A stretch of DNA of 64,000 bases from Thalia democratica (Eukaryota), in assembly GCA_965202585.1 (NCBI GenBank), contig OZ241826.1, forward strand, positions 15,562,001 to 15,626,000. Direction: 5' to 3'. Shown here in pieces: positions 1 to 64,000 of the stretch. Both the position numbers and the translations under genes were made by a program. The notes beneath the pieces were generated by a model. The model did no database searches and had not been told where the DNA came from. It was given only the letters and a program-made list of their open reading frames with translations. Numbering within the stretch: position 1 is the first letter of the stretch; every line of letters starts with the position of its first letter.

Positions 1-1581
1 TACCTCAGCAGAAACTGCACAAAATTTTAGTAAAAAAAAATAAAAAAATAAACTGAAACGAAAAGCTGCACTTGAAATTAAAAATGACGTGTGTTTTGTT
101 CGATCGATTTTTTTTTCAAACTGACTGCACCAGCTGAAAAGTGGAAAGAACGCGAAAGCGAGCGGGCCGCCTGCAAAAGAACGCGCAACGCGAGAGAAGA
201 GAAAAAATTGAAACGAGAGAATTAAAAAAAAACGAGAGAATTAAAAAAAAAATTGGTGAAGGAAACTTTGCGGTTTTGGTAAAGAGAGCTTTCCATTTGG
301 AACGATTTTTTTGTGTTTCTTTAATTTTAATTTTGCGACTTTTTTTTCGGGAGATTTTAAGCCGGTTTTATTTTTATCACGACTCTCGCCTTTTATAAGC
401 TGTGTGTGACGCAATAATAAGAAACTTGCGTCAAACGCCTTCGTGCATTGTGACGAGCGAAATTGAATTGTGCGGGTTCCAAGCTTTTATGTTTAATTTA
501 ATAATATATATTTATAAATACAAAGGATTGTCGCTTTTTGAGCTGAAACAACTTTTTCATTGTCTGCTATAAATAGATGAAATCTTTCCTCTCTATTTAT
601 ATTAAAAGATTATACTACAAACTGTAACTAGCACAATAAAAATTTGCTGCAATGAATATTGTTTTAACAATAAAACCAACAAATATTAAACATATCAAAG
701 ACAAAATATCTACTTAAAATCTTTTTTTCTCTTTTATTCTTAACTTTTTTATGTGTTCTCTAAAATATCATACTTCAAATATTACAACTAATATTGTAAC
801 TTGAAAAGTTACAAAAAATAAGGAACTTTACAAAAAAACAAATTACAAAGAAAGTTTTTGACAAGGAAATGAAACATGCGAAAGTCGTGGTTAAATTGAA
901 TCTTTTTTTTTTATTAAAAATGATTTGCAATATTTTTTCCTAATTAATTCAATAATTGCAACACAAATTAATATCTGGTTAGCACAAACCGGCTTGAACC
1001 ATTTCGAATTTCCAAATAAGGAAATGTCCAAGAAAGCGTAATACAGTCAGTAGGCGAATATGAGTTTGTTTGTTTTATTTATAAAACATACTGTCTATTG
1101 TTTTATTCTCAACATTCATTTTCTTTTGTCATTCGAACAAAAACACTTGTTTTGTTAACAATGCATGTTTCTGCAGAATTTCTTTGTTCGAAATTTTAAT
1201 ATAAATTTTTATTCGAGGAATTTTTTTTGTCAATATATAGTAAATTAAATAAACATGTGCTGTTAATGTTAAGCCGGGTCAAATTAAAAATATTCAAAAA
1301 ATTGAGTTTATTTAAATTAATTTTATGTCTAGGTTTTAATGAGAAAATCAAGCATTTTAAAATTTTATTTCAATCACAAAATTTTTTTAAATTCTTTTGT
1401 ATTGTAATGTAACTAAGTAAAATCTAGCCCATCATTTTGCACCTAAATTTTGCACCTTTTTAACATTTTTTTTAATTTAAAAGGTAATATACTTTTTTGC
1501 TAAAAAAGTTCTCGCTAACTACTTGGTCAATGTTGTGTCAAAGAGAAAGTAAAGTTTAATATGAAGTGACATATAACTAAC

Positions 1582-1672
1582 CGTCATTTTGCTGTTGTGC
1601 ATTTTCTCCTGTCGTCGGAGGAGTTTCTGCTTGAGGAGGGTTTTCTGCGGAGGGCTCACCTTCAGCAGCAGT
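1582..1672 (-). CDS. HUWE1: HUWE1 exon 64
   Basis: [16 protein letters not shown]...; cag/gttagt. Confidence 0.75.
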
Positions 1673-4600
1673 CTGTAATAATATATTTGATTATTATGTA
1701 TCAAGTTTAAACAGTTTGTTGTAACATTTATCACAAAGAGAAATATTTGGTAATGTTCTACTTTTATTTATTTGTGTTTTTACAAGTGTATCTTTCGTAG
1801 TAGAAGTGGTAAATAACAAATTGTTACTGTTACAGTCTGAACAATATATTTGATTATACACGGTACTATATATAAAAAATATATTTATACTTAAACACAT
1901 ATTAAACAAAAAAACAATATGAGTATAGTTCATTGTTGAACTAGCAACAATTTTTTTTAATTTTCAGTTTTTTCATTAAAAACAATTTTTTTTTATTTTA
2001 ATATTTTGTGGTCATAAACTTTAAAGGTTTCAAAAGAACTGCTAGTCAGCTTGTTTCAATGAAGGTTTTGTTTTTTAAACAAAAGATACAGAATATAAAC
2101 ATTAAAACACTTTAAATGGTTTGTGTCGTATAAAAAGGAATTGATTAAAAACACTTACATTCACTCAGACAAGTATCGATTTGAGTTATACATAATATTT
2201 GTAAGCATTACAACAGGAAGTGAATTGTATTGATTATTCGTACATCAGTATTTTTACATGTTAAAACTAGAATTATTAAAACAAAAATTACATTAGTATA
2301 ATCAATTCAATTAGTGAACTTTGACTGATATTTCTAATATAACTTTCAAAAGCTCACACTTACGTAGTAGCATAATTTTTAATGGTTAATAATTCATGCT
2401 GTATATAAATTAGTGAACTGTAATTGAAATCTACTAATTTAATCAGTGATCCTTGACCTTTAACTTTACACATTATAACTAAATTTTTACGAACCTACAA
2501 AAAATTGGACTTCGAAATTATTATAATTTTTACTGACTAAAGTTCAAAAATATTTTAATTTCGCACTGCTAAAGTAAACATAGATTAATTTAAATTAATC
2601 TGTTATGTCAACATTTAATTAATTAACTTGGTCGCGCCGCGTTCTAAAAGTAATTTATTTGAGCCAATTTATCAAGACTTTGCTGAAATTTGCTAATAAA
2701 TTTTAAAACAACCAACTCGTTAAATGTTACTTTTTTAAACATTTCACTTCGTCTGCGAAATGATATGTTATAAATTACATAAGTTTTTATATGTATTAGG
2801 TTAAGTATGAACAATATCAATTATATTAGCATTAACTATTATTTTGCGGTTTATACTGATAAAATTGACACCGAATTTATGATAAAAATATCAACTTTAC
2901 ACAGGGTTGTTACATAATACTTTTAAATTTTACCTTAAATATTTTTAATATTTAATTAAAATTACAAAATATGCAACATTTTGTTAATTGTCATGTTCAC
3001 ATGGAATCGTAATAATAAACAGTTTTGAAACTATTTCAGCTATTCTAATTAATATTCCATTAAAATTATTTTGCAAATCAAATAATAAATGTATTTTATA
3101 TTTAAATTTAATTTTTTTAAACGTAAAATTAAGATTTTTTAAGTAGAGTTTTTAAGGTTACGATTAAATTGATAAAAACTCGAAAATTATTAATTTCTCA
3201 GTGCTTAAAAACGGCCTTGAAAATCTAAAAATAATACAAGCACCTGTTTTTAGTGTTTGTTTTTAAAATGCAAAAGAGGATTACCAAATCATGTTCTCGG
3301 TATTTACTTAATTATAAAACTAATTGTAAGTAAGTTAATTAGAGCACTTAAGGTAATTAACCAGTTTCTGAGATACTCAAAATTTGTTTAGTCTTTGTAT
3401 GCTCAAAATTTAAACACATTTAATGCATACTTGTTAAAATTATTAAGTAATTATATTTTTTATAATGCTAAATTGTTTTCAATTTTTGTAATAAATTAAA
3501 ATATCTTACAATTTTAATTTAATTGTATTCTTTCAAAAAAGTATAAAACATACTATTTAAACATTATAAACTCATTTTTGAATAATTATTATATATCTAA
3601 CTTAAAGTGTAAAAAGTTATCTTTGAAACATGTTTTATTTTAAATAATTATTTATTACTTATTAGAATATGTTTATTTGATAATTTTTAATACAATTAAA
3701 ACTTTTTGTTAAAAAATAATTTTTCACATTAGTCAGTCTTTTATAATATCATTTTAATTATATCATATTACTAACTCCAACCCAGAATAACAATACAACA
3801 TGTCAAAAACTACATTTAAATAAATATATTGATATGTTTTAATCTATTCAGTTTTTATTTATTTTAGTTATTATTGCCACTCACATTATCTTCTTTTATT
3901 TAATTTAAATACTTATTTTTTACGTTACTTATTAGTTTAACTTAAAAATATACAATAAACCTAATTTGTGCAATATTAAAAATATTAAAACTTTTAATTT
4001 TGAATTTTTTAGATTTCTAAAATGCGTAACGTCACGAGTGCGTAAAGATGCGAGATTTTACTGTACTTAATCATTATTTGATAAAACACCAACTTTTAAT
4101 TATCATGTACAAGTATTTATATTTGATCCCAGTATTAAAAATTTCTAAAACATGATTTTGTTCCAACTTACATTGTCTTCTCCTTCTGCCTGGCCTTCTT
4201 CCGCTTCCTGAGCTTCCCTCTCCTCCCTTTCCTTCCGCTTCTTCTCCTCCTCCTCCTGCTTCTTCTTCATCAGCTCCTTCTTCTTCTTCTCCTTCTCCTC
4301 CTTCAGGATCCGCCTCTGCTCCGCCCGCTTCGCGATCTCCTTCTTCGCCTTCTCCACCACCTTGTCGAAGATCTCCTCTTTCACCACTGTTGAGAGCGAG
4401 ATGTTTTTATCAATGTGACGTCATAATTAATTTTAATACTTTTGAATGAATAAAAAGTTTTTTTGCCTTTATGAAGTCAGAGAGCTTTTTTTAACGGATC
4501 AACTTTCTTCCCGGAAACTTTTAGTAAGGGATGTAGGGAGAACAAAATAATTTTAGTCATTATTTTTGACGTCATAATACACTGTTTTAGTTAAGAAGTT

Positions 4601-7600
4601 GGTAAAGACAAGACAATAAGCTGGTTTTAATGGAAAGTGAGTTTGTCAAGTCTTAAGACTAAAACTTGGATGTAATTAAACTGTTGCCCGTACATGTAAT
4701 CAGGGGAAATTGAAAACTCAAGTTAACTTTGTAAATAGTGTCAATTTATCCTTCAACTAGAGCTACTAAACAGTTTTTTGATAAGCAACATTGCTTAAAT
4801 GTACTTTATCATTAGATTTACTTTAAGAAATAACTCAACATCGTTTTAGATTAAAACTAGCTTTTGAAAATTATAAAGAGGTTTAACACAATATTTATCA
4901 CAAAGTTTATAATACTAGTATTATGTCAAGTAACTAACATGTAACGCAATCGTACACATCGTGGGATTCAAGAACGCAGCATTCTTCAATCCATCTTGAC
5001 AAAGTTGTTTGGAGGTTTTCAGTGTACCCACCAGTGAGCATGGTTTCGTACAAGTTGTCCTATGAATTGTATATTTTTATTTTCAGTTATAATATCAGTT
5101 ATGTATGAAGAATTACTTTTATTGGTTTCAATGGCTTTCAAGTCTTTAAATTCAACCAAGAAAGTCTAGTCTATATACAAAAAAATAAATTAATGCATGT
5201 ACATCTAGGAATAATTAGTTGTTGGATGCAAGCTACTGAATACACGTTTGTTTAAACAAAAAATAAAACGAACAGGAAGCATGGATGCAAATATGGGATC
5301 GGGTAACTGCTGCACTTCCTGATTTACCAGATTTCTCATTTCTCCCACCAGATCGGCTCCCAAATACATCCCGTTTGCTGCCACTGGCTCCAATAATCTG
5401 TAATGGTATTCTAAAAGTTTTAAAAACAGTTTTATCCAAACTTTAAAGTACCTTTAAGAAAAACAAAAACTTAAACATGTGAAACACGGACTGGTTGAAA
5501 CTGATTGATTAAAAGGAAAAATATATTGTTAATTTTTATTAATTCAAACCTGTGAAAGACGGACTGGTTGGTTCTGTTTCTTCTCGGGTCGCCAGGCTGA
5601 GCGGCCCTCTGAATGAAAACTTCCTGATTCACCTCTTGGTTCGGGGTATTCACCTAGTAATAGTAAAATATATATAATCATTATATTTGTAATTATTGTG
5701 TTCACCTAGTTTGTCTATATCTCAAAATTTTATGTCAACATTTTTTTATTGATTTTTAAATCTACAGTATAATTAAATAAATAATAAATACACACATTTT
5801 TTAATAGTAGCATGAATATTATCAATCAAAATTAAAAAGTCTATTATTAATCTTATTTATACCAACCTGATTCTGTCTCATGGCCCCGATGTTCTGCCCC
5901 GCCCTCAAAACTCGTTGCGACCAGTTTTCGGGCGGTCCCCTGACGACGTTCTGCTGGTTGCCAGGCTGGTTGTTGGTTGCCAGGGAGTGCAGCAACATCT
6001 GGGGTCTGACCAGGAGTGGGTGCTGAGAGGTCACCCTTCCGCCTGATGTTCCTTGCACTGTAAATATAAATTAAAATATTAACCGTTTTATTTCTAAATT
6101 TGCTTCGCCTGTTGGCTGAGAAAAAGTTTACTGAGTTATATTTATCAACCAACCTTTTTAGTTGTACTCAGTTTATCAAGTAGAACAAATTATTTAAACA
6201 ATACAGAGAAATTAAAAAGTTGTACGTCAAAAAATAAACAAAACTTTAACAGACCTCTCTAATTTATTATTCTCTTTCCAGTGAGTTATTCAACTCTGGT
6301 TAAGTAATACTTAATATCCTAGTAAAACATACAACAATGTAAAAACAAAATAAAACAAATTCCGAACCGATTGAGATGGGGGTAGCGTCGTTCCTGCTCT
6401 GCGGCGTCGAAGTTCCGAATCCCTGCATGTCCAGGTAGGCGTGGGGGAATCCCCTGGTCCGAGAGTTGATCACGGGGATTATGTTGGGGTTCGCCTGGCC
6501 CCGGCTCATAGCTGCGGGTTCGTTATCGTCTATTACGTCACAAGTACAAAAAAAAAGTTATAATTTTATAAAATTAACTATTGTTTCAAAACTTAAAAAT
6601 TATTAGACTCTGAAGCCTTAGTTTTAAAAAAATACATATTTAAAAGAAAACTTTTTATTTCCATTACATGCATGTTTTGTATATGACAAAAACCCGAGTC
6701 TGATCTTGTTTATAAATAAATTTTCAATCATACAGCACTTCAGTGACCAATTCAAACTATTATCTATGACCTTATCAACCTCATTAAACAAAAACTAAAA
6801 TTAGTTAAACTTCAATATTTAATCTTTAATTTAATCATAAATTTCATAATCCACAACGAACCGTCGAGTTGTTCGCTGAAAAGGTCTTCCAGCTGCACGA
6901 ACAAATTGTTCTCCTGATCGCCCAGGTTGTAGTTGTTTATGACGTCATAGTTGTACACCTGGTCCATCTGCTCGTCCGAACCCAGCACGTCGTTGTCGTC
7001 ATCGTCGTCTTCTCCCTCCGTCTCGTCGCTCTGTGACGTCACAGTATTAAGTTAAACAAATTTTCAATTGTTTTAAAAAAGTAGGAGATATTTTACATAT
7101 GACTTATTTGTTTTGAACAAAAAACAGAAAATGTTTTGAAAGTTAACAGGCCATTTTTTAATTTAACTCAAACAAGACTTGAATGTTGGCAAACCAATAC
7201 TTATGCACTTCAACCAAAAATTTTTTAAAGCTTTTATAAATTTTCTGTAAGAGAAAAAATCTGGTCTGAGCGCGAGGCAATCATATTTACAAATTCTATA
7301 TTTTAACCTAATGTTCAACCAAATAATCAAGAAAAAATAAACTCACGTCATCATCCTCGTCGTCGTCTTCGACGTCGGTGACGTCATCGTCGTCCGCGTC
7401 ACCGCTGACGTCATCGTGAGGGTTGCCCTGGTGATAGACGACGAGATCTTCCAACGGTACCGCGTGGTGGTCCACTACTGAAATTAATTATTTGATTTAT
7501 TTGGTGATAGAAGACAAGACTTATCCATTATTTAAATTTATTTGTTTATTATATAAAATGTTTTTTTTTTATTATTTAGTGGTAAATGACGAGATCTTCC

Positions 7601-10600
7601 TTCGTTGTTTCTATTGAATAAACAATTTATTTTATTTTATCTTTATATTGGTGTTTGTTTAGTTTTCGGCACACTACTGAAAGCATACAGTGTTGCATAA
7701 GCCAATAAATAATTTGTTTTAAATAAATCATGCCCACTGGAAACTACTCAAACACATGAGCTATTTTGACTACCTGCATAAACAGTGCATGATACTCTAT
7801 AGAGAAGTTAGTTATGAGGAGCTACTTAATAAGTTTTATTAAAACATTAATATATACACAGATTGTTATTAAATGTTTTGACAAGCTGCGTAAACAATTG
7901 TAAAAAATTAAAAGATTGTTTTCTGCTTGGTCTTAATACGTGCAGCTTCTGCATTAATTACTTAATTATAAAAGGAAATAAAACTAAATATAAAAGTATC
8001 TACAAATGCCAGAAATCATAAACTAAAGTTCCTTATATGTTCTACCAAACACGCTTTATTTAAATGGATAGTCAGTTTTTGATTTTAATGCAAGTAGTTT
8101 TAATGCAAGTAGTTTTAAGTTTTGGGTAAAAAGCATTCGAAAATATAAATTAAAGGACAATGTCAAAATTGAATGTGATTTTCATTTTAATTTCACAATC
8201 ACAACTTGTCATAAATTTCTAAATTAAAACTCACACATTGAGTCGTTGTTGTCATTCGATTGAGATTGGTTCTCGTCAGCAACAACAACTGGATCCGTAT
8301 CCATATCATTTGAACCTGCTGTAATAAATATATATAAAAAGATTAATAAGTTTTATTTGTTTCTACAGTATCATAAGTGAATTTGAATTAAGAATCAAAT
8401 TTTATGTTAGTCTAGCTGTCATAAGTTCTTAAAAAGTGTTTGCAACTTTTAGGAATTTTAATAATCAATACTATTTAATTGTAAAAATATTAGCTTTTTT
8501 CAGTTTAAATATTAAGTAGCTTACATTTTCATTTGAACCTTCTGTAAATTTAATATAAAAAACATTACTACTACTCTATGTATTATTCAGATAGCTATTT
8601 AATATAAAATTGAAAATTCATACCAAACTAAGTGGTATAAATTTTTACGGTAAGTTTTTGTATTTTTTTATTTTATTTTTAATGCAAGATGTTAACTTTA
8701 AACGTTATATTTATTTTTTTATTCTAATAATATAATAATTACCTCTCATTAATGTAGGGGCGGCTGTGGTATTCTGTGAGCTGGAAAGTGCCTAAAAACA
8801 AATTAATAAAATAATCACAAGTTATTTATGAAACTTTAAAGTTATTAACCTCAAAAAAATTTATTAAATTTTTTAGCTTAATAAACGAAGTGTACATATT
8901 GTAAGAAAACTTATAAAACGTTTACTTTAATTGTTTAATAATGATGTTAAAGTAGTTATATTTGATTAAAATGGACTTCATAACTGTCTAAATACTATTT
9001 TTGAGCAGAAAAACTTAATAAATAAAAACTTTTTCTACTTTAATATTGTACACTTTTAATCAACCAACTTAAGTTCCATTAGTTTTCCAAAAATTACAAT
9101 TTAATTCACACGACAAAATAGGGGCTAGCAATTTTTTTAACTACAATATTTTTATTAACAAAAACAATTTTGTTTTTATTAAAATACTTGTTTTTTAATT
9201 GTGAAATCAAAAGATCATTTTTGTTCAAAAAATCGAAACAATTAGCGCGAGAGGTGTGGCGAAATTTTATTTATTTGCTGGAAAAGAATACACAAACAGG
9301 ATCAGCGCGCTGGCTGTGTGACGTCACAATCGTCGAGTGCTCGGCGGAGCGTGAAATTTCAGCTGGTTTTTCTGGAAAGTTCGCGATTTTTCCACGTCGC
9401 GCCGACATTTAATGCGTGTTTGAATTTCAACAAGTTTTTTTTTATTTATAGGTTTTGTTCTTTCGGTTTAACTCTTGAATTTACCAAGTTTTAAGTTTTT
9501 GAAAGTTTCGAATTATTGGTTGGACAAAAGTATCTATTAGTAATTTTAAATAATTCATCATTTAAAGCGTGTTAGAATTTCAACAAGCTTTGATTTTTTT
9601 TTGTTGAACTTTTTTTATAATAAATGTTAACATAAATAATAAAATGTTTGTTTTAATTTTTTTTTAATTTTTTAAAGTTTGTTTTTTTGGTTGAACAATT
9701 TTTTTAACTAATGCTAAGATAAACAAAAATATGTTTGTTTAAAATTTTAAATAAGTTATTTTAATTTATTTCAAATTTAAGTATCAAGTAAAAATGTTTT
9801 TTTTTGCGACAACATAGCTTTTGAAAAACATTTTTTTATACTAGAGTTTACTAAAACATTAATAATTTCATGAAGGCTTATTTTCGAAAAAAAGCGCGCT
9901 CAAACTAACGTTTAAACATTCATAAAGGAGAAAAACCAGTTATTTTAAATTCAAACACAAACTATTACACCATCACTTAAATTTTCTCATACAAAACTGT
10001 TGTGTTCAAACATTAATATTTTGTATTTAATCAAAAAACAAACATTTTCATCAGTTGAAGTGGACGGATTCTAAAAATTAACGTTAAAAACCTATAAAGG
10101 AAACAATATATAGTAATTAAACTGATTTTAGATTAACAAACGCACACAATATTGCATTACCAATAATTTTTATGTATACAATATTTAAAAAATAATATTT
10201 TACAAATAAACAAACATTCTCATCAGTTGAAGCAGATGGATTTTGCTGATTATTTTGATTTCCACTACCTTGCTTCTTGTCTTCCGTCGGTTTCTTCAAA
10301 GTCGACCAACGGCACAAGATCTGTTTGAATACTTATTTGTGATTTGAAATTTTTGAATACTTATTTGTAAAATTTATGTGTTTGAATATTTATTTGTAAA
10401 ATTGAAATGTTGAATACTTATTTGTAAAATTTATATGTTCACATCATTTTGATGGTAAATGATAGTAACTCGAGTTTTGACTTCGAGATTCTACAGCTAT
10501 CGATAGATTTTTTCATTTACAAACTGTATTTTTTTATTTAGGTTCTGCAAAATTGAGTAAATTACTAAAAAAAAGTTTATTCAATTATACATACTTTATC

Positions 10601-13600
10601 AAATAAATAAATAAATAAATAAATAAATATATATATATATATTCTTCTCCAGCTTTTTCATAGTAATTTTTTTTCTTTATCATAATCAACTTTTTCCTAG
10701 AACTTTATCAATAACACTGATAAGACATGAATGCTTACAAAAAAGGCTTTTAAAAATATTTTGTGCCGAAATAATAAACATTTACTTTAAAAATCATAAA
10801 TTTAACGATCCGGCGCAAACAAAAGACTCGGTCTTGCCGGCTCGTAAAAAACCGCGCCAAACTCACAAATACCGACTCGCTATTGGCCGAAAAGGATCGA
10901 CTCGACGCCGGTTAAATGTGCGGTGAAATCGTCGGAGCGTGTCGAAAATGAGTCACCGTGGAAACTCGAGTTTCCACTCGCGAATCGAAGTGACTCATCC
11001 GCTATTTCAACCTCCTTTCGCAACTCGCTTCCTTTTTGAAGAGGGCGCTTTGAGTACGAGTCGAACTGAAATTCTATTCAAATTTCCGTTCGCGTTGCAA
11101 AGAGTTGCATTAAATTTTCTGTTGATAATTAAATTTAGACATTTCCTTTTCTGTATTGAGAATTTATTGGAAATTTATTTATCACACCATATAAAACAAA
11201 CAGAATAATTTTATTTAAATTACCAGTGGCATTTTATGGCTCATTAGATTTTATAAGACTTGAATTAAATTTCCTGTTAGTAAATAGAATAAGGCATTTC
11301 CGTTTTAACTGTAATTTATTGGAAAATGGTTTATCACACCATATAAAACAAACAGAATTTTTTTTCGTTTAAATTATCAACAGCATTTTATGGCTCATTA
11401 GAGTTAAATTAATGAAATTAATTACAATAGAAATAAAAATGCGTATTGTTTTATATATTATATATAAGCACCTGTTGGAAATTGCAGGCATAATTAAGTT
11501 TTATATTTAACTTTTTTGATCACAAGTAAACATTATGAAAACAAAATTTTGAAGTGTGAGAAAAATTAATCTTAGATATTACTACATATACCTTTTTACT
11601 TCCTCAAAACTTCTAAACATTAGTGTTTTAATAAAATATTTCAGTGAGAGAATACCAGAATTGTGTGAAGGTTTAGAATTCATTTTTAATTTGATTCTTA
11701 ATTTTTTCAGTTATACAAGTTAAAATAAAACTTAAGTTGTATAGTTAGTTTTGATATCTAATTGTATTTTTCGTTTTGTATATAAATGAAACTACTTTGA
11801 GTAGAATATTTAGGTGGTTTCAATATGAAAGATAAGTATTTTATAAATAAACTTAAGCTCAAAGTCTAAGATTAATAGGCTTAAATGACTTAACCAACAA
11901 CAAGACCATTGAAACAATTGGTGATTTAGTTTTGAAAAGGTACAACTAATCTCTGCTTATAAACATGTCATCTTAAAAAGTTTTTGAGGTTCAAATAGTT
12001 TTACTAATTACCCAAACGAACAGTTTCCAAAGCTAGCAAATAATTAGACCGAAAGCTATAATCAAACCGATAAAAAAACAGTTTAAGGTAAATAAACCAT
12101 AGCTTGTAGTAGTTCAACCCAGATTAACTCAATGGACGAACAAGTGTAACGATTACGTATCTGTTATACTGAACAACTTGCTAGCTCTAACAATTTTGCC
12201 TGTAGAACCTATGTAGCTTAGTTAAATTTACAACCAATCAAAAAATGAGTGGGCAAGAGAACACATTTTTATCTCACCTCAACGGACTTTAAACAAAGCT
12301 AAATAAGGTATTTTACATCCAATAAAATATAAATTACCAAGTTAATAATCACAAAAACAGTGGAATCAACGCAGCATTGACAGTTTCCATAAAAACATAT
12401 TTCCAGTGGGTTCAACGCAGCGTTGACGGTTTCAGTTGATTATATATATATACACATAATAAAAAAAAATGAGATATCTGATGAGAACATTTAATAATAA
12501 AGTTGACGAAATCATTTAATTAAAACAATAACAAATAATAAAATACAAACCTCCAACGGATTAAGCGCGGCGTTGACGGTTTCTGCCATCTCACTTGACC
12601 CGAGGTCGATGTGGTGGATGACCTTGGCCAGGTCGGCGGCCAGCCCCCTCCTAACCATCAGCTTGGGCATGTACTGGTTGTTGTGCGGGTGGTTCCCCTG
12701 CATCTCCTGCTGCTCCACCCTCGACCTGATCCTGGGCACCTGCTTCACCGTCGTCACTTGGATGATGACGCTGCGTTTGGGTTTTTTTATATAAATATTT
12801 CAAATTTTTTTTTTGTGTTTTATAATAAAGGTATATTAAAATTTATAAGTTGATTCACCGTCGTCACTTGGATGATGACAAAAAAAATATTAAATTAATA
12901 AAACAACTTCTTAAAAACCGGTCCAAATACACATGTATTAGTTACTTGGATGATGACGCTGTTTGAAAGTTTTATTAATAAAAAAAAAACAATGAGATAC
13001 GAAAAATATCTTTTGATTTGCTCAAACACTTTTCTTTTTTAAATAACGTTTCACAAGTAGTTAAAGGAATTTTCGGCTTACAAAATGCATCCAAGATATC
13101 GTTAGGTTTAATTTTAAGAGAAAAGCCACGACATTACCAAATACACATTTTGAGTTTGTGGTTTACAGAAACAACTTAAATGCATTCTGCAATTCTCAAT
13201 TGAGCGTTTTTTCAGTCTAGACTTAAATATTAGCTCACAACTTGGAAAAATACTACACATTACTTTTCAACTAGTTTGCTATTCAATTTAGATAATTCAA
13301 ATGTTTCTTTGTTTCTTTTAACTACTAAAAAAACCAACCAAGTCAACTCTAATAATGCCTAGGCTACACTTTTAATTAACTTTAACTAGGAAAATTATTA
13401 AAAAAAAACATTAGTTTATTTAATATTTGACTACTTTTTTATTTACTAAAAACTCACCCAGTAAGTTCCAGCAATGCCCTCAGTTTCATGTGTTTCTTCT
13501 TACTTTCGGGGAATCCCACAGCCCTGTTGATGGCGCCCTTCAGCTCGTTGACGACCAGCAGGTGAACGTCCGTGACGTCGCTGCCTGGCAACGGGGCGCC

Positions 13601-16600
13601 GTGGAAGTAGGACTGGGCGACGGTTGCCACGACGACCCTGCATAGCAACGGGCAGTTGTCGTCCCAGAAGTCGTCGTCGAAGTTCTCGTCGGCGTCGCAA
13701 ACTTGTTTCTAATCGGGGGAATTTTTAACATTGATATTATTTGTTTTACTTTTTTATTTTTTTCTCATCAAAATTTTGTGATTTTTTGTGTGGACTATAA
13801 AAACAAGTTATTCACGATAAAAAAACTCGATTAAAAAATTAAAATACAGTTTGAACATTAGAAAATGAGTTGAAATAATTACTAAAGTTGTAAGTATTAA
13901 AAACCATTATTTATTAGCAGAACTTGTTTAAGATTTAAAACTCAGCAATATATACTTTTTTTAATCATAATTTATACAAACAATATACCTGATCGGACTT
14001 ATCGGATTTTTTGTCACCGCTTTCTTTTTTCATGTTTGTTTTCGGAACCAGCAAGTGATCCAGTAGTACTGACAAACACGATGAATCCTGTAATTAAATA
14101 ATTATGTTTTAATAAATACTTCAGTGCATTTTAATTAATCAAGTTTTTATTTTTATCCCCACAAAATTTTTTGTTCAAAGCTTATGTGTAAGCTTATTTT
14201 GAAAGTTTTGATGCAACAAAAGAAATAAATGAAGTAATGTTTTTTTTTTCGAAGAATGTTAAAAATGTAGTACAAAAGTCAGCATCAAATATTTATTTAC
14301 TGGTTACTTTGAAATTTATTTGTAAAAAGACTTAGTATATTGACTTATTTAATTTCAGAAGTTAAAACAATAAATATTAACCGGTCAGTTAAATATTAGT
14401 AATAAAATAAATATCAATAATTTTAATACATATTTAAAAATATTAGTATAGAGCAAGCTTCAATATCTACATACCTGACTAATAATAAAAGTATTGATAT
14501 ATTTATAACTACATACCTGCTTGATAATAGTAGTATTCGGATCGGCTTGGTACTGATGATTAGCCACTATAGAAGCTGTCACAGGGTAACTTTTCACTAT
14601 TTCCGCTATTATTCGCAATATTGAGGATTTTGATACCATTCGTTCGTCTGTATGATAATATACATTTCGTTTAGAATTTCAATTATTATATAACAATTAA
14701 TAACCATATATGACATAGTCAAAATAAACTGTACCATTTACACAACTGACATTTGTTAAATGTAGCAATTTTAGGATGCACATTTTTACAAACTTTGTGA
14801 TAATAAAATTAAGACTTAATAATAAAAATTATATTTTTCGTACTATTTTTTTTCTATGAGTAATAAAACTAACAATTACTACTGTCTTCAGGGGAACTAG
14901 TTTGCTGACGATGGGTCATTTTTGGGGTGACTGAAAGAATTGGGGTCCCCATGCTCGCTATTGGTCCGAAATGCTGGCCATATGGGTGCTGTGGATATAA
15001 TATTTAAGTTAGTTATATTTAATAAAACCGATAAGATTTTGTTTAAGTTTTACTATTTCATAAAAACAAACTTTTATTAAAATTTTCTTGATTGTTTTGA
15101 AAAATTATTCATTTTCCAAAAAATATAACATAAAAGTCAGTTACATTTTCACTTATTTTTCTTTTAATTTTTATAATCCAAAAAGCCTTAAAATTTTTCA
15201 TAAAACTAATAAAAATCAAGTTATGTAACATCAAATATTTCTAAACAGCTGCCGAAACAGTTAAAAACTCATTACAAAATGGCAACACTTTGACGATAAA
15301 ATGTGCAGATGTAATTGCTAGATATATGAAAATTAAATCCAATATAGTGATTGACGCCTTTTATTAATTTGACAACTGCTAACACTGCGTGTGCGCTTAA
15401 TTAAAAGAAAAATATTTTTTATAAATACAATGGCTTGTTTCAGTTTTAGTATTTGTAATCTTTTCTGGATTATGGTATCAACTGTTATGACACTGATTTG
15501 ACGATATGACAATTTTGTCTGGTACGTGATTATTTAGCTGTTGTGACGTCATAGCGTGTTTAATTTGATTTGCGGGCATTCGTCGTGATATGACACAACT
15601 TTACTTTTAAATATCACTTACTTACTTACTTCTAAAACATTTTAGCTTATATCAAAAAAATTAACTACTCACATAAAAATAACTCGGTTCTAAACGTAAC
15701 TCTTAGATTAAATTTTAGTAATTTTACAATTCAAGATATTTAAAATACCAACTTCAGACAACTTAATCCGGCTTACATGATAAGTTAACACCGCTAAAAG
15801 TTTTTCATAGAAAACTTATTGTTTCAAAAATACCTTAATTAATACTAAGTAATCCTACTTACACAAAATTGACCATGTTTGAGAAAATATTAGTTTTTCA
15901 GTTCCCGTTTCTTAAATTCATAGCTTAAACTTTTAACTAGTACTAAAATATAACTAATAAAAAAACTAGGTTGTTTAAAAATATTTCAATAAGAAATAAT
16001 CAAGTTACAACATTTCAGCAACTTCTTAATTTTTTTAATAAAAAATTCTAGTACATACACCTTTTAAATACTCTTAACCAGCGTATGTTATATGATTTTT
16101 ATTTTCAAAGCTGTACTACTTATTATTCAGTAGCGCATAAAAAAAGCCTCGATCAAAAAATACCAAGCATTTTTTTTTTACTAAAACATCAAACCAAACC
16201 TATTTACTTTTAGTTTAAATACAAACTAGCAAACTATTAAGTTAATTTCGAATGCGCAAACCAAACACAAACCTTCTTCCACTCTGAGCTGGGATCGTAC
16301 TTGGGGTACTTCTTCAGCACCAAAAAGTTGAGCAGCATTCTCATGGTTTCCACTGCGGGGTGTGACATGTCTTTATAATCGAACGGAGGCAAGGTGTTCT
16401 CGTTGGGTTGAGGGTCGCACTTGAGTTTCCTGGTTGCGTTGTTCTCAAGCAGCTCCTTCTCGGCGTGCTGGATCTGTGCGTCTGTTGTGGCTGGTTGTTA
16501 GAAAGACAAGAAGAAAAATTTACTAAAGGAGAAACTTTGTTTGTTGTGTTAGATAGGTTTCAAAAGGGTTCGGGGTTAAGAAAAAAATTTCTTCCAAAGG

Positions 16601-19600
16601 TAAATTTATGTAATTTAAAGGTTATGTGGCACTAAATCAGGTGTTTTTGCTAATACAACCTGTGCTAAAATAAAAAAATACTCTATAGTTAAAATATTAT
16701 AGTTTAACTGCTTTACTTATATAAATTTTAAAAACAAAACAGTGACATAAAATTTTTGGTGTAACGTTTTGACAATATATATATATATAAACTAACTAGT
16801 TCTTCCCTGATCAGATGGCAGCTGCAGCGATATGTTGTCGATGCAAGCCTGCTTGAATATTTCTTGCGAGTGCAAGCAGGCCGGTGCTAACACTCTCATC
16901 ATGTAGTTCGCTTCCTTGCTACCTTGCGAGTTAGCCGCGACCCCGCACCGCCTGTTGCTAGCTCCCTTCGCCACCACGTGACGAACCCACTGTTGGTTAG
17001 GATGTGGTTAAAAAATAAATAGAGCATATTGGAATTTATTTGAAAAATAGTCATAGAAATTCGCTTCTGGTGTATTATGCAAAAAATATTACGAACCCAC
17101 TGTTTGGTTGGGATGTGGTTAAAGAAAAATAAAAAATGCACTTTTGGTATTATATTATGTAAAAAGGAGGGTTGTCTGAAAGTGATTTCGGGTATTTTTG
17201 TTGTACACTTGCATGAATTAGAATTTATATTTTTAGTTTATACAACGTTTGCATTAAATCTAACAGCATTTTGGACAACCAGTTTATCAAAAACTTAGTT
17301 AAATAAAATCATTATAAATTGGTTTAATTTAAACAAAACTTTTCAAAACGACAAGTGAAACACATACCTTATTCATGGCGTACTTGACGGTCTTCTTGTC
17401 TTCAAAAACCCTCCTGATAAGCAGTGTGGCCAGAGATTCGAATCCTTGGAACCCGTGTCTCTTCTTCAACTGCAATATGTGCTTCACTCCGTCCAATTGT
17501 GCGAAAGTCCAAGCTCTGCCGACACCTCCCTCGTCACAGAATCGCGTCAACCTGTTTGTAATATTATTAGTATTTTGATATGTAAAAGACCTCTGATGTA
17601 TTTTTATTTCTTTTAAAGTAGCCAAAATATTTTAAACATAAAATAAAAGTATTAGAACGCAAATCTCTTTTAAAAATTAGTTACAACACAAATTAAGTTA
17701 ATTATTTTGGTAGTATATGGTTGATATAATTTTTTTTTTCTAATTCTTTTTTACAACTTTTTCTACTTTATTTATAATTACATGGTCAATATATATATAC
17801 CTGAGCAGTAATCTCATGGAGGCGTGGATGGCATCACTGTGTAGGGGGTTTTTAATGAATGAAACGCAATACCTCACCAAGGCGCTTGAATCTTCCTGGC
17901 TTATCAACTGGTAGTCAGTTAGATTGATCTGGAAATATTTAGAAGTTATCAATATTACATTAACAAACATACTAAAAGCTTATATTTAAAATTTATCTGA
18001 TTTTTTTTTTGTTTTGCAAAAATTTAATAAAACAGTTACTCAATGTAATTTCAAAATGTTAAATGTAAGCTTTTGAATTTCTGAAAGTTTAGTTACAAAT
18101 CAGTCAATGTACGTACCTTTTTGCTATCGGCATCTTTTTTGGACTTCTTCACTGGTTTTTTGGCGTATGACGTCATAATAGGTCGCTTGTTGCCTGATTC
18201 TTCGTTGAACTGCAGCATTTGGTGGAAGTCAACCTTGTACCTCCTTCTACCCGCTGTGAACCTGTTTTTAAGAAATTAAACAAATAAATTTCTCAAGTTT
18301 ATTAGATCGGAACGTGTTAGAAAAAATTCTCAGGTTAATGTGTACAAAGACAACCTAAATGATTTTATATCTATGTAAATAACTAAACAAGTTTATGTTT
18401 TCCAATAACAAAAACTCGAAAATATATTTGAATTTCGATATCTGACTTCAAACTTTAATTGGACTGATTTTTTGTAGAAGAAAAAACGATAATCCACGAA
18501 AAAATACTTAAAATTTTAAAAAAGCTTGGTGAACAAAATCTTAAGTTTTGTATAATTAATTTGTTTTAAGACTTGGAATTAGCCAGCTACCTCACATGGA
18601 GATTGCGACACAAAATTTAAAGTCATTCAAGTTTGTTATGTGAAAGTGGTTAAAAGTTGAACTCTTTAATTTGTTTTTCATACTTCACATTGTTGAGGAA
18701 TCACAAGACAACATAAAACTCGTGTTACTTTAATTTATTTTAAATTGTCGTGGTCTGCTAAATGCTGTCATTGTTGTTGAAAGAATTTTTGTTTTTTGTC
18801 AAGAATTGAAAAACAATTTCAATATTTTGAATTTAAACTATTTCTGATTTTCAAAAAATATTTCAAATACTCTTTTTTACATAATTTCTCATTCACAATT
18901 AAAGAAATACACAAAAAATATTTTCAACCACATTGTTAACTCTACATCCAAAAACAGTTTTTTGAAGATTTGTTTTGAAATTACGTATTTGCGAGGTTTA
19001 ATGTAAAATAAATAAATATCAAGGCGCCCACCCAAAGTTGAAAAGAAAACAAAATTGGAGAATTTCATTTGAAACCGAGGCGCCATTGGTGATTGTTTAT
19101 TTACATGTTGATATAAATGTAGTCGTATTTAATATTTAATTGAAGTTTAATTTCAACTGGTAAAACAACTTTGTACTTGAGAGCTCTTTTGATGTTTGAA
19201 CAAACACGACTCGCACGCGTTGATTGCATAAAGACCGCATTACAAAGCGCGTTGTTAAAACTCTTAAATAAAAAATTTAGATGGTTGCAATCACGAAATG
19301 TTACAGCTGCTTGCGAAAGGTATCTCGTTACCAAGTTCAGCTGGTATTGCGCGCTCGAATTTGAAAAATACATTGCGAAAGCCACGTATGTATAAATTTT
19401 GTTAGTACAGCTACATGCGAACAAAAAACACAATTGTGTTTGTACAAGTTTGTAATGTGTTTATAAATGTGGAGAAAGTTTTTAATTGTTTGAAAATGTC
19501 CAAATATTTTTTTTCCTATTCAATAGCAAACAGTTACCTGGATTAGCGGGTTTTCAAATCCTGGTAAGTGCTCCTCTCTGTATTGAACGTAAAATAAACA

Positions 19601-22600
19601 ATAGTTAAAAAAATTCAATACGAAGTTAAGAGCTGGGTATGATGAACAAAAAAATGGTTTGTACGAGTTTGGTATTTAAAAGATTAAGTTTTTGTTCTGC
19701 ATTTTAACAAAGCATTAGTGGAAATCGACCACCGATATTAAGTACCTGTTGATCTGATGTAAATATATCATGAAAGAATAAGACTTGGTTTAAATTAGAA
19801 ATAAAAACTAATACATCTTAAATACCGGTTGTTTCATGACATATAGCAAAAAGTACATTTTATTCTATTCAAAGTGGAAAAATATCAGTACAAAGTACCT
19901 GATAAACTGATGTAAATTTATTTGAAAAAAAGACTTGAGTTTTAAAATAGAAATTAAGACCAATACATCTTACATATAAGTTGTAACATGATACATAGCA
20001 GGATGTAAAAGTCAGAACCGAAGCTAATTTCGTGTGCAAAGGTTAAGGATGGTTATGTAAGGAAAATATTTTCATATTAAAGTATTCAGGTCAAGAGTCA
20101 AACTTTCTCGGCATCAAGATTTGGTTAAGTAACGTCTTTATATTCTTACTATTTCTACTTCGTGTTTTCTCTGGGTTAATACTTGGTGACTTGCTTCCAT
20201 TATGCGTTTTAATTCCAATATTATCTTAGTACTTTTGTCAAGTAACCACATAGTATTGTTACTTAACAAAGTTTGTTTTAAAACTCTTTACAAAGTTCAA
20301 CGAACTGAGTTAATCTTGTTAAGCAACTTTTCAATATGGCTGCTTGGTAGCACCTACTCTTTAAAGTTCTCTATACTTCTACTCAATTCAACTTCGGATT
20401 ATTTCTAACTTGAGTTCGTTGAACTTGAGTAACTTGCTGGAATTCAACTTCGATTTCAATTAAGACAACTTTTGAACTTTGATCAATAAATTTATAACTC
20501 TGGTTATTAGTAATTGAAATTTCATGGGTGTGAAGCCTTCTTAGTATGTACTAGTATACATGATTTGTGAAATGTATAAATATAGATTTGATGAAATTAA
20601 ATTTAGTTAATCGCATTTTTTAAGAATCAAAAAAATCAATAAATGTTTTATATTTTCAAGATTAAGTATTATGTAATACATTAAATTATTGTTATTTATA
20701 ACTTGATGTGAGTTGATTTTTTGTTCACAATAAAGGCTACTGGTGTAGTTAACATGACTTAAAAATATAAACACCGATGTGAAACACATTAGATTGAAAT
20801 AAAATTTTCATTTGTATTAAAAGAGTTGAAAAGTAATCAGTAAACAACCTCTACAAAATTGTGCATTATGTAATACATTAAACTCTGGTAATTTATAATT
20901 GGATGCGAGTTGCTTTTCTTGTTCTAATCTGTTCACCATAAAGTCTACTAGTACGGTGAACATGACTTATTAAATATAAACACCGATTTGAAACGCATTA
21001 GACAGAAATAATATTTATTCATTTGTATCAAAAGAGTTGAAAAGTAATCGGTAAACGCTACAACCTCTACAAAAGTGTGTATTATGTAATACAGTTTCAC
21101 GACAGTAAGTGTAAACTGCTATTCCAGGTTAACCAATTAATTGATTTGTTTAACAAACTTAACCTGTTTAAGCCATTAAAAAATTACAATTAAGCAAGTG
21201 TTAATTAGCTAAGATTAAGAAAATAAGAACAATTTGTATTTTATTTCCAAAATACTCCATAGAAATAGTATTACACTAGACAGGCTTTAATCATCAAAAA
21301 ATTGATTAATTTAGTCAACTTTATGCGTTTAATCGATTCAATTATCACAGATTTAGTTGCTGTTAATTAGCAAAGTTTGCGAAACCAAAATAAACAATTA
21401 TTTTGCTTCACTTAACAAGAGAATCCAACTCGAAAAAAAGGATTTTTGATCCGACAAACCGCTTTCGCATTTCAAACTACAAATCAGAATTGGCAGCAAA
21501 TTTGTAAAGCAAATTCAAAAAGTTCGCGTTTAATTTCGTCAATTACAAAACAACGGGCAAATATCATCACGAACAAACCGTCTGTTGCGTCACAGCGGTT
21601 GCAAGCTCTTCAGCGCCTCACAGTGGCGAGAGGTGGTGTAATAAAGAAACGATATCCCACTCTTTAGCAGTGCATAAGGCCGGCTGTATGTGAGCTCAAA
21701 AGTGGAAATTTTACGGGAATGCTTTTTACTGTAAATATGATGTTTGACTTTTTCACAATTTGGCTCGAATTTGTTTGCTTAAAACGAATGAGAAGCAAAA
21801 TTTAGTTTGGATTTCTGGTAAAACGAATAAAACGCGCATTTTGCTTTAACCTCTGGTGAATTTCAAATGAAATTTGTTTGAAGCATGAAATTTGATGTAC
21901 GAAAACCGCAGTTTACAACAATTTGAAAAACCTCTAACTTTTTCATATCTCACACAACACGTACCTACATTTTCTTTCTGATGTTATCTGTGTGAGAAAT
22001 GCAGTCGTTTTTCTCACGTATGCTTCTTACAAATAAAAAATCAAGCAAACCTCATGAAAATATAAGCCAAATCCTCAAACAGAAACACAATGGAGATACT
22101 CATAGACTGACTGCAGCAATTCTGAGAAATACATTTAATTGATATACAAACCAATTGATTTATAATGTAGGATGGTTGTTTACACAACAATTAGGCGCGC
22201 GTGTCTCTCGCATGCGTTTTGGCAAACATCGAATGTTATAAAGTGTTTCAGTGTTTCAAGTTGAGCAATTAGCTGTTTTGATTTTGTTTAAATGTATTTG
22301 ATCTTGTTTTGTCTGAACATGAAAACTTGCACTTTAAAAGGATTTTATCTATAGCTGTAGATTTTGTTACAATCAAGTTGCTTTTTGTAACTACTAATTT
22401 ATTTCAACCACATAAACAGTCTGTTTTTTTACCAACCTTACTCGGTATTTTCAAATGAATCTACACTCAATTTATTAAATTTCAAGTTTTTTTAATATTA
22501 ACTCTTTTTATTAAAGTACTTAAATTTTTTTAAATAAACGAAGTTATTAGCAGCTTTGAGGTTTTGAGCGATAAATAATTTAACTGGTAAATCTCAACCT

Positions 22601-25600
22601 CTATACTTTCGTTTCGAAAAACCCACTTACCCATAAAAACATAGCTTTACTAACAACCTGTACTTTTTTATAATTGACCAAAAATTATTACTGAATCTAA
22701 ATTCAGTCGTATCCATTTTATCAACAGCTGAAGTCAACATTAAATTAAACCGCTACCAACCTCACACTGGACTCTCCCTCCTTGTACGAGATATGATAGA
22801 TTTTTTGAGTCAATTCAAAATTGTACTACTGAACATGTGAAAATTTACCAAATTCCAGGTTTTTTCAGGTTTTTTTTTTCAAAATTTTCCGAATTCCAGG
22901 TTTTTTAAGGTTTTTCCAGGTGTTAGGTAAAGTGGCAACCCTGTAATTAATAATCTAGGTTGTTGAACCACAACCAACCTCACACTAGACTCTCCCTCCT
23001 TGTACGCGTCCTCTATGGTCTTCATGTTCTGCACGGAGTACTGGTACCACTTGCCCGTCCGCTCGTCGAACCACATCCACTGCTTCTTAAACATCTGCTG
23101 GTTGATCGCGTGGTGGCGCTGCATCGACGTGCAGGTTCGCATGTGAAGGTCGATCAGCAGCATCACTCGTGAGACCCAACTGTTTAGCAAATATATTTAA
23201 GTTTGAATCTATTCACAGGTGGGTGTTTATATGAGTATTTTATTTGCATGTTTTATATTACGCGGGATACCCAACTGAAAAAAGGGAATTGTAAAAATAA
23301 TTTATTTATATAGCATTTAAAGGCGTGCTTAATTAATGTATTGAATTATTTTTAGTTTCAATTATGTGTTGGAATATTATAATTAAGTGGATGTTTGCAT
23401 GTTTATAAGGAGCAACACGCGTGAGACCCAACTGTTGATTGTTTAGTTTGAATAATATATTTATTTATTTCATATATACACCTGATTAAGCTTCTACTCT
23501 TTCCTTGCAGTTTTTACTTTTTTAAAGAGCTCCGTTAAAGTGTGTTAACACAGAAACATGTGTTAGTATAACAAAAAGAATACTGTTTGGAATTGCTATT
23601 GTTACATATTCCAGTGAACTTGCATCGCTAGGATCTTTATTAGCAAACGCTCAAATTTATATTTTGAACAGTTTATTTATTTCTATTAATTTTTTCAGGT
23701 AGGTTTATTAATACCCAACTGTGGAAATTATTTATTATATTTTTAATAAACTAATATTCAACTACCGGTATGTACATTACAAGGTTGGAATGTAGGGGTC
23801 AATCAACAGCACGACTGCTTGGAGGGTTCACTCGGATGTTACGTATGTTTAAAATGATAGTTTTTGTTAAAAAGTCTGCTCAGTTAATAGGATCAACTAA
23901 AACATGTGTAGTCATATTTTGCTTGACTATAAACTTGTTGGGAAACATATTGTGAGACTTGAATGGAAACGTTAGCGAGGTAGAAGGTTGTTTGGTTGTT
24001 GAACTCTTTTATTATTTACATAGTTGTGTTACTAAAATTAAAAATTGTAATACTTTCAGCAGGAGTAATCGAGATGAAAATTATTGAGAATTAAATTTAA
24101 GTATTTGATAGAACGGAAGCATAAAACCGAACTACTGATTAAAAAAATGCCTTTTATAAATATAAACGAGTAAATCAATAAATATAACGAATTATTTTAC
24201 TAGTTTTATCCAATGTACAGCAAACTATAAATAAAAGATATCGTAAATTATTGAAGTGGATATTTGTTTTAATTTGATCAATATATGCACTGGAGTACGT
24301 CCGGTTTATTTTCAAACAAATTTTCCAAAATTATCAAATCGCCATATTTAAAAACTTTTCACAAAACTAAAACTATACCGAATAAAATAGTAACAAAACT
24401 TAGTTTTTACCAAAAAATACGCGTAAAATATAAACTTTACTCAAGAAGTTCATCCATTGCTATAAGACTTAAAAAGTTCTTACTTAAAGTTTCTTTACTT
24501 AAAAGTTCTCAATAAAACTTTCGAAAAATAGATGCGTCGAAAGATCCTTTGATTAGCGCAATGACATATAAATTTTTAAAATGCTATATAAAGATCAAAC
24601 GAAGCCCTTTTAAATCGATGTAAGTTTTAAATTAGTTTAGACATCAAAGCACGGATGAAACTTTGTACAAAGTCATTAATTTTTCAACGAGAGCTTGTAA
24701 TACAGGAAACCTCTGCGAAGATGATGACGCGTTCACGTGGAAAAAAGCGATTTTACTGGCAACTTGGAGAAAATTTGATATTTTAAGATTTTGTGTATTT
24801 TGCTTGCATTTTAGGAGAAAATTGATATTTAGAACTTCAAGCCAGAATATTTTTTTTTTAACTTATTGTTCACAAAACAGTTAAATTTATATTTTTTCAG
24901 GCAACTTGAAAGAATTCAATGTTTCACATTTGTAATTCGAAGAAAATTAAGGTTTTTTTTACACCTAGCTCGGATAATTTGAAACTTTACTCTTTTTAAT
25001 TTGTTAAAACTTGACGCCTTGCCTTTTGTCGCACAAAGGAACATTATGCGCATTTTTAATAAAAACTTTTATTGCTTTTATTCGGTTTCACGCGCATTGC
25101 TCGAATTAAACGAGGCTTGAATTTTTTTTTTGCAATTTTACATATAATGTTTCTCGCAAAAAAAAAATCGCTATAAAGAAACTTGACGCAGCAAAACTTT
25201 TTCATTTCAAAGCGTGCCGCTTTCGCACATCAATAGGCGATACTATGACGTAATAAAGGTAGCTCGTGTATTGAATTACGTTAGTTTACGCTTTTTGGCA
25301 GTAAACTTTGTAATCCGCAGTCGTTGTGGATACATAAGGCGCCTGTACGTTTTATTTGGGCATTAATGTTTATTTTATAATGGAATTAATTCTGATTTGT
25401 TGGCAAGTTGCCACCAAAAATTTTATTTGTTTGTTTTAGGTTTCCCACCCTTTATACTTTTAAATGGCATGAAACCCTCAAAGAAAAAAAAATACTTCAA
25501 AGATTTAACGGCTAATATACTTTCACAAATGACATTAATATTTTTTTAATACATGAATAACATTTAACTCTTGAATTCTTTTTAAATTTTCAATGTTTTT

Positions 25601-28600
25601 TTAGGATTAGACGTTCTTTTCAACAAATATATGTCTAGATTATTAAAATATTTTGGATTGTTTGTATAATGTTGTCGTGTAATCCTATTAGAGAAGTGTC
25701 AATAAAACTTTTTTTTTCATACATGAATATCATGTTATTCCTATTGTGTTCATTGTATTTTTTTAGGATTAGAGGTTTTTATTGTAAATACTTTGACTTT
25801 TTTGAGTCATGTTGCCTATAATCCTATTAGACATAAATAGGCTTAGAAGTAAACTTTTTAACAAAACTGAATATAGTATTAGGTATGATAAATAATCAAC
25901 TAATCAGATACTTTTTTTAAACATTGTCATAATTTAAATATTTCATGCTTTTATTCAAGGTTTTCAAAAGGGGGAAGATATCAACAAAAAGGGAATTACC
26001 GCTCTAAATAAACTATAAAGTCTTAATTATTTATACATGGGAATCTGTATTACAAACTTTGGTGTGATTTTAAATTCAAATATAGAATTTACCAAGCCTA
26101 TTGCGACTGCTATCTTTTATAAATTCAAATATAAACACAAACTTTGGCGTGATTTTATCCAACGAAGTGGGGTACTCTTCAACAAACTCCGCTGCTTGAC
26201 CCAACAACTTAATGCAGGTCACAATGAGTCCCTTCTGTGAAACCACTTTCGCGCACAGTTCTTTTTGTTCCTGTGAAATTATAGTTCGTTATATTTTTGT
26301 TCCTGTGAATATTAAGTTTGTTATATTTTTGTTCCTGTGAAATTATAGTATATGCAAATAACAAATAAAACTATAGTTGATTAAGTTAAATAATGACGTA
26401 TACTTATGATTAAATTTAATTGAGATAAATAATACACGCATATTACAAAATCATTACTAAAACCACAAATTAGGTTTTTCATGTGAAACCATTTCTTCAT
26501 ATGTAAAACTGATGACTAGATGTTAACACAAAGAAATTTAAATTATTGGTTTTAGTTATACGCAAATCTTATAGGCAACAGACAAAAAATCGCAGTTTGT
26601 TAAAATTTAAACTTGTGTAAGGACTTGTGAAGAAAATTGCTAAAATTGACGTTATTTATTCAAGTATATTACACTTTTTTTTTCTTTCAAAATACAAGCA
26701 GAGAACTTATACAAACACTAATTTATTTGTGCAACATTCTATCCGAATATAAACTATTTCGTTACACAAATTTATTACTTCGAAAAGTAGACAGAACAGT
26801 AGCAATTTAGTTGCGAAGAACTCATTAAAGTATTTAATATAATTTATTATAAATTCTTACTTCGAAAAGTAGACAGAACAGTAGCAGTTTAGTGGCGAAG
26901 AACTCATTTAAGTATTTAATATAATTTATTATAAATTCTTACTTCGAAAAGTAGGCAGAACAGTAGCAATTTAGTGGCGAAGAACTCATTTAAGTATTTT
27001 ATATACTTTATTATAAATTCCTACCTCAAAAAGTAGGCAGAACAGTAGCAATTTAGTGGCGAAGAACTGGTGTCTGTTGTCGTCGTCAATCCACATCTGG
27101 GCGCCCTGATTCGGATGCATCATCGTAGCGTTGTACGTTCTGTAGTCGGTGTGGAGGGTTGATGCTGAATGATCGATCTGTAAATTTGTTTAAGTTAATA
27201 TTATCTGTATGTTTGTATGTTCTGTAGTCGGTGTGTAGTGTAGCTGCCGAATGATCGATCTGTAAATTTTTTTGTTTGTATAGGTATATTTTATATTATT
27301 TATATTTTTTGTAGTCAGTGTAGACTGTAGAGGGTACTGGCTGATTCGTCGATCTAAAATGAAGCAAATATTGGATTTTACTTTAGGTTTTAGATAGGAA
27401 TGTGAATGACTCGTACTATCGGGTCGAGAAATTAAATAACTTTCAATTTTTAGAAACATCTAATACTTGAGACAAGTTACAAAATTTATTTACAACAAGT
27501 AGAAAAAGTTAGTAACAATTTATTTAATCAGTCTACTTACCTTAGTTTTAACTTGTAAACACGTTTAACCAAACCTTTACTATTTCAGATGATTTTTTAG
27601 TTCAACTATATTTACAATTTTATAACAAAACTTACATCGGCAACAATGTTTCCAATAACTTTTTGCGACCAAGTACCACTGACTCTTTTCATGAGGACAA
27701 CTATCATATCACAAATCCTAGAAAAAAAATTAATAACAATTATAATAATTTTATTTATTTAATCTTTTAATGAGGACAACTATCATATCGCATATCCTGG
27801 AAAAAAAAATAATTAATATTATTATATTCATTTACTCTTTTCATGAGAACAACTATCATGTCGCATATCCTAGAAAAAATAATTAATAATAATTTTATTT
27901 ATTTAATCTTTTCATGAGGACAACTATCATGTCACAAATCCTGGAAAAAATAGACTTTAGTGTATAGCTTCTTAATGCATTGTATGCTTGAGTAACATTT
28001 ATTACAACTATTTTACGGCGAATTTGAAAATCAAGAATTACTAAAAAGTGCAAGTTAATAGATAAAAAAAAATTAACTTTTTTTTTGAAAAATTTCATTG
28101 AACGTGTAAAATCAAAAAAGTACAAAATTGTTATTACATAAACACACATGATTTGAGACAGTTTATTTATAACTTCTTATACAATTACACGCAGAATTTA
28201 TAATTAGAAACGAGACGTCTTAAATATCGATTTTCTAATTATAAAAATTGTGTTATGCAACGTTCAATACCGCCTCAGTTTTATAAAATTTATATTACAG
28301 ATATTTGCTCAGTTCAAAATATTTTTTGTTAGTTTTGGTTTTAAACTATTTACTTTATTTGTGTAAACAAATAAATATAATAATATAAGAAAAACACTAG
28401 TAATGTTTAAGCTACTATTTTACAATTTTCCCAAGTTAACACATTAATAACACTATATGCATTAACTTAATGATGTCGAAGCTAATTTTAATTATTCTTA
28501 TGTTGTTTTATCTATTTTCGAATGAAAAATAATAAACTGCATTAATTTATCGATTATAACAATTAATAAACAATTAATAAAATCATAAAAATCTGTAAAC

Positions 28601-31008
28601 AGTTTCTTGTTTGTGATTAAAAAATTGCATTAATTTATCGAATTCAACAATTATTAAATAAACAAAATAATTATAAAAACCTGTAAACAGTTTCTTGTTT
28701 GTGATTAATAAATTGCATTAATTTATCGATCATGACAATTGCGAATTTTTCTATCTCATCATCATTCATCATCTTTTCAGAATCCTGAACAAATATTCCA
28801 AGTTATATTTTTAAATAAACTTGTTACATTGGTTACATAAAATGCCGATTTTTATTTTGGTTAACCAACATATACTTATTATTTACTCTGCATACCAGAC
28901 CTTGATAAGTTAATAGAATTTTAAACTCAATTTAAATTTTAAAGTTGTAATTTCTTCTGATAGTTAATTGCATCAACGTAAAACATATTATAGTTAGAAA
29001 AACAAATATTTACAATTAAAGTATTTATTTAAATACACATTTCAACAAACCTGATTGAGCAGTTTGGATTCAGCTTCGTCTTTCTCTTTTCGATCTTGAT
29101 CACATCTTGCTTGTTCCTGTAAAATATAATCAATTTTAATAAATCAAAATACCTTAATATTTTGTTCAAAAAATCTAACAATATGAAAAAATTTTTAATT
29201 GAAAAAATACAAAATAAAAACTAATATTTAAGGTTGTCTTAAATTTACTGCAATTTTCCATAAAATATAAATAAAATGATTAAAATAATAACAAAAAGTA
29301 AAGGAAAACCAAAAAAAAAACTCACTGAAGAAGTTTCACCTCTTTGTGATGTTTCACTCTATTAATAAAAACAAAATAATCAAAATAAAATAATAAAAAC
29401 AAAAATAGAATCGATTAAATTAACAAAATAAAGAAAAAAGCGCAATTTCCATGCGCTTGTAATTTACACTTTTACAACTAAATAACAAAAACAAAAATAA
29501 ATAAATCAAATTAAAAAAAAAAAATAACAGAATAGTTTACATGCGCTTGTAATTTATAATTTCAAAACTACCCTAACTTGACAAGGTTCATATAAAATAC
29601 AAACTTGATTATAATATAATTATTAACAAATTTACCATCATAAGAGGGTACTGATCTTGATCATCAAACATTTCGTATTCGGCGTAATCCAGATTGTCCT
29701 CTTGATCGAACACGATCGCTGCCGGATCGATCATTCGACCGTCGTCTTCAGCTGTTTGTTTATTAGCATCATTAATATGGCATAATATTTTATTAAGAAT
29801 AGTATAAGTTAATTTCTGAGTCTGTATCCCGAAAAAAAAAAGGCAAACAGGTTTTAAAAATATGCTAAAAGTAAACTTTAGTCCAATAAAAACCCAGTCG
29901 AAATACTTGAAGCGTTTTAAGTTTTTCGAGGACATGAGATAATTACACTAAAAATTTTACTAAATAATTTGACCCCCTTACAATAAACAATTGGAACAAC
30001 ACAACTTGTTGGAACAACTTACAATATACTAATGCAGACAATATCAAAACAACAACAAAATATTTAAATAAAAATTTCATCAAAACCAACGTTCGGCATC
30101 CGGTAGGTCTGGCGGAGGAACCATCGCTTGCGGGGGAGTTGAAAACTCCTGGTCCTGGGGAGGAGTTTCTCCTTCCTGATCCTGAGGAGGACTTTCTCCC
30201 TCCTGGTAGGGAGAACTTTCTCCTTCCTCGGAGGCGGGCGCTTCCACCTGAGGCGGTTCCTCGCCTCCGGCCTCTGCCACGGGCGCCGCTGCCGGTAAAT
30301 TTTCTTAATAAGTAGATAAAAAAATTAGCAACTCATGAGAAGACAAACCTTTACATGCTTAGTTTTGTTAAAACTAGCAATTTATTGAGTTAAAACGTTA
30401 GGATTAATTATCTAATAATTGAACTAAACTCAAGTTTCAACTCAACAACTAAAGAAAAGTATATTTATTATCGATTTAAAACTAAACAAACTTAATAAAC
30501 AAACTAAGTGTTGTGATTCGCGCCACATTAAAAATAAAAACTAAAAATCATTTAACAAACAAAACAAACAAAAAACTATTTTATCGTTTTTCCACACTCA
30601 CCTCCTTCACCTCCTTCCTGCTGATCGGTGTTGTTCTCCTGCTGCGTCGTCTGCATGCTCATCTGTATGGCGCGCATCAGGTCGTCCTGGTACTGGTCCT
30701 CGCTGTTGCTTGCCGGCGTGTCGCTCGATCCTCCGTTCAGCAAGTGCTGCACGGCGTCCTCCACCCTCCGGTGCCTCCTCAATGCCGGCACGACCTGGTC
30801 GCGCGTGAACCCCATCTCTATTATCTGTTTGATAAAGATTTTGTTTTATAATAAATAAATATATGTATATATATTATTACGTAATACCTATTTTTGTATA
30901 ATTTTATTGCTGTACTTACAAGTTTGTTTTTCATTGAATAAAACTTGGCTGAGGACGCGTATTAAACGCAGAAACAGCTGTACCAAGCAAAAGTTTATTT
31001 TGTGTTTG

Positions 31009-31042
<34 letters not shown>

Positions 31043-31069
31043 TAAATTTAATTTATTAAGTTAAATAAC

Positions 31070-31108
<39 letters not shown>

Positions 31109-34100
31109 GAATTAACTTATTTAACTTAATAAATTAAATTATTCACACTGAGCCCACCTTGAGGACTTTATTATTAAAAAGGTTTATTTAAAGATGCAAA
31201 ACTCAAAGGACTCGTTTACTGTTAGTGTTATTACTGAAAATTTTGTCTATTTTTATTTTAATTTAATTTCAAGCTACACATAAAAAAAAAAAACTTTTAC
31301 ATCAAGTTGTCACAATATTTCACAACTTTTGCTTCAACCTGCTGAATATTTTCTTCGGAGGGTTCCGGTTGCTGGGGCGGAGGGGGCTGTTGCGAGGCGG
31401 GGGGGACGTAGGTGCCCCTCACCCTCACCCTGGGCCTCCTGCCCCCAGCAACGTTGCTACCCGACGGTTGCGATGACGACGCCCTTGTGGCTTGCTCGAT
31501 CAGCGCGTTCATGTCCAACCCGATGTCCCGGATGCGACGGGCCGCTTCCTCCGTTGCCGGCTCGCTGTTGGGATGGGTAGGGGTTTGTGTTTGTGATAGT
31601 TTGAAAGTTAGTTACTTCTAAATAATTTTAAATTTTAAATAATTATAGTTTAATAAATATATTTTAATAATTATAGTATGGGTGTGTGTTTATTTGTGTA
31701 CCAATAAAAGTTATTACAATCAAATTTTATTTAGTAGTTAGTAACTCTTGTCAGTCCGAATGGTTTAAAACCGAGTATCAAAAAAGTTGCTGTTTCGCTG
31801 TTGGGATAGGTGGGGGTTTGTGTTTGTGATAATTTTAAAGTTAATAATTTATTAAGGGTTTTTTCGAGAAGATTATTTATTTTAATTGAATTTATGGTCA
31901 TTTCAGAAAACTTGGCTTTGCCAATAGTTTAATCAAACAACCTCAACATGTTATTAAATAACACAATATAATCTAAAATAAACTTACTTTCCGGAGATTG
32001 GAACTGCCACGCTCCTGTCGCCGTCTCTAGCTCTGTAAAAAATATTTTCATTTTATTTTATCTTTTTTAATACTGTTAGGGTTTCAAACCATCTAGCGTA
32101 TCTAAATTAGCTGATAAATACTGACCTCCACTGGTTCCTACTGCTGCCAGACATGAGAACCTGCTGTATGGGGACATTGGCGCCAGCTAGTAACTGATCG
32201 ATGGCGTTTGTAGTCAGGTCTGCTGGTGGCTTTGCTGAGTCCCATTTCTGTAAATTGGGTTAAAATAAATATAAGCAAAAATATATCAGTGTACTTCAAA
32301 ATTATATTGTTTTGTATATAGTGAGCTCTAAAAACGTTATTCAACAGCATAAACTAGGGTGAAAAAAATTTTCAAGACTCTAGTCAAATTGTGATATACT
32401 TTTAAAATTAATATAGATCAGGATTAGTTTGGGAGCTACAAATCTAGTAGATTATCATTTTTAGCCAAGCTCATTCAAAATAAAATATATACCATTATTA
32501 AATTACTTATAATTTTCAATATTTAAAGTATACAAACCACTTTATCTTCTTCGTCGAGTTTCTGTTTGATTATTTTTTCACCTTTTATGAGATGGCACAA
32601 TATCAGTATAACTGAATCGACGATTCTGCTGCTCTGTTTCGACAAGCAACCAGAATCCCATAACAACTGCATTGCTTTCAGTGAATCCTGTGTGGAGGAA
32701 ATTGGTTATAGATGATTTTTCTAATTTACTTTAGTTTATTTATTTTCAGCTGTAAGATTCAAGATAAAAATTTATATAAATTATAATGATTGTTCATCTC
32801 AGTCATCACTAAATGCTTAATTTCAAATTTTGTGCATCTTAACAAAAGGTTTTAGATACAAAAAGTACTTAAGCTAACATGTAATCAAGCCTACATATAA
32901 CACAAGTGTAGTCATTTACATTTTCCTAATCAAAACAAAGCCAAACACAACAATATGTACTAATAACAAAAATATAACACTTTACAAGTTATATACAGTT
33001 ATCCTAAATGAAACAGCATCTTCACTTAACTGGTTATAAAAAAGCCAAACACAACACACCTTCTGCATTTTGATGAGGAACCTAGCAGGAGAAAACGGTA
33101 TCACCAGCGGTTCCTCGGTGCTTCCGTGGGCGTTGTAGGGAGCCTTCTTGGTGTGAACGACGTGCGGTGATTGGAAGACGTTGGAGGGGTTCACCAGCCT
33201 CTCGACCAATGACAGCCACGGATCCAGGAAGTCGCTGAGAGTTCCTGCGCATACAGCTACGTGAGACAAAAAAAAATAAGGGGTGATGAGATTGTTTCAA
33301 TACTTAAGTTTTTTTTTTTTATACTTGGTACTAATACCAATTTACAAAGATTAAAAATTTTAACGCAGCCTTTGAGAAATTATCTTGACAACTTTTTGTA
33401 CTGCTACAATATTTTTTTAATTCTAAATATGTGTAGTATTTGATACATTTCTATGGTACAAAAAATATTGGTGTTAGACTTGTTAGTACTTATTTTTAAC
33501 TATTTATTTAGTTTGAAATATATAAATAAAAAAATTTTGTTGTCAGTAAAACCGAGAAGTATGTTTTCAATTTAATTTAAAAATTTGTTTAAATTTCAAC
33601 TTATGTCTTTTATTTTTATGAAAGCTAATTATATTTTAACATTTTTTATTTTGTTTATTTAAAACAGGTTTGTTACCTGGAATTTCACTGCTGTTCTCAG
33701 GGGACTCGTCATTTTCTTTTTCAATGTAGCACTCCAAAACCCACTTGAAGCAACTGTAAATAAGTTAAAATACTTATATAAAATATAATTATACCTTACT
33801 TGAGTTGTATAGAGCAAGTTTTACATGTAACAAAACCAACAAGACAAAATTACCAAGTAAGAAAGTATTTTCAGTTTTAAAACTACTAGTACTAGTTTGA
33901 TTTACAAATAATAATTTAACGTGTACTTTGTGAACAATCTAATTTGCATTCAAGCTGTAAACACTGTTATATACAAATAAATACAAAGAAACAAACTCGA
34001 ATAATGCTTGTTGAGCCTTGGTTCCGAGGAAGTACTGAAGCATGAGGTGGTAAGGCATCTTTTTATCATCAAACAACAATGGAAGAGTGAATCCCACAGT

Positions 34101-37100
34101 GCAAATGTAGAAGGTAACTCTGTGATAATTATCAATATTTAAAAATGAATTTAACTTTTATCATCAAATAATAGTGGTAATGTGAATCCCACAGTGCAAA
34201 TGTAGAAGGTGACTCTGTAAAAGAAGATAATTAACTACGAAACAAGTTACTAACAAAGGTTATTTTAAGATTTAAATAATTGAGTTACATCCATAATGAA
34301 ATGTATAATTATTAGCTCAATTTTTTACAAGAATGTGTGTAGGTGACAAATTAAACAAAATATATTTTTTGTGTTTTAAATTAAACTTTATATGAATCTT
34401 TTTCGCACCACTAAATTTTATTTAGAAATTATGATTTTCGATTTTAAAGGCACAAACAAAAGTATCCGCTAGGTGGCGCTATCGAAAGCGGATGTTGCGA
34501 AAAGTTTCATCGAATTAACTTACCACTTTCAAATTCAATTCTGTTTTCTTTTACCTCCATTTTGTTATGCTTTTTATGATATTTAGTTTTGTTAATACAA
34601 ATAATCTGCTGTTGCATTTAAAAATTTGTTCATAAGTTTAAAAACTAATAAACATACTTATTTATTAAGAAATTTTTTAACTACTCACATGTAAAAAATG
34701 AATACAATTCTTTACTGTTAATTAATTTCGAAGTAAATTTTCCTTTTCCAAATAAAAGAAATCTAATTTAGTCTTCAAAAGGATAAAAATTATATAAATC
34801 AAAACAAAATCTACCATAAAACCAAATTACATGCCACAACTTACATAATCTAGCTGCAAATGAAAACTTTTACTGCTGGCCACTTAACTTCACATTTTGG
34901 CAAGCAGCTGCGAGCTTAACACAACAATCAATTACCTCTCTCCGAAATCTCACTTCTAATTTATACATGCATATCAAGTTGCAAATTGGAACTTTTGAAA
35001 CGTGATACCTTCACATTCACACCTCGTACATTTGCTGCATTTAAAAAGCTGCGCCACAACCAGATCAAGCTGCAAAATCTGAACAGTTCCAACGCTTTTT
35101 GCGCTGCACACAACAAATAATTAAGCTGCTCTCAACTAGAATTAACGCACTCGCCAAAAGTTATTACAAAAAAAGTGATAAGAGCGCTATTTCTGGTAAA
35201 AACTTGAAAAAAAAGTCGAGCGCAGAGTTTCGCTCCAATCTGCTGCTGCTGAAACTTTTCAAGCAATTTATAACTGGAAGGTTGTTCAAACTTAGAGAGC
35301 TGTGCAGAAAGGGCGGTGCGCTCTCGATTGTTCTCGAATGCAGCATTGCAGCTAGTATCAGGTTGCTGCAATCATTGCAGGGAGACACGTACTTGCGCGC
35401 GCGCTCAACCGCGACGAAACGAATTGACAGAATGTTCTGGCAAATTGCGAAATACATCGCTTTTGGTCATGTGACCGCGATGGCTGGTTGATATTGGGCG
35501 AATTTGTTTATTTCGCTCAAGTGGATTTGTGTATTGAGAGGTAAATCTTTTGATAAGCTTTATATTGAATAAAATATAACTTTAACAAAAGATTGTGTAC
35601 GTTAAAAAGGTATCAATAGCTTAATACGTAAGGGGATGTTTTAACCGTCAAGATTTAGTATTTCAACAACAGAAACTAGCGTTGGCAACAAAAGATTAAA
35701 ACTTAATAAATTATCCAAACATATTTACCTTTTGTAAAGTATACCATTATAAGTATGTAATCGTATGGACCTTATACGTTTCAATGGGACAGGCAACAGC
35801 AACGGCAGCTGATAATCTTCAGCATTAAAAAGTAGTGTGTGTGCGTACAATGATATATTTGAACAACTTGTAGTGCGCGGCTTAGATAAGCTGTTCAAAC
35901 ATTCAGAATTCTCAGAAATGCGTGCCTAGTTTTGTTAACTTTTTGCCGTCATTAGTTTTGTTTTATAAACTTTGTAAGAGGTTGTTCACCCCAGTGTTTT
36001 ATACAAAAGGTGCGGAGATAGCAAAAAGCTGATGTATATATAAAATAAATCGTGCTTTTCCAATAAATTATATATATAATAATGTGATTGAATAAATTCA
36101 AACACTTTCCACAGAGCCCACTTAAAGGTTTAAGCATTTAGCTTTATGAAACGTATGTTCTGGTTTTTTTTAATTACTTTTCTTAATAAATTATAAATTA
36201 GAAATGGACATTAAACATATAAATCATTTAGCATACTGAATTGAATATGCTTTTACCATAATATTGCTTTTCACAAACAAAAACACAATTACTTTACGTA
36301 AATTTACTTTAAGTTTTAAATTTTAACGATAAAAATTATTTAATCACAATAGACTGCTAAATTATTTTAGCTTAATTTGTTGGCCAAATTATTCATCACT
36401 TAATGCAAGAAAATCGAAACAACTAAATATATAAATATATATACAACTAAATAAGTTATAAGGCCTAGGAAACTGTTAAACTTTTAAAACCTCTTGACAT
36501 TCATGCGCAGAGTATTTTCAATAAAATATTATTCTTACAAAAACTACTTCAGAGTCAAGTGCAAATTCCTTAGCTCATAAAAAATACACCCCTGAATACT
36601 TTCTCAATTTCAGCCTCAATTAAGCTGATCAAATACTTGACAAAAAACTGTTAATGTACAAAATAGGCCAACTCTATATCTAACTTGACCTCTAAATCAC
36701 ATTGCTAGAACATAAAAAAATCTAAACCGAATAAATTTATAATTAAACTACTCAAATTCAGACCACATTCAGCTGCTGAAAAACAAATTGCTTAAAAAGC
36801 GCGCTGGAATATGCTTGAAATTCCTCAGCTCATAAAAAAACATCCCTCGATATTTTCTTAATTTCATTCAGCTACTCAAACAATTTCTCGAAGACTATTG
36901 TTTTAAATTTAAGTTCTTTTTGTTGCTATCTATTTAGTTGCTCTCATTACATTCTACTTGATCTATTTCACATTACTAAACTAATGCAAAAATACCCTCA
37001 TAAAAATTTTTTTTATTCAGTTACTCGATATAGCTGTTCTCAAGATATGAAAAAGACGAAAAGGCGCGCTTGAATATGCTTGAAAATTCACTTCATTTCA

Positions 37101-40100
37101 CGGTCGAAAGATTTCGCTGAAAGTTGAAGCGAGGTTAAGTGAAAAGAGAGTCGAAATTTTCAACGAGTAAAATTTTTATCACGTAGCCACATCTTTTTAT
37201 TGTCGAGCAAACATCTTGCTAGCTGTTGCCTCGCTTTATTCATTTCACAGAACTTTCTTGCTTCTTTTTCAAAAAAATGGATTCTTTTCATCGAGGTTTT
37301 ACGGATGGTGGAAATATAAATTTCTGATTTGGTCAAGACTCGATAAATTGTTTTAAAAGGTGTGGAGAAAGTTACAAAATATTATGCAGAAAATGTTATG
37401 TATAACTTTGAACATCCCATTGCAAAAGGTTGAGGCTACTAAATGAATTAGAACTACTTCCCTTATAACGATTTGATGTAATTGTATTAATTGTGACAAG
37501 CATTCGACGTCTTATACGCGATTTGTAATCACATTCAGTCATGCTGTTCAATAAGTAAAATTTAAACCTACACGACCTATAAACAAATAAGTAAAAGTAT
37601 ACTTTTTATTAAAAACATTGCAAAAATATGTTCTCACAACAATTTATCCTTCTCTAGTTCAATTAAAATTTGTTTAACTTAGTATGTCTCTTAACTAGAT
37701 TTTAATATTTACAAAATTTCGTATCTTAACAAAGCAGATAATTAATTTTTACTTTTTTTGACAAGTTGTCAATTTAAAACATTGCTCAAACTTACAACAC
37801 AATGAATAACTGTTTTTTATTTGCTAAAATTACAAAATATTACATCAGTTTAACTAAGTTGATATTTCAGCGAATAAGCACACTTACTGAAATATGCTGA
37901 TTTTACATTTTACATTGCTAGAATATTGCAAAACATTTGAATTTGAATTATCTATTGAATAATTGGAAATAAGATATTACTTGTATTAATACAGGAAGTA
38001 TTCGAGGAACTAACAATATATCTTTTTTGTATGAGAAAATTGCTATACACTTCCTCATAAAATTTTAAATTATACTAAAATCACAAACAGAAAACTTTTT
38101 AGTGAGTTTTGTCGTCTTGTTCATGTAATTGTAGCAATTTAATTGTTCAACTTTGATTTTTTTTTAAGTTTCACTTTAAGCTCATATCAATTCAAACTAA
38201 TGAATGTATTTTTACTTATAAATCTATTTTTTATGTAAGTTTAATCCGATGTGAACAATTTAGAAAGATGTGCAAAATTTACAGCGTGCAAAGTTTGACA
38301 AACTACATCAAAACCAGAAGCTTTCAAATTAAAAAAAAATTCTCAGAAAATGACAAAATAACTTGGTTCGAGGCAATATATCAACACATGTATGACAGAT
38401 ATATTAATATAATTAAAAACTGTTCACATCAAATATAACATCAAACTTCATATAAGAAACACCCACACAAATACAAACAGCTTCAAACGCATGAAGTGAA
38501 AATTTTTTATATTAGTGAAAAGAGCGGCAACTTTATGTTCAATGTTGGCCGCCCAACACAGCGTATAATGTATATGAAAATGTTACGCAACTTCTATGTA
38601 CGTGACTTGCATCTCGTGTTGCTCACACGCGACAACTAGCGGTTAGAAATTTTAAGACATTAATTGAAGTTTAAATTTCATTGTGGTTTGTTCTAGAAGC
38701 TACGACTAGCGGTTAGTATAATTTTATTAAAAAATATTCAATTTTGATTTTTCTGTTAAATTTGCTGTAACATTTTTTAAAGTTTTTAATTTAGACTAGA
38801 CATCAAAAAATCTCATTTATACCACAAAGTACTTTTGATTCGAAAGAGTAACCTAAAAATAAAACTTAAGTAATACTTATACAAACCTTAATCTTTCAGG
38901 GGTATCCAAACTGAGATCATCCCATTTCATAGAATCGGATAATATTTCGCAGAGGCACCTCGATAACCGTCTGCTTTCCCTCGATTGTGCGTACAACTGA
39001 GTCTGGTTATTTTCCTGGCGATTTCTGTGTTAAAAATAAAAAATATAATTTAATTGCCACGAAATCAGAGCGTGGCTAGTGTTTCTGAAGAACATTTAGA
39101 TTACACATCTAGTAATTATTATCATATTCATACATGTACTACTGTATTGTAGTGTCTCATTTTAATTATTGTAAAGGTCTGCATTGTAATAGTGTCCAAC
39201 ATGGTTCCAACATCTTAACATCTTTAAAAAGGATAACAGGCTTATTTAGTTCTTTGATTCTTTTTAATTAAATTGAGCTTTACCTTTTATTTTTCCAACC
39301 AAAAATATTAATATTTCAGAAAAGTTATTTCATAATACATGAAAAACTAACCCACATAGGTTTAATATTATTTGAATAACTTTAGCAGACTGAATTAATC
39401 CAAGCAAACAAACCTGGACAAGCTGTTGATGGTGTTGTTTTTCGGTTGCTTCTGGGCCACACCGTGTTTAACCAACAACCCGAGGAACTCAGATATGGAT
39501 CTGACTATTTTGCTGGTCAATAACAAAACTGGTTTCAGTTTCCTTATGCGCACAGACAGCAGTGGTCCTAACAAGTTCTGTTGGTGTGATAAAATATTTA
39601 AACTTATTTTGTTAACATGCAAGTTTTTAAATGGACATATCATGTGGTGAACGCGTGAGAAAAGTTTAGTTTGCAGCTTTTACACGACACCAGATCACAA
39701 GTTTTACAAGAATTAGACCTTTTGTAGAGAAATTAAAATTTCTATAGAATTAGAAGTATTTATAAAAGAGTTTATTGTCATCATTTTTCGTGACCTTGAG
39801 GATTTTAAACTTATTTTTAACTTTAACCAATCAACAAACCTTGAGCTTTTTGGTGGCACGGTTCTCGTTCAACGCGATGTTGATGTCTGTCACAATATCC
39901 TCCTGCAGGTTTTCAAACCTGACATGCTCAATAAGATCGTCTTGCATCAATTCCACCAAGTTCCTTACATCTGCAAGAACATATAATGAATTATTAACCA
40001 TTTATTTTGATGTCAGTGCGTTGTTTCAAATCATACTGTTACTAAAGGATCTCAAAAGTTGAAGGATAAAGTTTGATTCAAAGATTTACTGAAAGCAATT

Positions 40101-43100
40101 ATATCATTTCTTAAACTCTTCGAACGCACAAAATCAATTAATAAATTTGATATTTTGAAAGATGTTTTTCTCGTTTAAATTATTGTCACAAACAACAAAA
40201 CATACCTTGTCCATAAAAAATTATTGTCCTTTTAACTATATTATTTACCGAAGTGATAGGTCTAGTAGGGGTGGAGGTGTTGCTATCCTTTTCAAAAATT
40301 CGCTTAAAGTTATTAAAGTTAAAAACGATTCTATCTCTACTAGCAACATCAATTTTGAATACCTATGTGTAGATGTAATTTTTAAAAAGATGAAATTAAG
40401 ATTTTGTTGTGTCTACCTTCCTCCACTGTCTGCTAGATGCGCACTGACTGTTCAAAATGTAATCAAAATGATTAAAATGGTTTTAAGAGTGTTCTTTTTA
40501 TGTTCTTGGTGATTTTAATATGCCAAATATAGATTGGAGGATTCCTAGCACAGATTTCAATAAACCCCATGAATGTTTTCTTAATTTTTGTACAGACAAT
40601 TTTTTAACCCAAGTAATTGAAAATCCAACCCATAAGAATGGTAACATTCTTGATCTCATAATTTGCAATCATTTTGGTCTAGATAGAATCATATCACACT
40701 CAACTAATTTTCCATTAACAAACACTTGTGACCATAACTTGCTTTCACTAAAAATTAAAATTGAAAATAAAGTAGTACCTATTGCTAAAAAAGTCTCATA
40801 TGACTATAAAAAAGCAGATTTTAAAAGCATCAATGATTTCCTGTCAAAAATTAATTGGACCTCTTTATTTAAAAATTCAGAAAATCTCCAGCATTTCTAC
40901 GATCAATTCATCAGCTCAATCCAAATCTCAATCAAACGTTTTGTTCCAATTTTTTCTAAAAATAACAAAAGTAAAAAATATCCATCTCATATTAAAAAGT
41001 TATTAAAAGAAAAAGCGAATCTATACAAAAAAAGTAAGACAAATAAATCACTTTTGATAAAATACAAAAACAAGTCTAAAGAATATCAATTAGCTGTTAA
41101 AAAATACAACTTTGAATATGAAAACAAATTCTGCAAAAACCCAAATTTAAAAAAGTTTTATAGCTACGTGAAATCTAAACTTAAGTTAAATAATTCCATA
41201 CATCTCTTATATGATAATGATAAAAACAAAACAGTAACCTCAGATTTTGAAATAGCAACACTTTTCAACATAAATTTTCAAAAAGTTTTTAAAAAAGACG
41301 AGAGTTACCAGTCTTTTAAGCTACCCCAAAAGAATTGTAATAAGATGCAAAATTTTTTCATAACCTATGAAGACATTATAAGTTCAATTAACCACTTAAA
41401 AGATAAAATCATAAGAACGCCAGAAAACATTCCACCCTATTATATCAAGCATGTTATCCAATCAATAATATTTCCACTTTCATTAATATTTAATTGCTCT
41501 CTAGAACTATCTGATGTTCCTAAACAATGGAAAACATCTTTTATTATTCCTGTGCACAAGAAAGGTAATATACACGATGCATTAAATTACAGACCAATAT
41601 CTCTAACAAGTGGCTTTTCAAGAATTTATGAACATATTGTATCTGTAAAAATTCTCAATCACCTCTTTGATAACAAATTATTAACTAACAAACAGTTTGG
41701 TTTTGTTCCAAACCGCTCATCAACCATTCAACTGTTAACATGCTTACATTCTTGGTTAGTTCCTTATCTCAAAAATGAATTTACTAAAGTAGTTTATACG
41801 GATATTCAAAAAGCCTTTGATTCAGTATCACACAAAAGATTATTAAAAATTTTGAATCAGTATGGGCTACATGAAAGCTTAATTGATTGGTTTGATAACT
41901 TTTTAAATAATAGATCACAAAGAGTACTCATCAATAATACGCTTTCTGACTCTTTAACAATCTACAGTGGAGTACCACAAGGTGGAGTAGTTGGTCCCCT
42001 TCTCTTTTTAATTTATATTAATGATATTTGTTCAAACATTGATATTAAAAGTGAGTTAAGCTTATTTGCAGATGATGCCAAAATCTTTAGTCAGTCAAAT
42101 ACTTCATTACAACTATCATTAGATAATATTTACTTATGGTTAAAAACAAGAAAACTAAACTTAAATCCTAGCAAATGTAAAATTCTAACCATTAACAAAA
42201 AAGAATCTTCTCCAACTGACCTCTTAATCAATAACATCAAGTTACCAGAAATTAAAGTTTTTAAAGATTTAGGAATTTATAATTCCAAAGATTTGAAATG
42301 GAATGAACATATCAACTATTTATATAAGATTGCAAAAACTACATGTTATCAAATATTGAAAAGTTTTAAAACTAATTCTGCTTCAATTCTGACAAAACTA
42401 TTTAAAACATACGTTCGCCCTAAACTTGAGTTTAGTACCCAAATTTGGTCACCCCATTTAAAAAAGGATATTAACAAAATTGAATCTGTGCAAAGGAGTT
42501 TTACCCGTCATATTTGTAATCGTTGCAACATATCTTACACGTCATATAATGATAGAATGATTAAATTTGGATTGAAATCACTGGAATATAGAAGATGGGA
42601 ATTTGATTTATTAATTCTTTACAAAATTATCAATGGCAAATATAAAAGTTTTTTTAACCAGTTTTTTAATTTTTCCCAAAATAAATATCAACTAAGAGGA
42701 AATAATTTGAAAATAAAATGTAAACATGATTTTCAAAACAGTCAGTGGCAAGGCGCATTTTTTCACAGAGCAAAAGCTATGTGGAACAGACTACCTCAGG
42801 ATATAGTATCTTGTGAGAGGGTAGAACAATTTCGTTTAAAGCTAAAAAGATTTGACTTAAATACGATAAATACCAGTAAAATTAACTAATTTTCCACTGT
42901 AACAAAAAGAAAAATATTCGGTTCCCTACGCCTCCCCCCTACAAACTATTAGTTTACTTATATATTTTGTAGTTATGAATATTGTTTTATAAGCCATGAT
43001 TTTAGACAAACTTCTTTACTGTGTGTACTAAGTAATATATAAATTTGAATTTTTTGAACTGAATTTTCAATTTAGTTCATTTGTTTATCATATTGTGTTT

Positions 43101-46100
43101 AACTTTGTGTTTCCATTTAAATTATGTTTGTTTATATATATATGTATAATTTATCTTAAAGTTTTGAATATAAGTTTATTTTCTTTTTCTCTTTTTGTGT
43201 GTCCTGTTTAAGTGGCTCAGGTTTTGATGCCTGAGTCCAACATTGCACAATAAACAATATAATAATAATAATAATACCGAAATCGTTATCTTCGGGGTTG
43301 AAATTGGGTGCGCACATGTTTAACAACATCGTGCTTTCCCATATCAGTCCTCTGTACAACGAGCTCATCGCCTTCAGATTCTGTTAACCATATTTGAATT
43401 GTTAGTGTATGAGTTTTTGAGAATTTTGATACCTAATAGGGTATGCTGTAGACTTAGAGCAAGTTAAAAATAATCAAATAGAGGCAATTTAACTTATAGT
43501 TCTAACCTCGATGCCTTTCTCAGTCGACCATCTCTTGACAAGGAATTTTCTTAAGTCGTTCTGTAGTAAAATTATTAGTATTAGTTAATTCAAGAAGTTG
43601 TAAGACCAACAAAATTAACAGATAATAAATAAAACTTTAAGACTTATTATTTTTACCATAAGTCATTTTGTATAAAATATTCATTAAAACTAACATGCGT
43701 AAGGGTTTTATTACAAAGAACTTTTTTAAGATTCAACTAACATTATTATTATTTTTATTAATCAGTATTCAGCATAAAAATGTGTTACCAAGATAACGGA
43801 TTTATCAATCTAAAACTACAGAAGTAGGAACATAGTACTAAAAAGTTTGTTTTTACTTTTATACTCAACTAACACTGTCGTTGTTCCTGTTGTTTCTGTT
43901 GGCCTGGTTGGCGTTCTTGGCGAAGCTGAGGAACATGGATATGTACGAGTGGAAGTGAACGAGGTGCTGCACTAAAGGCGTGTTCGTGTCGCTTGGTGGC
44001 ACCGGAGAGTTGCGCTGGTCACGCATCAGCACGCACGTGGGTCGCTGAGATCTGTTTGAGGTTTGTACAATTTTACAATCTGAACCTTTACAAAATTGGG
44101 CGATATCTCCCCAAAATCACACTTTTAGCTTGCAGAATAAGTTCAGCTACAAATATAGTATCTATTTTGTTAATCTAGTTTTTGAGACTTTTTAAGTACA
44201 TAAGAGTCGTTGTGATCTGGTAAGGGACCATGGATATAAAAACTTAACTGACAATTAATTTTGAAATGAATTTCTATTGGACGTTACAATAGAATTTACA
44301 TTTTGATTATTTTTTACAAAAGACACACAAAATATTAACTAACCCATCGGGGGTGTTTTTGTGAAGCTGTAGGACCTGCAACTTGTCCATTATTTTCTCC
44401 AACCTGTTCATACTCAACATGTTTGTGTTTTCTGAGGAGTTTTGTTGCCTCTGCTGGAACTGGTAACTCTGTTTGATTATATTGATTAGGTATTAACATT
44501 GTGGCATACCAAAAACTAATCAAATAATATCTATGTTTAAGTTTTCAATCTGACTGGCAACTAAATACTTAAAAAAATATTTTGAAATTGTTGCATAAAT
44601 ATTTTTGTATGGTACTTTACACAGCTCTTCTGAGTCACCTAGCGGATATATTTTATATTATTTATACAACACAATGCAATTATAAATTAATATTTGAAAC
44701 TATTAATTTAGTTATTTCAATAAGGCACTTTTACAGTCAACCTTTTACATTACAACCTAAAAATTGAAACAATTTGTAGTCAAACCAAAAGAACAGTTGT
44801 ACTTAAAATTGCATATAAACCTTGACTAACGTAACACAAAATTGTATTACAAAAAAACGAATACATTTTGAGATAATCAAAACAAACAAAACTTACCAAG
44901 CAGTTGAGAGCGAGGTTAATGATGGAGTTGCAAGCGAACGTTGTGGCGAAATCGAGAGGCAAGGAATCCAACTCAAGCAAATCCAATAACGCCTCGACAC
45001 CCCCAAAACTTATGAACTGTTTGATTTCTGTCGGCTGTGATGCAAGCGAGTTTGACATAATCGCGTTCACGAACTTGGTCTGTTGAGAAAATTGAACAGT
45101 TTGTAATAGTAGCTCTTTTTCCATAGTAAAAATTTAAACAAGTCTTTTGAAAACTCAAATATTTGTTCATACAAACTTTACATTTCTACACAAACTCCGT
45201 CTGTTTAGAGTAAGTATTAGTTTCACTGATTATTAAATAATAATGCTATTTCGTTAAATCGACTTGATAACAATTAACTTTTTTTTTTTCAAGAAAAAGG
45301 ACATAAACTTCAAGCTCCAGGGAAATGTACATTTGTTTATAAAAAATAAATTGTCGAACATTAAACTCATGCTAGTAATTGACTGTCTATGATATTAAAT
45401 ATGATAGGTAATGTTTTGGGTTTAAATCTTAAAATTTACAGATGATTTAGAAGGTTGTATAAGTGTTAGAATAAAGCTTACCTAACTATAAAAGATAGTA
45501 TACACGTAAAACAATAGGCTTTGATATCTTATTCAATGAACGAAATTATACGGATAATTAAAACTGTCAAAAATATGTCACAACAAATTAAACTTTTGAC
45601 TCAGGAATCCTGTTTCGTATTAAAAATTATATGCTTTAATTTGTTTGAAGAAAACTATAAAAACTGCGACGACTTTTCAATCAATTCAAGAAAAAATATA
45701 TTTCAGCTTAAATAAAAAATTCTTTATCAGAGGCATATAAAACTATTCACTTAAGAATACGAATACATATATTATTAGTAATACAAGCAAAAACAAAACT
45801 CTTGATTGGCTAATAGTTCTATGCATAATACATGTGTTGTTGTATACTAATGTTTCAGCAATAAATTAAAGTTATTAAAAAGTTTATATATATATTGTTA
45901 CCAACCACGTTAGTCATGTAATCCAACAATGGAACTTGATTCTTCACGTTATATTAACAATTATTTACCTATCTACTTATAACACTTCACACCATACTAG
46001 TTATTGTTTATTTATATTTATTTATATTTAGTTTGTTTATTTAATTATTTTCTCACCACATTGGTCATGTAATCCAACAGCGGAACTTGCTTCTTCACAT

Positions 46101-49100
46101 TACTACTAGTGGATACATTGGAGCTACTGGCGAGCACGGACGTCTGCGAGGCTCCTGTTGAACTCGGCGGCTCCACCTGCTGGTGGCCCTCCAAAATCCT
46201 CAGGCTGTTGTCCTCTTCCGTCACCACGCGGATGTCCTCCTCCTCGCTTTGCTCTGTGTGACGTCATAATACGATCAACTTGATTTTTGTTTTATGTTGG
46301 AAAAAAAGTTATCTTGAAGCTAATTAATTTAACTTTACGAATTTTAAATATTTATTTAAAGGTATTTCTAATTTTTTGTTAAACAAAATTTTATTGTGTT
46401 CAAATGTTAACTGAATTTAATCTTTTGTGTTGGGAAAAAAGCTGTTTATTATTTTATTTAATTTTTTGCTATAAGGCACGTGAACAAATCATCATATGTT
46501 AGTAGACAGTCGCAATTAAAAATAAATTATTGTAATTTGATATATTAATTGTTTTGCTTGTTTTTAATTTATTGTTTTTTTAATCCAATTTTACCAAACT
46601 TAAAAAAAAAAACAAACAAAACTGCATAGTAAATTTTAATGTTTTAGATCTCATGTTTTAGGTCTTCTGTTTTGTTTTTTTTTCTCTTATAATTCTCCTT
46701 TACCACCAAGTATTCAATATATTTATATGCAAATTTAACATAGCTTGCATTCTATGTATGCAAACAAAGTTTGTTGTTATAAAACATTGAATAAAATTTT
46801 CAACTCCTTTTTATCTGAAAATTGTCGTATACAAAACGCTTATACACTCATTTAGAAGAGTTACTAAAAGTTTAAATATTTCAGTAACATCATCTTATAC
46901 TGCAGACATTTTCCAAAATAAAAAATGGTCAAATACTTTTTTTTCAAGGAAGTTTGTTGACACAAATCATTACATTTTTACGACCTTACAAAGGTTATCA
47001 AGCCATAACAAAATTGGATTTTATTTTATTTCAACCACAAATGAGTAATTCAAGTTCTTTATAACAATTTTATTCATCTACAAACAAAAACGTTGTTTGC
47101 AGAAAACTTTTAAGTTTAATTGCTTTATATAATTAATAAGTTCAAGGTAAGTTTAAATGTGATTGATTTTTCCTTAATTTAATTCTTGTTTTTATACTTA
47201 CTGGCTGCTTAATTATTAGTGATTGTATTGCACCATCAAAATTTGAATTAAATTATTAGAAATTACATAGCATTATTTTGGTTTTCTACTTGTTACTGTT
47301 TTAAAATTTCAAATTATTCAGTTTTAAAATTCTAAACATGGTATTTCTTTTCTATGAAATGTTTGGAAACTTGTATTTCGTAACAAAATGTTATTTTTTT
47401 CTGAGAATAAGTTTTATTTTTTAAATATACAAAACAAAGATCTTTACGGCACAAAGCTAAACAAATTCACATACACGCTGTTGTTTCACAAAGACTGCAA
47501 TTAATTCAATCAAAAATCGATAAACTTATAAACATCTACGCACATGTTTCTAACCTTTTATTTTTCATTAACTTGCTTGATATACCTTGTTTTGAAAAAA
47601 TATCAAGTTTAGAACATTATGTAAAATAAAACTTGTTTCTTTTTCAGTTCTCTGAACATAAGTTATTTTATATAAAACAATAAAAAGTGTTTTAAATTAG
47701 TTTTTCTTTATAATCAAATTTGTATTTTTCCATTTGTGTTAAATTATATCTACCAATATATTTATAACTTCTATAAATTAAATTTACTCTGACTTTTATG
47801 ATTAAAAACCTATGAACTTTTATTGGCAACTGAAAACTAAAGGATGCTGTATTGCTTTTAAGTATTGTAAAATGTATCGCCCAACTTAAGTTAATATTAT
47901 AATTATATACTTTCTTAAAATTTATTTGGCACCTTTGATGTATTTTATTACAAGCATTCAGCTTTTTGTTACTTTTCAAAGATAGTTTATAATTACCTTT
48001 TGTTAATTTATACTATAAATGTTTTGAGCTAGTTTACTTATTTATAAAAACTTTTTATAAATTTTCAAACAAACCATCTTCCTGATTTTCCTCGATGATG
48101 ATCCTGTTAATTTCGATGACCCGCGGGGGTCTCTCCTCCCCTGACAACCCGACCGGTTGCCTGGCAACGTTGATGACCGAAGTGTCGACCCTCGTATCTA
48201 CCGACTTCCCGCTTGACCTGCGAAGTTTTACAAACATGTGCGTTAGTATTTACTAAATAGCAAAAGAGTTGTTTTCAATTAAATCAACTAACAAACGAAT
48301 GATTTTTATTTAGATGATCAAACAACTACTCACTGTTTATTAACTAACAGTTTTAATAATTAATATTAGAGTAGAACTTATATTTGATGTGTAAATTTTA
48401 CCGAAAAACATTTATGTCTACTTCTCATATACATCATTTTCAAAATAGTACAGTGAAGTATTATTTTTTAAATAAAAGATTAGAGGCTCCTTAAGAAGTG
48501 ATATGAAGTTTTGATACAGACAAAAATAGGAATACCATCAATTTACAAATTCAGAATAAATCAAACATACTTGCAACAAAAATTGAAACAACAAAACAAA
48601 CTTGCAGTAAACATTTATATAAAAATTATATTTATATTATTTTTATTGTTTATATTATTTATAAAACACTACAATTAATATAATTTTTCAAACTTACTTG
48701 CAACAAACAGTGCTGGGGTCGTTGCCCAGCTGCTTCAGTTTCCTTAGCAACTCAATTAGCGCCTTCAGTGTTGGAACCCTCAATTTTTCCTGGTTCCGCA
48801 TCAAATCGTCCATCGCGTTTCCCAACGTTTGCGCTGTGTCGCCTGCGTAGTAACTTCGATTAGTTGCGTATGTTTTAATATTACCATAAGATTAAGCAAT
48901 TACATTTTTATCAGTATCAACGAAAAATATTTGTATCTATTTTAAGTGGATTTTTTTCTTCGAAGACTAAAAATCATCAATAATTAATAATGCTTATCAG
49001 TTTTCACAAAATATAGCCTAATTGTTTTCAAAGCGCTTTTAAGGTTAAGAATAAAATGCTCTTAAAACTAAATTAGGTACTTTTTAACTAAAATTCTTTT

Positions 49101-52100
49101 TTATTAAACAAAACAAACCGATGGGTTCAGCGTTTCTCCTTCTGCGCATGGCGGGTAGGTATTCAGGAGTAAGTAGGACGTTGAACAACTTCTCAAACGG
49201 GTCACAATTTAGGAAGGTTTCCAGCCCGGTTGAGTTCAAACACAAGGCACTGTTGAATGTTTTGACAATTAATAAATAATCAGGTATATTTTATATAAAA
49301 ATTAAAAAACTATTTATTACTTTACAGCAAACTAATTATTGAAACGCTTAAGAAACAAACTATTGATAATTGTTTATTTCATTTACACTAGTTTACTGAT
49401 TATTTTATTGATAATATTGTGAATTATTACTTGTTTATTCAGCAATAGAATTTTTAATTTTATTAGTTATATTGTTAATCAGTTTTTCAGTTAATTTTTA
49501 TCTCAAGGCTCTTAATAACTAAAAGGTTAAATTTGTGGCACCAAGTCAGTTTTACAAGTAGATTGTTATAATTTGTTTTCATCTTATTTAAACAATTAGA
49601 AATTTTATTTAAAATGATAGTTTTATTTTAAAGTTAATTCAGTTGCATAGTTTGTTTGGATATACTCCAACTTAAATTGTTTCATTTAATTCAATTATTT
49701 TGATGTTATAACATAAACAATTCAAATAAAAAAATTGTTATAAAACCACTTTTCATTTTGCAAAACAGATGTTTCTATTTTAATACTGTAGGTGCAATTT
49801 TTAATAACAGCATTCAATTGACAATTTACTGCAAGGTTCAATGACTTATCAAGTCAGGTGTAACAATTTAACAATGGATTGTTTATTTCATTCGCAATAA
49901 TTATTTAATTTTGATATACGTTTGAATTATACGTATAAGTTACGAAATATTGAACAAAGTTTTAGAAATAATTCAGTGTAATTAGACACAGCTAATGAAA
50001 ACAAGATTTGATAACAAACTAATTAAGCAAAACATGTTTACCAAATATGTAAGAACATAAAAGCTAATTAGATAAATGAGCTCAGCTTAGCGGATTAAGT
50101 TTATTTATAGATATCAAAATTTCTGATAATATTTTAGTTCGTAGAAAATCAAACAATTTATCAAAATTTTTAAACGACTAACTTTTTGTGGTTATATATT
50201 TTATTACTTAGAATTTTAATACAAATATAATTGTAAACAATGCTTTAATTTTAAAAATAATAGCTTGTATAATATTATTATTACCTGTAAAAGCATTAAA
50301 CCTAAAATCCACTTTAACTTTAAGTTTTTTTTTTGGTACTCTTTAAGTTTTTTTTAAATACTTTTTACTCACTCCAGTACATTATGCAATAAACACTCAA
50401 ACACCAGGTTTATGTTTCAGTTTAGCTTAAATAAATACATAAGTTTAAATAATTTTATTACACTTATATTTTTGAACCCACTTTAGTACATTAACGAATA
50501 TACAAACACTAGGTTTATGTTTTTGTTTAATGTAAGAAAATTTTAAATTTTAATTAATTTTATTATGTTAGGACTTACCTGTTAGACACATTAGGCAGTA
50601 TTATTATTTTATATTTAATATATTTTAATCACTTGAGTACATTATTCAGTTAACATACAAACACAAGATTTATGTTTAACTTTAAGTAAAATATATCTAA
50701 ATTTTTTATTATTTTATGATTTTGTAACATTTATTTTTAAACCAACCTGAGCACATTAGGCAGTGAAGCGAGCACTTCTCGGGTGGCCGGGGGATTTTTC
50801 ACCAACAACGAGTGCATTATGACGTCAGTGAGCTTTTTCTCCTGCAAGTACCTAAGCAAGGATGGTTCCTGGTACACGTAGTGAGTCACTACCTCCATCG
50901 CTGTGGATGGAAAAGATAAATTATTTTCTTTACAAGAACAATACTGATTATTTTACCAAAATTTAAAACGCTTACAAAATAAAGCAAAGCTTTAAAACAT
51001 TAGAATAAATATTTTTACTGACTACAGCAGTAGTTATTTTTAGTTACTAAAACACTTCCGAGTTATGCCTACCAGTCCTAAAATATTTCTTAGTCTTACG
51101 ATAGTAAGCATTTTAACCAATCTAGAAAAACAGTCTTATAGTTTTGTAACCATTAAAATCCCAAAATTTCAAGTATTTTTTTCGCTCTCAAATCAATCTA
51201 CGTTTAAATAACAAAAACAAACCGAGCAAGAAGAGCGGACTCCCGTAGAACTCTGCGTTGCCAATGATGTGCTTCAGTGATTCGGGCAGCGATCCCTGCA
51301 TCATGTTTCGCACCGTGTCGGTTACGGACTGGTTGTTCGAATCCATGATGGCTTTCTTCAGGAAGTTCAGAACCGATTTGAACAGGGCCTGGCGCTGCGG
51401 GAAGCATTGCACTCCTGTGTGGTAGTAGTTATTTTAGTTATTAATTTTTATTTTCGATTTAAAAGTTAAATTTTAAAACATTGTAGATATTGAATACTTA
51501 TTATTTTAATACGAAATCAAGAAACTATATTGAATTTAAATCTTATCAATATAAACTCAAAGAAGCTAAAATATGTTTTAAGATTGTTTAGGTGTTTAGG
51601 ACATGTATACAAGTGTCAAGTGGACTATTAAACATTCAAATGTAAAAAAAAATAAGTGAAAATTTCCATATCCTAAAGATGCTTAATTTCAGAAAACCAA
51701 AATCTTAAATTGCAATCTTAAGAGGAAAATACTTTTAGTCAGTACTTTTGTGCCTGGTGTTGCGAGAAGCATTGGACTCTTGGACTCCTGTGTGGTAGTG
51801 GATTGGTTTATTTTTTAAAATGGTCGCTTTGTAGTTTTTAATTTTTGCTGGCAACACATCAAACGATTAAATTTATATTTAACTAACGAGATTGTTTGTT
51901 TGGTATAAATGAAAAAATTTATTCATATCCAGTTGTTCAAAATAAATTTAATATGTGGAACAAAACATATATAATATATGATTGTTTTTATATTTTCATG
52001 TTATCCCAAAACTATCTACCAGGATTATAATTGTTCGAATCAACGTCCATACTTTCAGCGGATTGAATTAAATTTGAAAAAAATATAAATAAACAATTTA

Positions 52101-55100
52101 CCAGGTTTGTAAGTATTGGTGTCAACGTCCATACTTAATATTAGACATAATTAAATTTGTATAATTAAATAAATAAACAATTTACCAGGTTTATAGGTAT
52201 TTGTGTCAACATACATACTTTCAGCTTATTGGATAAGTTTATATTAATAAACAACATACCAGGTTTGTAAGTATTGGTGTCAACATCCATACTCTCGGCT
52301 GACTGGATCGTGTCAACTTCCATTTCTGTGTGGCTTGTGCTACCGCTTGAACTGGCTTCGTCTTTATTTAAAATTATTATACATAATAAATAACTGTATG
52401 AATCAACATAATCTCATTGTTATTACGAACTAGCACCAAAGTTTGTACAGCAACTAGTAACCATTAACTATCATGTTTTTAATTTCCAAGATATCAAATG
52501 ATCCAAAAAAAACTATAACACTTGGAAAAATACATTAGTTAAAAAAGTGATTTACCTCAATTTAAGTAGGTATACTCAAAACAATATACTACAGGCTTAT
52601 TACATTACTTAAAAGCAACCTGAATTTTAGTATGTGGGTAGTCAAAAAGTGGTGTTAATAAAAATAACACCTTGCTTAGTAGGGAAGATTACCTGAGTTT
52701 TAATCAGAAAGATAGTAACTGCAAGGTAACGCTTAAATATCTATCTTACTAACTAGTTTTAAGTAACATAAGTAACAAACCTGAATCTCAAGTGGGTACA
52801 AGTAGGTGCTTATATGAATATATCAACTAAAAACATAACAAATCTATGTTTTTAGAAGGAAGATGAAAATTACGAGGTGATTTTTATATATGTAATACCA
52901 CCTTGTATATATAATACTTAGTACAGTAGATTACCTGAATTCTTAGTAGGAAGGTGGTAACTACAAGGTATTAAATGTAATTAACACCAAACTAAATTCT
53001 TAGTAGGAAGGTGCACTCTTGCAATTTTGTACGCTCGTGCAAATTTGTACGCTCGTGCAAATTTGACAGCTACCCACTTATATAAGTGACATACTAACAA
53101 TTCAGCAAACAAACCTGAACTCTTAGTAGGAAGGTGGTAACTACAAGGTGGCGTCTTCTTCCTGCAAATGTCGACCTCGTGTTTCAGCCTGTCGATGAAC
53201 ACCTGCAATCCGTTGGCGTTCTGGAAGGACTGCCACTCTATGTTGGTGATGAGGTCGATCACCCGCACCGCCCTCGTCACAAACTGTTTAATGTTGTCTA
53301 GGTAAACAGGCTGCGTGCAATAAAAAATAAAAAAAAACTCGGTTGGTTTAAATAATTTTAAAACATCTAATTTAAGTAATAAGAGTTTAGTTCGTACCCT
53401 TTCGATTTTCAAAAATGTATACAGAACTTTTTTTTAATTATAAACGAACTTAATTAAAAACTAAGTATTTTTATAACTTATCGTTTTCTGTTCTTAACTA
53501 CAGATTTTAAGTTAATATGATAAAAAACTTAAAGATGTACAACTACATCAAGTGTGTTAGATGTATAACTACCAACAACACCAAAACTAACAGTGGTTTG
53601 CTCCTGCTGGTCGCCCATGTTAGTGACAACTGATAACAGTGGCACCATCATGCCGCTGTGCACCAGGGAAATGCCTCCTTGCTCGAAAGAGGACAGGTGG
53701 TAGAGGAAAGAGAAGAGAGCCGTGGCGAAGCTGTGCGGAAATTCCGCCGATCCGCCTTCTGTGTGAGTTATTTTGCGTAATTTTATTGTTACCATATCGT
53801 TTTAGATGTAAATTGAAGCGATACATGTTAAATTTATTAATTATTATTCTACTTTCTATGAACAATTTCTATTATAACCATATATAAGTTATGCAAAAGT
53901 AATTATGTTTTTAATTTTTTGGCGAAGCTGTGCGGGAATTCCGCCGATCCGCCTTCTGTTGTGAATATCATTTTATGCGAAAAAAAGTATGAGATTACAT
54001 TTACAGCTATTAATGCTTGAGTATTTTCTTACTACATTAACTTATTTCAATTTTGATTGAAAAGTTTTGCAGATTAATTTAGATCATTTAACGATCTGTT
54101 TTTTTTTTTTTGAATAAAACTAGGTGAAAATCCACTAATCCGCCTTCTGTTATTCAGAGTACTTTGTAAATTTATGTCGTGTGTAAGATAACGCTGGCAA
54201 TTAATTAGCAATCGAATTTTATTTAGCGGTTAATCCTTCTTGGTATGTTAAGGGTCCGACCGGATCAAAAATCAACAAAGTTCGATCAGAATTCTACAAC
54301 ACATAAATACTGTGCACTTCTAAAACAGGACATTCTTATTCAAGTTATTTTCAATGTTTGAACTAGTGCTGTTTAATTTTTTAAGTGGGCTAATAACCAT
54401 GTTTAAAACAACAATCGTACTTACGTTTATCTGATTTGGTCATGTTTTCAATGCATCTCCTCACTAAGACAGGCAGGAATCCGTGATACTGGGACATACC
54501 TGTGAAAAAATTTATATTAAAAAAATAAGGAAAAAAAAAGTCAAAAAGGTATAGTTAATCAACCACATTGAGCCACATGACACAACATGGTAGATACCTA
54601 TTTATACTAGATTTTTATTATAACTATATAACTAATACTGTCATATTATTTACCAGGCACTGAAACATACCAGTTAAAAATAAAGATTTAAATAGCTAAT
54701 AAAAAAATAATGAGCTACATGGTAGAAACCATGAGACATACCCGCCATTAACTCATATTATTAATAACAATATAGATTAAAATATTACATTACTTCCAAC
54801 ATACCTGTCACGTCTATAATTGAAGACAGCCTCGAAGGTCTATCTCTGTTGTCCAAGTGGACTATGGATGTGAGGGTCCTTAAAGCGGCAGCTTTAATGT
54901 CCTGTTTATATTAATTTTAATTTTAAATATAAATTATTTTTAGAGTCCTTTACTTTAATTTTAGCACTAAGACATTGATCAACTATGGGTTTTTTTTGTT
55001 ATTCTAATTTATCAATTTAATTTAAACACCTTTACGAGCCAAAAAATTTTAAAAGGCTTACTTATGTGTTATTTTTGATAAATTATATAAGTGTTTTTAA

Positions 55101-58100
55101 ATGTTTTTATTTGAAACAAAATACTAACGATGAGACTGTTGTCTTTTGCTTGCAACAGATCAACTAATTCTTCTGTGAATCCGTTATAAAGTATGCTTCC
55201 CACATTGTTCATATTTGAAGTGTACACCAATACACTTATTGCATGAAGCCTCGCTTGCACGCATTTTAATCTGTTTATTTAATTTATATTTAATTTTTTT
55301 TTTTTAATTTTAAATATTTATTTGAAGTTAAACACTAATGGCATGTTTCAAACCTAGTTTCGTGAAGAGCAACAAATATTAGTAGTTATACGTGAATGAA
55401 ATTTAACGTTAACTCAAGTTTATACTATTTTTGTATTGGTTATAGAATCAAAATAAGACTTTAAAAAATTTATTTAAAAGTTTATTCAAAAGAAGTTAAA
55501 AGGTGTAAATAACTAAAAAAATTTTTTTTTTTTTTAAAACCTAGTTTCGTGCTTGGCGAAGTTGTATGCGAGCCTGAGCCTGGTAAAAAGCAGCATTTTC
55601 GATTCCTCGGGCATCGTTGTGTATTTGTTGATCAACATTTCCATTATCTTCGATGGACTGTCGTTTAACTGTTAAGAAAAATTTAATAGTTAATCGATTA
55701 TTATTTGGTCACAGTTCATTTCTAACTTATATTGGTACCTGTTCTAATTTGGATTTAAAATATGATAAAGTTCTATATCTAATTTAGCTTTCAATTTGTT
55801 GCTGCTTAGTCTAATTTATAATTAAGCTGAACTTAGTTTTTTTATTTGAGCTGTTAAGCTTAATTTATAAAAATTATTTAACAAAACTCACTTCATGTAC
55901 ATTGGTCAAGTTAATGCAGGTGACGCCTGATTTTGTTTTTTCTGAAGGAATTTCGTGCTGTAGGGTGGTTGCACTGGGTGGGAAACTCTTAAAAGATAGA
56001 ACAAAACTCTTGAAAAGAAGGTAAGAAATAAATACTACTATGTCAGGATATGTATTGGTTTTCAATGGATTTATTTCAAAGTGTTAGATCATTTATCTAG
56101 TATATTAAACTTGCAGTAAGTTAAAAGTTTTTATCCATGTACAAATATATGGCTTGTAAAATGCTTTATACTAGTTATTTCTTTAACTACAATTAATTGA
56201 TTATTTATTGATAACAAACTTACAGATAAGGGCTATTTGGATAAACCAACCCAAATAATTAAATTTAAAAACTTATTATTTATTTTATTATAATAAACTA
56301 AAATATAATTGCTGGTTAAAACTAGATGCTATTCCAAATTATTAAACTTAAACTAATTATCTTCTATTAACAACAAACTTACAGATAAGGGCTGGTTTAA
56401 ACAAGACGTAGCCAGTCCGAATCCGTTTTCCTTACCTCCCCAACTCTGTATTTAAAACAATAAATTCAATTTATTTGTTAACTTATTATATTTCTTATTA
56501 TATTTGAAACTAATTGACATATAATACAAAACAAGCTCCTCGGAAGTTGTGTTATTTTTTTATTTATTCTGTTGAAATTTAATTCAATTTTTAATTTAAC
56601 TTTAAATGAAAATCTTAAGAAAAAGCTATGTTTAAATAAACCAGAACTATATTCTCTGCGTTAGAGTAGTCAAGTTGTTACGAATAATTTTATTTTTGTG
56701 CTTCGTTAAAATTAAATTCATTTTTTAATTTAATCTCAAACGTAAATACCGGAAATAAAAATTTAAATAAACCAGAATTGAGCTCTTCACGTCAGATAAG
56801 TGAAGTCGTTAATACAATTTTTTACTTCCTGAAATTAATAGTTATTCGTCTTAACTAAAAAAGATTGCTCAATTTACTGAAATGTAAAGAGCTTATTTAA
56901 ATAAAGATGTGCAATTTAAATATTTTATTTACTTTTTCTTAAATAAAATATTTAATTTTCACATTTTTATTTACCTCTTGAAATTTAAAATAATTAAAAA
57001 GCAGAAAGAGTACAAATAACTCAACTTACTTCGTTACAAAAAACAAAAAGCAACAAAAACTAATTAACCATGTGTACCTAAAATAAAAATTCACAAACAC
57101 ACTTTTGAACTGTACCCATTAATATTTGATGAGTTTTAAAACAATAGAGTAATTAAATTCATTATATCCAGTTTGAACTGAAAAACATTCTTTTTTGTAG
57201 TTTTTTAATTTGACTATGTTTAAATTTAGCAACATGCATGTGAATTTACGATATATTAAAATATACTACAAACTATCTGTAGTACGAAGAATAAATTACC
57301 CCCGAACTTGAATTAATTTATTTGAACTGAAAGGTTATTCCTTAGTTATTAATTTAAAGTTGTTTTACCAGATGTTTGAAATAACTTCAAATTAGTATAA
57401 AGTAAATTAAAACTGAAATTTGATATTTTCGTCATTCTTAATTTATGTTGCTCAAAACAGCTTAGACGCAAATTAACAAATTTGAACTGAAAAGAATGTT
57501 TTTAATTTGTCTTAATTTTGTGTTTAAACCTTTTTGCGATGTTGAAGTGAAATATTTGAAATGCCCAACTAAATTGCAAATAAGCAGCTGAAGTAGTTAA
57601 GCATGCAATTTATATCACCGCAATACCTGCAGGATAGGTAAAACTTTATATGTTGATTTACAAGTGTTAATTAATTTTTAAGGTAAACAAATTTTTTGTT
57701 CACCTTAAAACATGTGTGAATACCTTTCAGCTGTTACTTATTTTCGATAAAAATAAGCCTTTTTTAACACATCAGAGCTGGGTTAACTTTTATTATAATA
57801 TTTTTTTATTGCTTAGTTTTTTTTTTTTAATTTCTTTTATATATTTGTGTACAATTGTGTTTTTTATTTTATAAATTAACTTTAAATAAGCTTTAAGATA
57901 CCTTACAACTAACGTTTTAATGCTTTAAGCATAATGTGATCAAAATAAGTAGTATGTTTAATACTTTTAAAAGTTCAAGGTATTTTATCTTTCTTATGTG
58001 TGAAAAAATTTGTTGATATACATGTAGTGATTGATTGAAATTACTTAATTTAAATCAATCTGAAGATAAATTATCAATTAAACTCAGTTAAACCCAAATG

Positions 58101-61100
58101 TTTATGTTATAAACGTAATAATATTATTTAAAACCTGTTGATTTAATTTTTATTGTTTTCTCTGTGTTAACAATTTAATTACTTGACGTTCATCTAAACT
58201 GTATTCAAAAACAGGTTCATTAGCAGATTGTTGAACATTTTCTGCTAATTTAAGTGCTAATAATTTGCAACAAAAACACGAATGATTTGAGCATATTAAT
58301 CTCAGTGATATTTATAATGTGAGAATTTTTTTAACCTAATTACAGCTATTAATTTCAAACAAATTTTAATTGCAAATACTCGACTAACTTGTCTGTTTGT
58401 AATTATACTTTCTAATTATTTGTAATAAATCACAGGATACAGTTGCGTTATAGATTATCTTTTAAGAGTACTTACTGGATACTGCTTTTTCAATTTTCTT
58501 ACAACTTTGTGTAAACAATTTCTTGTTTTCATTGATGAGGTGTTTTGCACGTTTGTTTTGAACATTTCGAACTTTAGAATGTGTTTGAAACAAAAATACA
58601 GTTATCATAACTTTTATGCATAAATGTTGAAATACTAATTTAAAAGCTGTCAGCAACTTAAATTTAGTTGTTGCAAGATCTATTTATATACTGAACGTGG
58701 ACTTTTTGTTTGCAATTAAAACAGATTTAAACACACAACTCTATTTTAATTGTTAATTTAAGTTGTCACTTCAACAATTTATTTTGTTGTCATTTTTAAA
58801 TAGAATGTTTTGAATGTAAACATTGTGCTTACTTATTGTTTGTTTCCAAAACATTCACTTATTATTTGACATTGTGGTAAGAAGTGATAACTTTAATAAT
58901 TCATACCTGATATGTTGATGTTTAAATCTAATAGGTTTACAAAATGCTTGCATTAAAAACATATAAATATGTTTACCAAAAACTTAAGCGGCTTAAAAAG
59001 CATTTGATTGTTATTAGAAATTAAACACTTGAATGCTTTTAATATGTAATAAGCTTAATTTGTATAAAGGTATCACAAGATTTAAAAATTAAGCATAGGA
59101 GAAATAAAATAACATCGAGTTTTCAACATATTTATTTTCTCGAATTTTCATGTAAACTTTATTTTTGTTTACATAAGAAGATTTAGTTTAAGTCATTAAA
59201 ATTGGACTTTAAGATGATGAATAACTTGTTTATTTTAACGATTATAGCCATAGGGGTAAATATGTTTTGCATTTTTTATATTTATAACCTACTATCCGTC
59301 TTTTACCAACTTTTTAAAACCAAAGTTTTTTTTTTAAATACAAACTTTAAATTTTCAGAGTTTTATAGGTACTTTATGGAAGGCATCAAATAATAAGCCT
59401 AAAAATATTGTTTTACTTAAAACATATTTCCTATTATTAGTTCAAATAAAAAAACTTATTTCCCTACTAATGTCTACTTTCTCAAAAAATCACTAAACTT
59501 TAGCTTGTTTACATAAAGTCTAGTGTGCGTTTGTCAAAAAACCATTAAAACAACAACTGTTATACAAACTTAATATTTATTGTAATGATTATTTATACAG
59601 TGGTTTCAGTCAAACAGTCACTAGTCTCAGCACTGGGTTGATAATATATTGTACAAGGTTTTATTATTTCAAAAATTCACAACTCACTCAAGTTAAATAT
59701 TATTTAATTAAAAAACAACTACAGATCTCAAATTTTAGATTTGGAGACGAATATAAAACATTACAACTTCTCTTAATTTATTGTAAAAAATTAAAATACT
59801 CTTTACTTGTGCATACTGATCATTAGGGTCAAAGGGGAGGATATAAAACTTTTTTTCATTATTTACTATCTTTAATTTATATCTTGAAACACGATTCATT
59901 CGAAAACATTTTCATTGAGCAAACAAGTAAAATGTATTTCAGCTAACCCTTAACAACTAATTTTCTCAGATTAAAAATTAGTTTTTCAGAATGTAATTAA
60001 TATCAACATAACAAACCTCTCCCAACTAGGCTCTCCAGCAATAATCAGTAACTTATTTACTATATGTTATCTTATTCTGTACTAATTGATGCTGATATGA
60101 CTAAGATTTTTTAGATTAATGATTGTGGAGTTTTCAATATGATTAAAACAACATGATTTGATGCTATATAAACTATCAAACCAAATTTTAACTGTAATAA
60201 AAGTAATTGAAAGGGTGTTATTGATAGACTTTATTTAATTATTTTACACATCTAAGTTCTTACACATAGTTTTATGCTGTACAAATAAATCAAATCAAAT
60301 AATGCTTTAATAAATGTAACTGAAATGTTTAATTTTTTGTTATATCAACAAAACAAACCTCTCCTAGATGGGAGATAATATTTATACTAACAATTAAAGA
60401 AAGACCATAGGTTAGGGGGTATTTTTAATAAACTTTTTTTAATACAAATATCATCAAAAACAAACCTCTCCGAGGTAGGACAGCCTCTCCAGAAGGGGGT
60501 TCTTCTGCTTGTCGGCCAGCCTCGACAGGAAGTTGCTCCTCTTGCTGAAGACGTACAGAAGGTTCAAAACGCTCAGAATGATGTCGAGCTTGGTGGAGGA
60601 AAGCAGGGCGGTGAGGTGCTGAAAAAAAATTAGTTTGAAGGAAAGATATTGCTAAAAAATAACCTACAAAGAAACAAAACGAAATGCTGGTTTTAATGTT
60701 TTATAAATTAATTAAAATTAAGTTTAAATTAAAATTTATGTATTTAAAATTGTCAGTTGAAATAAGAAATATTGCTCTAAAAGAACACTTTGTGCGAAGA
60801 AACAAGGAATAAAATATTGGGTTTGAACAATTGTTTTAATGAACAATATAAAATATAGTATCACATATTTTTGTAATAAAAATAAACAAATGTTACCGTA
60901 AATGGAAAATTCTTATGGTTTTTTGTTTTGTATTGAATAAAAGTTTACTGCTTCAGCATGCACAATGCAACTTTTATTAAACATAAATTACCACCTACTC
61001 ACCATTGTATAAATTCAAAACAAAAATACACTAATCACATACCTTCAACAAACAGAAAAAAATTTACTTAAAACATAAGACTGTTGTTTTCAATAAACTT

Positions 61101-62101
61101 TACATAAAACATTTACAGATAAAATAACAATTGAACTTAAATGTTCGGTTCAATGTTAAAGTTGTCAAATTTATTTTTTACTTAATAATAGCAAACTACT
61201 TTACAGTGTACTATTTTTTTGATCAAGTTATCCAACTGGGACTTTTTTAAGAACTTTTCAATGAGTAGCTTGCAAACATAACTTCATTGTAGCAGACAGG
61301 TGTGTATTGAAAAGTTTTAAATTAAACACTTAAGGATAAGCAATACGCATGTAGAACAAACTTTAAATATACCCGTTTTATTCATGTAAACTTCTTCCCT
61401 ACTAATTTATTTAGAAACAAAACAGACAAACCACATACAAGCGTACATTTCTCTAACTTCACCTAGAAAAATGTTTCTAACCTCTACATAGTTGCACAGG
61501 TAAAAAATACTTTATATTCAATTTAGTCCCTACATATATTGTATAAGATAAACCTGTTTACCTCTAAAGAGTTGTACAGATGCCTATTGAAGGAACATTT
61601 GATCAATAGTGATGTGAAACGGAGTTTAAGTTGCACTAGTGAGCAAATCTGATCTACTTAACTCAAAAATATACAGATACTAACCTCTACAGAGTTGTAA
61701 AGATGCCTACTGAACGAATACTCGATCAATAGTGGTGTGAAATGGAGAATGAGTTGCACCAGTGAGCAAATCTGATCTACTTAACTTAATAATATACAAA
61801 TACTAACTTCTACAGAGTTGTAAAGGTGTCTGCTGAACGATTACTCGATCAGCAAGGATGTTAAATGTAGGATGAGTTGCACCAGTGAGCAAATCTGATC
61901 TACTTAACTTAAAAATACATATTCTAAATACTAACCTCTACAGAGTTGTACAGGTGTCTGCTGAACGAATACTCGATCAGCAAGGATGTGAAATGGAGGA
62001 TCAGTTGCACTAGTGAACAAATCTGCTCGTCTGTGTTCACCCTCAACATCCACTTGGTGTCGTTGGTGGTGCTGCAAGCTCGCGCGAGGATGTCGTCGAA
62101 T
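1582..62101 (-). CDS. HUWE1: HUWE1-like HECT/UBA/WWE E3 ubiquitin ligase, partial multi-exon gene (64 coding exons in window; both ends outside window)
   Basis: Manual splicing gives an unbroken 8870-nt frame with GT-AG introns. Peptides match my recollection of human HUWE1: [142 protein letters not shown]. Confidence 0.95.
4172..4386 (-). CDS. HUWE1: HUWE1 exon 63
   Basis: [16 protein letters not shown]...; charged coiled segment. Confidence 0.88.
4939..5059 (-). CDS. HUWE1: HUWE1 exon 62
   Basis: [21 protein letters not shown] (HUWE1 RW.EEC.VL...DCV motif). Confidence 0.9.
5274..5397 (-). CDS. HUWE1: HUWE1 exon 61
   Basis: LLEPVAANG...FASMLP. Confidence 0.78.
5550..5653 (-). CDS. HUWE1: HUWE1 exon 60
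   Basis: VNTPNQE...NQSVFH(R). Confidence 0.8.
5867..6057 (-). CDS. HUWE1: HUWE1 exon 59
   Basis: [11 protein letters not shown]...MRQNQ. Confidence 0.85.
6368..6529 (-). CDS. HUWE1: HUWE1 exon 58
   Basis: [10 protein letters not shown]...PISI; phases fit. Confidence 0.8.
6862..7030 (-). CDS. HUWE1: HUWE1 exon 57 (acidic region)
   Basis: [12 protein letters not shown]...LFVQLEDLF. Confidence 0.85.
7347..7477 (-). CDS. HUWE1: HUWE1 exon 56 (acidic region)
   Basis: [11 protein letters not shown]...DDDEDDD. Confidence 0.85.
8235..8318 (-). CDS. HUWE1: HUWE1 exon 55
   Basis: GSNDMDTDP...NDSM; phases fit. Confidence 0.75.
8743..8791 (-). CDS. HUWE1: HUWE1 exon 54
   Basis: [16 protein letters not shown]; tag/gtaatt, phases fit. 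Confidence 0.72.
10216..10320 (-). CDS. HUWE1: HUWE1 exon 53
   Basis: ILCRW...NPSASTDEN. Confidence 0.83.
10321..10436. repeat. Four ~29-bp tandem units (ttgaatacttatttgtaaaatt) abutting the exon 53 acceptor
   Basis: Read directly from sequence. Confidence 0.85.
12551..12770 (-). CDS. HUWE1: HUWE1 exon 52
   Basis: [34 protein letters not shown]. Confidence 0.93.
13458..13708 (-). CDS. HUWE1: HUWE1 exon 51
   Basis: [31 protein letters not shown]. Confidence 0.9.
13989..14087 (-). CDS. HUWE1: HUWE1 exon 50
   Basis: [13 protein letters not shown]. Confidence 0.88.
14517..14647 (-). CDS. HUWE1: HUWE1 exon 49
   Basis: [17 protein letters not shown]. Confidence 0.9.
14880..14988 (-). CDS. HUWE1: HUWE1 exon 48
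   Basis: HPYGQHFGP...SSPEDS; phases fit. Confidence 0.75.
16273..16481 (-). CDS. HUWE1: HUWE1 exon 47
   Basis: [12 protein letters not shown]...[10 protein letters not shown]. Confidence 0.85.
16797..16989 (-). CDS. HUWE1: HUWE1 exon 46
   Basis: [22 protein letters not shown]. Confidence 0.9.
17368..17551 (-). CDS. HUWE1: HUWE1 exon 45
   Basis: LTR...[36 protein letters not shown]. Confidence 0.92.
17801..17928 (-). CDS. HUWE1: HUWE1 exon 44
   Basis: [26 protein letters not shown]. Confidence 0.9.
18117..18261 (-). CDS. HUWE1: HUWE1 exon 43 (WWE domain, second part)
   Basis: [29 protein letters not shown]. Confidence 0.94.
22851..22943 (-). mobile_element. Possible hAT-type MITE terminus
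   Basis: Minus strand begins CAGGGTTGCCAC followed by repeated (A)CCTGGAAAAA/AACCTGGAATT subterminal motifs; no partner TIR found. Confidence 0.4.
22979..23179 (-). CDS. HUWE1: HUWE1 exon 42 (WWE domain, first part)
   Basis: [10 protein letters not shown]...[15 protein letters not shown]...[12 protein letters not shown]. Confidence 0.94.
26143..26270 (-). CDS. HUWE1: HUWE1 exon 41
   Basis: [23 protein letters not shown]...ITP. Confidence 0.87.
26779..27066 (-). repeat. 82-bp tandem repeat: three intronic copies of the last 42 nt of exon 40 plus donor
   Basis: Units start at 26779, 26861, 26943 and 27025. Confidence 0.95.
27025..27177 (-). CDS. HUWE1: HUWE1 exon 40
   Basis: IDHSASTL...[14 protein letters not shown]. 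Confidence 0.88.
27636..27717 (-). CDS. HUWE1: HUWE1 exon 39
   Basis: [11 protein letters not shown]...; follows the VYR/CDL motif. Confidence 0.88.
27763..27943 (-). repeat. Three intronic copies of acceptor plus first ~35 nt of exon 39
   Basis: Direct alignment to 27681-27720. Confidence 0.93.
28681..28784 (-). CDS. HUWE1: HUWE1 exon 38
   Basis: [26 protein letters not shown](R). Confidence 0.87.
29051..29116 (-). CDS. HUWE1: HUWE1 exon 37
   Basis: [22 protein letters not shown]. Confidence 0.78.
29326..29358 (-). CDS. HUWE1: HUWE1 exon 36 (33-nt micro-exon, may be optional)
   Basis: tag|[11 protein letters not shown]|gtgagt; phase 0-0, so not required for frame. Confidence 0.6.
29636..29751 (-). 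CDS. HUWE1: HUWE1 exon 35
   Basis: EDDGRMIDP...DQYPLMM; phases fit. Confidence 0.78.
30091..30288 (-). CDS. HUWE1: HUWE1 exon 34
   Basis: acidic/Pro linker with QEGE(S/T)PPQD repeats; phases fit. Confidence 0.8.
30602..30824 (-). CDS. HUWE1: HUWE1 exon 33 (UBA domain and UIM-like helix)
   Basis: [15 protein letters not shown]...AVQHLL...[11 protein letters not shown]. Confidence 0.93.
31016..31140. repeat. (TA)n microsatellites and a 24-bp perfect inverted repeat
   Basis: 31045-31068 is the reverse complement of 31117-31140, with a (TA)n centre. Confidence 0.9.
31339..31564 (-). CDS. HUWE1: HUWE1 exon 32
   Basis: [10 protein letters not shown]...EENIQQ, leads into UBA. Confidence 0.85.
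31988..32032 (-). CDS. HUWE1: HUWE1 exon 31
   Basis: [14 protein letters not shown]; cag/gtaagt, phase 2-2. Confidence 0.75.
32126..32247 (-). CDS. HUWE1: HUWE1 exon 30
   Basis: [11 protein letters not shown]...; cag/gtcagt, phases fit. Confidence 0.75.
32538..32687 (-). CDS. HUWE1: HUWE1 exon 29
   Basis: AMQLLWD...[20 protein letters not shown]. Confidence 0.88.
33060..33244 (-). CDS. HUWE1: HUWE1 exon 28
   Basis: [27 protein letters not shown]; alternative in-frame acceptor would start at 33256. Confidence 0.88.
33677..33753 (-). CDS. HUWE1: HUWE1 exon 27
   Basis: [13 protein letters not shown]...EIP. Confidence 0.87.
33997..34119 (-). CDS. HUWE1: HUWE1 exon 26
   Basis: [30 protein letters not shown]. 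Confidence 0.93.
38887..39024 (-). CDS. HUWE1: HUWE1 exon 25
   Basis: [18 protein letters not shown]...PERL. Confidence 0.85.
39414..39577 (-). CDS. HUWE1: HUWE1 exon 24
   Basis: [28 protein letters not shown]. Confidence 0.9.
39840..39970 (-). CDS. HUWE1: HUWE1 exon 23
   Basis: [11 protein letters not shown]...RATKKLK; phases fit. Confidence 0.82.
40207..43273 (+). mobile_element. 5'-truncated non-LTR retrotransposon (CR1/L2-like LINE), antisense in HUWE1 intron 22
   Basis: Partial APE endonuclease ([44 protein letters not shown]) and RT. 3' UTR has a stem-loop (43216-43235), AATAAA and an (AAT)n tail. Candidate TSD atacc at 40202-40206 and 43274-43278. Clade assignment is from motif recall only. 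Confidence 0.88.
40520..42889 (+). CDS. LINE ORF2 (endonuclease C-terminal part plus reverse transcriptase), 789 aa open; frameshifted from upstream EN segment 40207-40490
   Basis: [66 protein letters not shown]. Confidence 0.93.
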   Translation: MPNIDWRIPSTDFNKPHECFLNFCTDNFLTQVIENPTHKNGNILDLIICNHFGLDRIISHSTNFPLTNTCDHNLLSLKIKIENKVVPIAKKVSYDYKKADFKSINDFLSKINWTSLFKNSENLQHFYDQFISSIQISIKRFVPIFSKNNKSKKYPSHIKKLLKEKANLYKKSKTNKSLLIKYKNKSKEYQLAVKKYNFEYENKFCKNPNLKKFYSYVKSKLKLNNSIHLLYDNDKNKTVTSDFEIATLFNINFQKVFKKDESYQSFKLPQKNCNKMQNFFITYEDIISSINHLKDKIIRTPENIPPYYIKHVIQSIIFPLSLIFNCSLELSDVPKQWKTSFIIPVHKKGNIHDALNYRPISLTSGFSRIYEHIVSVKILNHLFDNKLLTNKQFGFVPNRSSTIQLLTCLHSWLVPYLKNEFTKVVYTDIQKAFDSVSHKRLLKILNQYGLHESLIDWFDNFLNNRSQRVLINNTLSDSLTIYSGVPQGGVVGPLLFLIYINDICSNIDIKSELSLFADDAKIFSQSNTSLQLSLDNIYLWLKTRKLNLNPSKCKILTINKKESSPTDLLINNIKLPEIKVFKDLGIYNSKDLKWNEHINYLYKIAKTTCYQILKSFKTNSASILTKLFKTYVRPKLEFSTQIWSPHLKKDINKIESVQRSFTRHICNRCNISYTSYNDRMIKFGLKSLEYRRWEFDLLILYKIINGKYKSFFNQFFNFSQNKYQLRGNNLKIKCKHDFQNSQWQGAFFHRAKAMWNRLPQDIVSCERVEQFRLKLKRFDLNTINTSKIN
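43278..43380 (-). CDS. HUWE1: HUWE1 exon 22
   Basis: [22 protein letters not shown]; donor gtatta abuts LINE tail. Confidence 0.9.
43507..43560 (-). CDS. HUWE1: HUWE1 exon 21
   Basis: [18 protein letters not shown]. Confidence 0.85.
43874..44051 (-). CDS. HUWE1: HUWE1 exon 20
   Basis: PTCVLMRDQ...[17 protein letters not shown]. Confidence 0.88.
44344..44468 (-). CDS. HUWE1: HUWE1 exon 19
   Basis: SYQFQQRQ...[14 protein letters not shown]; phases fit. Confidence 0.8.
44897..45079 (-). CDS. HUWE1: HUWE1 exon 18
   Basis: [10 protein letters not shown]...[11 protein letters not shown]. Confidence 0.9.
46057..46253 (-). CDS. HUWE1: HUWE1 exon 17
   Basis: QSEEEDIR...[13 protein letters not shown]. 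Confidence 0.88.
48075..48217 (-). CDS. HUWE1: HUWE1 exon 16
   Basis: GC-rich open frame, phases fit (SSGKSVDTR...EENQED). Confidence 0.82.
48698..48842 (-). CDS. HUWE1: HUWE1 exon 15
   Basis: [17 protein letters not shown]...LGNDP. Confidence 0.92.
49119..49249 (-). CDS. HUWE1: HUWE1 exon 14
   Basis: ALCLNSTGL...[22 protein letters not shown]. Confidence 0.93.
50747..50900 (-). CDS. HUWE1: HUWE1 exon 13
   Basis: [14 protein letters not shown]...[14 protein letters not shown]. Confidence 0.93.
51223..51414 (-). CDS. HUWE1: HUWE1 exon 12
   Basis: [22 protein letters not shown]...[13 protein letters not shown]. Confidence 0.93.
52020..52225 (-). repeat. Three intronic copies of the exon 11 3' end plus donor
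   Basis: 52020-52065, 52102-52135 and 52186-52225 align to 52260-52305. Confidence 0.92.
52260..52361 (-). CDS. HUWE1: HUWE1 exon 11
   Basis: linker [22 protein letters not shown]; phase 1-1 fits neighbours; aag acceptor. Confidence 0.8.
53115..53310 (-). CDS. HUWE1: HUWE1 exon 10
   Basis: [14 protein letters not shown]...[11 protein letters not shown]. Confidence 0.92.
53592..53758 (-). CDS. HUWE1: HUWE1 exon 9
   Basis: [20 protein letters not shown]. Confidence 0.92.
54425..54499 (-). CDS. HUWE1: HUWE1 exon 8
   Basis: [19 protein letters not shown]. Confidence 0.92.
54805..54901 (-). CDS. HUWE1: HUWE1 exon 7
   Basis: [17 protein letters not shown]...LSSIIDVT. Confidence 0.92.
55129..55270 (-). 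CDS. HUWE1: HUWE1 exon 6
   Basis: [16 protein letters not shown]...[14 protein letters not shown]. Confidence 0.93.
55541..55668 (-). CDS. HUWE1: HUWE1 exon 5
   Basis: [12 protein letters not shown]...[13 protein letters not shown]. Confidence 0.9.
55892..55987 (-). CDS. HUWE1: HUWE1 exon 4
   Basis: [12 protein letters not shown]...; aag acceptor (in-frame alternative 21 nt upstream)/gtgagt. Confidence 0.85.
56383..56445 (-). CDS. HUWE1: HUWE1 exon 3
   Basis: [21 protein letters not shown]; cag/gtaagt. Confidence 0.92.
60466..60618 (-). CDS. HUWE1: HUWE1 exon 2
   Basis: HLTALLSS...[14 protein letters not shown]...LSYLGE; cag/gtttgt. Confidence 0.93.
61562..62025 (-). repeat. Tandem array (about 123-128 bp period): three intronic copies of the last 90 nt of exon 1 plus donor
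   Basis: Direct alignment of 61562-61651, 61685-61774 and 61808-61897 to 61936-62025. Confidence 0.95.
61936..62101 (-). CDS. HUWE1: HUWE1 exon 1 (window numbering)
   Basis: [10 protein letters not shown]...[16 protein letters not shown]; cag/gttagt. Confidence 0.93.
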
Positions 62102-64000
62102 CTGTGACGTCATAATAGTCATTTATTTATATATTATTATTTACCGGTTTATTTACTAACATTTATTGACTTATTTTTTGTTATTTATGGTTTTAATTAT
62201 TACAATTTATTATTTAATTTATTTTCAGATCTGTTTAATATCTATTAATTTATTACTACTATTTATTTACTTATGGTTTTTTTTTGTTACAATTTTATTT
62301 ATAATTAATTAATGTTTGCGGCACAGCAAGCTGGTGCAAGGATGTGGTTGGTGAGTGACAATTCAACATTTTTTATTCATTTCAATATGCTATTACATTG
62401 TTAATATTTTAGCAGTTAAAAATATTAAGTAAGTTGTTAAATATGATCTGTTAAAAATATGGTTTTTTATTTGTTTTATTACAATATATAAAAATAAAAA
62501 TTGAGAAAAAGGTCCAGTCTATAACAGGCTTCAAAGCCAGCCAGCCAGCCAGCTTAAATATTAATAACAGTCATTTTGTTTTCACCCAGTATATTTTAGA
62601 ACAACTTTATATAATTTTTTATTTTGGCTCACATGTGGCAATGTTTTATATGTAATGTGGCCAACTTATTGAAAATGGACTTTAGCAAGCTGGTCTACTA
62701 TTTTTAAGCTTAGAAAAAATATTAGTATGAACTATTATATGAAAATGTTAGTTTTAAATTAGAAATATTTGTTTCACAGGCCAGACGTTTGAATTTTTGA
62801 TGTTTTTTTTAACTACTTGATAACTAAAATACTTAAAAGTATTTGAAATAAAGAAAATAAAGAAATATTTGGTAAAAGCCAGGACAAGCGTAATATTAAT
62901 TTATCATAAATTTACTAAACTTCTCACAGATTATTTTATCAGCTCTTTGTATGTTGACTGTGTTTTATAAAAAATCAAGCCTGTATTGTTTTGTAAGATT
63001 CTTTTTTGCACATTTATATTTATAACTTACACCGCACAAAGTTTTTCAGGTGCAAAAAAAAAGTTCCTCAACTTATGACTGTACCTATTTTTACACAAAA
63101 AGTCAAACATAGTCGGTAATTTTTTATTATGTATCAGCGACATCCAATAATTAACCAAAGTAAATCAGTGATAACTTTTTTCTTCAATTAAAATTTGTTA
63201 AATATAAATTTCATAATTTTAGACCAAAGAGGTTAAATTTTATTTTTCACAAGTTGTTCATGTTCTTAATACTCTTTTAATAGCTACCAGCTAGTTTAAC
63301 AGTTTAAATTAAGAATCAGGAAGGTTCAATGAGTGCTAGTTTCATGATTTAACCCAAGTTGTTGTTATTGATATTATAATATTTATAAAATGATGATGAA
63401 CATGTATCTAATTGAATAACATTCAGTGTGTTTAAGTTTTATAATTGCTGATTAAAATAATTATATTTTTAAGCACACTTTTTTAAAGGCTGTAGTAGAC
63501 AAGTTTGTTAACAATAAATAATAGAAAGCTTTATAGTATAGCAACATATTTTACATAATTGAAAAAATAACCACAAGTAAAACATATGTTTTTAGATTAA
63601 ATTCAGTTAGGCTTTTAAAAATAAGTAATTGTCAATTATCTTTGTTAAAGCAAATTTAAAATTATCATAACTAAATTTCATTGCATTTAACAATCTTAGA
63701 CTTGTCTATATTTAATTAATATGTGTTTGTAATAATAAAAATTAAAGCAAAACTTATACTTAAAACCATCATTAATTAATATTTAAAAATATTATTTATA
63801 TTAAAAAAATAAACTTTTAAAGATAAACACAAATTAAATGTTTCAAAGTTAGCTATGAAAAGTTGATACTCTTGTTGCAAAGCTTTTTGTTTTTTAAATT
63901 ATACTTTTTTGTATTTTGCTACAATAATTGTCTACTTTTTTAAGCAGTATCATACTTTTTATTTGACATTTATTATTTTCAACAATAATGACAGAAAGTT

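What the first reader, a model, noticed from the sequence alone, without database searches (positions are those of the whole stretch)
5477..62350. Gene-wide 'exon-edge echoes': intronic copies of splice junctions that are synonymously recoded
Seen: about 25 of 64 exons (1,2,3,4,5,9,10,11,12,13,17,26,32,38,39,40,41,42,46,49,52,53,55,60 and weakly 8) have 10-90-nt same-strand copies of their terminal codons plus splice site within about 500 bp in the adjacent intron. Acceptor copies lie upstream and donor copies downstream. Read in the HUWE1 frame, the best copies differ mostly at silent sites: exon 26 echo 7/7 silent, exon 52 echo 7/7, exon 39 copy 5/5, exon 40 copies 2/2, 4/4 and 4/4, exon 17 echo 5/6, exon 1 copy 2 has 13 changes with one amino-acid change. 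Established: a neutral intronic duplicate should gain mostly non-synonymous changes, because about 70% of sites are non-silent. Even allowing for silent drift of the real exon, under half the differences should be silent. Inference: the copies have been under protein-level selection. Options: (a) silent donor/backup cassettes recombining or converting into exon edges, like conversion pseudogenes; (b) fragments captured from a divergent allele, homoeologue or paralogue during repair; (c) cryptic cassette or alternative exons. I know of no described system like this for a housekeeping gene.
Basis: partly seen in the sequence, partly recalled or inferred. Interest (0 to 1): 0.95.

Follow-up and report, generated by a model that had tools for sequence, protein, structure and literature searches.

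The report
Intronic copies of exon edges
About a quarter of the exon edges of this HUWE1-like gene have short nearby intronic copies that differ from the exon mainly at silent sites, most likely because they were copied from silently diverged working alleles in a very diverse species and have decayed freely since.

Summary
In a de novo gene model (minus strand, 57 confident exons), 28-30 of 114 exon edges (25 exons) have a same-strand copy of the exon end plus splice site in the adjacent intron. Chance predicts 0.2.

Read-derived contigs reproduce the arrays exactly, and a second organism from another study also carries one, so they are not assembly artefacts.

Pooled over all 49 copies, differences are 112 silent to 36 replacement (codon positions 23/17/110; dN/dS about 0.07). 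A neutral copy beside a constrained exon predicts 36-41% silent (p<1e-11).

The copies themselves are not constrained:
- Orthologous copies in two lineages differ by 6 silent and 13 replacement changes. The real exon differs by 8 and 0.
- All replacement changes are private to single copies. Differences shared between copies are 15 silent and 0 replacement.
- RNA contigs skip the copies.

So the silent differences arose while the sequences were working exon. The sample holds haplotypes about 10% apart in introns, with only silent exon differences.

Best reading (about 0.55): these are ordinary junction-spanning tandem duplicates that sample different functional alleles through recombination or unequal exchange. 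First-stage notes, unchecked, report the same pattern in other genes of this genome.

The parts
5550..62101 (-). HUWE1-like gene, part within the window. There are 57 confident exons in my model. No HECT domain was identified in the exons scanned (no targeted search was made), and the true gene ends were not determined.
   Evidence: Pfam DUF908, DUF913, UBA and WWE in N-to-C order on the minus strand. De novo model. RNA contig junctions 61936>60618, 27025>26270 and 26143>23179.
61936..62101 (-). Its last 30 codons are the source of the array below.
   Evidence: The RNA contig of X4 ends this exon at 61936 and continues into 60618. It differs from X3/X5 by 8 silent and 0 replacement changes.
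61477..61897 (-). Donor-side array of four copies, at 61779-61897, 61660-61774, 61560-61651 and 61477-61501. The unit is about 123 nt: about 95 nt of exon plus GTTAGT and the start of the intron.
   Evidence: Silent:replacement counts are 6:2 (one stop), 12:1, 12:6 and 0:2. Present in X1 contigs with 0 differences and in X3/X5. Orthologous comparison shows neutral decay.
52009..52361 (-). Real exon 52260-52361 and three donor-side copies, at 52158-52226, 52083-52135 and 52009-52068.
   Evidence: Silent:replacement counts are 5:1, 1:0 and 10:3. GT is kept in all three.
52933..53310 (-). Real exon 53115-53310 (start of DUF913) and donor-side copies at 52988-53013 and 52933-52969. Weaker copies lie at about 52842 and 52691.
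53592..54150 (-). Real exon 53592-53758 and acceptor-side copies at 53920-53964 and 54126-54150.
   Evidence: Silent:replacement counts are 1:0 and 1:3.
45882..46253 (-). Real exon 46057-46253 and donor-side copy at 45882-45951.
   Evidence: Five silent changes and 1 replacement.
33997..34218 (-). Real exon 33997-34119 and acceptor-side copy at 34156-34218 (95-nt unit).
   Evidence: All 7 of 7 differences are silent, including two Leu codon-family switches.
27636..27950 (-). Real exon 27636-27717 and three stacked acceptor-side copies, at 27763-27826, 27834-27897 and 27907-27950. Each has an AG acceptor and the first 34-36 nt of the exon.
   Evidence: Silent:replacement counts are 2:1, 4:0 and 1:0. 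X1 contig 27663-27985 has 0 differences. RNA depth is about zero over the copies.
26776..27273 (-). Real exon 27025-27177, its 82-nt-period donor array (26913-26986, 26831-26904, 26776-26822) and acceptor copy at 27213-27273.
   Evidence: The donor array has 10 silent differences and 0 replacements. The RNA contig uses donor 27025 and acceptor 27177. The second haplotype of X1 differs in the real exon tail by 3 silent letters, including CTT to TTG.
22745..23436 (-). WWE-domain exon 22969-23179 with donor copy at 22745-22788 and acceptor copy at 23405-23436.
12345..12982 (-). Real exon 12551-12770 with donor copies at 12389-12433 (and a more decayed one at 12345-12387) and acceptor copies at 12851-12879 and 12941-12982.
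   Evidence: The donor copy is 7/7 silent. At 4 of these 7 letters the copy agrees with the real exon of a related lineage (L001).
10024..10320 (-). Real exon 10216-10320 and donor copy at 10024-10070.
   Evidence: Three silent changes and 1 replacement. No RNA data for this stretch.
13330..13365 (-). Weak, frame-broken copy of the tail of exon 13458-13708. It scored below my detection threshold.
   Evidence: The related lineage L001 has two copies of the same exon tail at +117 and +233 nt.

Best explanation
The echoes are ordinary short tandem duplications that happen to span an exon-intron junction, in a genome where local duplications with units of about 70-130 nt are common everywhere in introns. 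They are tolerated because the original splice site stays in use: the first donor or the last acceptor. The mRNA is therefore unchanged.

Once intronic, the copies decay neutrally.

Their silent-site excess is inherited.

The most likely route is population-genetic. The species is extremely diverse and its haplotypes recombine. The copy and the neighbouring exon therefore trace back to different functional alleles. This can happen in three ways:
- the duplication or array expansion used the homologue (unequal exchange or templated repair);
- later crossing-over placed another allele's exon next to the copy;
- units were added one at a time from the functional position.

Shown:
- the copies are real;
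- the silent excess is real;
- the intronic state is neutral;
- replacement changes are young and silent differences are old;
- the haplotypes are hyperdiverse, with only silent exon differences between them.

Inferred:
- the route by which different functional alleles came to lie side by side.
For: 1. Local duplication is general. Intron-interior pseudo-edges have local copies in 4/28 cases against 28/114 exon edges, and purely intronic tandem arrays are listed.

2. The real sites are the ones used. RNA contigs join 61936>60618, 27025>26270 and 26143>23179, with zero RNA depth over the copies.

3. The intronic state is neutral.
- Orthologous copies in A versus B/X5 differ by 6 silent and 13 replacement changes, against 8 and 0 in the real exon (p=0.002).
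- There are two in-frame stops.
- Offsets mod 3 are 12/21/16.

4. Replacement changes are young and silent ones are old.
- All 6 replacement changes of the reference's third exon-2 copy are absent from B/X5, which keep the exon's letter. By my codon-by-codon reading, about 10-12 of its silent differences are shared between the lineages.
- In four multi-copy arrays, private changes are 10 silent to 14 replacement, and changes shared by two or more copies are 15 to 0.

5. The copy keeps states of other functional alleles.
- At 4 of the 6 sites where the real exon-2 tails of A and B/X5 differ, copies carry the B/X5 state.
- For the exon at 12551-12770, 4 of 7 silent differences match the real exon of lineage L001.

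6. Hyperdiversity. Run X1 holds two haplotypes. One contig matches exactly and the other has 49 mismatches plus 33 gap letters in 460 nt. The second haplotype shares alleles with X3 and X5. All allelic differences seen inside real exons are silent, including a double-step Leu switch.

7. Four-gamete mosaics among units, for example att/ata, tgt/tgc and gat/gac in the 27.7-kb array, fit the sampling of recombining alleles.
Against: 1. The silent divergence between copy and exon (pooled pS 0.40) is about 1.5-3 times the silent divergence I could measure between the sampled haplotypes (about 0.08-0.25). Those measurements come from few codons and truncated tables. Deep allele lineages, or an extra process, are therefore needed.

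2. At third positions the exon is G/C where the copy is A/T twice as often as the reverse (62 against 31). My rough estimate of neutral decay of the copies accounts for only part of this.

3. One copy, of the tail of exon 13458-13708, looks shared between the reference and the more distant lineage L001. It is better conserved (about 20/22 letters by eye) than the surrounding intron, which cannot be aligned. This hints at constraint, or at exchange among copies.

4. The orthologous neutral-decay test rests on one array, with 19 differences.

5. No population sample, no phased long reads and no read-level RNA data were available.
Confidence: 0.55

Rival explanations
1. Exchange reservoir. Array units shuttle into and out of the functional position by unequal crossing-over or gene conversion. 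Units that have picked up replacement changes cannot return. Units therefore stay protein-intact for long periods and feed silent variation into the exon edge.
For: - Differences shared among units are 15 silent and 0 replacement.
- There are mosaic, four-gamete patterns among units.
- A double-step CTT to TTG allelic difference sits in an exon tail that is otherwise nearly identical. This looks like a short patch.
- The silent divergence is larger than the sampled allelic divergence.
- One copy appears conserved between the reference and L001.
Against: - Orthologous copies decay neutrally, 6 silent to 13 replacement.
- The copy nearest the exon in the exon-2 array already has a stop and a Phe-to-Leu change.
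- Exchange frequent enough to purge replacement changes should also homogenise silent sites, yet these are near saturation.
- The echo states of the 27-kb donor array are not those of the second haplotype's exon.
Confidence: 0.15
2. The donor was not an allele. It was a paralogue, a homoeologue or another species' copy, reached by introgression or ectopic templated repair.
For: - The silent divergence of many copies (pS 0.5-1.0) is as large as that between the reference and the distinct lineage L001 (pS 0.28-0.52).
- X1 carries alleles typical of organism B.
Against: - The intron part of each unit is still about 90% identical to the local intron flank (75/784 mismatches). Introns of L001, by contrast, mostly cannot be aligned.
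- No second HUWE1-like copy is in the window.
- Multi-copy arrays would need several different donors.
Confidence: 0.1
3. Hidden or former coding use. The copies are, or recently were, cassette or alternative exon ends that are translated.
For: - Some copies are flanked by AG and GT and are in frame: 87 nt at 61685-61771, 36 nt at 45906-45941, 30 nt at 22751-22780 and 27 nt at 10044-10070. My exon finder picked them up.
- Splice dinucleotides are kept in 22/23 donor copies and 15/16 acceptor copies.
Against: - Offsets and unit lengths show no preference for multiples of three (12/21/16).
- Most copies lack the second splice site.
- There are stops and a frame-breaking deletion.
- RNA contigs skip them and RNA depth over them is zero.
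- Orthologous copies decay neutrally.
Confidence: 0.07
4. There is nothing to explain. The copies are neutral duplicates of the same lineage, and the third-position excess comes from base composition, the exon's own silent drift and selective reporting.
For: - Third positions are G/C-rich (56%) in a 21%-G/C intron background, and G/C sites change most.
- Exon-derived sequence diverges 3-4 times faster than the A/T-rich flank between lineages.
Against: - With an empirical mutation spectrum, the expected silent share is 41%. Observed shares are 76% for all copies and 72% for unique events (p=1e-17 and 7e-12).
- By my rough estimate, the second exon-2 copy has about 9 silent changes that would have to lie on the exon lineage. 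Neutral decay over the same time predicts about 20 replacement changes, and it has 1.
- Before the A/B split, the third copy had 0 replacement and at least 10 silent differences.
Confidence: 0.03
5. Assembly artefact: two haplotypes placed in tandem.
For: The sample is very heterozygous. That is the setting in which false duplications arise.
Against: - Contigs built independently from the reads of X1 tile the arrays with 0 differences.
- Organism B (another sample and study) and a marine metagenome carry the exon-2 array with their own substitutions.
- Arrays have up to four graded units, more than two haplotypes can supply.
Confidence: 0.02

Closest known systems
Internal (partial) gene duplications that span an exon-intron junction, as discussed for intron gain, intron sliding and duplicated splice sites (for example PMC2891723 and PMC4974935, listed; Gao and Lynch 2009, from my own knowledge).
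   Same: - A same-strand tandem copy of an exon end plus its splice site lies in the adjacent intron.
- The original site stays in use, so the mRNA is unchanged.
- The duplicated site is a potential alternative site.
   Different: - A quarter of the edges of one gene carry such copies, often as arrays of 3-4 units.
- First-stage notes (unchecked) report the same pattern in other genes of this genome.
- The copies show a strong silent-site excess. I did not find this described in four searches of the paper library.
Minisatellite arrays that mutate by inter-allelic, polar unequal exchange or conversion (human MS32 and MS31A; Jeffreys and colleagues 1994, from my own knowledge, not checked here).
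   Same: - Tandem units of tens to about 120 nt.
- Variant units arranged as mosaics.
- The proposed growth is by exchange with the other allele at one end of the array.
   Different: - Here one end unit is part of a coding exon. Selection therefore filters what can sit in that position.
- Inter-allelic exchange is inferred, not observed.
Arrays of silent donor pseudogenes used for gene conversion (chicken immunoglobulin pseudo-V genes; CYP21A1P to CYP21A2; from my own knowledge).
   Same: Unexpressed partial copies lie next to a functional segment and are similar enough to recombine with it.
   Different: - There is no evidence of programmed conversion or of maintenance.
- Orthologous copies decay neutrally.
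- The copies encode the same protein, so they offer no diversity.
Tandem exon duplication giving mutually exclusive or cassette exons (Kondrashov and Koonin 2001; Letunic and colleagues 2002; from my own knowledge).
   Same: Local tandem duplication of coding sequence with splice signals.
   Different: - Only exon ends are copied, usually with one splice site.
- There is no frame preference.
- They are not in RNA contigs.
False segmental duplications from unmerged haplotypes in assemblies of heterozygous genomes (Kelley and Salzberg 2010, from my own knowledge).
   Same: Adjacent copies that differ by allele-like, mostly silent changes, in a very heterozygous sample.
   Different: - The arrays are present in read-level contigs and in another organism's data.
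- Units are 70-130 nt, with up to four graded copies.

Membership tests
Junction-spanning internal tandem duplication | A same-strand copy lies close to its source, far more often than chance allows. | tested here: met
   Of same-strand hits of 40 bits or more, 44 lie within 1.5 kb against 0-1 per 1.5-kb bin further away. Edges with a copy number 28-30 of 114, against 0.2 expected.
Junction-spanning internal tandem duplication | The copy contains the exon end together with its splice site and the flanking intron. | tested here: met
   Thirty-nine copies span the junction. GT is kept in 22/23 and AG in 15/16. Intron parts align, with 75/784 mismatches.
Junction-spanning internal tandem duplication | The original splice site remains the one used, so the mRNA is unchanged. 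| tested here: met
   RNA contigs of X4 show 61936>60618, 27025>26270 and 26143>23179. This is contig-level evidence for three junctions only.
Junction-spanning internal tandem duplication | The copies are free of selection and decay neutrally. | tested here: met
   Orthologous copies differ by 6 silent and 13 replacement changes, against 8 and 0 in the real exon. Private changes are 10 silent to 14 replacement. This rests on one array between lineages and four arrays within the window.
Cassette or mutually exclusive tandem exons | A complete exon with both splice sites and a frame-preserving length. | tested here: not met
   Most copies carry one splice site only. Offsets mod 3 are 12/21/16. 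A few in-frame AG...GT candidates exist.
Cassette or mutually exclusive tandem exons | Present in mature RNA. | tested here: not met
   RNA depth is zero over the arrays at 26800-26999, about 0.9 at 27800-27999, and zero at 61440-61922. Contigs drop rare isoforms, so rare use is not excluded.
Gene-conversion donor array (silent backup cassettes) | Copies are maintained (constrained) as donors. | tested here: not met
   Neutral decay between lineages. Stops occur in copies.
Gene-conversion donor array (silent backup cassettes) | Conversion tracts from copies are found in the functional exon. | tested here: inconclusive
   There are mosaic units and one double-step allelic change in an exon tail. 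That allele's states are not those of the reference copies. No population data were available.
Haplotype false duplication (assembly artefact) | The duplicate is absent from raw data and from independent samples. | tested here: not met
   X1 contigs have 0 differences across the arrays. X3 and X5 carry the exon-2 array.
Minisatellite with inter-allelic exchange | New units are derived from the other allele. | not testable with these tools
   This needs phased haplotypes, pedigrees or sperm typing. Indirect support only: copies carry real-exon states of other lineages.
HUWE1 (HECT, UBA and WWE domain E3 ligase) gene | Domain order DUF908 - DUF913 - UBA - WWE ... HECT. | tested here: inconclusive
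   DUF908 (weak, E=0.0045, below the curated cut-off), DUF913, UBA and WWE are found in that order on the minus strand. No HECT domain was identified in the exons scanned (no targeted search was made). No full-length homologue could be fetched.

The most novel reading that the evidence does not exclude
Exon-edge arrays in this lineage form a recombination-coupled system. Units are added from the homologue's functional exon and can return to the functional position by unequal exchange, filtered by protein-level selection. Under this reading, introns archive old functional alleles gene by gene, and the arrays feed multi-letter silent (and occasionally replacement) patches back into exon edges. 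This would be a previously undescribed source of clustered synonymous change in a housekeeping gene and, according to unchecked first-stage notes, perhaps in other genes of this genome.
Probability: 0.15. Interest if true: 0.8.

Novelty: new variant of a known kind. Interest (0 to 1): 0.55.

Why it matters
If this reading holds, the intronic copies are dated snapshots of functional alleles. Replacement changes measure how long a copy has been intronic. Silent differences measure how deep the allele genealogy is.

This gives a within-genome record of ancestral polymorphism, recombination and duplication rates in one of the most diverse animal genomes seen, from a single assembly.

It is also a caution. 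A low dN/dS between a sequence and its duplicate does not show that the duplicate is under selection, especially in hyperdiverse species.

The stacked, intact decoy splice sites make this genome a natural test set for how the spliceosome picks the first donor and the last acceptor.

If instead units are exchanged with the exon edge, that would be a new mutational input into coding sequence.

Tried and rejected
- The single search of protein representatives went to ORF 40520-42889(+). This turned out to be a non-LTR retrotransposon reverse transcriptase inside an intron. As a result no full-length HUWE1 homologue could be fetched. The exon model had to be built de novo.
- A permissive run of the exon finder took in-frame copies for exons. 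These were removed by hand.
- No RNA run was offered. X4 turned out to be RNA contigs and covers only some junctions.
- Both read-laying runs were used, and their difference tables are truncated. Allelic silent diversity is therefore known only from a few exons.
- Two degenerate-pattern scans of metagenome contigs found nothing.
- A protein search with the WWE exon found nothing.
- A PDB search with one exon found nothing.
- Rfam found nothing in the window or in the conserved intronic block.
- Four paper searches found junction-spanning duplications, but no description of silent-biased intronic copies.

Explanations considered and rejected:
- Hypermutable silent sites in the real exon. Its silent rate is only about 1.5 times the neutral rate of exon-derived sequence.
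- A simple time series from a single exon lineage. This predicts about 20 replacement changes where 0-1 are seen.
- Selection on copies through frequent conversion. This would also homogenise silent sites.
- Recursive splicing. The copies do not begin with GT after the AG.

Full report
**What the window holds.** The window is 29% G+C and has no gaps. The gene in question lies on the minus strand. Translated exons hit Pfam DUF908 (weakly), DUF913, UBA and WWE in N-to-C order from high to low coordinates. That order is the N-terminal three-quarters of a HUWE1-type ligase. I identified no HECT domain in the exons scanned, but made no targeted search for one. The only long ORF, 40520-42889(+), is a non-LTR retrotransposon reverse transcriptase sitting in an intron.

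**The gene model.** I could not fetch a full-length homologue, so I built the gene model de novo with a codon, splice-site and phase dynamic programme.
- It gives 57 confident exons between 5550 and 62101.
- Exons have G/C-rich third positions, and introns are about 21% G+C.
- Donors follow AG|GT(T/A)(T/A)GT and acceptors ACAG|.
- Three junctions could be checked against RNA contigs of run X4 and agree exactly: 61936>60618, 27025>26270 and 26143>23179.

- Same-strand self-matches are strongly local. There are 44 hits of 40 bits or more within 1.5 kb, against 0-1 in each further 1.5-kb bin.
- I took the last or first 90 nt of each confident exon plus 30 nt of intron and searched the adjacent intron.
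- Thirty of 114 edges reach score 28 or more and 28 reach 30 or more. The same queries against distant introns predict 0.2 and 0.
- The 49 copies belong to 25 exons. Acceptor copies lie upstream and donor copies downstream. Offsets run from 28 to 454 nt, with one of 1276.

**Assembly check.** The arrays are not an assembly artefact.
- Contigs built from the reads of run X1 tile 27130-27985 and 61440-62116 without a single difference.
- Organism B (run X3, another study) and a marine metagenome (X5) carry the exon-2 array with their own substitutions.

**One correction.** Exon edges are not clearly special. Purely intronic pseudo-edges searched in the same way have a local copy in 4 of 28 cases, against 28 of 114 exon edges. 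Short local duplication is simply very common in this genome. It was absent around the homologous exon of three more distant relatives from metagenomes (L002-L004).

**The silent-site excess.** It holds when all copies are counted.
- The exon parts show 150 mismatches at codon positions 23/17/110.
- These are 112 silent and 36 replacement changes, with 2 stops.
- Counting each event once gives 88 to 35.
- By the Nei-Gojobori method, pS is 0.40, pN is 0.039 and dN/dS is about 0.07.
- For a neutral copy next to an exon that accepts only silent changes, the expected silent share is 36% with uniform mutation. It is 41% with the spectrum measured on the intron parts of the same alignments.
- The observed 72-76% has p between 1e-11 and 1e-22.
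- Base composition explains only part of it.

**Are the copies themselves under protein-level selection?** No, as far as can be tested.
- The exon-2 array exists in both the reference lineage and the B/X5 lineages, so orthologous copies can be compared. Any difference between them arose in the intronic state.
- Those copies differ by 6 silent and 13 replacement changes. The real exon next to them differs by 8 silent and 0 replacement changes (Fisher p=0.002).
- Within the window, in the four arrays with three copies each, changes private to one copy are 10 silent and 14 replacement. Differences shared by two or more copies are 15 silent and 0 replacement. States private to the real exon are 3 and 0.
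- Copies contain stops, and one has a frame-breaking deletion.
- Offsets show no preference for multiples of three (12/21/16).
- RNA contigs skip the copies, with zero depth over them.

**Where the silent differences come from.**
- All six replacement changes in the reference's third exon-2 copy are absent from B/X5, which keep the exon's letter. By my codon-by-codon reading, about 10-12 of its silent differences are common to both lineages.
- At the split of these lineages, that copy therefore encoded exactly the exon's peptide but was already heavily diverged at silent sites.
- A copy taken from the same exon lineage and left to drift cannot look like this. By my rough estimate, the time needed for about 10 silent changes in the exon would give about 18-20 replacement changes in a neutral copy. 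The observed number is 0-1.
- The exon's silent sites are not hypermutable enough to rescue that model. Between A and B they differ by about 22-25%, against 13-17% for exon-derived sequence in the neutral state.
- The path separating copy and exon was therefore spent mostly as functional exon.
- Copies also carry states of other functional alleles. At 4 of the 6 sites where the A and B/X5 exon-2 tails differ, copies have the B/X5 state.
- For the exon at 12551-12770, 4 of the 7 silent differences of its copy match the real exon of a related lineage recovered from a metagenome (L001).

**The population setting.** It makes this reading plausible.
- Run X1 contains two haplotypes at comparable depth (45 and 32). 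The second differs by 49 mismatches plus 33 gap letters over 460 nt of mostly intron. It shares its alleles with X3 and X5.
- In the exon-2 stretch, only the reference type was laid.
- Every allelic difference seen inside real exons is silent. One is a double-step Leu switch, CTT to TTG, in an exon tail.
- Silent divergence between such haplotypes is roughly 0.1-0.25 where I could measure it.
- With this diversity and recombination over about 100 bp, a copy and the exon beside it need not descend from the same allele.
- Unequal exchange between homologues in an existing array would insert units derived from another allele's functional exon.
- Mosaic combinations of silent variants among units fit this.

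**What does not fit well.**
- The pooled silent divergence of copy against exon (0.40) is about 1.5-3 times what I measured between the sampled haplotypes.
- The exon is G/C where the copy is A/T twice as often as the reverse at third positions.
- A copy of the tail of exon 13458-13708 seems shared with L001 and better conserved than its surroundings.
- The orthologous test rests on one array.

**Comparison with what is known.**
- Junction-spanning internal duplications, and their role in intron sliding, intron gain and duplicated splice sites, are known (PMC2891723 and PMC4974935; Gao and Lynch 2009 from my own knowledge).
- The behaviour I propose resembles minisatellite arrays that grow by inter-allelic exchange (Jeffreys 1994, from my own knowledge).
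- What seems new is the density of these copies and their systematic silent-site signature. Unchecked first-stage notes report the pattern in other genes of this genome too.
- I found no description of this signature in four searches of the paper library.
- First-stage notes on other windows report it for other genes: s1-271227, s1-287380, s1-274407 and s1-274415. I could not check them.

**Verdict.** The finding is a new variant of a known kind, of moderate to good interest.

Noticed in passing
window 40520-42889 (+): An intact 789-aa ORF with a reverse-transcriptase domain (RVT_1, E=3e-32). Its best relatives are 44-47% identical non-LTR-type proteins. It is a retrotransposon inside a HUWE1 intron, on the opposite strand.
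   Followed up: partly
window 22600-28599 (reads of run X1): The sequenced sample holds two haplotypes about 10% apart in introns, with many indels. One shares alleles with 'organism B' and with a marine metagenome. In the exon-2 stretch, about 35 kb away, only the reference type was laid. This suggests extreme diversity with recombination, or hybrid ancestry.
   Followed up: partly
window about 13150-13240 (-), and L001 about 600-700: An intronic block of about 100 nt is almost identical between the reference and lineage L001, although the rest of the intron cannot be aligned. There is no Rfam match. It may be an unannotated small RNA or a splicing or regulatory element.
   Followed up: partly
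window, all introns of the gene: The donor consensus is AG|GT(T/A)(T/A)GT, with T more common than A at +3. The acceptor consensus is ACAG|, without a clear polypyrimidine tract.
   Followed up: no
window 22800-22999 and 23600-23799: Contig depth is hundreds to thousands of times the local level in all four runs, including the RNA run. These are probably high-copy repeats or mobile-element fragments inside an intron.
   Followed up: no
It has no Pfam hit. It may be further HUWE1 sequence or a neighbouring gene.
   Followed up: no
L001 417-450 and 533-553: The related lineage has its own two copies of the tail of the exon homologous to 13458-13708, again mostly silent (about 5 silent to 3 replacement, and 3 to 3-4 with a stop). 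The habit is therefore shared by that lineage. It was not seen in the more distant L002-L004.
   Followed up: partly

Follow-up and report, generated by a model that had tools for sequence, protein, structure and literature searches.

Two short stretches of intron in the HUWE1 gene of Thalia democratica repeat the end of the exon beside them and differ from it almost exclusively at synonymous sites. The best explanation, to which we give a probability of about one half, is that they are dead units of a mirage-type junction minisatellite which came from, or exchanged sequence with, functional alleles of the exon end and then decayed. The silent-only differences most likely date from a time when the sequences served as functional exon ends and are not due to present-day reading of the copies. 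The window analyzed is a stretch of 64,000 nt (GCA_965202585.1, OZ241826.1:15,562,001-15,626,000), and all positions given below are relative to it. It is AT-rich, with introns of ~25% G+C, and the exons of a large minus-strand gene stand out as G+C-rich.

The exon and its intronic copies

The peptide of exon 52 (Table 1) aligns with residues 2206-2251 of human HUWE1, including ...TVNAALKPLE (PDB match, E 3e-6). On the minus strand the real exon end (12583..12551) reads GAA ACC GTC AAC GCC GCG CTT AAT CCG TTG GAG, followed by GTTTGT. The first copy, echo1 (12433..12401), reads GAA ACC GTC AAC GCT GCG TTG AAC CCA CTG GAA, then ATATGT. The second, echo2 (12387..12358), reads GAA ACT GTC AAT GCT GCG TTG ATT CCA CTG, then TTTTTG. 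A preliminary description of this DNA had counted seven changes in the 11 codons of echo1, all of them silent, and seven silent changes plus one replacement in echo2. Both counts are exact: the 7 nt that differ in echo1 fall in 6 codons and are 100% synonymous, and the single replacement in echo2 is Asn>Ile.

Table 1. Exons, echoes and associated segments at and around exon 52.
Feature	Position in window	Strand	Remarks
Real HUWE1 exon (exon 52)	12551..12770	minus	220 nt; RNA-contig joints 12770->13458 and 10320->12551 (X4, X5)
Echoed end of the real exon, 33 nt	12551..12583	minus	donor GT at 12550-12549
Next exon downstream	10215..10320	minus	RNA joint 10320->12551 (X4, X5)
Neighboring exon 51	13458-13708	minus	
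Echo1, 33-nt copy	12401..12433	minus	7 differences, all synonymous; AT at donor-equivalent position
Echo2, 30-nt copy	12358..12387	minus	8 nt different (7 silent, Asn>Ile); TT at donor-equivalent position
Intron-derived tail of echo1 unit, ATATGTTTTTATG	12388..12400	minus	alignment with relative
Acceptor-side echo of exon start	12851..12879	minus	28/29 identical; no AG in front; absent in relative L004
Acceptor-side echo with its own CAG	12941..12961	minus	17/18 exon bases (12941-12958), then GTAAC
Old donor-side echo of exon 51	13322..13372	minus	alignment with L004, which has an orthologous echo

The distance from the real copy to echo1 is 150 nt, and echo2 follows 46 nt further downstream. 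Because exon 10215..10320 is joined directly to 12551 in RNA, both donor-side echoes sit inside a 2230-nt intron. The start of exon 52 likewise has two copies, in the intron on its upstream side (Table 1), a feature absent from the preliminary description. The echoed units consist of the 33-nt exon end plus a tail of intron start. In other words, they span the junction, and they lie in the same orientation as the exon, in the intron that adjoins it. The intron tail of echo1, ATATGTTTTTATG, is closer to the intron start GTTTGTTTTTATA of a relative, L004, than to the window's own GTTTGTATTTTAT. L004 is a 1365-nt contig from an ENA metagenome that carries the same exon, with 95% amino acid identity and 36% of third positions different.

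Two other parts of this neighborhood deserve mention. A G+C-rich block at 10792-11076, within the 2230-nt intron, includes an in-frame 159-nt exon called by the predictor at 10907-11065. The main RNA isoform skips 10907-11065, and the block appears without splicing in one low-depth RNA contig (10767-11030). A cassette exon or a nested element is a possible explanation. In addition, an intron island at ~13130-13250 is ~90% identical to L004, whereas the remaining intron is ~75% identical with many gaps. The island may be a conserved non-coding element, and an Rfam search of 10000-14000, which includes it, gave no match.

The copies are found at this locus and nowhere else. The echo 33-mer, allowing up to 3 mismatches, has no second locus in the 802-Mb assembly. 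Searches of the whole assembly with the exon peptide (six-frame) and by DNA, protein and pattern return this locus alone, with no paralogue. An independently built contig from run X1 covers 12029-12440 with 0 differences and spans both echoes. A contig from another sample, X3, has echo1, and in it the echo2 unit (12337-12391) is replaced by 17 nt (joint 12336->12392). A contig for the second haplotype of X1 has an alignment that ends at 12352. The structure is therefore real, confined to a single locus and variable in copy number. The differences do resemble those of two functional coding copies, as they might if the echoes had been copied from a second HUWE1 gene, or if both haplotypes had been stitched in tandem as an assembly artefact. 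However, the uniqueness of the peptide and the 33-mer, the difference-free X1 contig and the occurrence of echo1 in X3 all speak against this, and we consider it extremely improbable. A paralogue fragment as the source is rejected on the whole-assembly searches.

One feature of the host has to be kept in mind throughout. The second haplotype of the sequenced sample is 7-11% different in introns (contigs from runs X1 and X4; 12029-12352), and two RNA alleles of the next exon differ at 6 of 83 nt (10215-10297). The host species is therefore hyperdiverse and very heterozygous.

Splicing use of the copies

The RNA evidence comes from contigs of X4, an RNA-type run from the same organism as the assembly, and X5, a marine metatranscriptome of a relative ~92% identical. 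These contigs contain only the joints 10320->12551 and 12770->13458 and none at the echoes, with the qualification that contigs can miss rare isoforms. The preliminary description had noted that echo1 lacks the GT donor and had concluded that the copies have no direct splicing use, and on both points it was right. GT follows neither echo, and AG precedes neither. The region upstream of echo1 is AT-rich, non-coding and without AG, and the 117 nt between the real exon end and echo1 hold in-frame stops.

What if the echoes nevertheless serve as alternative exon ends or recursive-splice sites, or are otherwise translated, and are held by ordinary coding constraint? The reading frame and peptide of echo1 are intact, and its 150-nt distance from the real copy is a multiple of 3. 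Against these stand the missing GT and AG, the in-frame stops, the exclusive use of the canonical joint in X4 and X5 (which rare isoforms could escape) and the fact that X3 dispenses with echo2. Direct use is therefore very improbable. Two more specific forms of the idea fail as well. An alternative 5' splice site or exon end has neither a donor after the copies nor such a joint in the RNA contigs. A tandem exon duplication or mutually exclusive exon does not fit a copy of 33 of 220 nt that has no acceptor and donor of its own.

Junction echoes across the gene

The exon-52 echoes are not alone. Exons were predicted with a small dynamic-programming model, with RNA confirmation for 10000-15900 only; there the model reproduces the confirmed junctions except for 10215-10320, which it truncates while adding three unsupported calls nearby. 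The terminal 60 nt of each of 47 confident exons were scanned against the adjoining introns. This finds 27 junction echoes, and in 24 of them the end is no more than 5 nt away from the exon edge. Shifted controls, four in all, in which exon ends were compared with the introns of other exons, give 0 echoes. In this HUWE1 gene about one junction in four carries an echo, and ~13 exons are echo-bearing.

Across the window GT is kept in 14 of 18 donor-side echoes and missing from the other 4, and AG is kept in 4 of 7 acceptor-side echoes. Stop codons have arisen in echo 61867 (TAT>TAA) and echo 52234 (TCA>TAA). An echo at 52020-52068 (minus) of exon 52260-52361 differs at 11 of 16 third positions and at 2 of 33 others and keeps its GT donor; it is more extreme than the exon-52 case. 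Echoes that have both AG and GT (23262-23431, 61685-61771 and elsewhere) are called as spurious micro-exons by a splice-aware predictor. Junction echoes are thus traps for automatic gene annotation, several having been called as micro-exons by the predictor used here.

A sample from the rest of the assembly (G000) offers little for comparison: 20 random 10-kb stretches yield just 8 confident exons and one 86-bp satellite. This satellite (L010 3155-4100; G000:C1:2403155-2404100) is a near-perfect tandem array of at least 11 units. Separately, contigs C8 (12-18 Mb, 53 Mb) and C6 (13 Mb, 67 Mb) hold dozens of protein-kinase domains in tandem clusters and in single uninterrupted open frames, which looks like a large intron-poor kinase expansion.

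The codon signature of the differences

The mismatches between echoes and exons are distributed over codon positions 1, 2 and 3 as 21, 13 and 71. In alignments of whole units, the divergence at codon positions 1, 2 and 3 is 0.089, 0.051 and 0.339, respectively, and that of the intron part is 0.309. The whole-unit comparison was a repeat, as 40-nt intron flanks had looked unrelated because the intron parts of many units are short. Pooled Nei-Gojobori estimates are 0.37 for pS and 0.047 for pN, and pS exceeds pN in 14 of 15 junction families. With each variant counted once, pN/pS is 0.154, and a bootstrap over families spans 0.09-0.24. Leaving out the exon-52 family gives 0.161. One neutral copy beside a constrained exon is expected to show a pN/pS of ~0.5, a value that the bootstrap never reaches.

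Base composition does not account for the third-position bias. Third-position differences exceed those at other positions 2.5-3 fold at G/C sites and at least 3.5 fold at A/T sites. The clearest test of the filter is that of third-position transversions, which are about 4-fold commoner at four-fold sites (16/78) than at two-fold sites (5/92; Fisher p=0.004), whereas transitions are equal (14/78 and 22/92, respectively). Since transversions avoid two-fold sites and transitions do not, the filter is synonymy itself and not a mutational effect with a period of 3. Synonymy conditional on the transition/transversion class comes out as expected (45/50); that test is uninformative, and the comparison of transversions at four-fold and two-fold sites was used instead. 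Changes private to the echoes number 12, 10 and 31 by codon position. These counts were dropped as a test of polarity: if the exon changes silently and a further echo is copied afterwards, the older echo will seem to carry a private change.

The counts for any single echo are small. Four of the families have 0 replacements at 93 replacement sites, and they show 7 silent differences against an expectation of at most 1.7 (p=0.002). It follows that the copies were already silently diverged when young. The preliminary description had argued for long-term coding constraint. What stands is a protein-level filter that chance does not produce; what does not follow is that the filter acts on the echo itself over the long term.

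Polarity of the changes

The exon end of L004 reads GAG ACC GTC AAT GCT GCT TTG AAC CCG TTG GAG before its intron starts. At codons 5, 7 and 8 (GCT, TTG, AAC), which hold 4 of the 7 differing bases, L004 agrees with echo1. Therefore, the echo has the older state there, and the window's real exon has changed silently; echo1 has partially retained older exon codons. At codons 9-11 (CCA, CTG and GAA in echo1) L004 agrees with the real exon, which places three changes on the echo branch. All three are silent (p ~0.017). This polarity comes from a single outgroup at nearly saturated sites, and the real exon, echo1 and the L004 exon are roughly equidistant (7, 7 and 6 differences). According to the preliminary description, its case would fail if the echo codons were ancestral and the silent-only pattern compatible with chance. 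The first of these is half true, as the codon assignments show. As to the second, seven randomly placed changes preserve the peptide in 1.5e-5 of simulated cases, and the three echo-branch changes alone give the value above. Taken by itself, the exon-52 case is weak evidence for constraint.

Other outgroups are scarce. Relatives occur in marine metagenomes and metatranscriptomes from TARA, ENA and JGI. Protein searches for further exon-52 outgroups return L004 only, and a protein search of the full library gives mostly short fragments, with no full-length HUWE1. For exon 62101 there are three distant relatives (62-64% amino acid identity). In all three the array is missing, and their divergence is too great for polarizing codons.

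The outgroup result bears on the simplest alternative, a plain one-off tandem duplication in which the echo decays neutrally, the real exon drifts at silent sites and exon 52 is the luckiest of many echoes. The assignment of 4 of the 7 differences to the real-exon branch is what such a duplication would give. The p of ~0.02 for the other three is uncorrected for the choice among the ~13 echo-bearing exons. Furthermore, mutation in this DNA is biased toward AT, and the G+C content of third positions is higher (0.64). However, the third-position share is too high even when composition is allowed for. Plain duplication also predicts the neutral pN/pS of ~0.5, well above the observed 0.15, which hardly changes without the exon-52 family. 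In addition, the young echoes without replacements already carry an excess of silent differences. Plain duplication is accordingly an unlikely account, and the origin from functional exon-end alleles remains the preferred one.

The fate of old echoes

Exon 51 shows what becomes of such copies over a longer time. Its old echo in the window was missed by the threshold scan. L004 has two echoes of the same exon (414-464 and 530-580, with a 116-nt period), and the window has one. The window echo and the second L004 echo have six derived states in common. Both therefore descend from one echo older than the species split, and the array predates that split. The inferred common ancestor of these echoes differed from the real exon by 5-6 changes, all of them silent (TTG>TTA, CTG>TTR, GAA>GAG, CTY>TTG). 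After the split one lineage gained a TAG and the other lost its first (5') 9 nt. The silent differences thus came early, and the later decay ignores codon position.

Echoes do not appear to stay protected once they are stranded. This leaves one part of the earlier argument unsupported, namely that the constraint is a long-term one on the echo itself. Stops and replacements occur in other echoes, and the exon-51 echo has decayed regardless of codon position since the split.

How the silent differences may have arisen

Two processes would together produce copies that differ from the exon mainly at silent sites. In the first, the real exon keeps drifting at silent sites after the copying event, as is shown for 4 of the 7 bases of exon 52. 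In the second, functional exon-end alleles of very diverged haplotypes would have served as templates for the copies or would have exchanged sequence with them later. A hint of such exchange comes from position 12581, where the window's real exon and both echoes have GAA, whereas X3, X5, L004 and the second haplotype have GAG. Unequal crossover within arrays, gene conversion and break repair off the homologue are possible routes, and break repair of this kind would stall where exon homology meets unalignable intron. Copies taken from functional but diverged alleles would start with differences that selection has already filtered. Perfect copies may be lost quickly by slippage, which would leave diverged copies over-represented. 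A stranded copy would then decay regardless of codon position, lose its GT, gain stops and replacements, and come and go as a length polymorphism.

Some observations on the source fit less easily. Among the 40 of 563 variants listed, which within 12551-12583 cover position 12581, none is a real-exon allele with the echo-branch CCA, CTG or GAA. The window's exon is separated by 7 nt from echo1 and likewise by 7 nt from the relative's exon, and therefore either an allelic source would have to be very deep or the echo is old. Allelic silent diversity, estimated from few sites, is ~0.3 in one exon and is possibly much lower in exon 52.

Alternatively, selection might act on the echoes by proxy. 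Here, frequent gene conversion or unequal crossover would feed echo sequence into the exon, and echoes with replacements would yield defective HUWE1 alleles that are weeded out. Such weeding may be possible where the population is very large, and the arrays are variable in length. A pN/pS of 0.15 implies an echo branch with only ~1/4-1/3 of the neutral replacement load. GT is kept in enough donor-side echoes that swapping one in is possible. The GAA that the window's real exon and both echoes share at 12581 fits local exchange here as well. On the other hand, conversion would also erase silent and intron differences, yet divergence is high at third positions (0.34) and in the intron part (0.31). 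Neither echo1 nor echo2 has the GT, other echoes contain stops, and since the split the orthologous echoes of exon 51 have decayed at every codon position. Selection by this route is doubtful, if somewhat less so than plain duplication.

A related idea, which we also regard as unlikely and place level with plain duplication, is that second-order selection holds the intronic copies translatable. If arrays turn over fast, any unit may become a working exon end, and selection would therefore purge units with replacements even in the absence of any expression. In effect, the arrays would store spare exon ends and donors that have been tested in advance.

Known systems and significance

The closest parallel to these repeats is provided by the mirages of lancelets, which are minisatellite-like tandem duplications of exon/intron boundaries found in Adh3, the globins BflGb6/9, troponin C and PGBD5 and have units of 81-100% identity (PMC3087553, PMC3902484). 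The HUWE1 echoes are like them in several ways. They are direct repeats across a junction, on the 5' or the 3' side of an exon, with units of tens to ~150 nt. Normal splicing is undisturbed, and copy number varies between haplotypes. The exon-52 echoes themselves have the exon edge and the intron in one unit and the same orientation, together with intact splicing in the RNA contigs and variation in copy number. The structure therefore belongs to a known kind. To our knowledge, mirages have been described in cephalochordates only, and the present host may be no lancelet. Many mirage units, though not all, carry AG/GT; most echoes in the window keep theirs, but echo1 and echo2 have lost the splice signal.

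A difference from lancelet mirages as reported is that, at a pN/pS of ~0.15, the HUWE1 copies hardly depart from the exon except at synonymous sites. Neither codon-position analysis nor synonymous-only divergence appears in PMC3087553 or PMC3902484; the founding description of mirages lies outside that comparison. Relative to these two papers, the synonymous-only divergence of unused intronic copies is new.

Other systems share some of these features. The 37-bp VNTR in intron 7 of human F7 has a first unit that spans the exon 7/IVS7 boundary. It is likewise a junction-spanning minisatellite, with pseudo-donors downstream of the real one and use of the upstream site (PMC1557585). The F7 units, however, are near-identical and young, without silent recoding, and they form a single locus, as against ~1/4 of the junctions of one gene here. 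In the Rogers model (discussed in PMC3087553), internal duplication spanning AG|GT proto-splice sites lets introns arise or grow. There, too, a duplicated junction segment brings sequence from an exon into an intron and provides spare splice sites. Here, in contrast, there is no new intron, and the copies lengthen an existing one of 2230 nt. Tandem exon duplication that leads to mutually exclusive exons resembles the present case in that copies diverge under protein-level selection with mainly silent differences. However, in exon 52 the copying is confined to the final 33 of 220 nt, without flanking splice sites and with no use in RNA.

Mirages have been reported from a handful of lancelet genes. 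In this one large gene roughly every fourth junction is affected, and a related species has such repeats too. The copies bear a clear protein-level signature although they are intronic and unused. If the signature stems from haplotypes that are very diverged and serve as sources for copying or exchange, the repeats would be a by-product of extreme heterozygosity. They would then document the behavior of break repair at places where homologous exon borders on unalignable intron, and they would represent a measurable route for the growth of introns and the gain of spare splice sites.

Follow-up and report, generated by a model that had tools for sequence, protein, structure and literature searches.

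We found that an intron of the HUWE1 gene of Thalia democratica holds a partial copy, or echo, of the exon that follows it, and that this unused echo preserves the amino-acid meaning of the exon through near-saturation of its silent sites. The unused copy of a junction-spanning duplication is normally assumed to rot; here, the same preservation recurs at a dozen junctions of one housekeeping gene. The explanation that we favor, tentatively and with somewhat less than even confidence, is that the echo is a non-coding relic of such a duplication that is still exchanging sequence with the selected exon. The features of concern are listed below; positions refer to the window, i.e., the whole stretch of 64,000 nucleotides that was analyzed.

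38887–39024, minus strand: upstream exon 25, ending in ...GATTAAG|gtttgt
34251–34345, minus strand: candidate third, decayed copy of the 95-nt unit, with indels and no open frame
34215–34236, minus strand: echo acceptor, ...gtagttaattatcttcttttacag
34156–34214, minus strand: echo, a repeat of exon nucleotides 1–58 (one A followed by 19 codons) with one further A; seven silent differences, no indel
34183–34211, minus strand: tract of 29 nt within the echo, identical to 34088–34116 of the live exon
34169–34181, minus strand: diverged patch of 13 nt within the echo, holding six of the seven differences (ACA TTA CCA CTA TTA vs. ACT CTT CCA TTG TTG)
34120–34155, minus strand: spacer of 36 nt between echo and live exon, GTTAAATTCATTTTTAAATATTGATAATTATCACAG
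33997–34119, minus strand: live exon 26 of HUWE1, 123 nt, phase 2-2, encoding (R) + 40 aa + (D)
33677–33753, minus strand: downstream exon 27, 77 nt, placed by RNA contigs 18 and 19 and a frame check

The live exon belongs to a segment that is conserved across metazoan HUWE1, and two orthologues (P0024 and P0035) matched positions 34121–33996 in tblastn searches. Its borders were set by the contigs of run X4, which we treated as RNA since they skip introns; no run registered as RNA turned up in searches. The spliced contigs of X4 run from 38889 into 34119/34121 and from 33997 into 33753. The 3' end of exon 25 at 38887 was also set by RNA, the loose end of contig 20 being an exact match to 38889–38918; the 5' end of that exon near 39024 (acag|AAATCG) was placed from sequence alone. 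The echo-bearing intron spans 4.8 kb, and the four introns confirmed here measure 243–4767 nt. No exact protein record was found for the open reading frame of the exon, and a 72-aa open stretch had no word-sharing homologue.

The duplication itself is evident from a direct repeat of 63 nt (plus-strand positions 34061–34123 vs. 34156–34218; 56 of 63 identical; spacing 95 nt) that spans an ACAG acceptor and 58 nt of exon. On the minus strand, 34214–34157 thus repeats the opening 58 nt of exon 26 at a distance of 95 nt upstream. The echo reads from ttttacag|A GTC ACC TTC through ACA TTA CCA CTA TTA to TTT GAT GAT AAA, the live exon from cacag|A GTT ACC through ACT CTT CCA TTG TTG to the same four final codons, and both translate into the same 19 amino acids. 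The differences are found at window positions 34211, 34181, 34180, 34178, 34174, 34172, and 34169. Codon position 3 accounts for five of them, and the other two are first positions of leucine codons. A preliminary description of this DNA had claimed an acceptor echo of 19 codons with seven substitutions and no amino-acid change, which the repeat alignment and the identical translation bear out. Two double-hit Leu swaps (CTT>TTA, TTG>CTA) and an intact acceptor, the echo's own ttttacag, were likewise part of that description and are present in the sequence. It had also named GTTAAA as a possible donor after the echo. The GT is there, but an extra A precedes it (GATGATAAAA|GTTAAA), such that the resulting exon would have 59 nt, not 58.

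The 36-nt intronic parts of the two units align weakly (score 5; P about 0.01–0.02, judged against shuffles and other intron 36-mers) and have TAATTATC...ACAG in common, with a 6–7-nt indel. The candidate third copy aligned locally to the echo with a score of 13, a value attained by 0.9% of 216 other windows from the same intron. Tandem Repeats Finder did not report the 95-nt unit.

The divergence between echo and exon is one-sided: pS is 7/12.8 = 0.545 (JC about 0.97), and pN is 0/44. Were seven hits to fall at random, the probability of no amino-acid change would be 2e-5 to 1.2e-4; were the exon to drift silently only while the echo decayed freely, it would be 2.5e-4 to 8e-4. The silent-only divergence is non-random (P from 2e-5 to 8e-4), and the free decay expected of an unused copy is not what we observed, as the echo has no non-silent change among 44 sites, no indel, and silent sites near saturation. 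The differences are also unevenly distributed. An identical run of at least 29 nt has a probability of 0.009, given the positions that are able to change silently, and the clustering of six of the seven differences within 13 nt has a probability of 0.002. In that patch, silent sites are essentially saturated; for a neutral echo, the probability that all six differences would be silent is 0.001–0.003.

Is the echo real? The preliminary description had allowed that it might prove to be a collapsed-haplotype artefact, absent from single reads. The individual is indeed very heterozygous: read-derived contigs from X1, the likely source sample, extend upstream as two versions, apparently two haplotypes, whose introns diverge by about 7–8%. 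However, both versions start inside the echo, at 34187, and continue into the upstream intron, and contigs from another study (X3), bearing another organism label (organism B), cover the acceptor edge of the echo and the spacer. The assembly has only one copy of the locus, and the silent divergence of the echo is about five times the allelic level. The echo is genuine DNA; that it could be a product of assembly or haplotype collapse is hardly credible.

For comparison, silent differences between the two sampled lineages amount to at least 0.11 in neighboring exons, and exon silent divergence matches the intron divergence between haplotypes (about 0.1). Among the read variants listed, which represent about a tenth of the differences found, none shows a live exon with echo codons or the reverse, which is a weak point against exchange between the two. 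A paralogue donating the echo codons was sought in the 802-Mb assembly with a 261-nt stretch, the exon peptide, and the WWE exon, and only the present locus matched. The orthologous locus L008 (GCA_037179515.1), whose peptide is 61% identical, carries the exon once and lacks an echo, and it is too distant for dating.

We then considered whether the echo is spliced. The preliminary description had suggested looking for junctions from exon 25 into 34214; instead, the X4 contigs join exon 25 (38887) to 34119. The spliced copy is therefore the one that is contiguous with the rest of the exon, as contig 20 joins 34119/34121 to 38889. No contig touches 34122–34241 in this small run (47 M letters), whose assembled contigs drop rare forms. 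Read-through from the echo acceptor yields ...DDK-S-stop (AAA AGT TAA). This extension of 95 nt does not preserve the frame, and its in-frame TAA, located in the spacer two codons past the echo copy and far upstream of the last exon junction, would be a premature stop if included. An echo exon that ended at the AAAA|GT donor would have 59 nt and would shift the frame whether it was added to or replaced the 123-nt exon; it would also require a 36-nt intron, the GT being only 36 nt from the live acceptor. Because any use gives AGT-TAA or a frameshift, the echo is not an alternative coding exon. The usable exon that the preliminary description implied is thus unsupported, while its account of an acceptor echo stands.

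Several other arrangements were rejected. A mutually exclusive pair is incompatible with lengths of 59 and 123 nt and with a sole GT that is 36 nt from the next acceptor, and the same 64-nt difference disposes of an echo that replaces the exon. A hand check of the sequence found no AG|GT at any shared position that would permit in-register removal of 95 nt. Splicing from AAAA|GT to the internal AG after AAAAAG would be one base out of frame, and a recursive splice site would need a GT after the echo AG, which it lacks. The sole in-frame scheme, a 38-nt mini-intron from AAAA|GT to the second AG of CACAGAG, is implausible and has no RNA support in the X4 contigs.

Could the echo be translated now, or have been recently, as a truncated isoform (...LLFDDKS), as a 19-aa insertion via this mini-intron, or as the remnant of a duplicated alternative exon? 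Its protein-like substitution pattern fits translation, and the mini-intron would insert exactly 57 nt in frame. Yet the X4 RNA contigs lend no support, and an intron of 36–38 nt would be far below the range of the confirmed introns. The echo covers 58 of 123 nt and hence is not a full exon; moreover, straight after the duplication, in-frame mRNA would have been possible from the proximal copy only. Donor-side echoes in the same gene, unreachable by a ribosome owing to stops in their spacers, show the same pattern, and translation is therefore not its general cause. We consider translation of the echo highly improbable. Tandemly duplicated, mutually exclusive exons, reportedly treated by Kondrashov and Koonin (2001) and by Letunic et al. 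(2002), resemble the echo in being adjacent coding copies with their own acceptors and mainly silent divergence. The echo differs from them in that it copies only part of an exon, lacks a donor compatible with the frame, is not used in the X4 contigs, and encodes an identical peptide.

A plain neutral relic would be a simpler explanation: the exon drifted silently, the echo by luck was not hit elsewhere, and the most extreme of many echoes was picked. Tandem duplications of 70–260 nt are very common in HUWE1 introns, and older copies (54144–54112, the 53189 family, and the candidate third copy) are clearly decayed, as this explanation would have it. In an unselected census that took in every exon-edge echo family of the window (12 in total), codon positions were tallied from copies that were at least 75% identical. 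Differences at codon positions 1:2:3 were 15:3:62; position 2 thus had 3 of 80 differences, against about 22 expected. The copied coding parts diverge by 4.0% at codon positions 1 and 2 and by 27.7% at position 3, with no indels, whereas the aligned flanking intron has 17.5% mismatch plus 15% gap columns. Divergence at positions 1 and 2 is about one quarter of that in the aligned flanks; a neutral relic should give about half. The low probabilities noted above for the whole echo and for the 13-nt patch also speak against neutrality, and the match between exon silent divergence and haplotype divergence in introns means that exon drift is no faster than the expected decay of the echo. A neutral relic is, in our view, quite unlikely. 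Copies that were less than 70% identical have many non-silent changes. The average echo pS in the window is about 0.4.

The census also bears on where the silent variants came from. Exon-to-echo silent changes run both ways (25 strong-to-weak, 18 weak-to-strong), and echo GC3 is 0.48 in an intron whose GC content is roughly 0.1–0.25 (estimated from intronic repeats); because of these two features, echo variants look as if they were born under the exon's regime. In multi-copy ladders, the echo copies differ silently among themselves. Sharing of silent variants is mosaic, and the ladders of exons 39 and 11 show all four combinations, as exchange predicts. We rejected the idea that the echo was frozen and the exon lineage took all the change, since ladder copies differ silently and position-3 divergence in the young arrays is not below flank divergence. 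Donor-side echoes in HUWE1 likewise differ only silently; their spacers contain stops, and the GT of one of them is gone.

Selection on the echo's own sequence might have kept it as a functional cis-element, i.e., a decoy or "poison" acceptor that diverts transcripts to an early stop and nonsense-mediated decay. The echo AG and its pyrimidine tract (tcttcttttacag|A, 34215–34227) lie upstream of the main acceptor. Fourteen of the 20 nt before the echo AG are pyrimidines, vs. 10 of 20 for the weak tract of the live acceptor in the spacer; by sequence, the clearly stronger echo site should compete. Its use would give the stop two codons past the copy, decay-removed products would be absent from assembled RNA contigs, which drop rare variants, and the 58 nt have neither a nonsynonymous change nor an indel despite saturated silent sites. 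On the other hand, nothing in selection on an RNA element would restrict change to codon position 3, and the donor-side echoes, with their spacer stops and one lost GT, share the pattern. Organism B has at least three changes in the echo pyrimidine tract (plus strand 34219 A>T, 34220 A>T, and 34223 G>A), turning ttttacag into ttaaacag; this acceptor does not look constrained. A local RNA structure hiding the echo acceptor was not apparent, the fold of 34040–34300 being weaker than that of shuffles (z = +1.4), and no Rfam family was found in 32000–39500. A decoy function is thus unlikely. Like poison exons and decoy sites, the echo is an intronic splice site whose use brings an early stop; unlike them, it is not included in the X4 contigs, its conservation is codon-like rather than base-by-base, and its acceptor tract varies between the two sampled lineages.

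How, then, might a non-coding relic come to differ from its exon only silently? As we read it, the echo goes back to an old tandem duplication. Its unit of about 95 nt straddled the exon's 3' splice junction and took in some 36 nt of intron, the acceptor, and the first 58–59 nt of the exon. The spliceosome uses the proximal copy, and the distal copy has been absorbed into the intron. Junction-spanning duplications, of which HUWE1 carries a dozen, may be tolerated because correct mRNA is still possible. Echo and live exon would subsequently exchange sequence by ectopic gene conversion or unequal exchange, as members of a small repeat family in a very polymorphic population. Protein-changing variants would be purged once copied into the live exon; silent ones would pass and persist in the family pool. 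The divergence would accordingly be silent-only because the echo does not evolve alone. The mosaic of a 29-nt identical tract beside a saturated 13-nt tract points to such gene conversion with the live exon.

When we simulated a live exon and its echoes forward in time with conversion, the outcome fit the exchange reading only partly. At high conversion rates, pN/pS was 0.04–0.17, and silent divergence climbed with family size, although unevenly between single runs. The simulated probability of at least seven silent and no non-silent differences was 1e-4 to 1.7e-3 with two copies and about 1e-2 with five. Echoes with at least five silent differences and at most one non-silent difference are about ten times commoner in the window than the two-copy model predicts. 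Two further observations count against exchange: at 0.545, the echo pS exceeds the baseline (at least 0.11) about fivefold, too much for a simple model, and the 13-nt patch lacks an identical run long enough to seed exchange alone. A simple gene-conversion equilibrium and selection to escape conversion were both rejected, as no two-copy simulation regime gave pS near 0.5 together with pN near 0.

If exchange fails as the explanation, something unknown constrains the echo copies. The intron-stranded exon-edge copies, this echo included, could long have been under protein-like purifying selection, though no ribosome reads them in frame. We regard this as rather improbable. It would imply a mechanism not yet described. 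Intronic copies might be subject to a process that recognizes reading frame or exon identity; alternatively, their cryptic use might be widespread in transcripts that escape ordinary RNA assemblies.

A functional gene and a linked non-functional copy under gene conversion are reportedly covered by the theory of small multigene families (Innan; Teshima and Innan). Concerted evolution and the echo have in common the mosaic of identical and diverged tracts and the shaping of one member by selection on the other; in addition, the more copies there are, the more diverse is the family pool, as in our simulations. The echo departs from concerted evolution of whole genes in its scale (58 nt of exon edge, 95 nt away) and in a silent divergence above what the simple model yields from the diversity that we measured. 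Duplications within genes that cross an exon-intron boundary were reportedly described by Gao and Lynch in 2009.

Intron gain by tandem duplication has also been reported (PMC4974935). Models of boundary-spanning duplication and intron gain resemble our case in having two splice sites, of which the right one restores the mRNA while the other copy turns into intron. They predict free decay of the unused copy, whereas the HUWE1 echo has no non-silent change and no indel. In intron 7 of human F7, a minisatellite of 37-bp units, the first of which spans the exon 7/IVS7 boundary, provides a row of pseudo 5' splice sites (PMC1557585). The two systems are alike in that the innermost unit is the live exon edge with its splice site, the extra intronic copies have intact-looking splice signals, and the exon-adjacent site is used. 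The HUWE1 repeat, unlike that of F7, belongs to an acceptor; there are two clear copies and perhaps one decayed, the unit measures 95 nt, and 19 codons are copied. Its copies are old and differ only silently, and many junctions of the gene are affected. Full-text literature searches gave no description of silent-only exon-edge echoes.

Junction-spanning micro-duplications are a proposed route to intron growth and to alternative splice sites. If exchange explains the pattern reported here, this genome would offer a clean natural system in which to measure gene conversion over very short distances, and how it interacts with selection, in a hyperdiverse animal, and dN/dS-like signals could arise in DNA that is never translated. 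The echoes also matter for annotation. The live-exon peptide (window 33999–34118) matched the echo as well in a search of its own genome (E 3.2e-6), as did orthologue proteins in tblastn searches. Gene predictors, and exon calling that relies on similarity, will be misled by echoes of this kind, whose splice sites are intact and whose frames are open.

The window contains, on the minus strand, the greater part of a HUWE1-type E3 ligase gene; WWE, UBA/UIM and DUF913 were matched in its open stretches (Pfam), and tblastn with full-length orthologues placed its exons between about 62100 and about 4900. The peptide segment of exon 26 is strongly conserved among metazoan HUWE1, the orthologues reading (R)LTFYICSVGFTSPMLFDE-K. 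Within the intron, 95 nt upstream of this exon, there is a copy of its first 58 nt (hereafter the "echo"). The two features are the following, with slashes marking splice boundaries:

34119-33997, minus strand: live exon 26, 123 nt, cacag/AGTTACC...TTCGA/gtttgt
Echo acceptor, minus strand: ttatcttcttttacag/A, the intronic copy's own splice acceptor

On the plus strand, the repeat (34061-34123 vs. 34156-34218) is identical at 56 of 63 positions. Echo and exon encode the same 19 amino acids, and all seven differences are silent, the pairs CTT and TTA and TTG and CTA included; repeat comparison and translation thus bear out the preliminary description, which had reported an acceptor echo of 19 codons with seven substitutions and an unchanged peptide. 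Sequence searches of the whole assembly found no paralogue of the exon 26 locus, which leaves no second living version of the exon as a source of the echo's codons, and a distant orthologous HUWE1 locus (GCA_037179515.1) carries the exon in single copy. A fold check revealed no notable RNA structure at the echo region, and no Rfam family matched there.

Such a duplication could be an artefact of collapsed haplotypes. We compared read-derived contigs of several sequencing runs with positions 32500-36500. The contigs of X1, probably the source individual's run, fall into two versions resembling two haplotypes, about 7–8% apart in introns; both start within the echo (34187) and extend upstream. 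X3, from a separate study with another organism label (organism B; intron divergence 6–10%), has contigs covering the echo's acceptor edge and the spacer. Among the X3 changes listed (about one-tenth of all differences) are those at 34124, 34219, 34220 and 34223, with none listed within the echo, a gap that carries no weight in so short a list. Contigs of both runs therefore reach the echo region, and the duplication is real DNA, not an assembly artefact.

Is the echo used? A third run, X4, has no RNA label; its contigs omit introns exactly. One of their junctions runs from 33997 to 33753; another links exons 28 and 29 and, after a frame check, is read as 33060 to 32687. Exon 25 has its 3′ end (...GATTAAG) at 38887, and one contig (contig 20) runs through 34030-34121 and continues with sequence identical to 38889-38918, demonstrating that splicing joins exon 25 to the proximal acceptor and removes the 4767-nt intron between them. 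The 14 nt of this contig entirely explain the X4 depth in bin 34108-34241. The junction from exon 25 into 34214 that had been envisaged was not found among the X4 contigs, exon 25 joining the proximal acceptor instead. Zero X4 contigs lie on the echo; assembled contigs lose rare forms, and low-level use is possible.

Two further observations concern these contigs. One X4 contig matches the window to 33991, six bases beyond the exon 26 donor; past that point it has 255 further letters (ACTGTTAGTAATACGTCTTG...) that are absent from the window. In X4 and X1, contigs also end at 34059 and 34030. On the assumption of 31-base words, these ends suggest that position 34029, where a TTC Phe codon of the live exon has its third base, is heterozygous, with two alleles expressed in the RNA-like X4.

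The coding potential of the echo was also scrutinized. The possible donor proposed earlier does have its GT, and the echo "exon" would measure 59 nt because four A's stand before that GT, which precedes the live acceptor by just 36 nt. An exon of 59 nt is a frameshift, whether as an addition to or a replacement of the 123-nt exon. Splicing at the echo acceptor and reading on leads to a stop, ...GAT GAT AAA AGT TAA. If the AAAA/GT donor is paired with the internal AG that follows AAAAAG, the frame is missed by one base, and in-register excision of 95 nt fails for want of AG/GT. The sole in-frame scheme removes a mini-intron of 38 nt that ends at the second AG of CACAGAG, and it would yield a 19-aa tandem insertion; it has no RNA support, and the four introns confirmed here span 243–4767 nt. 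Just after the duplication, a correct mRNA could be made only via the proximal acceptor, and the echo lineage has therefore been noncoding in cis since its birth. We conclude that the echo is not an alternative coding exon.

The silence of the differences is not a matter of chance. Relative to exon 26, the echo has a pS (silent divergence per site) of 0.545, on 12.8 silent sites; pN (its non-silent counterpart) is 0/44. The probability that seven random changes leave the peptide intact is 2e-5 to 1.2e-4, and it is 2.5e-4 to 8e-4 if the exon drifts silently only and the echo decays freely. The differences form a cluster: six of them fall inside 13 nt (P 0.002), adjoining a 29-nt identical run (P 0.009), and even the 15-nt patch around these six, all of them silent, has by itself P 0.001–0.003 if the echo decays freely. 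In exons 28-29, the listed differences of organism B from the window comprise eight silent ones and one non-silent, on 73 silent sites, a silent baseline of at least 0.11; the split between echo and exon is therefore several-fold deeper than the allelic or sister-lineage splits sampled here.

The divergence of the exon 26 echo is one case of a gene-wide pattern. Self-comparison of the window yielded 46 short-range tandem pairs (offsets 41–374 nt), many of them wholly intronic, and 12 families overlap exon edges, on both acceptor and donor sides. All 12 were measured in the frame set by the live exon. Copies of 75% identity or more differ 15:3:62 times at codon positions 1:2:3, the changes at position 1 being mostly Leu swaps; copies less than 70% identical are rich in non-silent changes. 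Over the families as a whole, the intronic flanks, aligned over 40 nt, have 17.5% mismatches and 15% gap columns, and the copied coding parts differ at 4.0% of positions 1+2 and 27.7% of position 3, with no indels. Under free decay, positions 1+2 should show about half of the flank divergence and position 2 about 22 of 80 differences, vs. the three observed. Free decay of the echo thus fails on the silent-only P values, the codon-position counts and the flank comparison, and a "frozen echo" fails as a model of the divergence. Echoes on the donor side, one of which no longer has its GT, display the silent pattern despite spacer stops that block ribosomes; this rules translation out as the general cause. 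From exon to echo, the silent changes are bidirectional (25 strong-to-weak, 18 weak-to-strong), and GC3 is 0.48 in echoes and 0.55 in live exons, intronic repeats having roughly 0.1–0.25 GC. The variants therefore look like the product of exon conditions.

Several families merit individual description. At 12355-12583 are donor-side echoes of an 11-aa exon end, the nearer of which has seven silent and no non-silent changes in 33 nt, a lost donor GT (GAA/ATATGT) and a spacer stop ahead of it. Both edges of exon 40 (26769-27273) are echoed, once at +82 nt on the acceptor side and, on the donor side, in an array of three more units that also repeat every 82 nt. Every donor unit consists of 42 nt copied in frame (14 aa) and then a GT...AG spacer of 40 nt; the five variable coding sites are all silent. 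In the exon 39 (27684-27939) and exon 11 (52021-52296) ladders, differing subsets of copies have silent variants in common, all four two-site combinations occur, and identity does not fall steadily away from the live exon, which suggests exchange among copies. Four tandem units of 123–128 nt (70–82% identity) lie over an N-terminal HUWE1 exon at 61545-62041, and orthologue proteins match three of them in succession (62097-61936, 61873-61784 and 61762-61661); the copies in this apparent ladder seem to take in nearly a whole coding exon, more than its edge alone. The orthologous HUWE1 locus of GCA_037179515.1 shows no exon-edge echoes like the window's; it has a long short-period array at 18301-18928, with offsets stepping by about 8 nt.

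The echo, then, is a real, old copy of the exon start inside an intron, unused among the RNA contigs examined, and its silent-only, mosaic divergence is genuine. Short-range exchange with the selected exon is the most economical cause of that divergence. Presumably, such exchange would copy sequence between echo and live exon; selection on the latter would remove non-silent variants, and silent ones could persist in the family pool. We simulated this process in a Wright-Fisher population in which non-silent changes were lethal in the live copy only, with two-way conversion and inter-copy recombination. Where conversion far exceeded the drift threshold, the echo was purged of non-silent variants (pN/pS 0.04–0.17), and silent divergence between copies neared the diversity of the entire family pool. 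It rose with the number of copies, if unevenly from one single run to the next: 0.067 at baseline and 0.10, 0.18, 0.13 and 0.29 with two, three, four and five copies, respectively. The direction of every feature was matched, including mosaic variant sharing among ladder copies, yet the amount came out too low: the probability of at least seven silent and zero non-silent changes was 1e-4 to 1.7e-3 in two-copy families and about 1e-2 in five-copy ones. Because of this shortfall, we hold exchange plus the exon filter, the best-supported reading, with moderate confidence only, and the size of the silent divergence is incompletely explained by it. A candidate third, decayed copy just upstream of the echo (34251-34345, P ~0.009) suggests that the family was formerly larger.

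Other features of these introns were recorded. Positions 35984-36251, within intron 25, are a very high-copy repeat with an inverted structure: word depth in read contigs reaches 3900–6900 (X1, X3) and 800–950 (X5, a marine metagenome), and contig ends and strand switches are many. In the same intron, 35207-35564 has a GC content (0.42–0.50) above its surroundings and differs from organism B at 7 of 358 positions, vs. 6–10% elsewhere in the intron; it holds long open stretches on both strands, has no match in Pfam or Rfam, and may be either an element conserved within the intron or sequence inserted recently. Finally, an intact 789-aa ORF at 40520-42889 (plus strand, opposite to HUWE1, in an intron) contains a reverse-transcriptase domain (RVT_1, E 3e-32) and is preceded by a 116-aa ORF at 40162-40512; 40520-42889 is probably a young non-LTR retrotransposon.

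Follow-up and report, generated by a model that had tools for sequence, protein, structure and literature searches.

In small multigene families under concerted evolution, gene/pseudogene pairs such as CYP21A2/CYP21A1P exchange sequence by gene conversion, and such families are the subject of the multigene-family coalescent theory of Ohta and Innan. Minisatellite-like tandem duplications of exon–intron boundaries, termed "mirages", have been described in amphioxus for Adh3, the globins BflGb6 and BflGb9, troponin C, and PGBD5; they leave splicing undisturbed, vary in length between haplotypes, and evolve in concert (PMC3087553, PMC3902484), and neither of these two articles mentions a silent-site bias. 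In human F7, the first element of a 37-bp VNTR in intron 7 spans the exon 7 donor while the identical downstream pseudo-donors are silent, and mutagenesis of the donors pointed to a selection that runs 5′ to 3′ and settles on the most upstream site (Borensztajn et al., 2006, PMC1557585). The Rogers model, finally, proposes intron gain via tandem duplication of an AGGT-containing exon segment (PMC3087553). Here, we describe a tandem array at a HUWE1 exon of Thalia democratica, located in a window of 64,000 nucleotides, which is the whole stretch of DNA that was analyzed. We consider it probable that this array is a mirage-type, boundary-spanning minisatellite, and that exchange between the exon and its copies together with standing silent variation of the exon explains the strong bias of their differences toward silent sites.

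A tandem array spanning a HUWE1 exon–intron boundary

On the minus strand, a 123-bp unit of minisatellite size is repeated head-to-tail at 61545–62041, followed by a stub (Table 1). The unit comprises the last 30 codons of the exon, the GT donor, and about 33 intron bases, and it thus spans a real exon–intron boundary whose first unit is the authentic one. A preliminary description from the sequence had reported a three-copy array plus stub, and our recount as well as two independent searches agree that it is real: Tandem Repeats Finder gave period 123 with 3.7 copies, 87% matches, and a score of 614 at 61560–62025, and a repeat search found four in-register 123-nt copies across 61545–62041 with spacings of 123, 123, and 128, as well as a donor-end 25-mer family with five members, the stub included. 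Every copy opens with CAG and closes with a GT donor, as had been stated; from the exon outward, the borders read GAG/GTTAGT, GAA/GTTAGT, GAG/GTTAGT, and GAG/GTAAAC (exon–intron border at the slash), with GAG/GTTAGA in the stub, and the donor 11-mer of copy 2 is identical to that of the exon. A lack of spanning reads had been named beforehand as grounds for rejecting the array, and physical support exists in contigs: a 491-nt short-read contig of run X1 matches stub, copy 3, and copy 2 exactly (61288–61778), a 2016 marine-metagenome contig spans 61440–61699, and exon, two copies, and stub occur together on a Tara Oceans metagenome contig, L005.

Table 1. Positions in the window of the HUWE1 exons, the array units, and related features.
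Feature	Positions	Strand	Basis
HUWE1 coding exon, approximately human residues 60–117	61936..62098	−	PDB search, RNA-like contig, orthologous exons
Next HUWE1 exon	60466..60618	−	RNA-like contig
Intron holding all copies, removed in the RNA-like contig	60619..61935	−	Run X3, record 12
Unit 0, the exon's repeated last 30 codons	61936..62025	−	Repeat calls and recount
Intron side of unit 0, comprising the first 38 bases of the intron (GTTAGTAT...AGTTAAGTAGAT); in-frame TAG at fourth codon	61898..61935	−	
Copy 1, 90 exon-derived bases (61808–61897) and 33-nt spacer; TAA at codon 19; donor GAA/GTTAGT	61775..61897	−	
Copy 2, 90 exon-derived bases (61685–61774) and 33-nt spacer; frame open; one S>P	61652..61774	−	
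Copy 3, distal unit; reference version with 6 replacement codons; orthologue in L005	61562..61651	−	
Stub, fragment with the last 20 exon bases and GTTAG; also in L005	61477..61501	−	
Decayed copy of the acceptor side of the exon at 61936..62098, covering its first ~15 codons (TNHILAPACCAANIN); AG lost	62315..62365	−	Sequence reading

The exon matched the HUWE1 chains 9plq/7jq9 in a PDB sequence search (E 3.4e-10, query residues 3–58), and Pfam DUF908 weakly (E 0.0034, below the curated cutoff). It has a conserved acceptor, cacag, at 62099 and its GAG/GT donor at 61936/61935, and orthologous exons with the same borders, ending at SVE/gt, are present in the contigs L001, L002, and L004, from which the array is absent. 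The earlier label "exon 1" has to be corrected on grounds of homology, as the alignment of its frame to human HUWE1 begins at residue 60 (RFD...), a point 20 codons before the ATG chosen in the preliminary description, and two coding exons precede the orthologous exon in a relative. The part upstream of that ATG is conserved between haplotypes. In an RNA-like contig (run X3, record 12), 60466–60618 is joined straight to 61936–62105, with depths of 5.63 and 9.09 in the two exon-holding bins and 0 over 61401–61800. Regular splicing thus uses the first donor, the pseudo-sites being silent, and no copy is covered by any RNA-like contig at the level of contigs, from which rare isoforms may drop out. 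Mutually exclusive tandem exons do not fit the sequence as we read it, as the copies do not contain the exon's first 24 codons, no donor lies upstream of the repeated part of the exon, and entry into a copy from the phase of the preceding exon leads to stops. The acceptor-side copy in Table 1 differs from the exon at all codon positions.

Silent differences, mosaic units, and a second haplotype

A recount on the minus strand reproduced the codon counts previously given for all three copies. Copy 1 differs from the exon at eight sites, only at codon position 3 (six silent, F>L, and Y>stop); copy 2 at 13 sites, three at position 1 and ten at position 3, which amount to ten silent codons and one S>P exchange; and copy 3 at 18 sites, distributed 4/4/10 over the three positions, with eight silent codons and six replacements. 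The excess at position 3 is above chance for copy 1 (8/8, binomial P = 1.5e-4) and copy 2 (at least 10/13, P = 1.6e-3), and the four changes that copy 1 alone carries fall without exception on position 3 (P about 0.012 under uniformity). The codons CTA TTG and AGG CAT are indeed common to copies 2 and 3, and decay is most advanced in the distal units, copy 3 and the stub. The units are mosaics: copy 1 equals copy 2 in codons 1–10 and the exon in codons 14–24, and at codons 4 and 8 all four allele combinations occur among the units, a failure of the four-gamete test over 12 nt. Mosaics, four-gamete failure, and alleles shared with the exon point to concerted evolution by exchange among the units, which the array edges escape.

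The array is structurally polymorphic, as L005 has a differently built one: the reference carries exon, copies 1 to 3, and stub, and L005 carries exon, a short stub, one unit that deletions have broken (in the place of copies 1 and 2), copy 3, and stub. Between the two haplotypes, the repeated 30 codons of the exon differ at six sites, all of them at position 3 and silent (pS 0.29, pN 0), and the other 24 codons add two silent differences. Four of the six L005 exon variants equal codons of reference copies 1 and 2, and the "recoded" codons TGC, CTG, CTC, and ATT are carried today by the living L005 exon. In 3/8 of the copy 1 differences and 4/13 of the copy 2 differences, the copy has precisely the allele of the L005 exon (binomial P 0.013 and 0.003). 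Copy 3, in contrast, has changed at ten sites between the haplotypes, distributed 3/3/4 over the codon positions (five replacement and three silent codons), versus 0/0/6 for the exon (Fisher P 0.026). The undecayed base is found in run X5 and/or X4 at the copy 3 replacement sites 61587, 61596, and 61600; three of the six replacements of the reference copy 3 are thus absent in X5 and/or X4, and four are absent in L005, and these replacements therefore represent recent decay. Compared with its cis exon, L005 copy 3 shows 15 silent changes and one replacement (pS 0.74, pN 0.014), and the three changes specific to its lineage are silent without exception. The animal is extremely polymorphic, with 6–14% divergence between the two haplotypes in non-coding flanks (14.4% upstream, 5.6% downstream) and, as an alternative X1 contig shows at 60642–60941, a heterozygosity of about 8%, and the population would therefore be expected to contain many silent exon variants.

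Origin of the silent bias

Our preferred explanation begins with the tandem duplication of a segment of approximately 123 bp, containing the last 30 codons, the 5′ splice site, and the first ~33 intron bases, whose units would then have been amplified and reshuffled via unequal crossing-over or gene conversion. As the spliceosome would take the authentic first donor alone, the copies would be plain intron and untranslated. The exon would hold many silent variants in the population, with replacement variants being removed by selection, and exon and copies would form a small sequence family that trades short tracts. Exon alleles that give birth to copies or overwrite them would bring in silent variants and erase replacement changes, and between such exchanges the copies would decay neutrally, fastest at the distal end. 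Unselected copies could in this way differ from their cis exon almost solely at silent sites. The silent bias is thus most likely standing silent variation of the exon that has been shuffled among the units by recombination, and the copies need not be coding to give rise to it. In a forward simulation that placed selection on unit 0 alone (theta 0.1, four units, exchange at 200× the mutation rate, recombination at least 5× the mutation rate per bp), exon–copy divergence was 0.19 at silent and 0.015 at replacement sites, and silent exon polymorphism was 0.20 versus 0.08 for a single-copy control; these modeled values are close to those observed and reproduce the pattern of silent bias. However, simulations without recombination between units reached a silent-to-replacement ratio of only about 2, and the model therefore requires recombination at least of the order of the mutation rate per bp. 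Other observations also fit less well. A block common to copies 2 and 3 (TCA/CCA CTA TTG ... AGT AGG CAT, seven silent differences) occurs in no living exon among the reference, L005, and the RNA run X3; L005 copy 3 is more "coding-like" than simple decay predicts; the private changes of copy 1 are confined to position 3; the RNA contigs would be compatible with rare inclusion of a copy; and the array is readable in only two haplotypes, of which L005 may share its Tara data with run X4.

The preliminary description had read the copies as a time series of silent recoding, in which they would be fossils of the exon from successive times, with all silent differences on the exon branch and no exchange. 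Part of this reading stands, since the copies keep codon states of the exon that differ from the present cis exon, and decay has gone furthest in the distal copy, which both haplotypes share. TGC is common to every copy and the L005 exon, which makes the TGT of the reference look derived, with a similar case for CTC, and the codon set of copies 2 and 3 is not seen in living exons. The clean temporal order, however, is contradicted by the mosaic units and the failed four-gamete test, and by the fact that ATC of copy 1 and ATT of copy 2 are both living exon alleles. Moreover, in the time that has passed since the origin of copy 2, about 11 silent changes would have accumulated at the exon's approximately 21 silent sites, versus one or two changes in the 90 sites of copy 2, so that a single-lineage series needs silent sites to evolve roughly 25 times faster than neutral DNA, and we regard it as unlikely. 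An outgroup placing the silent differences on the exon branch, with neutral decay in the copies, had been expected to speak against the time series, and this is largely what we see, as L005 places several of them on the exon side and copy 3 decays at 3/3/4.

It had also been suggested that the copies could be 87-nt phase 0-0 cassette exons, with copy 1 as a poison exon, and present or recent selection at the protein level would indeed account for the open frames of copy 2 and both copy 3 versions, for the single replacement against 10–13 silent codons in copy 2 and L005 copy 3, and for the AG (tagatcag, in an A/G-rich spacer) before and GT after each unit, including the donor of copy 2 with its 11-mer identical to the real one. 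We regard this idea as improbable: RNA contig depth on the copies is nil and the exons are joined directly (61936 to 60618), the candidate acceptor follows the previous donor at a distance of only 33–38 nt, and inclusion would merely repeat the same 29 residues. Conservation beyond neutral expectation was likewise not seen, given the broken L005 unit at copies 1 and 2, the 3/3/4 changes between the copy 3 orthologues, the six reference copy 3 replacements with their signs of recent decay, and the contigs L001, L002, and L004 with no array, and similar copies elsewhere in HUWE1 repeat at 71, 74, 82, and 95 nt, none of which is divisible by three. That the assembler stacked exon alleles in tandem is conceivable for so heterozygous a genome, and the copies do differ from the exon as alleles do, but this is very improbable, as the X1 contig, an assembly-independent short-read de Bruijn contig, runs exactly from copy 3 into copy 2, and contigs of another sample (X4, L005) hold tandem units with the same distal flank.

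Comparison with known systems

The mirage-type explanation places the array next to the amphioxus cases, with which it has in common a boundary-spanning tandem unit, a first unit that is the authentic border, normal splicing, unit numbers that differ between haplotypes, concerted evolution with an array edge that escapes homogenization, and a very polymorphic marine chordate as host; in both, 5′ and 3′ borders can be affected, as seen here in the decayed acceptor-side copy. As in the F7 VNTR, the first donor alone is used in spite of an identical donor 11-mer, here in copy 2, and by analogy a 5′-to-3′ oriented choice of the most upstream donor likely explains the silent pseudo-donors of HUWE1 too. 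The F7 unit, however, is shorter and contains little coding sequence, and donor choice at HUWE1 is deduced from one RNA contig. With the Rogers model, the array shares a tandem duplication that includes splice signals, and its copies are potential raw material for new borders, but neither a new intron nor a new exon is in use at HUWE1, and the duplicated segment took in a border that was already there instead of giving rise to one. The likeness to gene/pseudogene families lies in the exchange between a selected and an unselected copy, by which neutral variants are shared, neutral-site diversity is inflated, and harmful variants persist in the unselected copy only; in contrast to these, the scale is that of 90-nt exon ends inside one intron rather than of whole genes, and very high diversity lets the polymorphism term dominate. 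What sets the array apart from the amphioxus mirages is a host of a different subphylum, a different gene, and a unit that holds 30 codons, enough to expose a strong silent-site bias.

The repeated exon end of HUWE1 and its splicing

The frame of the exon whose end is repeated aligns with residues 60-117 of human HUWE1 (solved structures, E 3.4e-10), and other open frames along the window contain more HUWE1-like sequence, including a WWE domain. The exon had been described as exon 1, but the ATG proposed as its start lies 20 codons inside the alignment to HUWE1, which already begins at RFD. The part upstream of this ATG shows a single difference in 49 bases between two haplotypes, which is silent (counted from the alignment); the adjoining intron is 14% different, and the orthologous exons in three other assemblies start at the same place, after an acceptor. 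Since one of these assemblies, L002, has two coding exons further upstream (MKVDRNKLKK... and ...CELYHWVDILDR), the exon is by homology not exon 1. A tblastn search against the window gave no credible match to these two exons in 62100-64000, and they are therefore probably located beyond the window. L002 (300-3007) and L003, which are Tara and other metagenome contigs, represent a different, AT-rich pelagic relative with a compact HUWE1 5' end, in which the two exons precede the orthologue of the studied exon in the order given; some of its introns measure only ~45-95 nt, and boundary repeats are absent.

Tandem Repeats Finder reports a period of 123 with 3.7 copies, 87% matches, and a score of 614 at 61560-62025, and a repeat search found four in-register 123-nt copies in 61545-62041 with spacings of 123, 123, and 128, followed by a fifth partial copy that represents the last ~25 bases of a unit. 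Each unit consists of 90 bases that repeat the last 30 codons of the exon, followed by GT and 33 intron bases, whereas the intronic part after the real exon has 38 bases. The array is physically real, as a short-read contig of run X1, assembled independently of the reference assembly, matches 61288-61778 exactly and thus spans the stub, copy 3, and copy 2, and as a contig of X4, a marine-metagenome run of 2016, covers 61440-61699 with 19 differences. The orthologous intron in the three other assemblies is without such an array. The exon also has a decayed acceptor-side copy, TNHILAPACCAANIN, in the preceding intron ~260 nt upstream, which has lost the AG and differs at all codon positions; copies of this kind, with repeats spanning an exon–intron border, are thus found on both borders of the exon. 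In run X5, the summed contig depth is 282 at 61801-62000, 66 at 62001-62200, and ~100-175 in the adjoining bins; its organism may have extra units of the copy 1/exon type, but this is only a hint, as contig depths are a poor measure.

Features of the HUWE1 array and its surroundings, with the differences of the copies from the exon
Feature	Position	Strand	Differences	Codon positions 1/2/3	Consequence or remark
Studied exon	61936-62098	-			HUWE1 coding exon
Unit 0	61936-62025	-			last 30 codons of the exon
Copy 1	61775-61897	-	8	0/0/8	6 silent, F>L, Y>stop
Copy 2	61652-61774	-	13	3/0/10	10 silent, one S>P
Copy 3	61562-61651	-	18	4/4/10	8 silent, 6 replacements
Stub	61477-61501	-			partial copy
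Intron with all copies	60619-61935	-
Acceptor-side copy	62315-62365	-			decayed
Region of the palindrome TGACGTCA	62099-62112				CRE-like
High-copy element	59893-59964				in the next intron
Local repeat, example	34061-34218
Local repeat, example	45882-46102
Local repeat, example	26769-27068
Local repeat, example	27682-27952
Local repeat, example	10024-10242
Local repeat, example	52009-52308

How the exon is spliced can be seen in X3, a run that behaves as RNA of the same organism. A 576-nt X3 contig contains 60466-60618, the exon after the studied one, joined unbroken to 61936-62105, and its unmatched end runs into the HUWE1 exon that follows. Because 60618 is joined directly to 61936, the intron with all copies inside is removed via the first donor. 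X3 contigs do not cover any of the copies: their depth is zero over 61401-61800, and the depths of the two exon-holding bins (5.63 and 9.09) are exactly the exon-only expectation, 65/200 and 105/200 of 17.3. The earlier idea that the copies could serve as cassette exons, with copy 1 as a poison exon, is not supported by this direct junction and the uncovered copies. Splicing of all units in series with 33-nt mini-introns was also rejected, as copy 1 has a TAA and the junction is direct, and so was the use of a copy instead of the exon end, as there is no donor upstream of the repeated part. Since the donor 11-mer of copy 2, GAGGTTAGTAT, is identical to that of the real donor, donor choice is set by position and not by site strength. 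Read-through of the first donor leads to a TAG at the fourth codon, and leaky use of a later donor would therefore truncate the message. At its other end, the X3 contig extends 7 nt past the conserved acceptor (cacag at the exon border) and stops at ~62105 inside the palindrome, which is also conserved in L005, a Tara Oceans contig; the overhang may come from RNA not yet spliced, from transcription that starts internally, or from a break in the contig.

Codon differences between exon, copies, and a second haplotype

Our recount on the minus strand reproduced every difference count of the preliminary description, and the excess at codon position 3 is beyond chance for copy 1 (P = 1.5e-4) and copy 2 (P = 1.6e-3). 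Over codons 1-10, copy 1 is the same as copy 2, and over codons 14-24 it is the same as the exon; its four private changes are all at position 3. Copies 2 and 3 have a common block of seven silent differences, the B-type block, which is absent from all three available exon versions (reference, L005, and X3). The units are mosaics, and the third positions of codons 4 and 8, only 12 nt apart, occur in all four possible combinations among six unit sequences, which takes either recurrent mutation or exchange between units.

A longer out-of-frame ORF that overlaps the HUWE1 frame served as query for other versions of the array, because the gene calls of the protein collection lacked the HUWE1 frame for this species. 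It retrieved one metagenome contig of 868 nt, L005, whose alignment with the reference extends from the upstream intron over exon and array into the downstream flank, with 14.4% difference in the intron and 5.6% in the flank. L005 is either a second haplotype of a hyperdiverse species or a very close sibling, and together with X4 it was counted as one source independent of the reference, since both may stem from the same project. In other searches, an exact look-up found none of eight ORFs of the region in the protein collection, a plus-strand ORF as protein query gave no candidate, and JGI metagenome contigs had no match to a degenerate pattern built from the final 14 codons and the GT. An alternative X1 contig at 60642-60941 has 25 mismatches and 2 gaps in 300 nt, and heterozygosity within one individual is therefore ~8%.

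In L005, the exon is followed by a 13-nt unit start and then by a broken unit that has an internal deletion and is similar to copy 1 at its end and in its spacer; an orthologue of copy 3 and the stub complete the array. Neither copy 1 nor copy 2 has a clean counterpart in L005, and the array is thus structurally polymorphic. Between the two haplotypes, the exon shows six differences in the 30 repeated codons, all silent and at position 3 (pS 0.29, pN 0), and two silent differences in the other 24 codons. At four of the six sites, the L005 exon has a codon (TGC, CTG, CTC, or ATT) that is found in copy 1, copy 2, or both in the reference, and the L005 exon allele accounts for 3 of the 8 differences of copy 1 (P = 0.013) and 4 of the 13 of copy 2 (P = 0.003). 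Copy 3, the only copy common to both haplotypes, has 10 changes between them at positions 3/3/4, with five replacement and three silent codons, as compared to 0/0/6 in the exon (Fisher P = 0.026), and it thus decays like non-coding DNA. The replacements in the reference copy 3 are recent and haplotype-specific, since four of the six codons are undecayed in L005 and a fifth is changed more mildly there, and since the undecayed base is found at 61587 and 61600 in X5 and X4, and at 61596 in X5 only. Compared with its own cis exon, the L005 copy 3 is very coding-like, with 15 silent differences and one replacement, and its three private changes are all silent.

Probable exchange with a polymorphic exon

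The differences had been interpreted as a time series of silent recoding, but as the L005 exon itself carries codons of the copies, the silent bias is best explained by exon polymorphism and exchange. In this mechanism, the exon end and its copies would form a small sequence family, in which units arise from exon alleles and are overwritten by them through unequal crossing-over or gene conversion. Selection would act on the exon alone, and the copies would need no protection as coding sequence. In a very diverse population, exon alleles would differ at many silent sites, and with exchange the copies would therefore differ from the cis exon mainly at such sites, while decaying at all codon positions between exchanges. 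We simulated this forward in time for four units, with a theta of 0.1, exchange at 200x the mutation rate, and only unit 0 under selection. The silent-to-replacement ratio was only ~2 without recombination, but 9-12 with recombination between units, which had to be at least about the per-base mutation rate. With recombination at 5x the mutation rate, the simulated silent exon–copy divergence was 0.19 (observed 0.23-0.33), the replacement-site divergence 0.015 (observed 0-0.05), the silent polymorphism of the exon 0.20 (observed 0.20), and the single-copy or flank diversity 0.08 (observed 0.06-0.14). As exchange and recombination rates were assumed, the simulation speaks for sufficiency and is not a proof.

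It may be objected that effective exchange would also erase silent differences, in agreement with the simulation without recombination, but this overlooks the polymorphism term, as the high ratio in the recombining simulation indicates. AT-biased mutation at GC-rich third positions would raise the share of position 3 only ~1.25-fold by our own estimate, which is too little, and an origin of the B-type codons from a paralogue or another locus of HUWE1 was not adopted, with a single window in view. The B-type block, the coding-like L005 copy 3, and the private changes of copy 1 may each have been imported from exon alleles outside the sample; with two haplotypes in view, some direct constraint on the copies may also contribute. 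We consider it rather improbable that the copies are more than debris, in the sense that copy-to-exon transfer feeds silent clusters into the exon and that, once one unit has been deleted, an intact copy such as copy 2 may take the place of a damaged exon end. Such transfer would explain the six silent differences in the 30 repeated codons as compared to two in the other 24, and such border repeats would then supply silent hypervariation across the genome of this animal and serve as a cis backup for its exon borders. In a weaker variant, copy 2 or 3 could be a regulated cassette with low-level inclusion. Under exon polymorphism and exchange, the preferred explanation, an "evolves as if coding" signal is possible in untranslated DNA, provided that a non-functional copy exchanges with a selected neighbour in a hyperdiverse population, and this calls for caution when hidden exons are deduced from silent-to-replacement ratios.

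Other repeats in the window and known systems

A minus-strand self-comparison of the window revealed local repeats at ~27 loci, in total 38 pairs spaced 64-265 nt apart. In purely intronic repeats, the differences are flat over the three phases (e.g., [11,11,9] and [8,7,7]). At about a dozen loci, the HUWE1 peptide of an exon end is repeated beside its own exon with a silent bias, in one case with seven changes and none in the protein, and most of the periods cannot be divided by three. These data argue that small tandem duplications arise frequently and that the junction-spanning copies are simply those that are tolerated. In three DNA runs, a short element of the next intron has 30-50x the contig depth of its flanks (3449, 984, and 4781 vs ~100, 15, and 150), and it is a high-copy dispersed repeat; Rfam has no family for it, and none over 58000-64000.

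Tandem repeats across exon–intron boundaries are known from amphioxus as "mirages" in Adh3, globins, troponin C, and PGBD5; they leave splicing undisturbed, vary in unit number by haplotype, and undergo concerted evolution from which the array edge is excluded (PMC3087553, PMC3902484). The HUWE1 array shares all five defining features of these mirages, and it is thus an ordinary example of a known, if obscure, class, with a host lineage and a gene that are new to it; our literature search found no salp genome paper that describes such repeats. Previously, mirages had been described in a small number of lancelet genes and in a single human intron. In the pelagic tunicate HUWE1, the array is accompanied by about a dozen others in the same 64 kb, which suggests that in some marine chordates frequent small tandem duplication commonly leaves mirages as a by-product. 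The human case is the 37-bp VNTR in intron 7 of F7, in which the donor lies within the first unit, and experiments showed that the identical downstream pseudo-donors are silent because the most upstream site is chosen in the 5'-to-3' direction (PMC1557585). By analogy, such an upstream-first choice likely explains the exclusive use of the first donor in the HUWE1 array; arrays with identical but silent donors lend themselves naturally to tests of how the first 5' splice site is selected.
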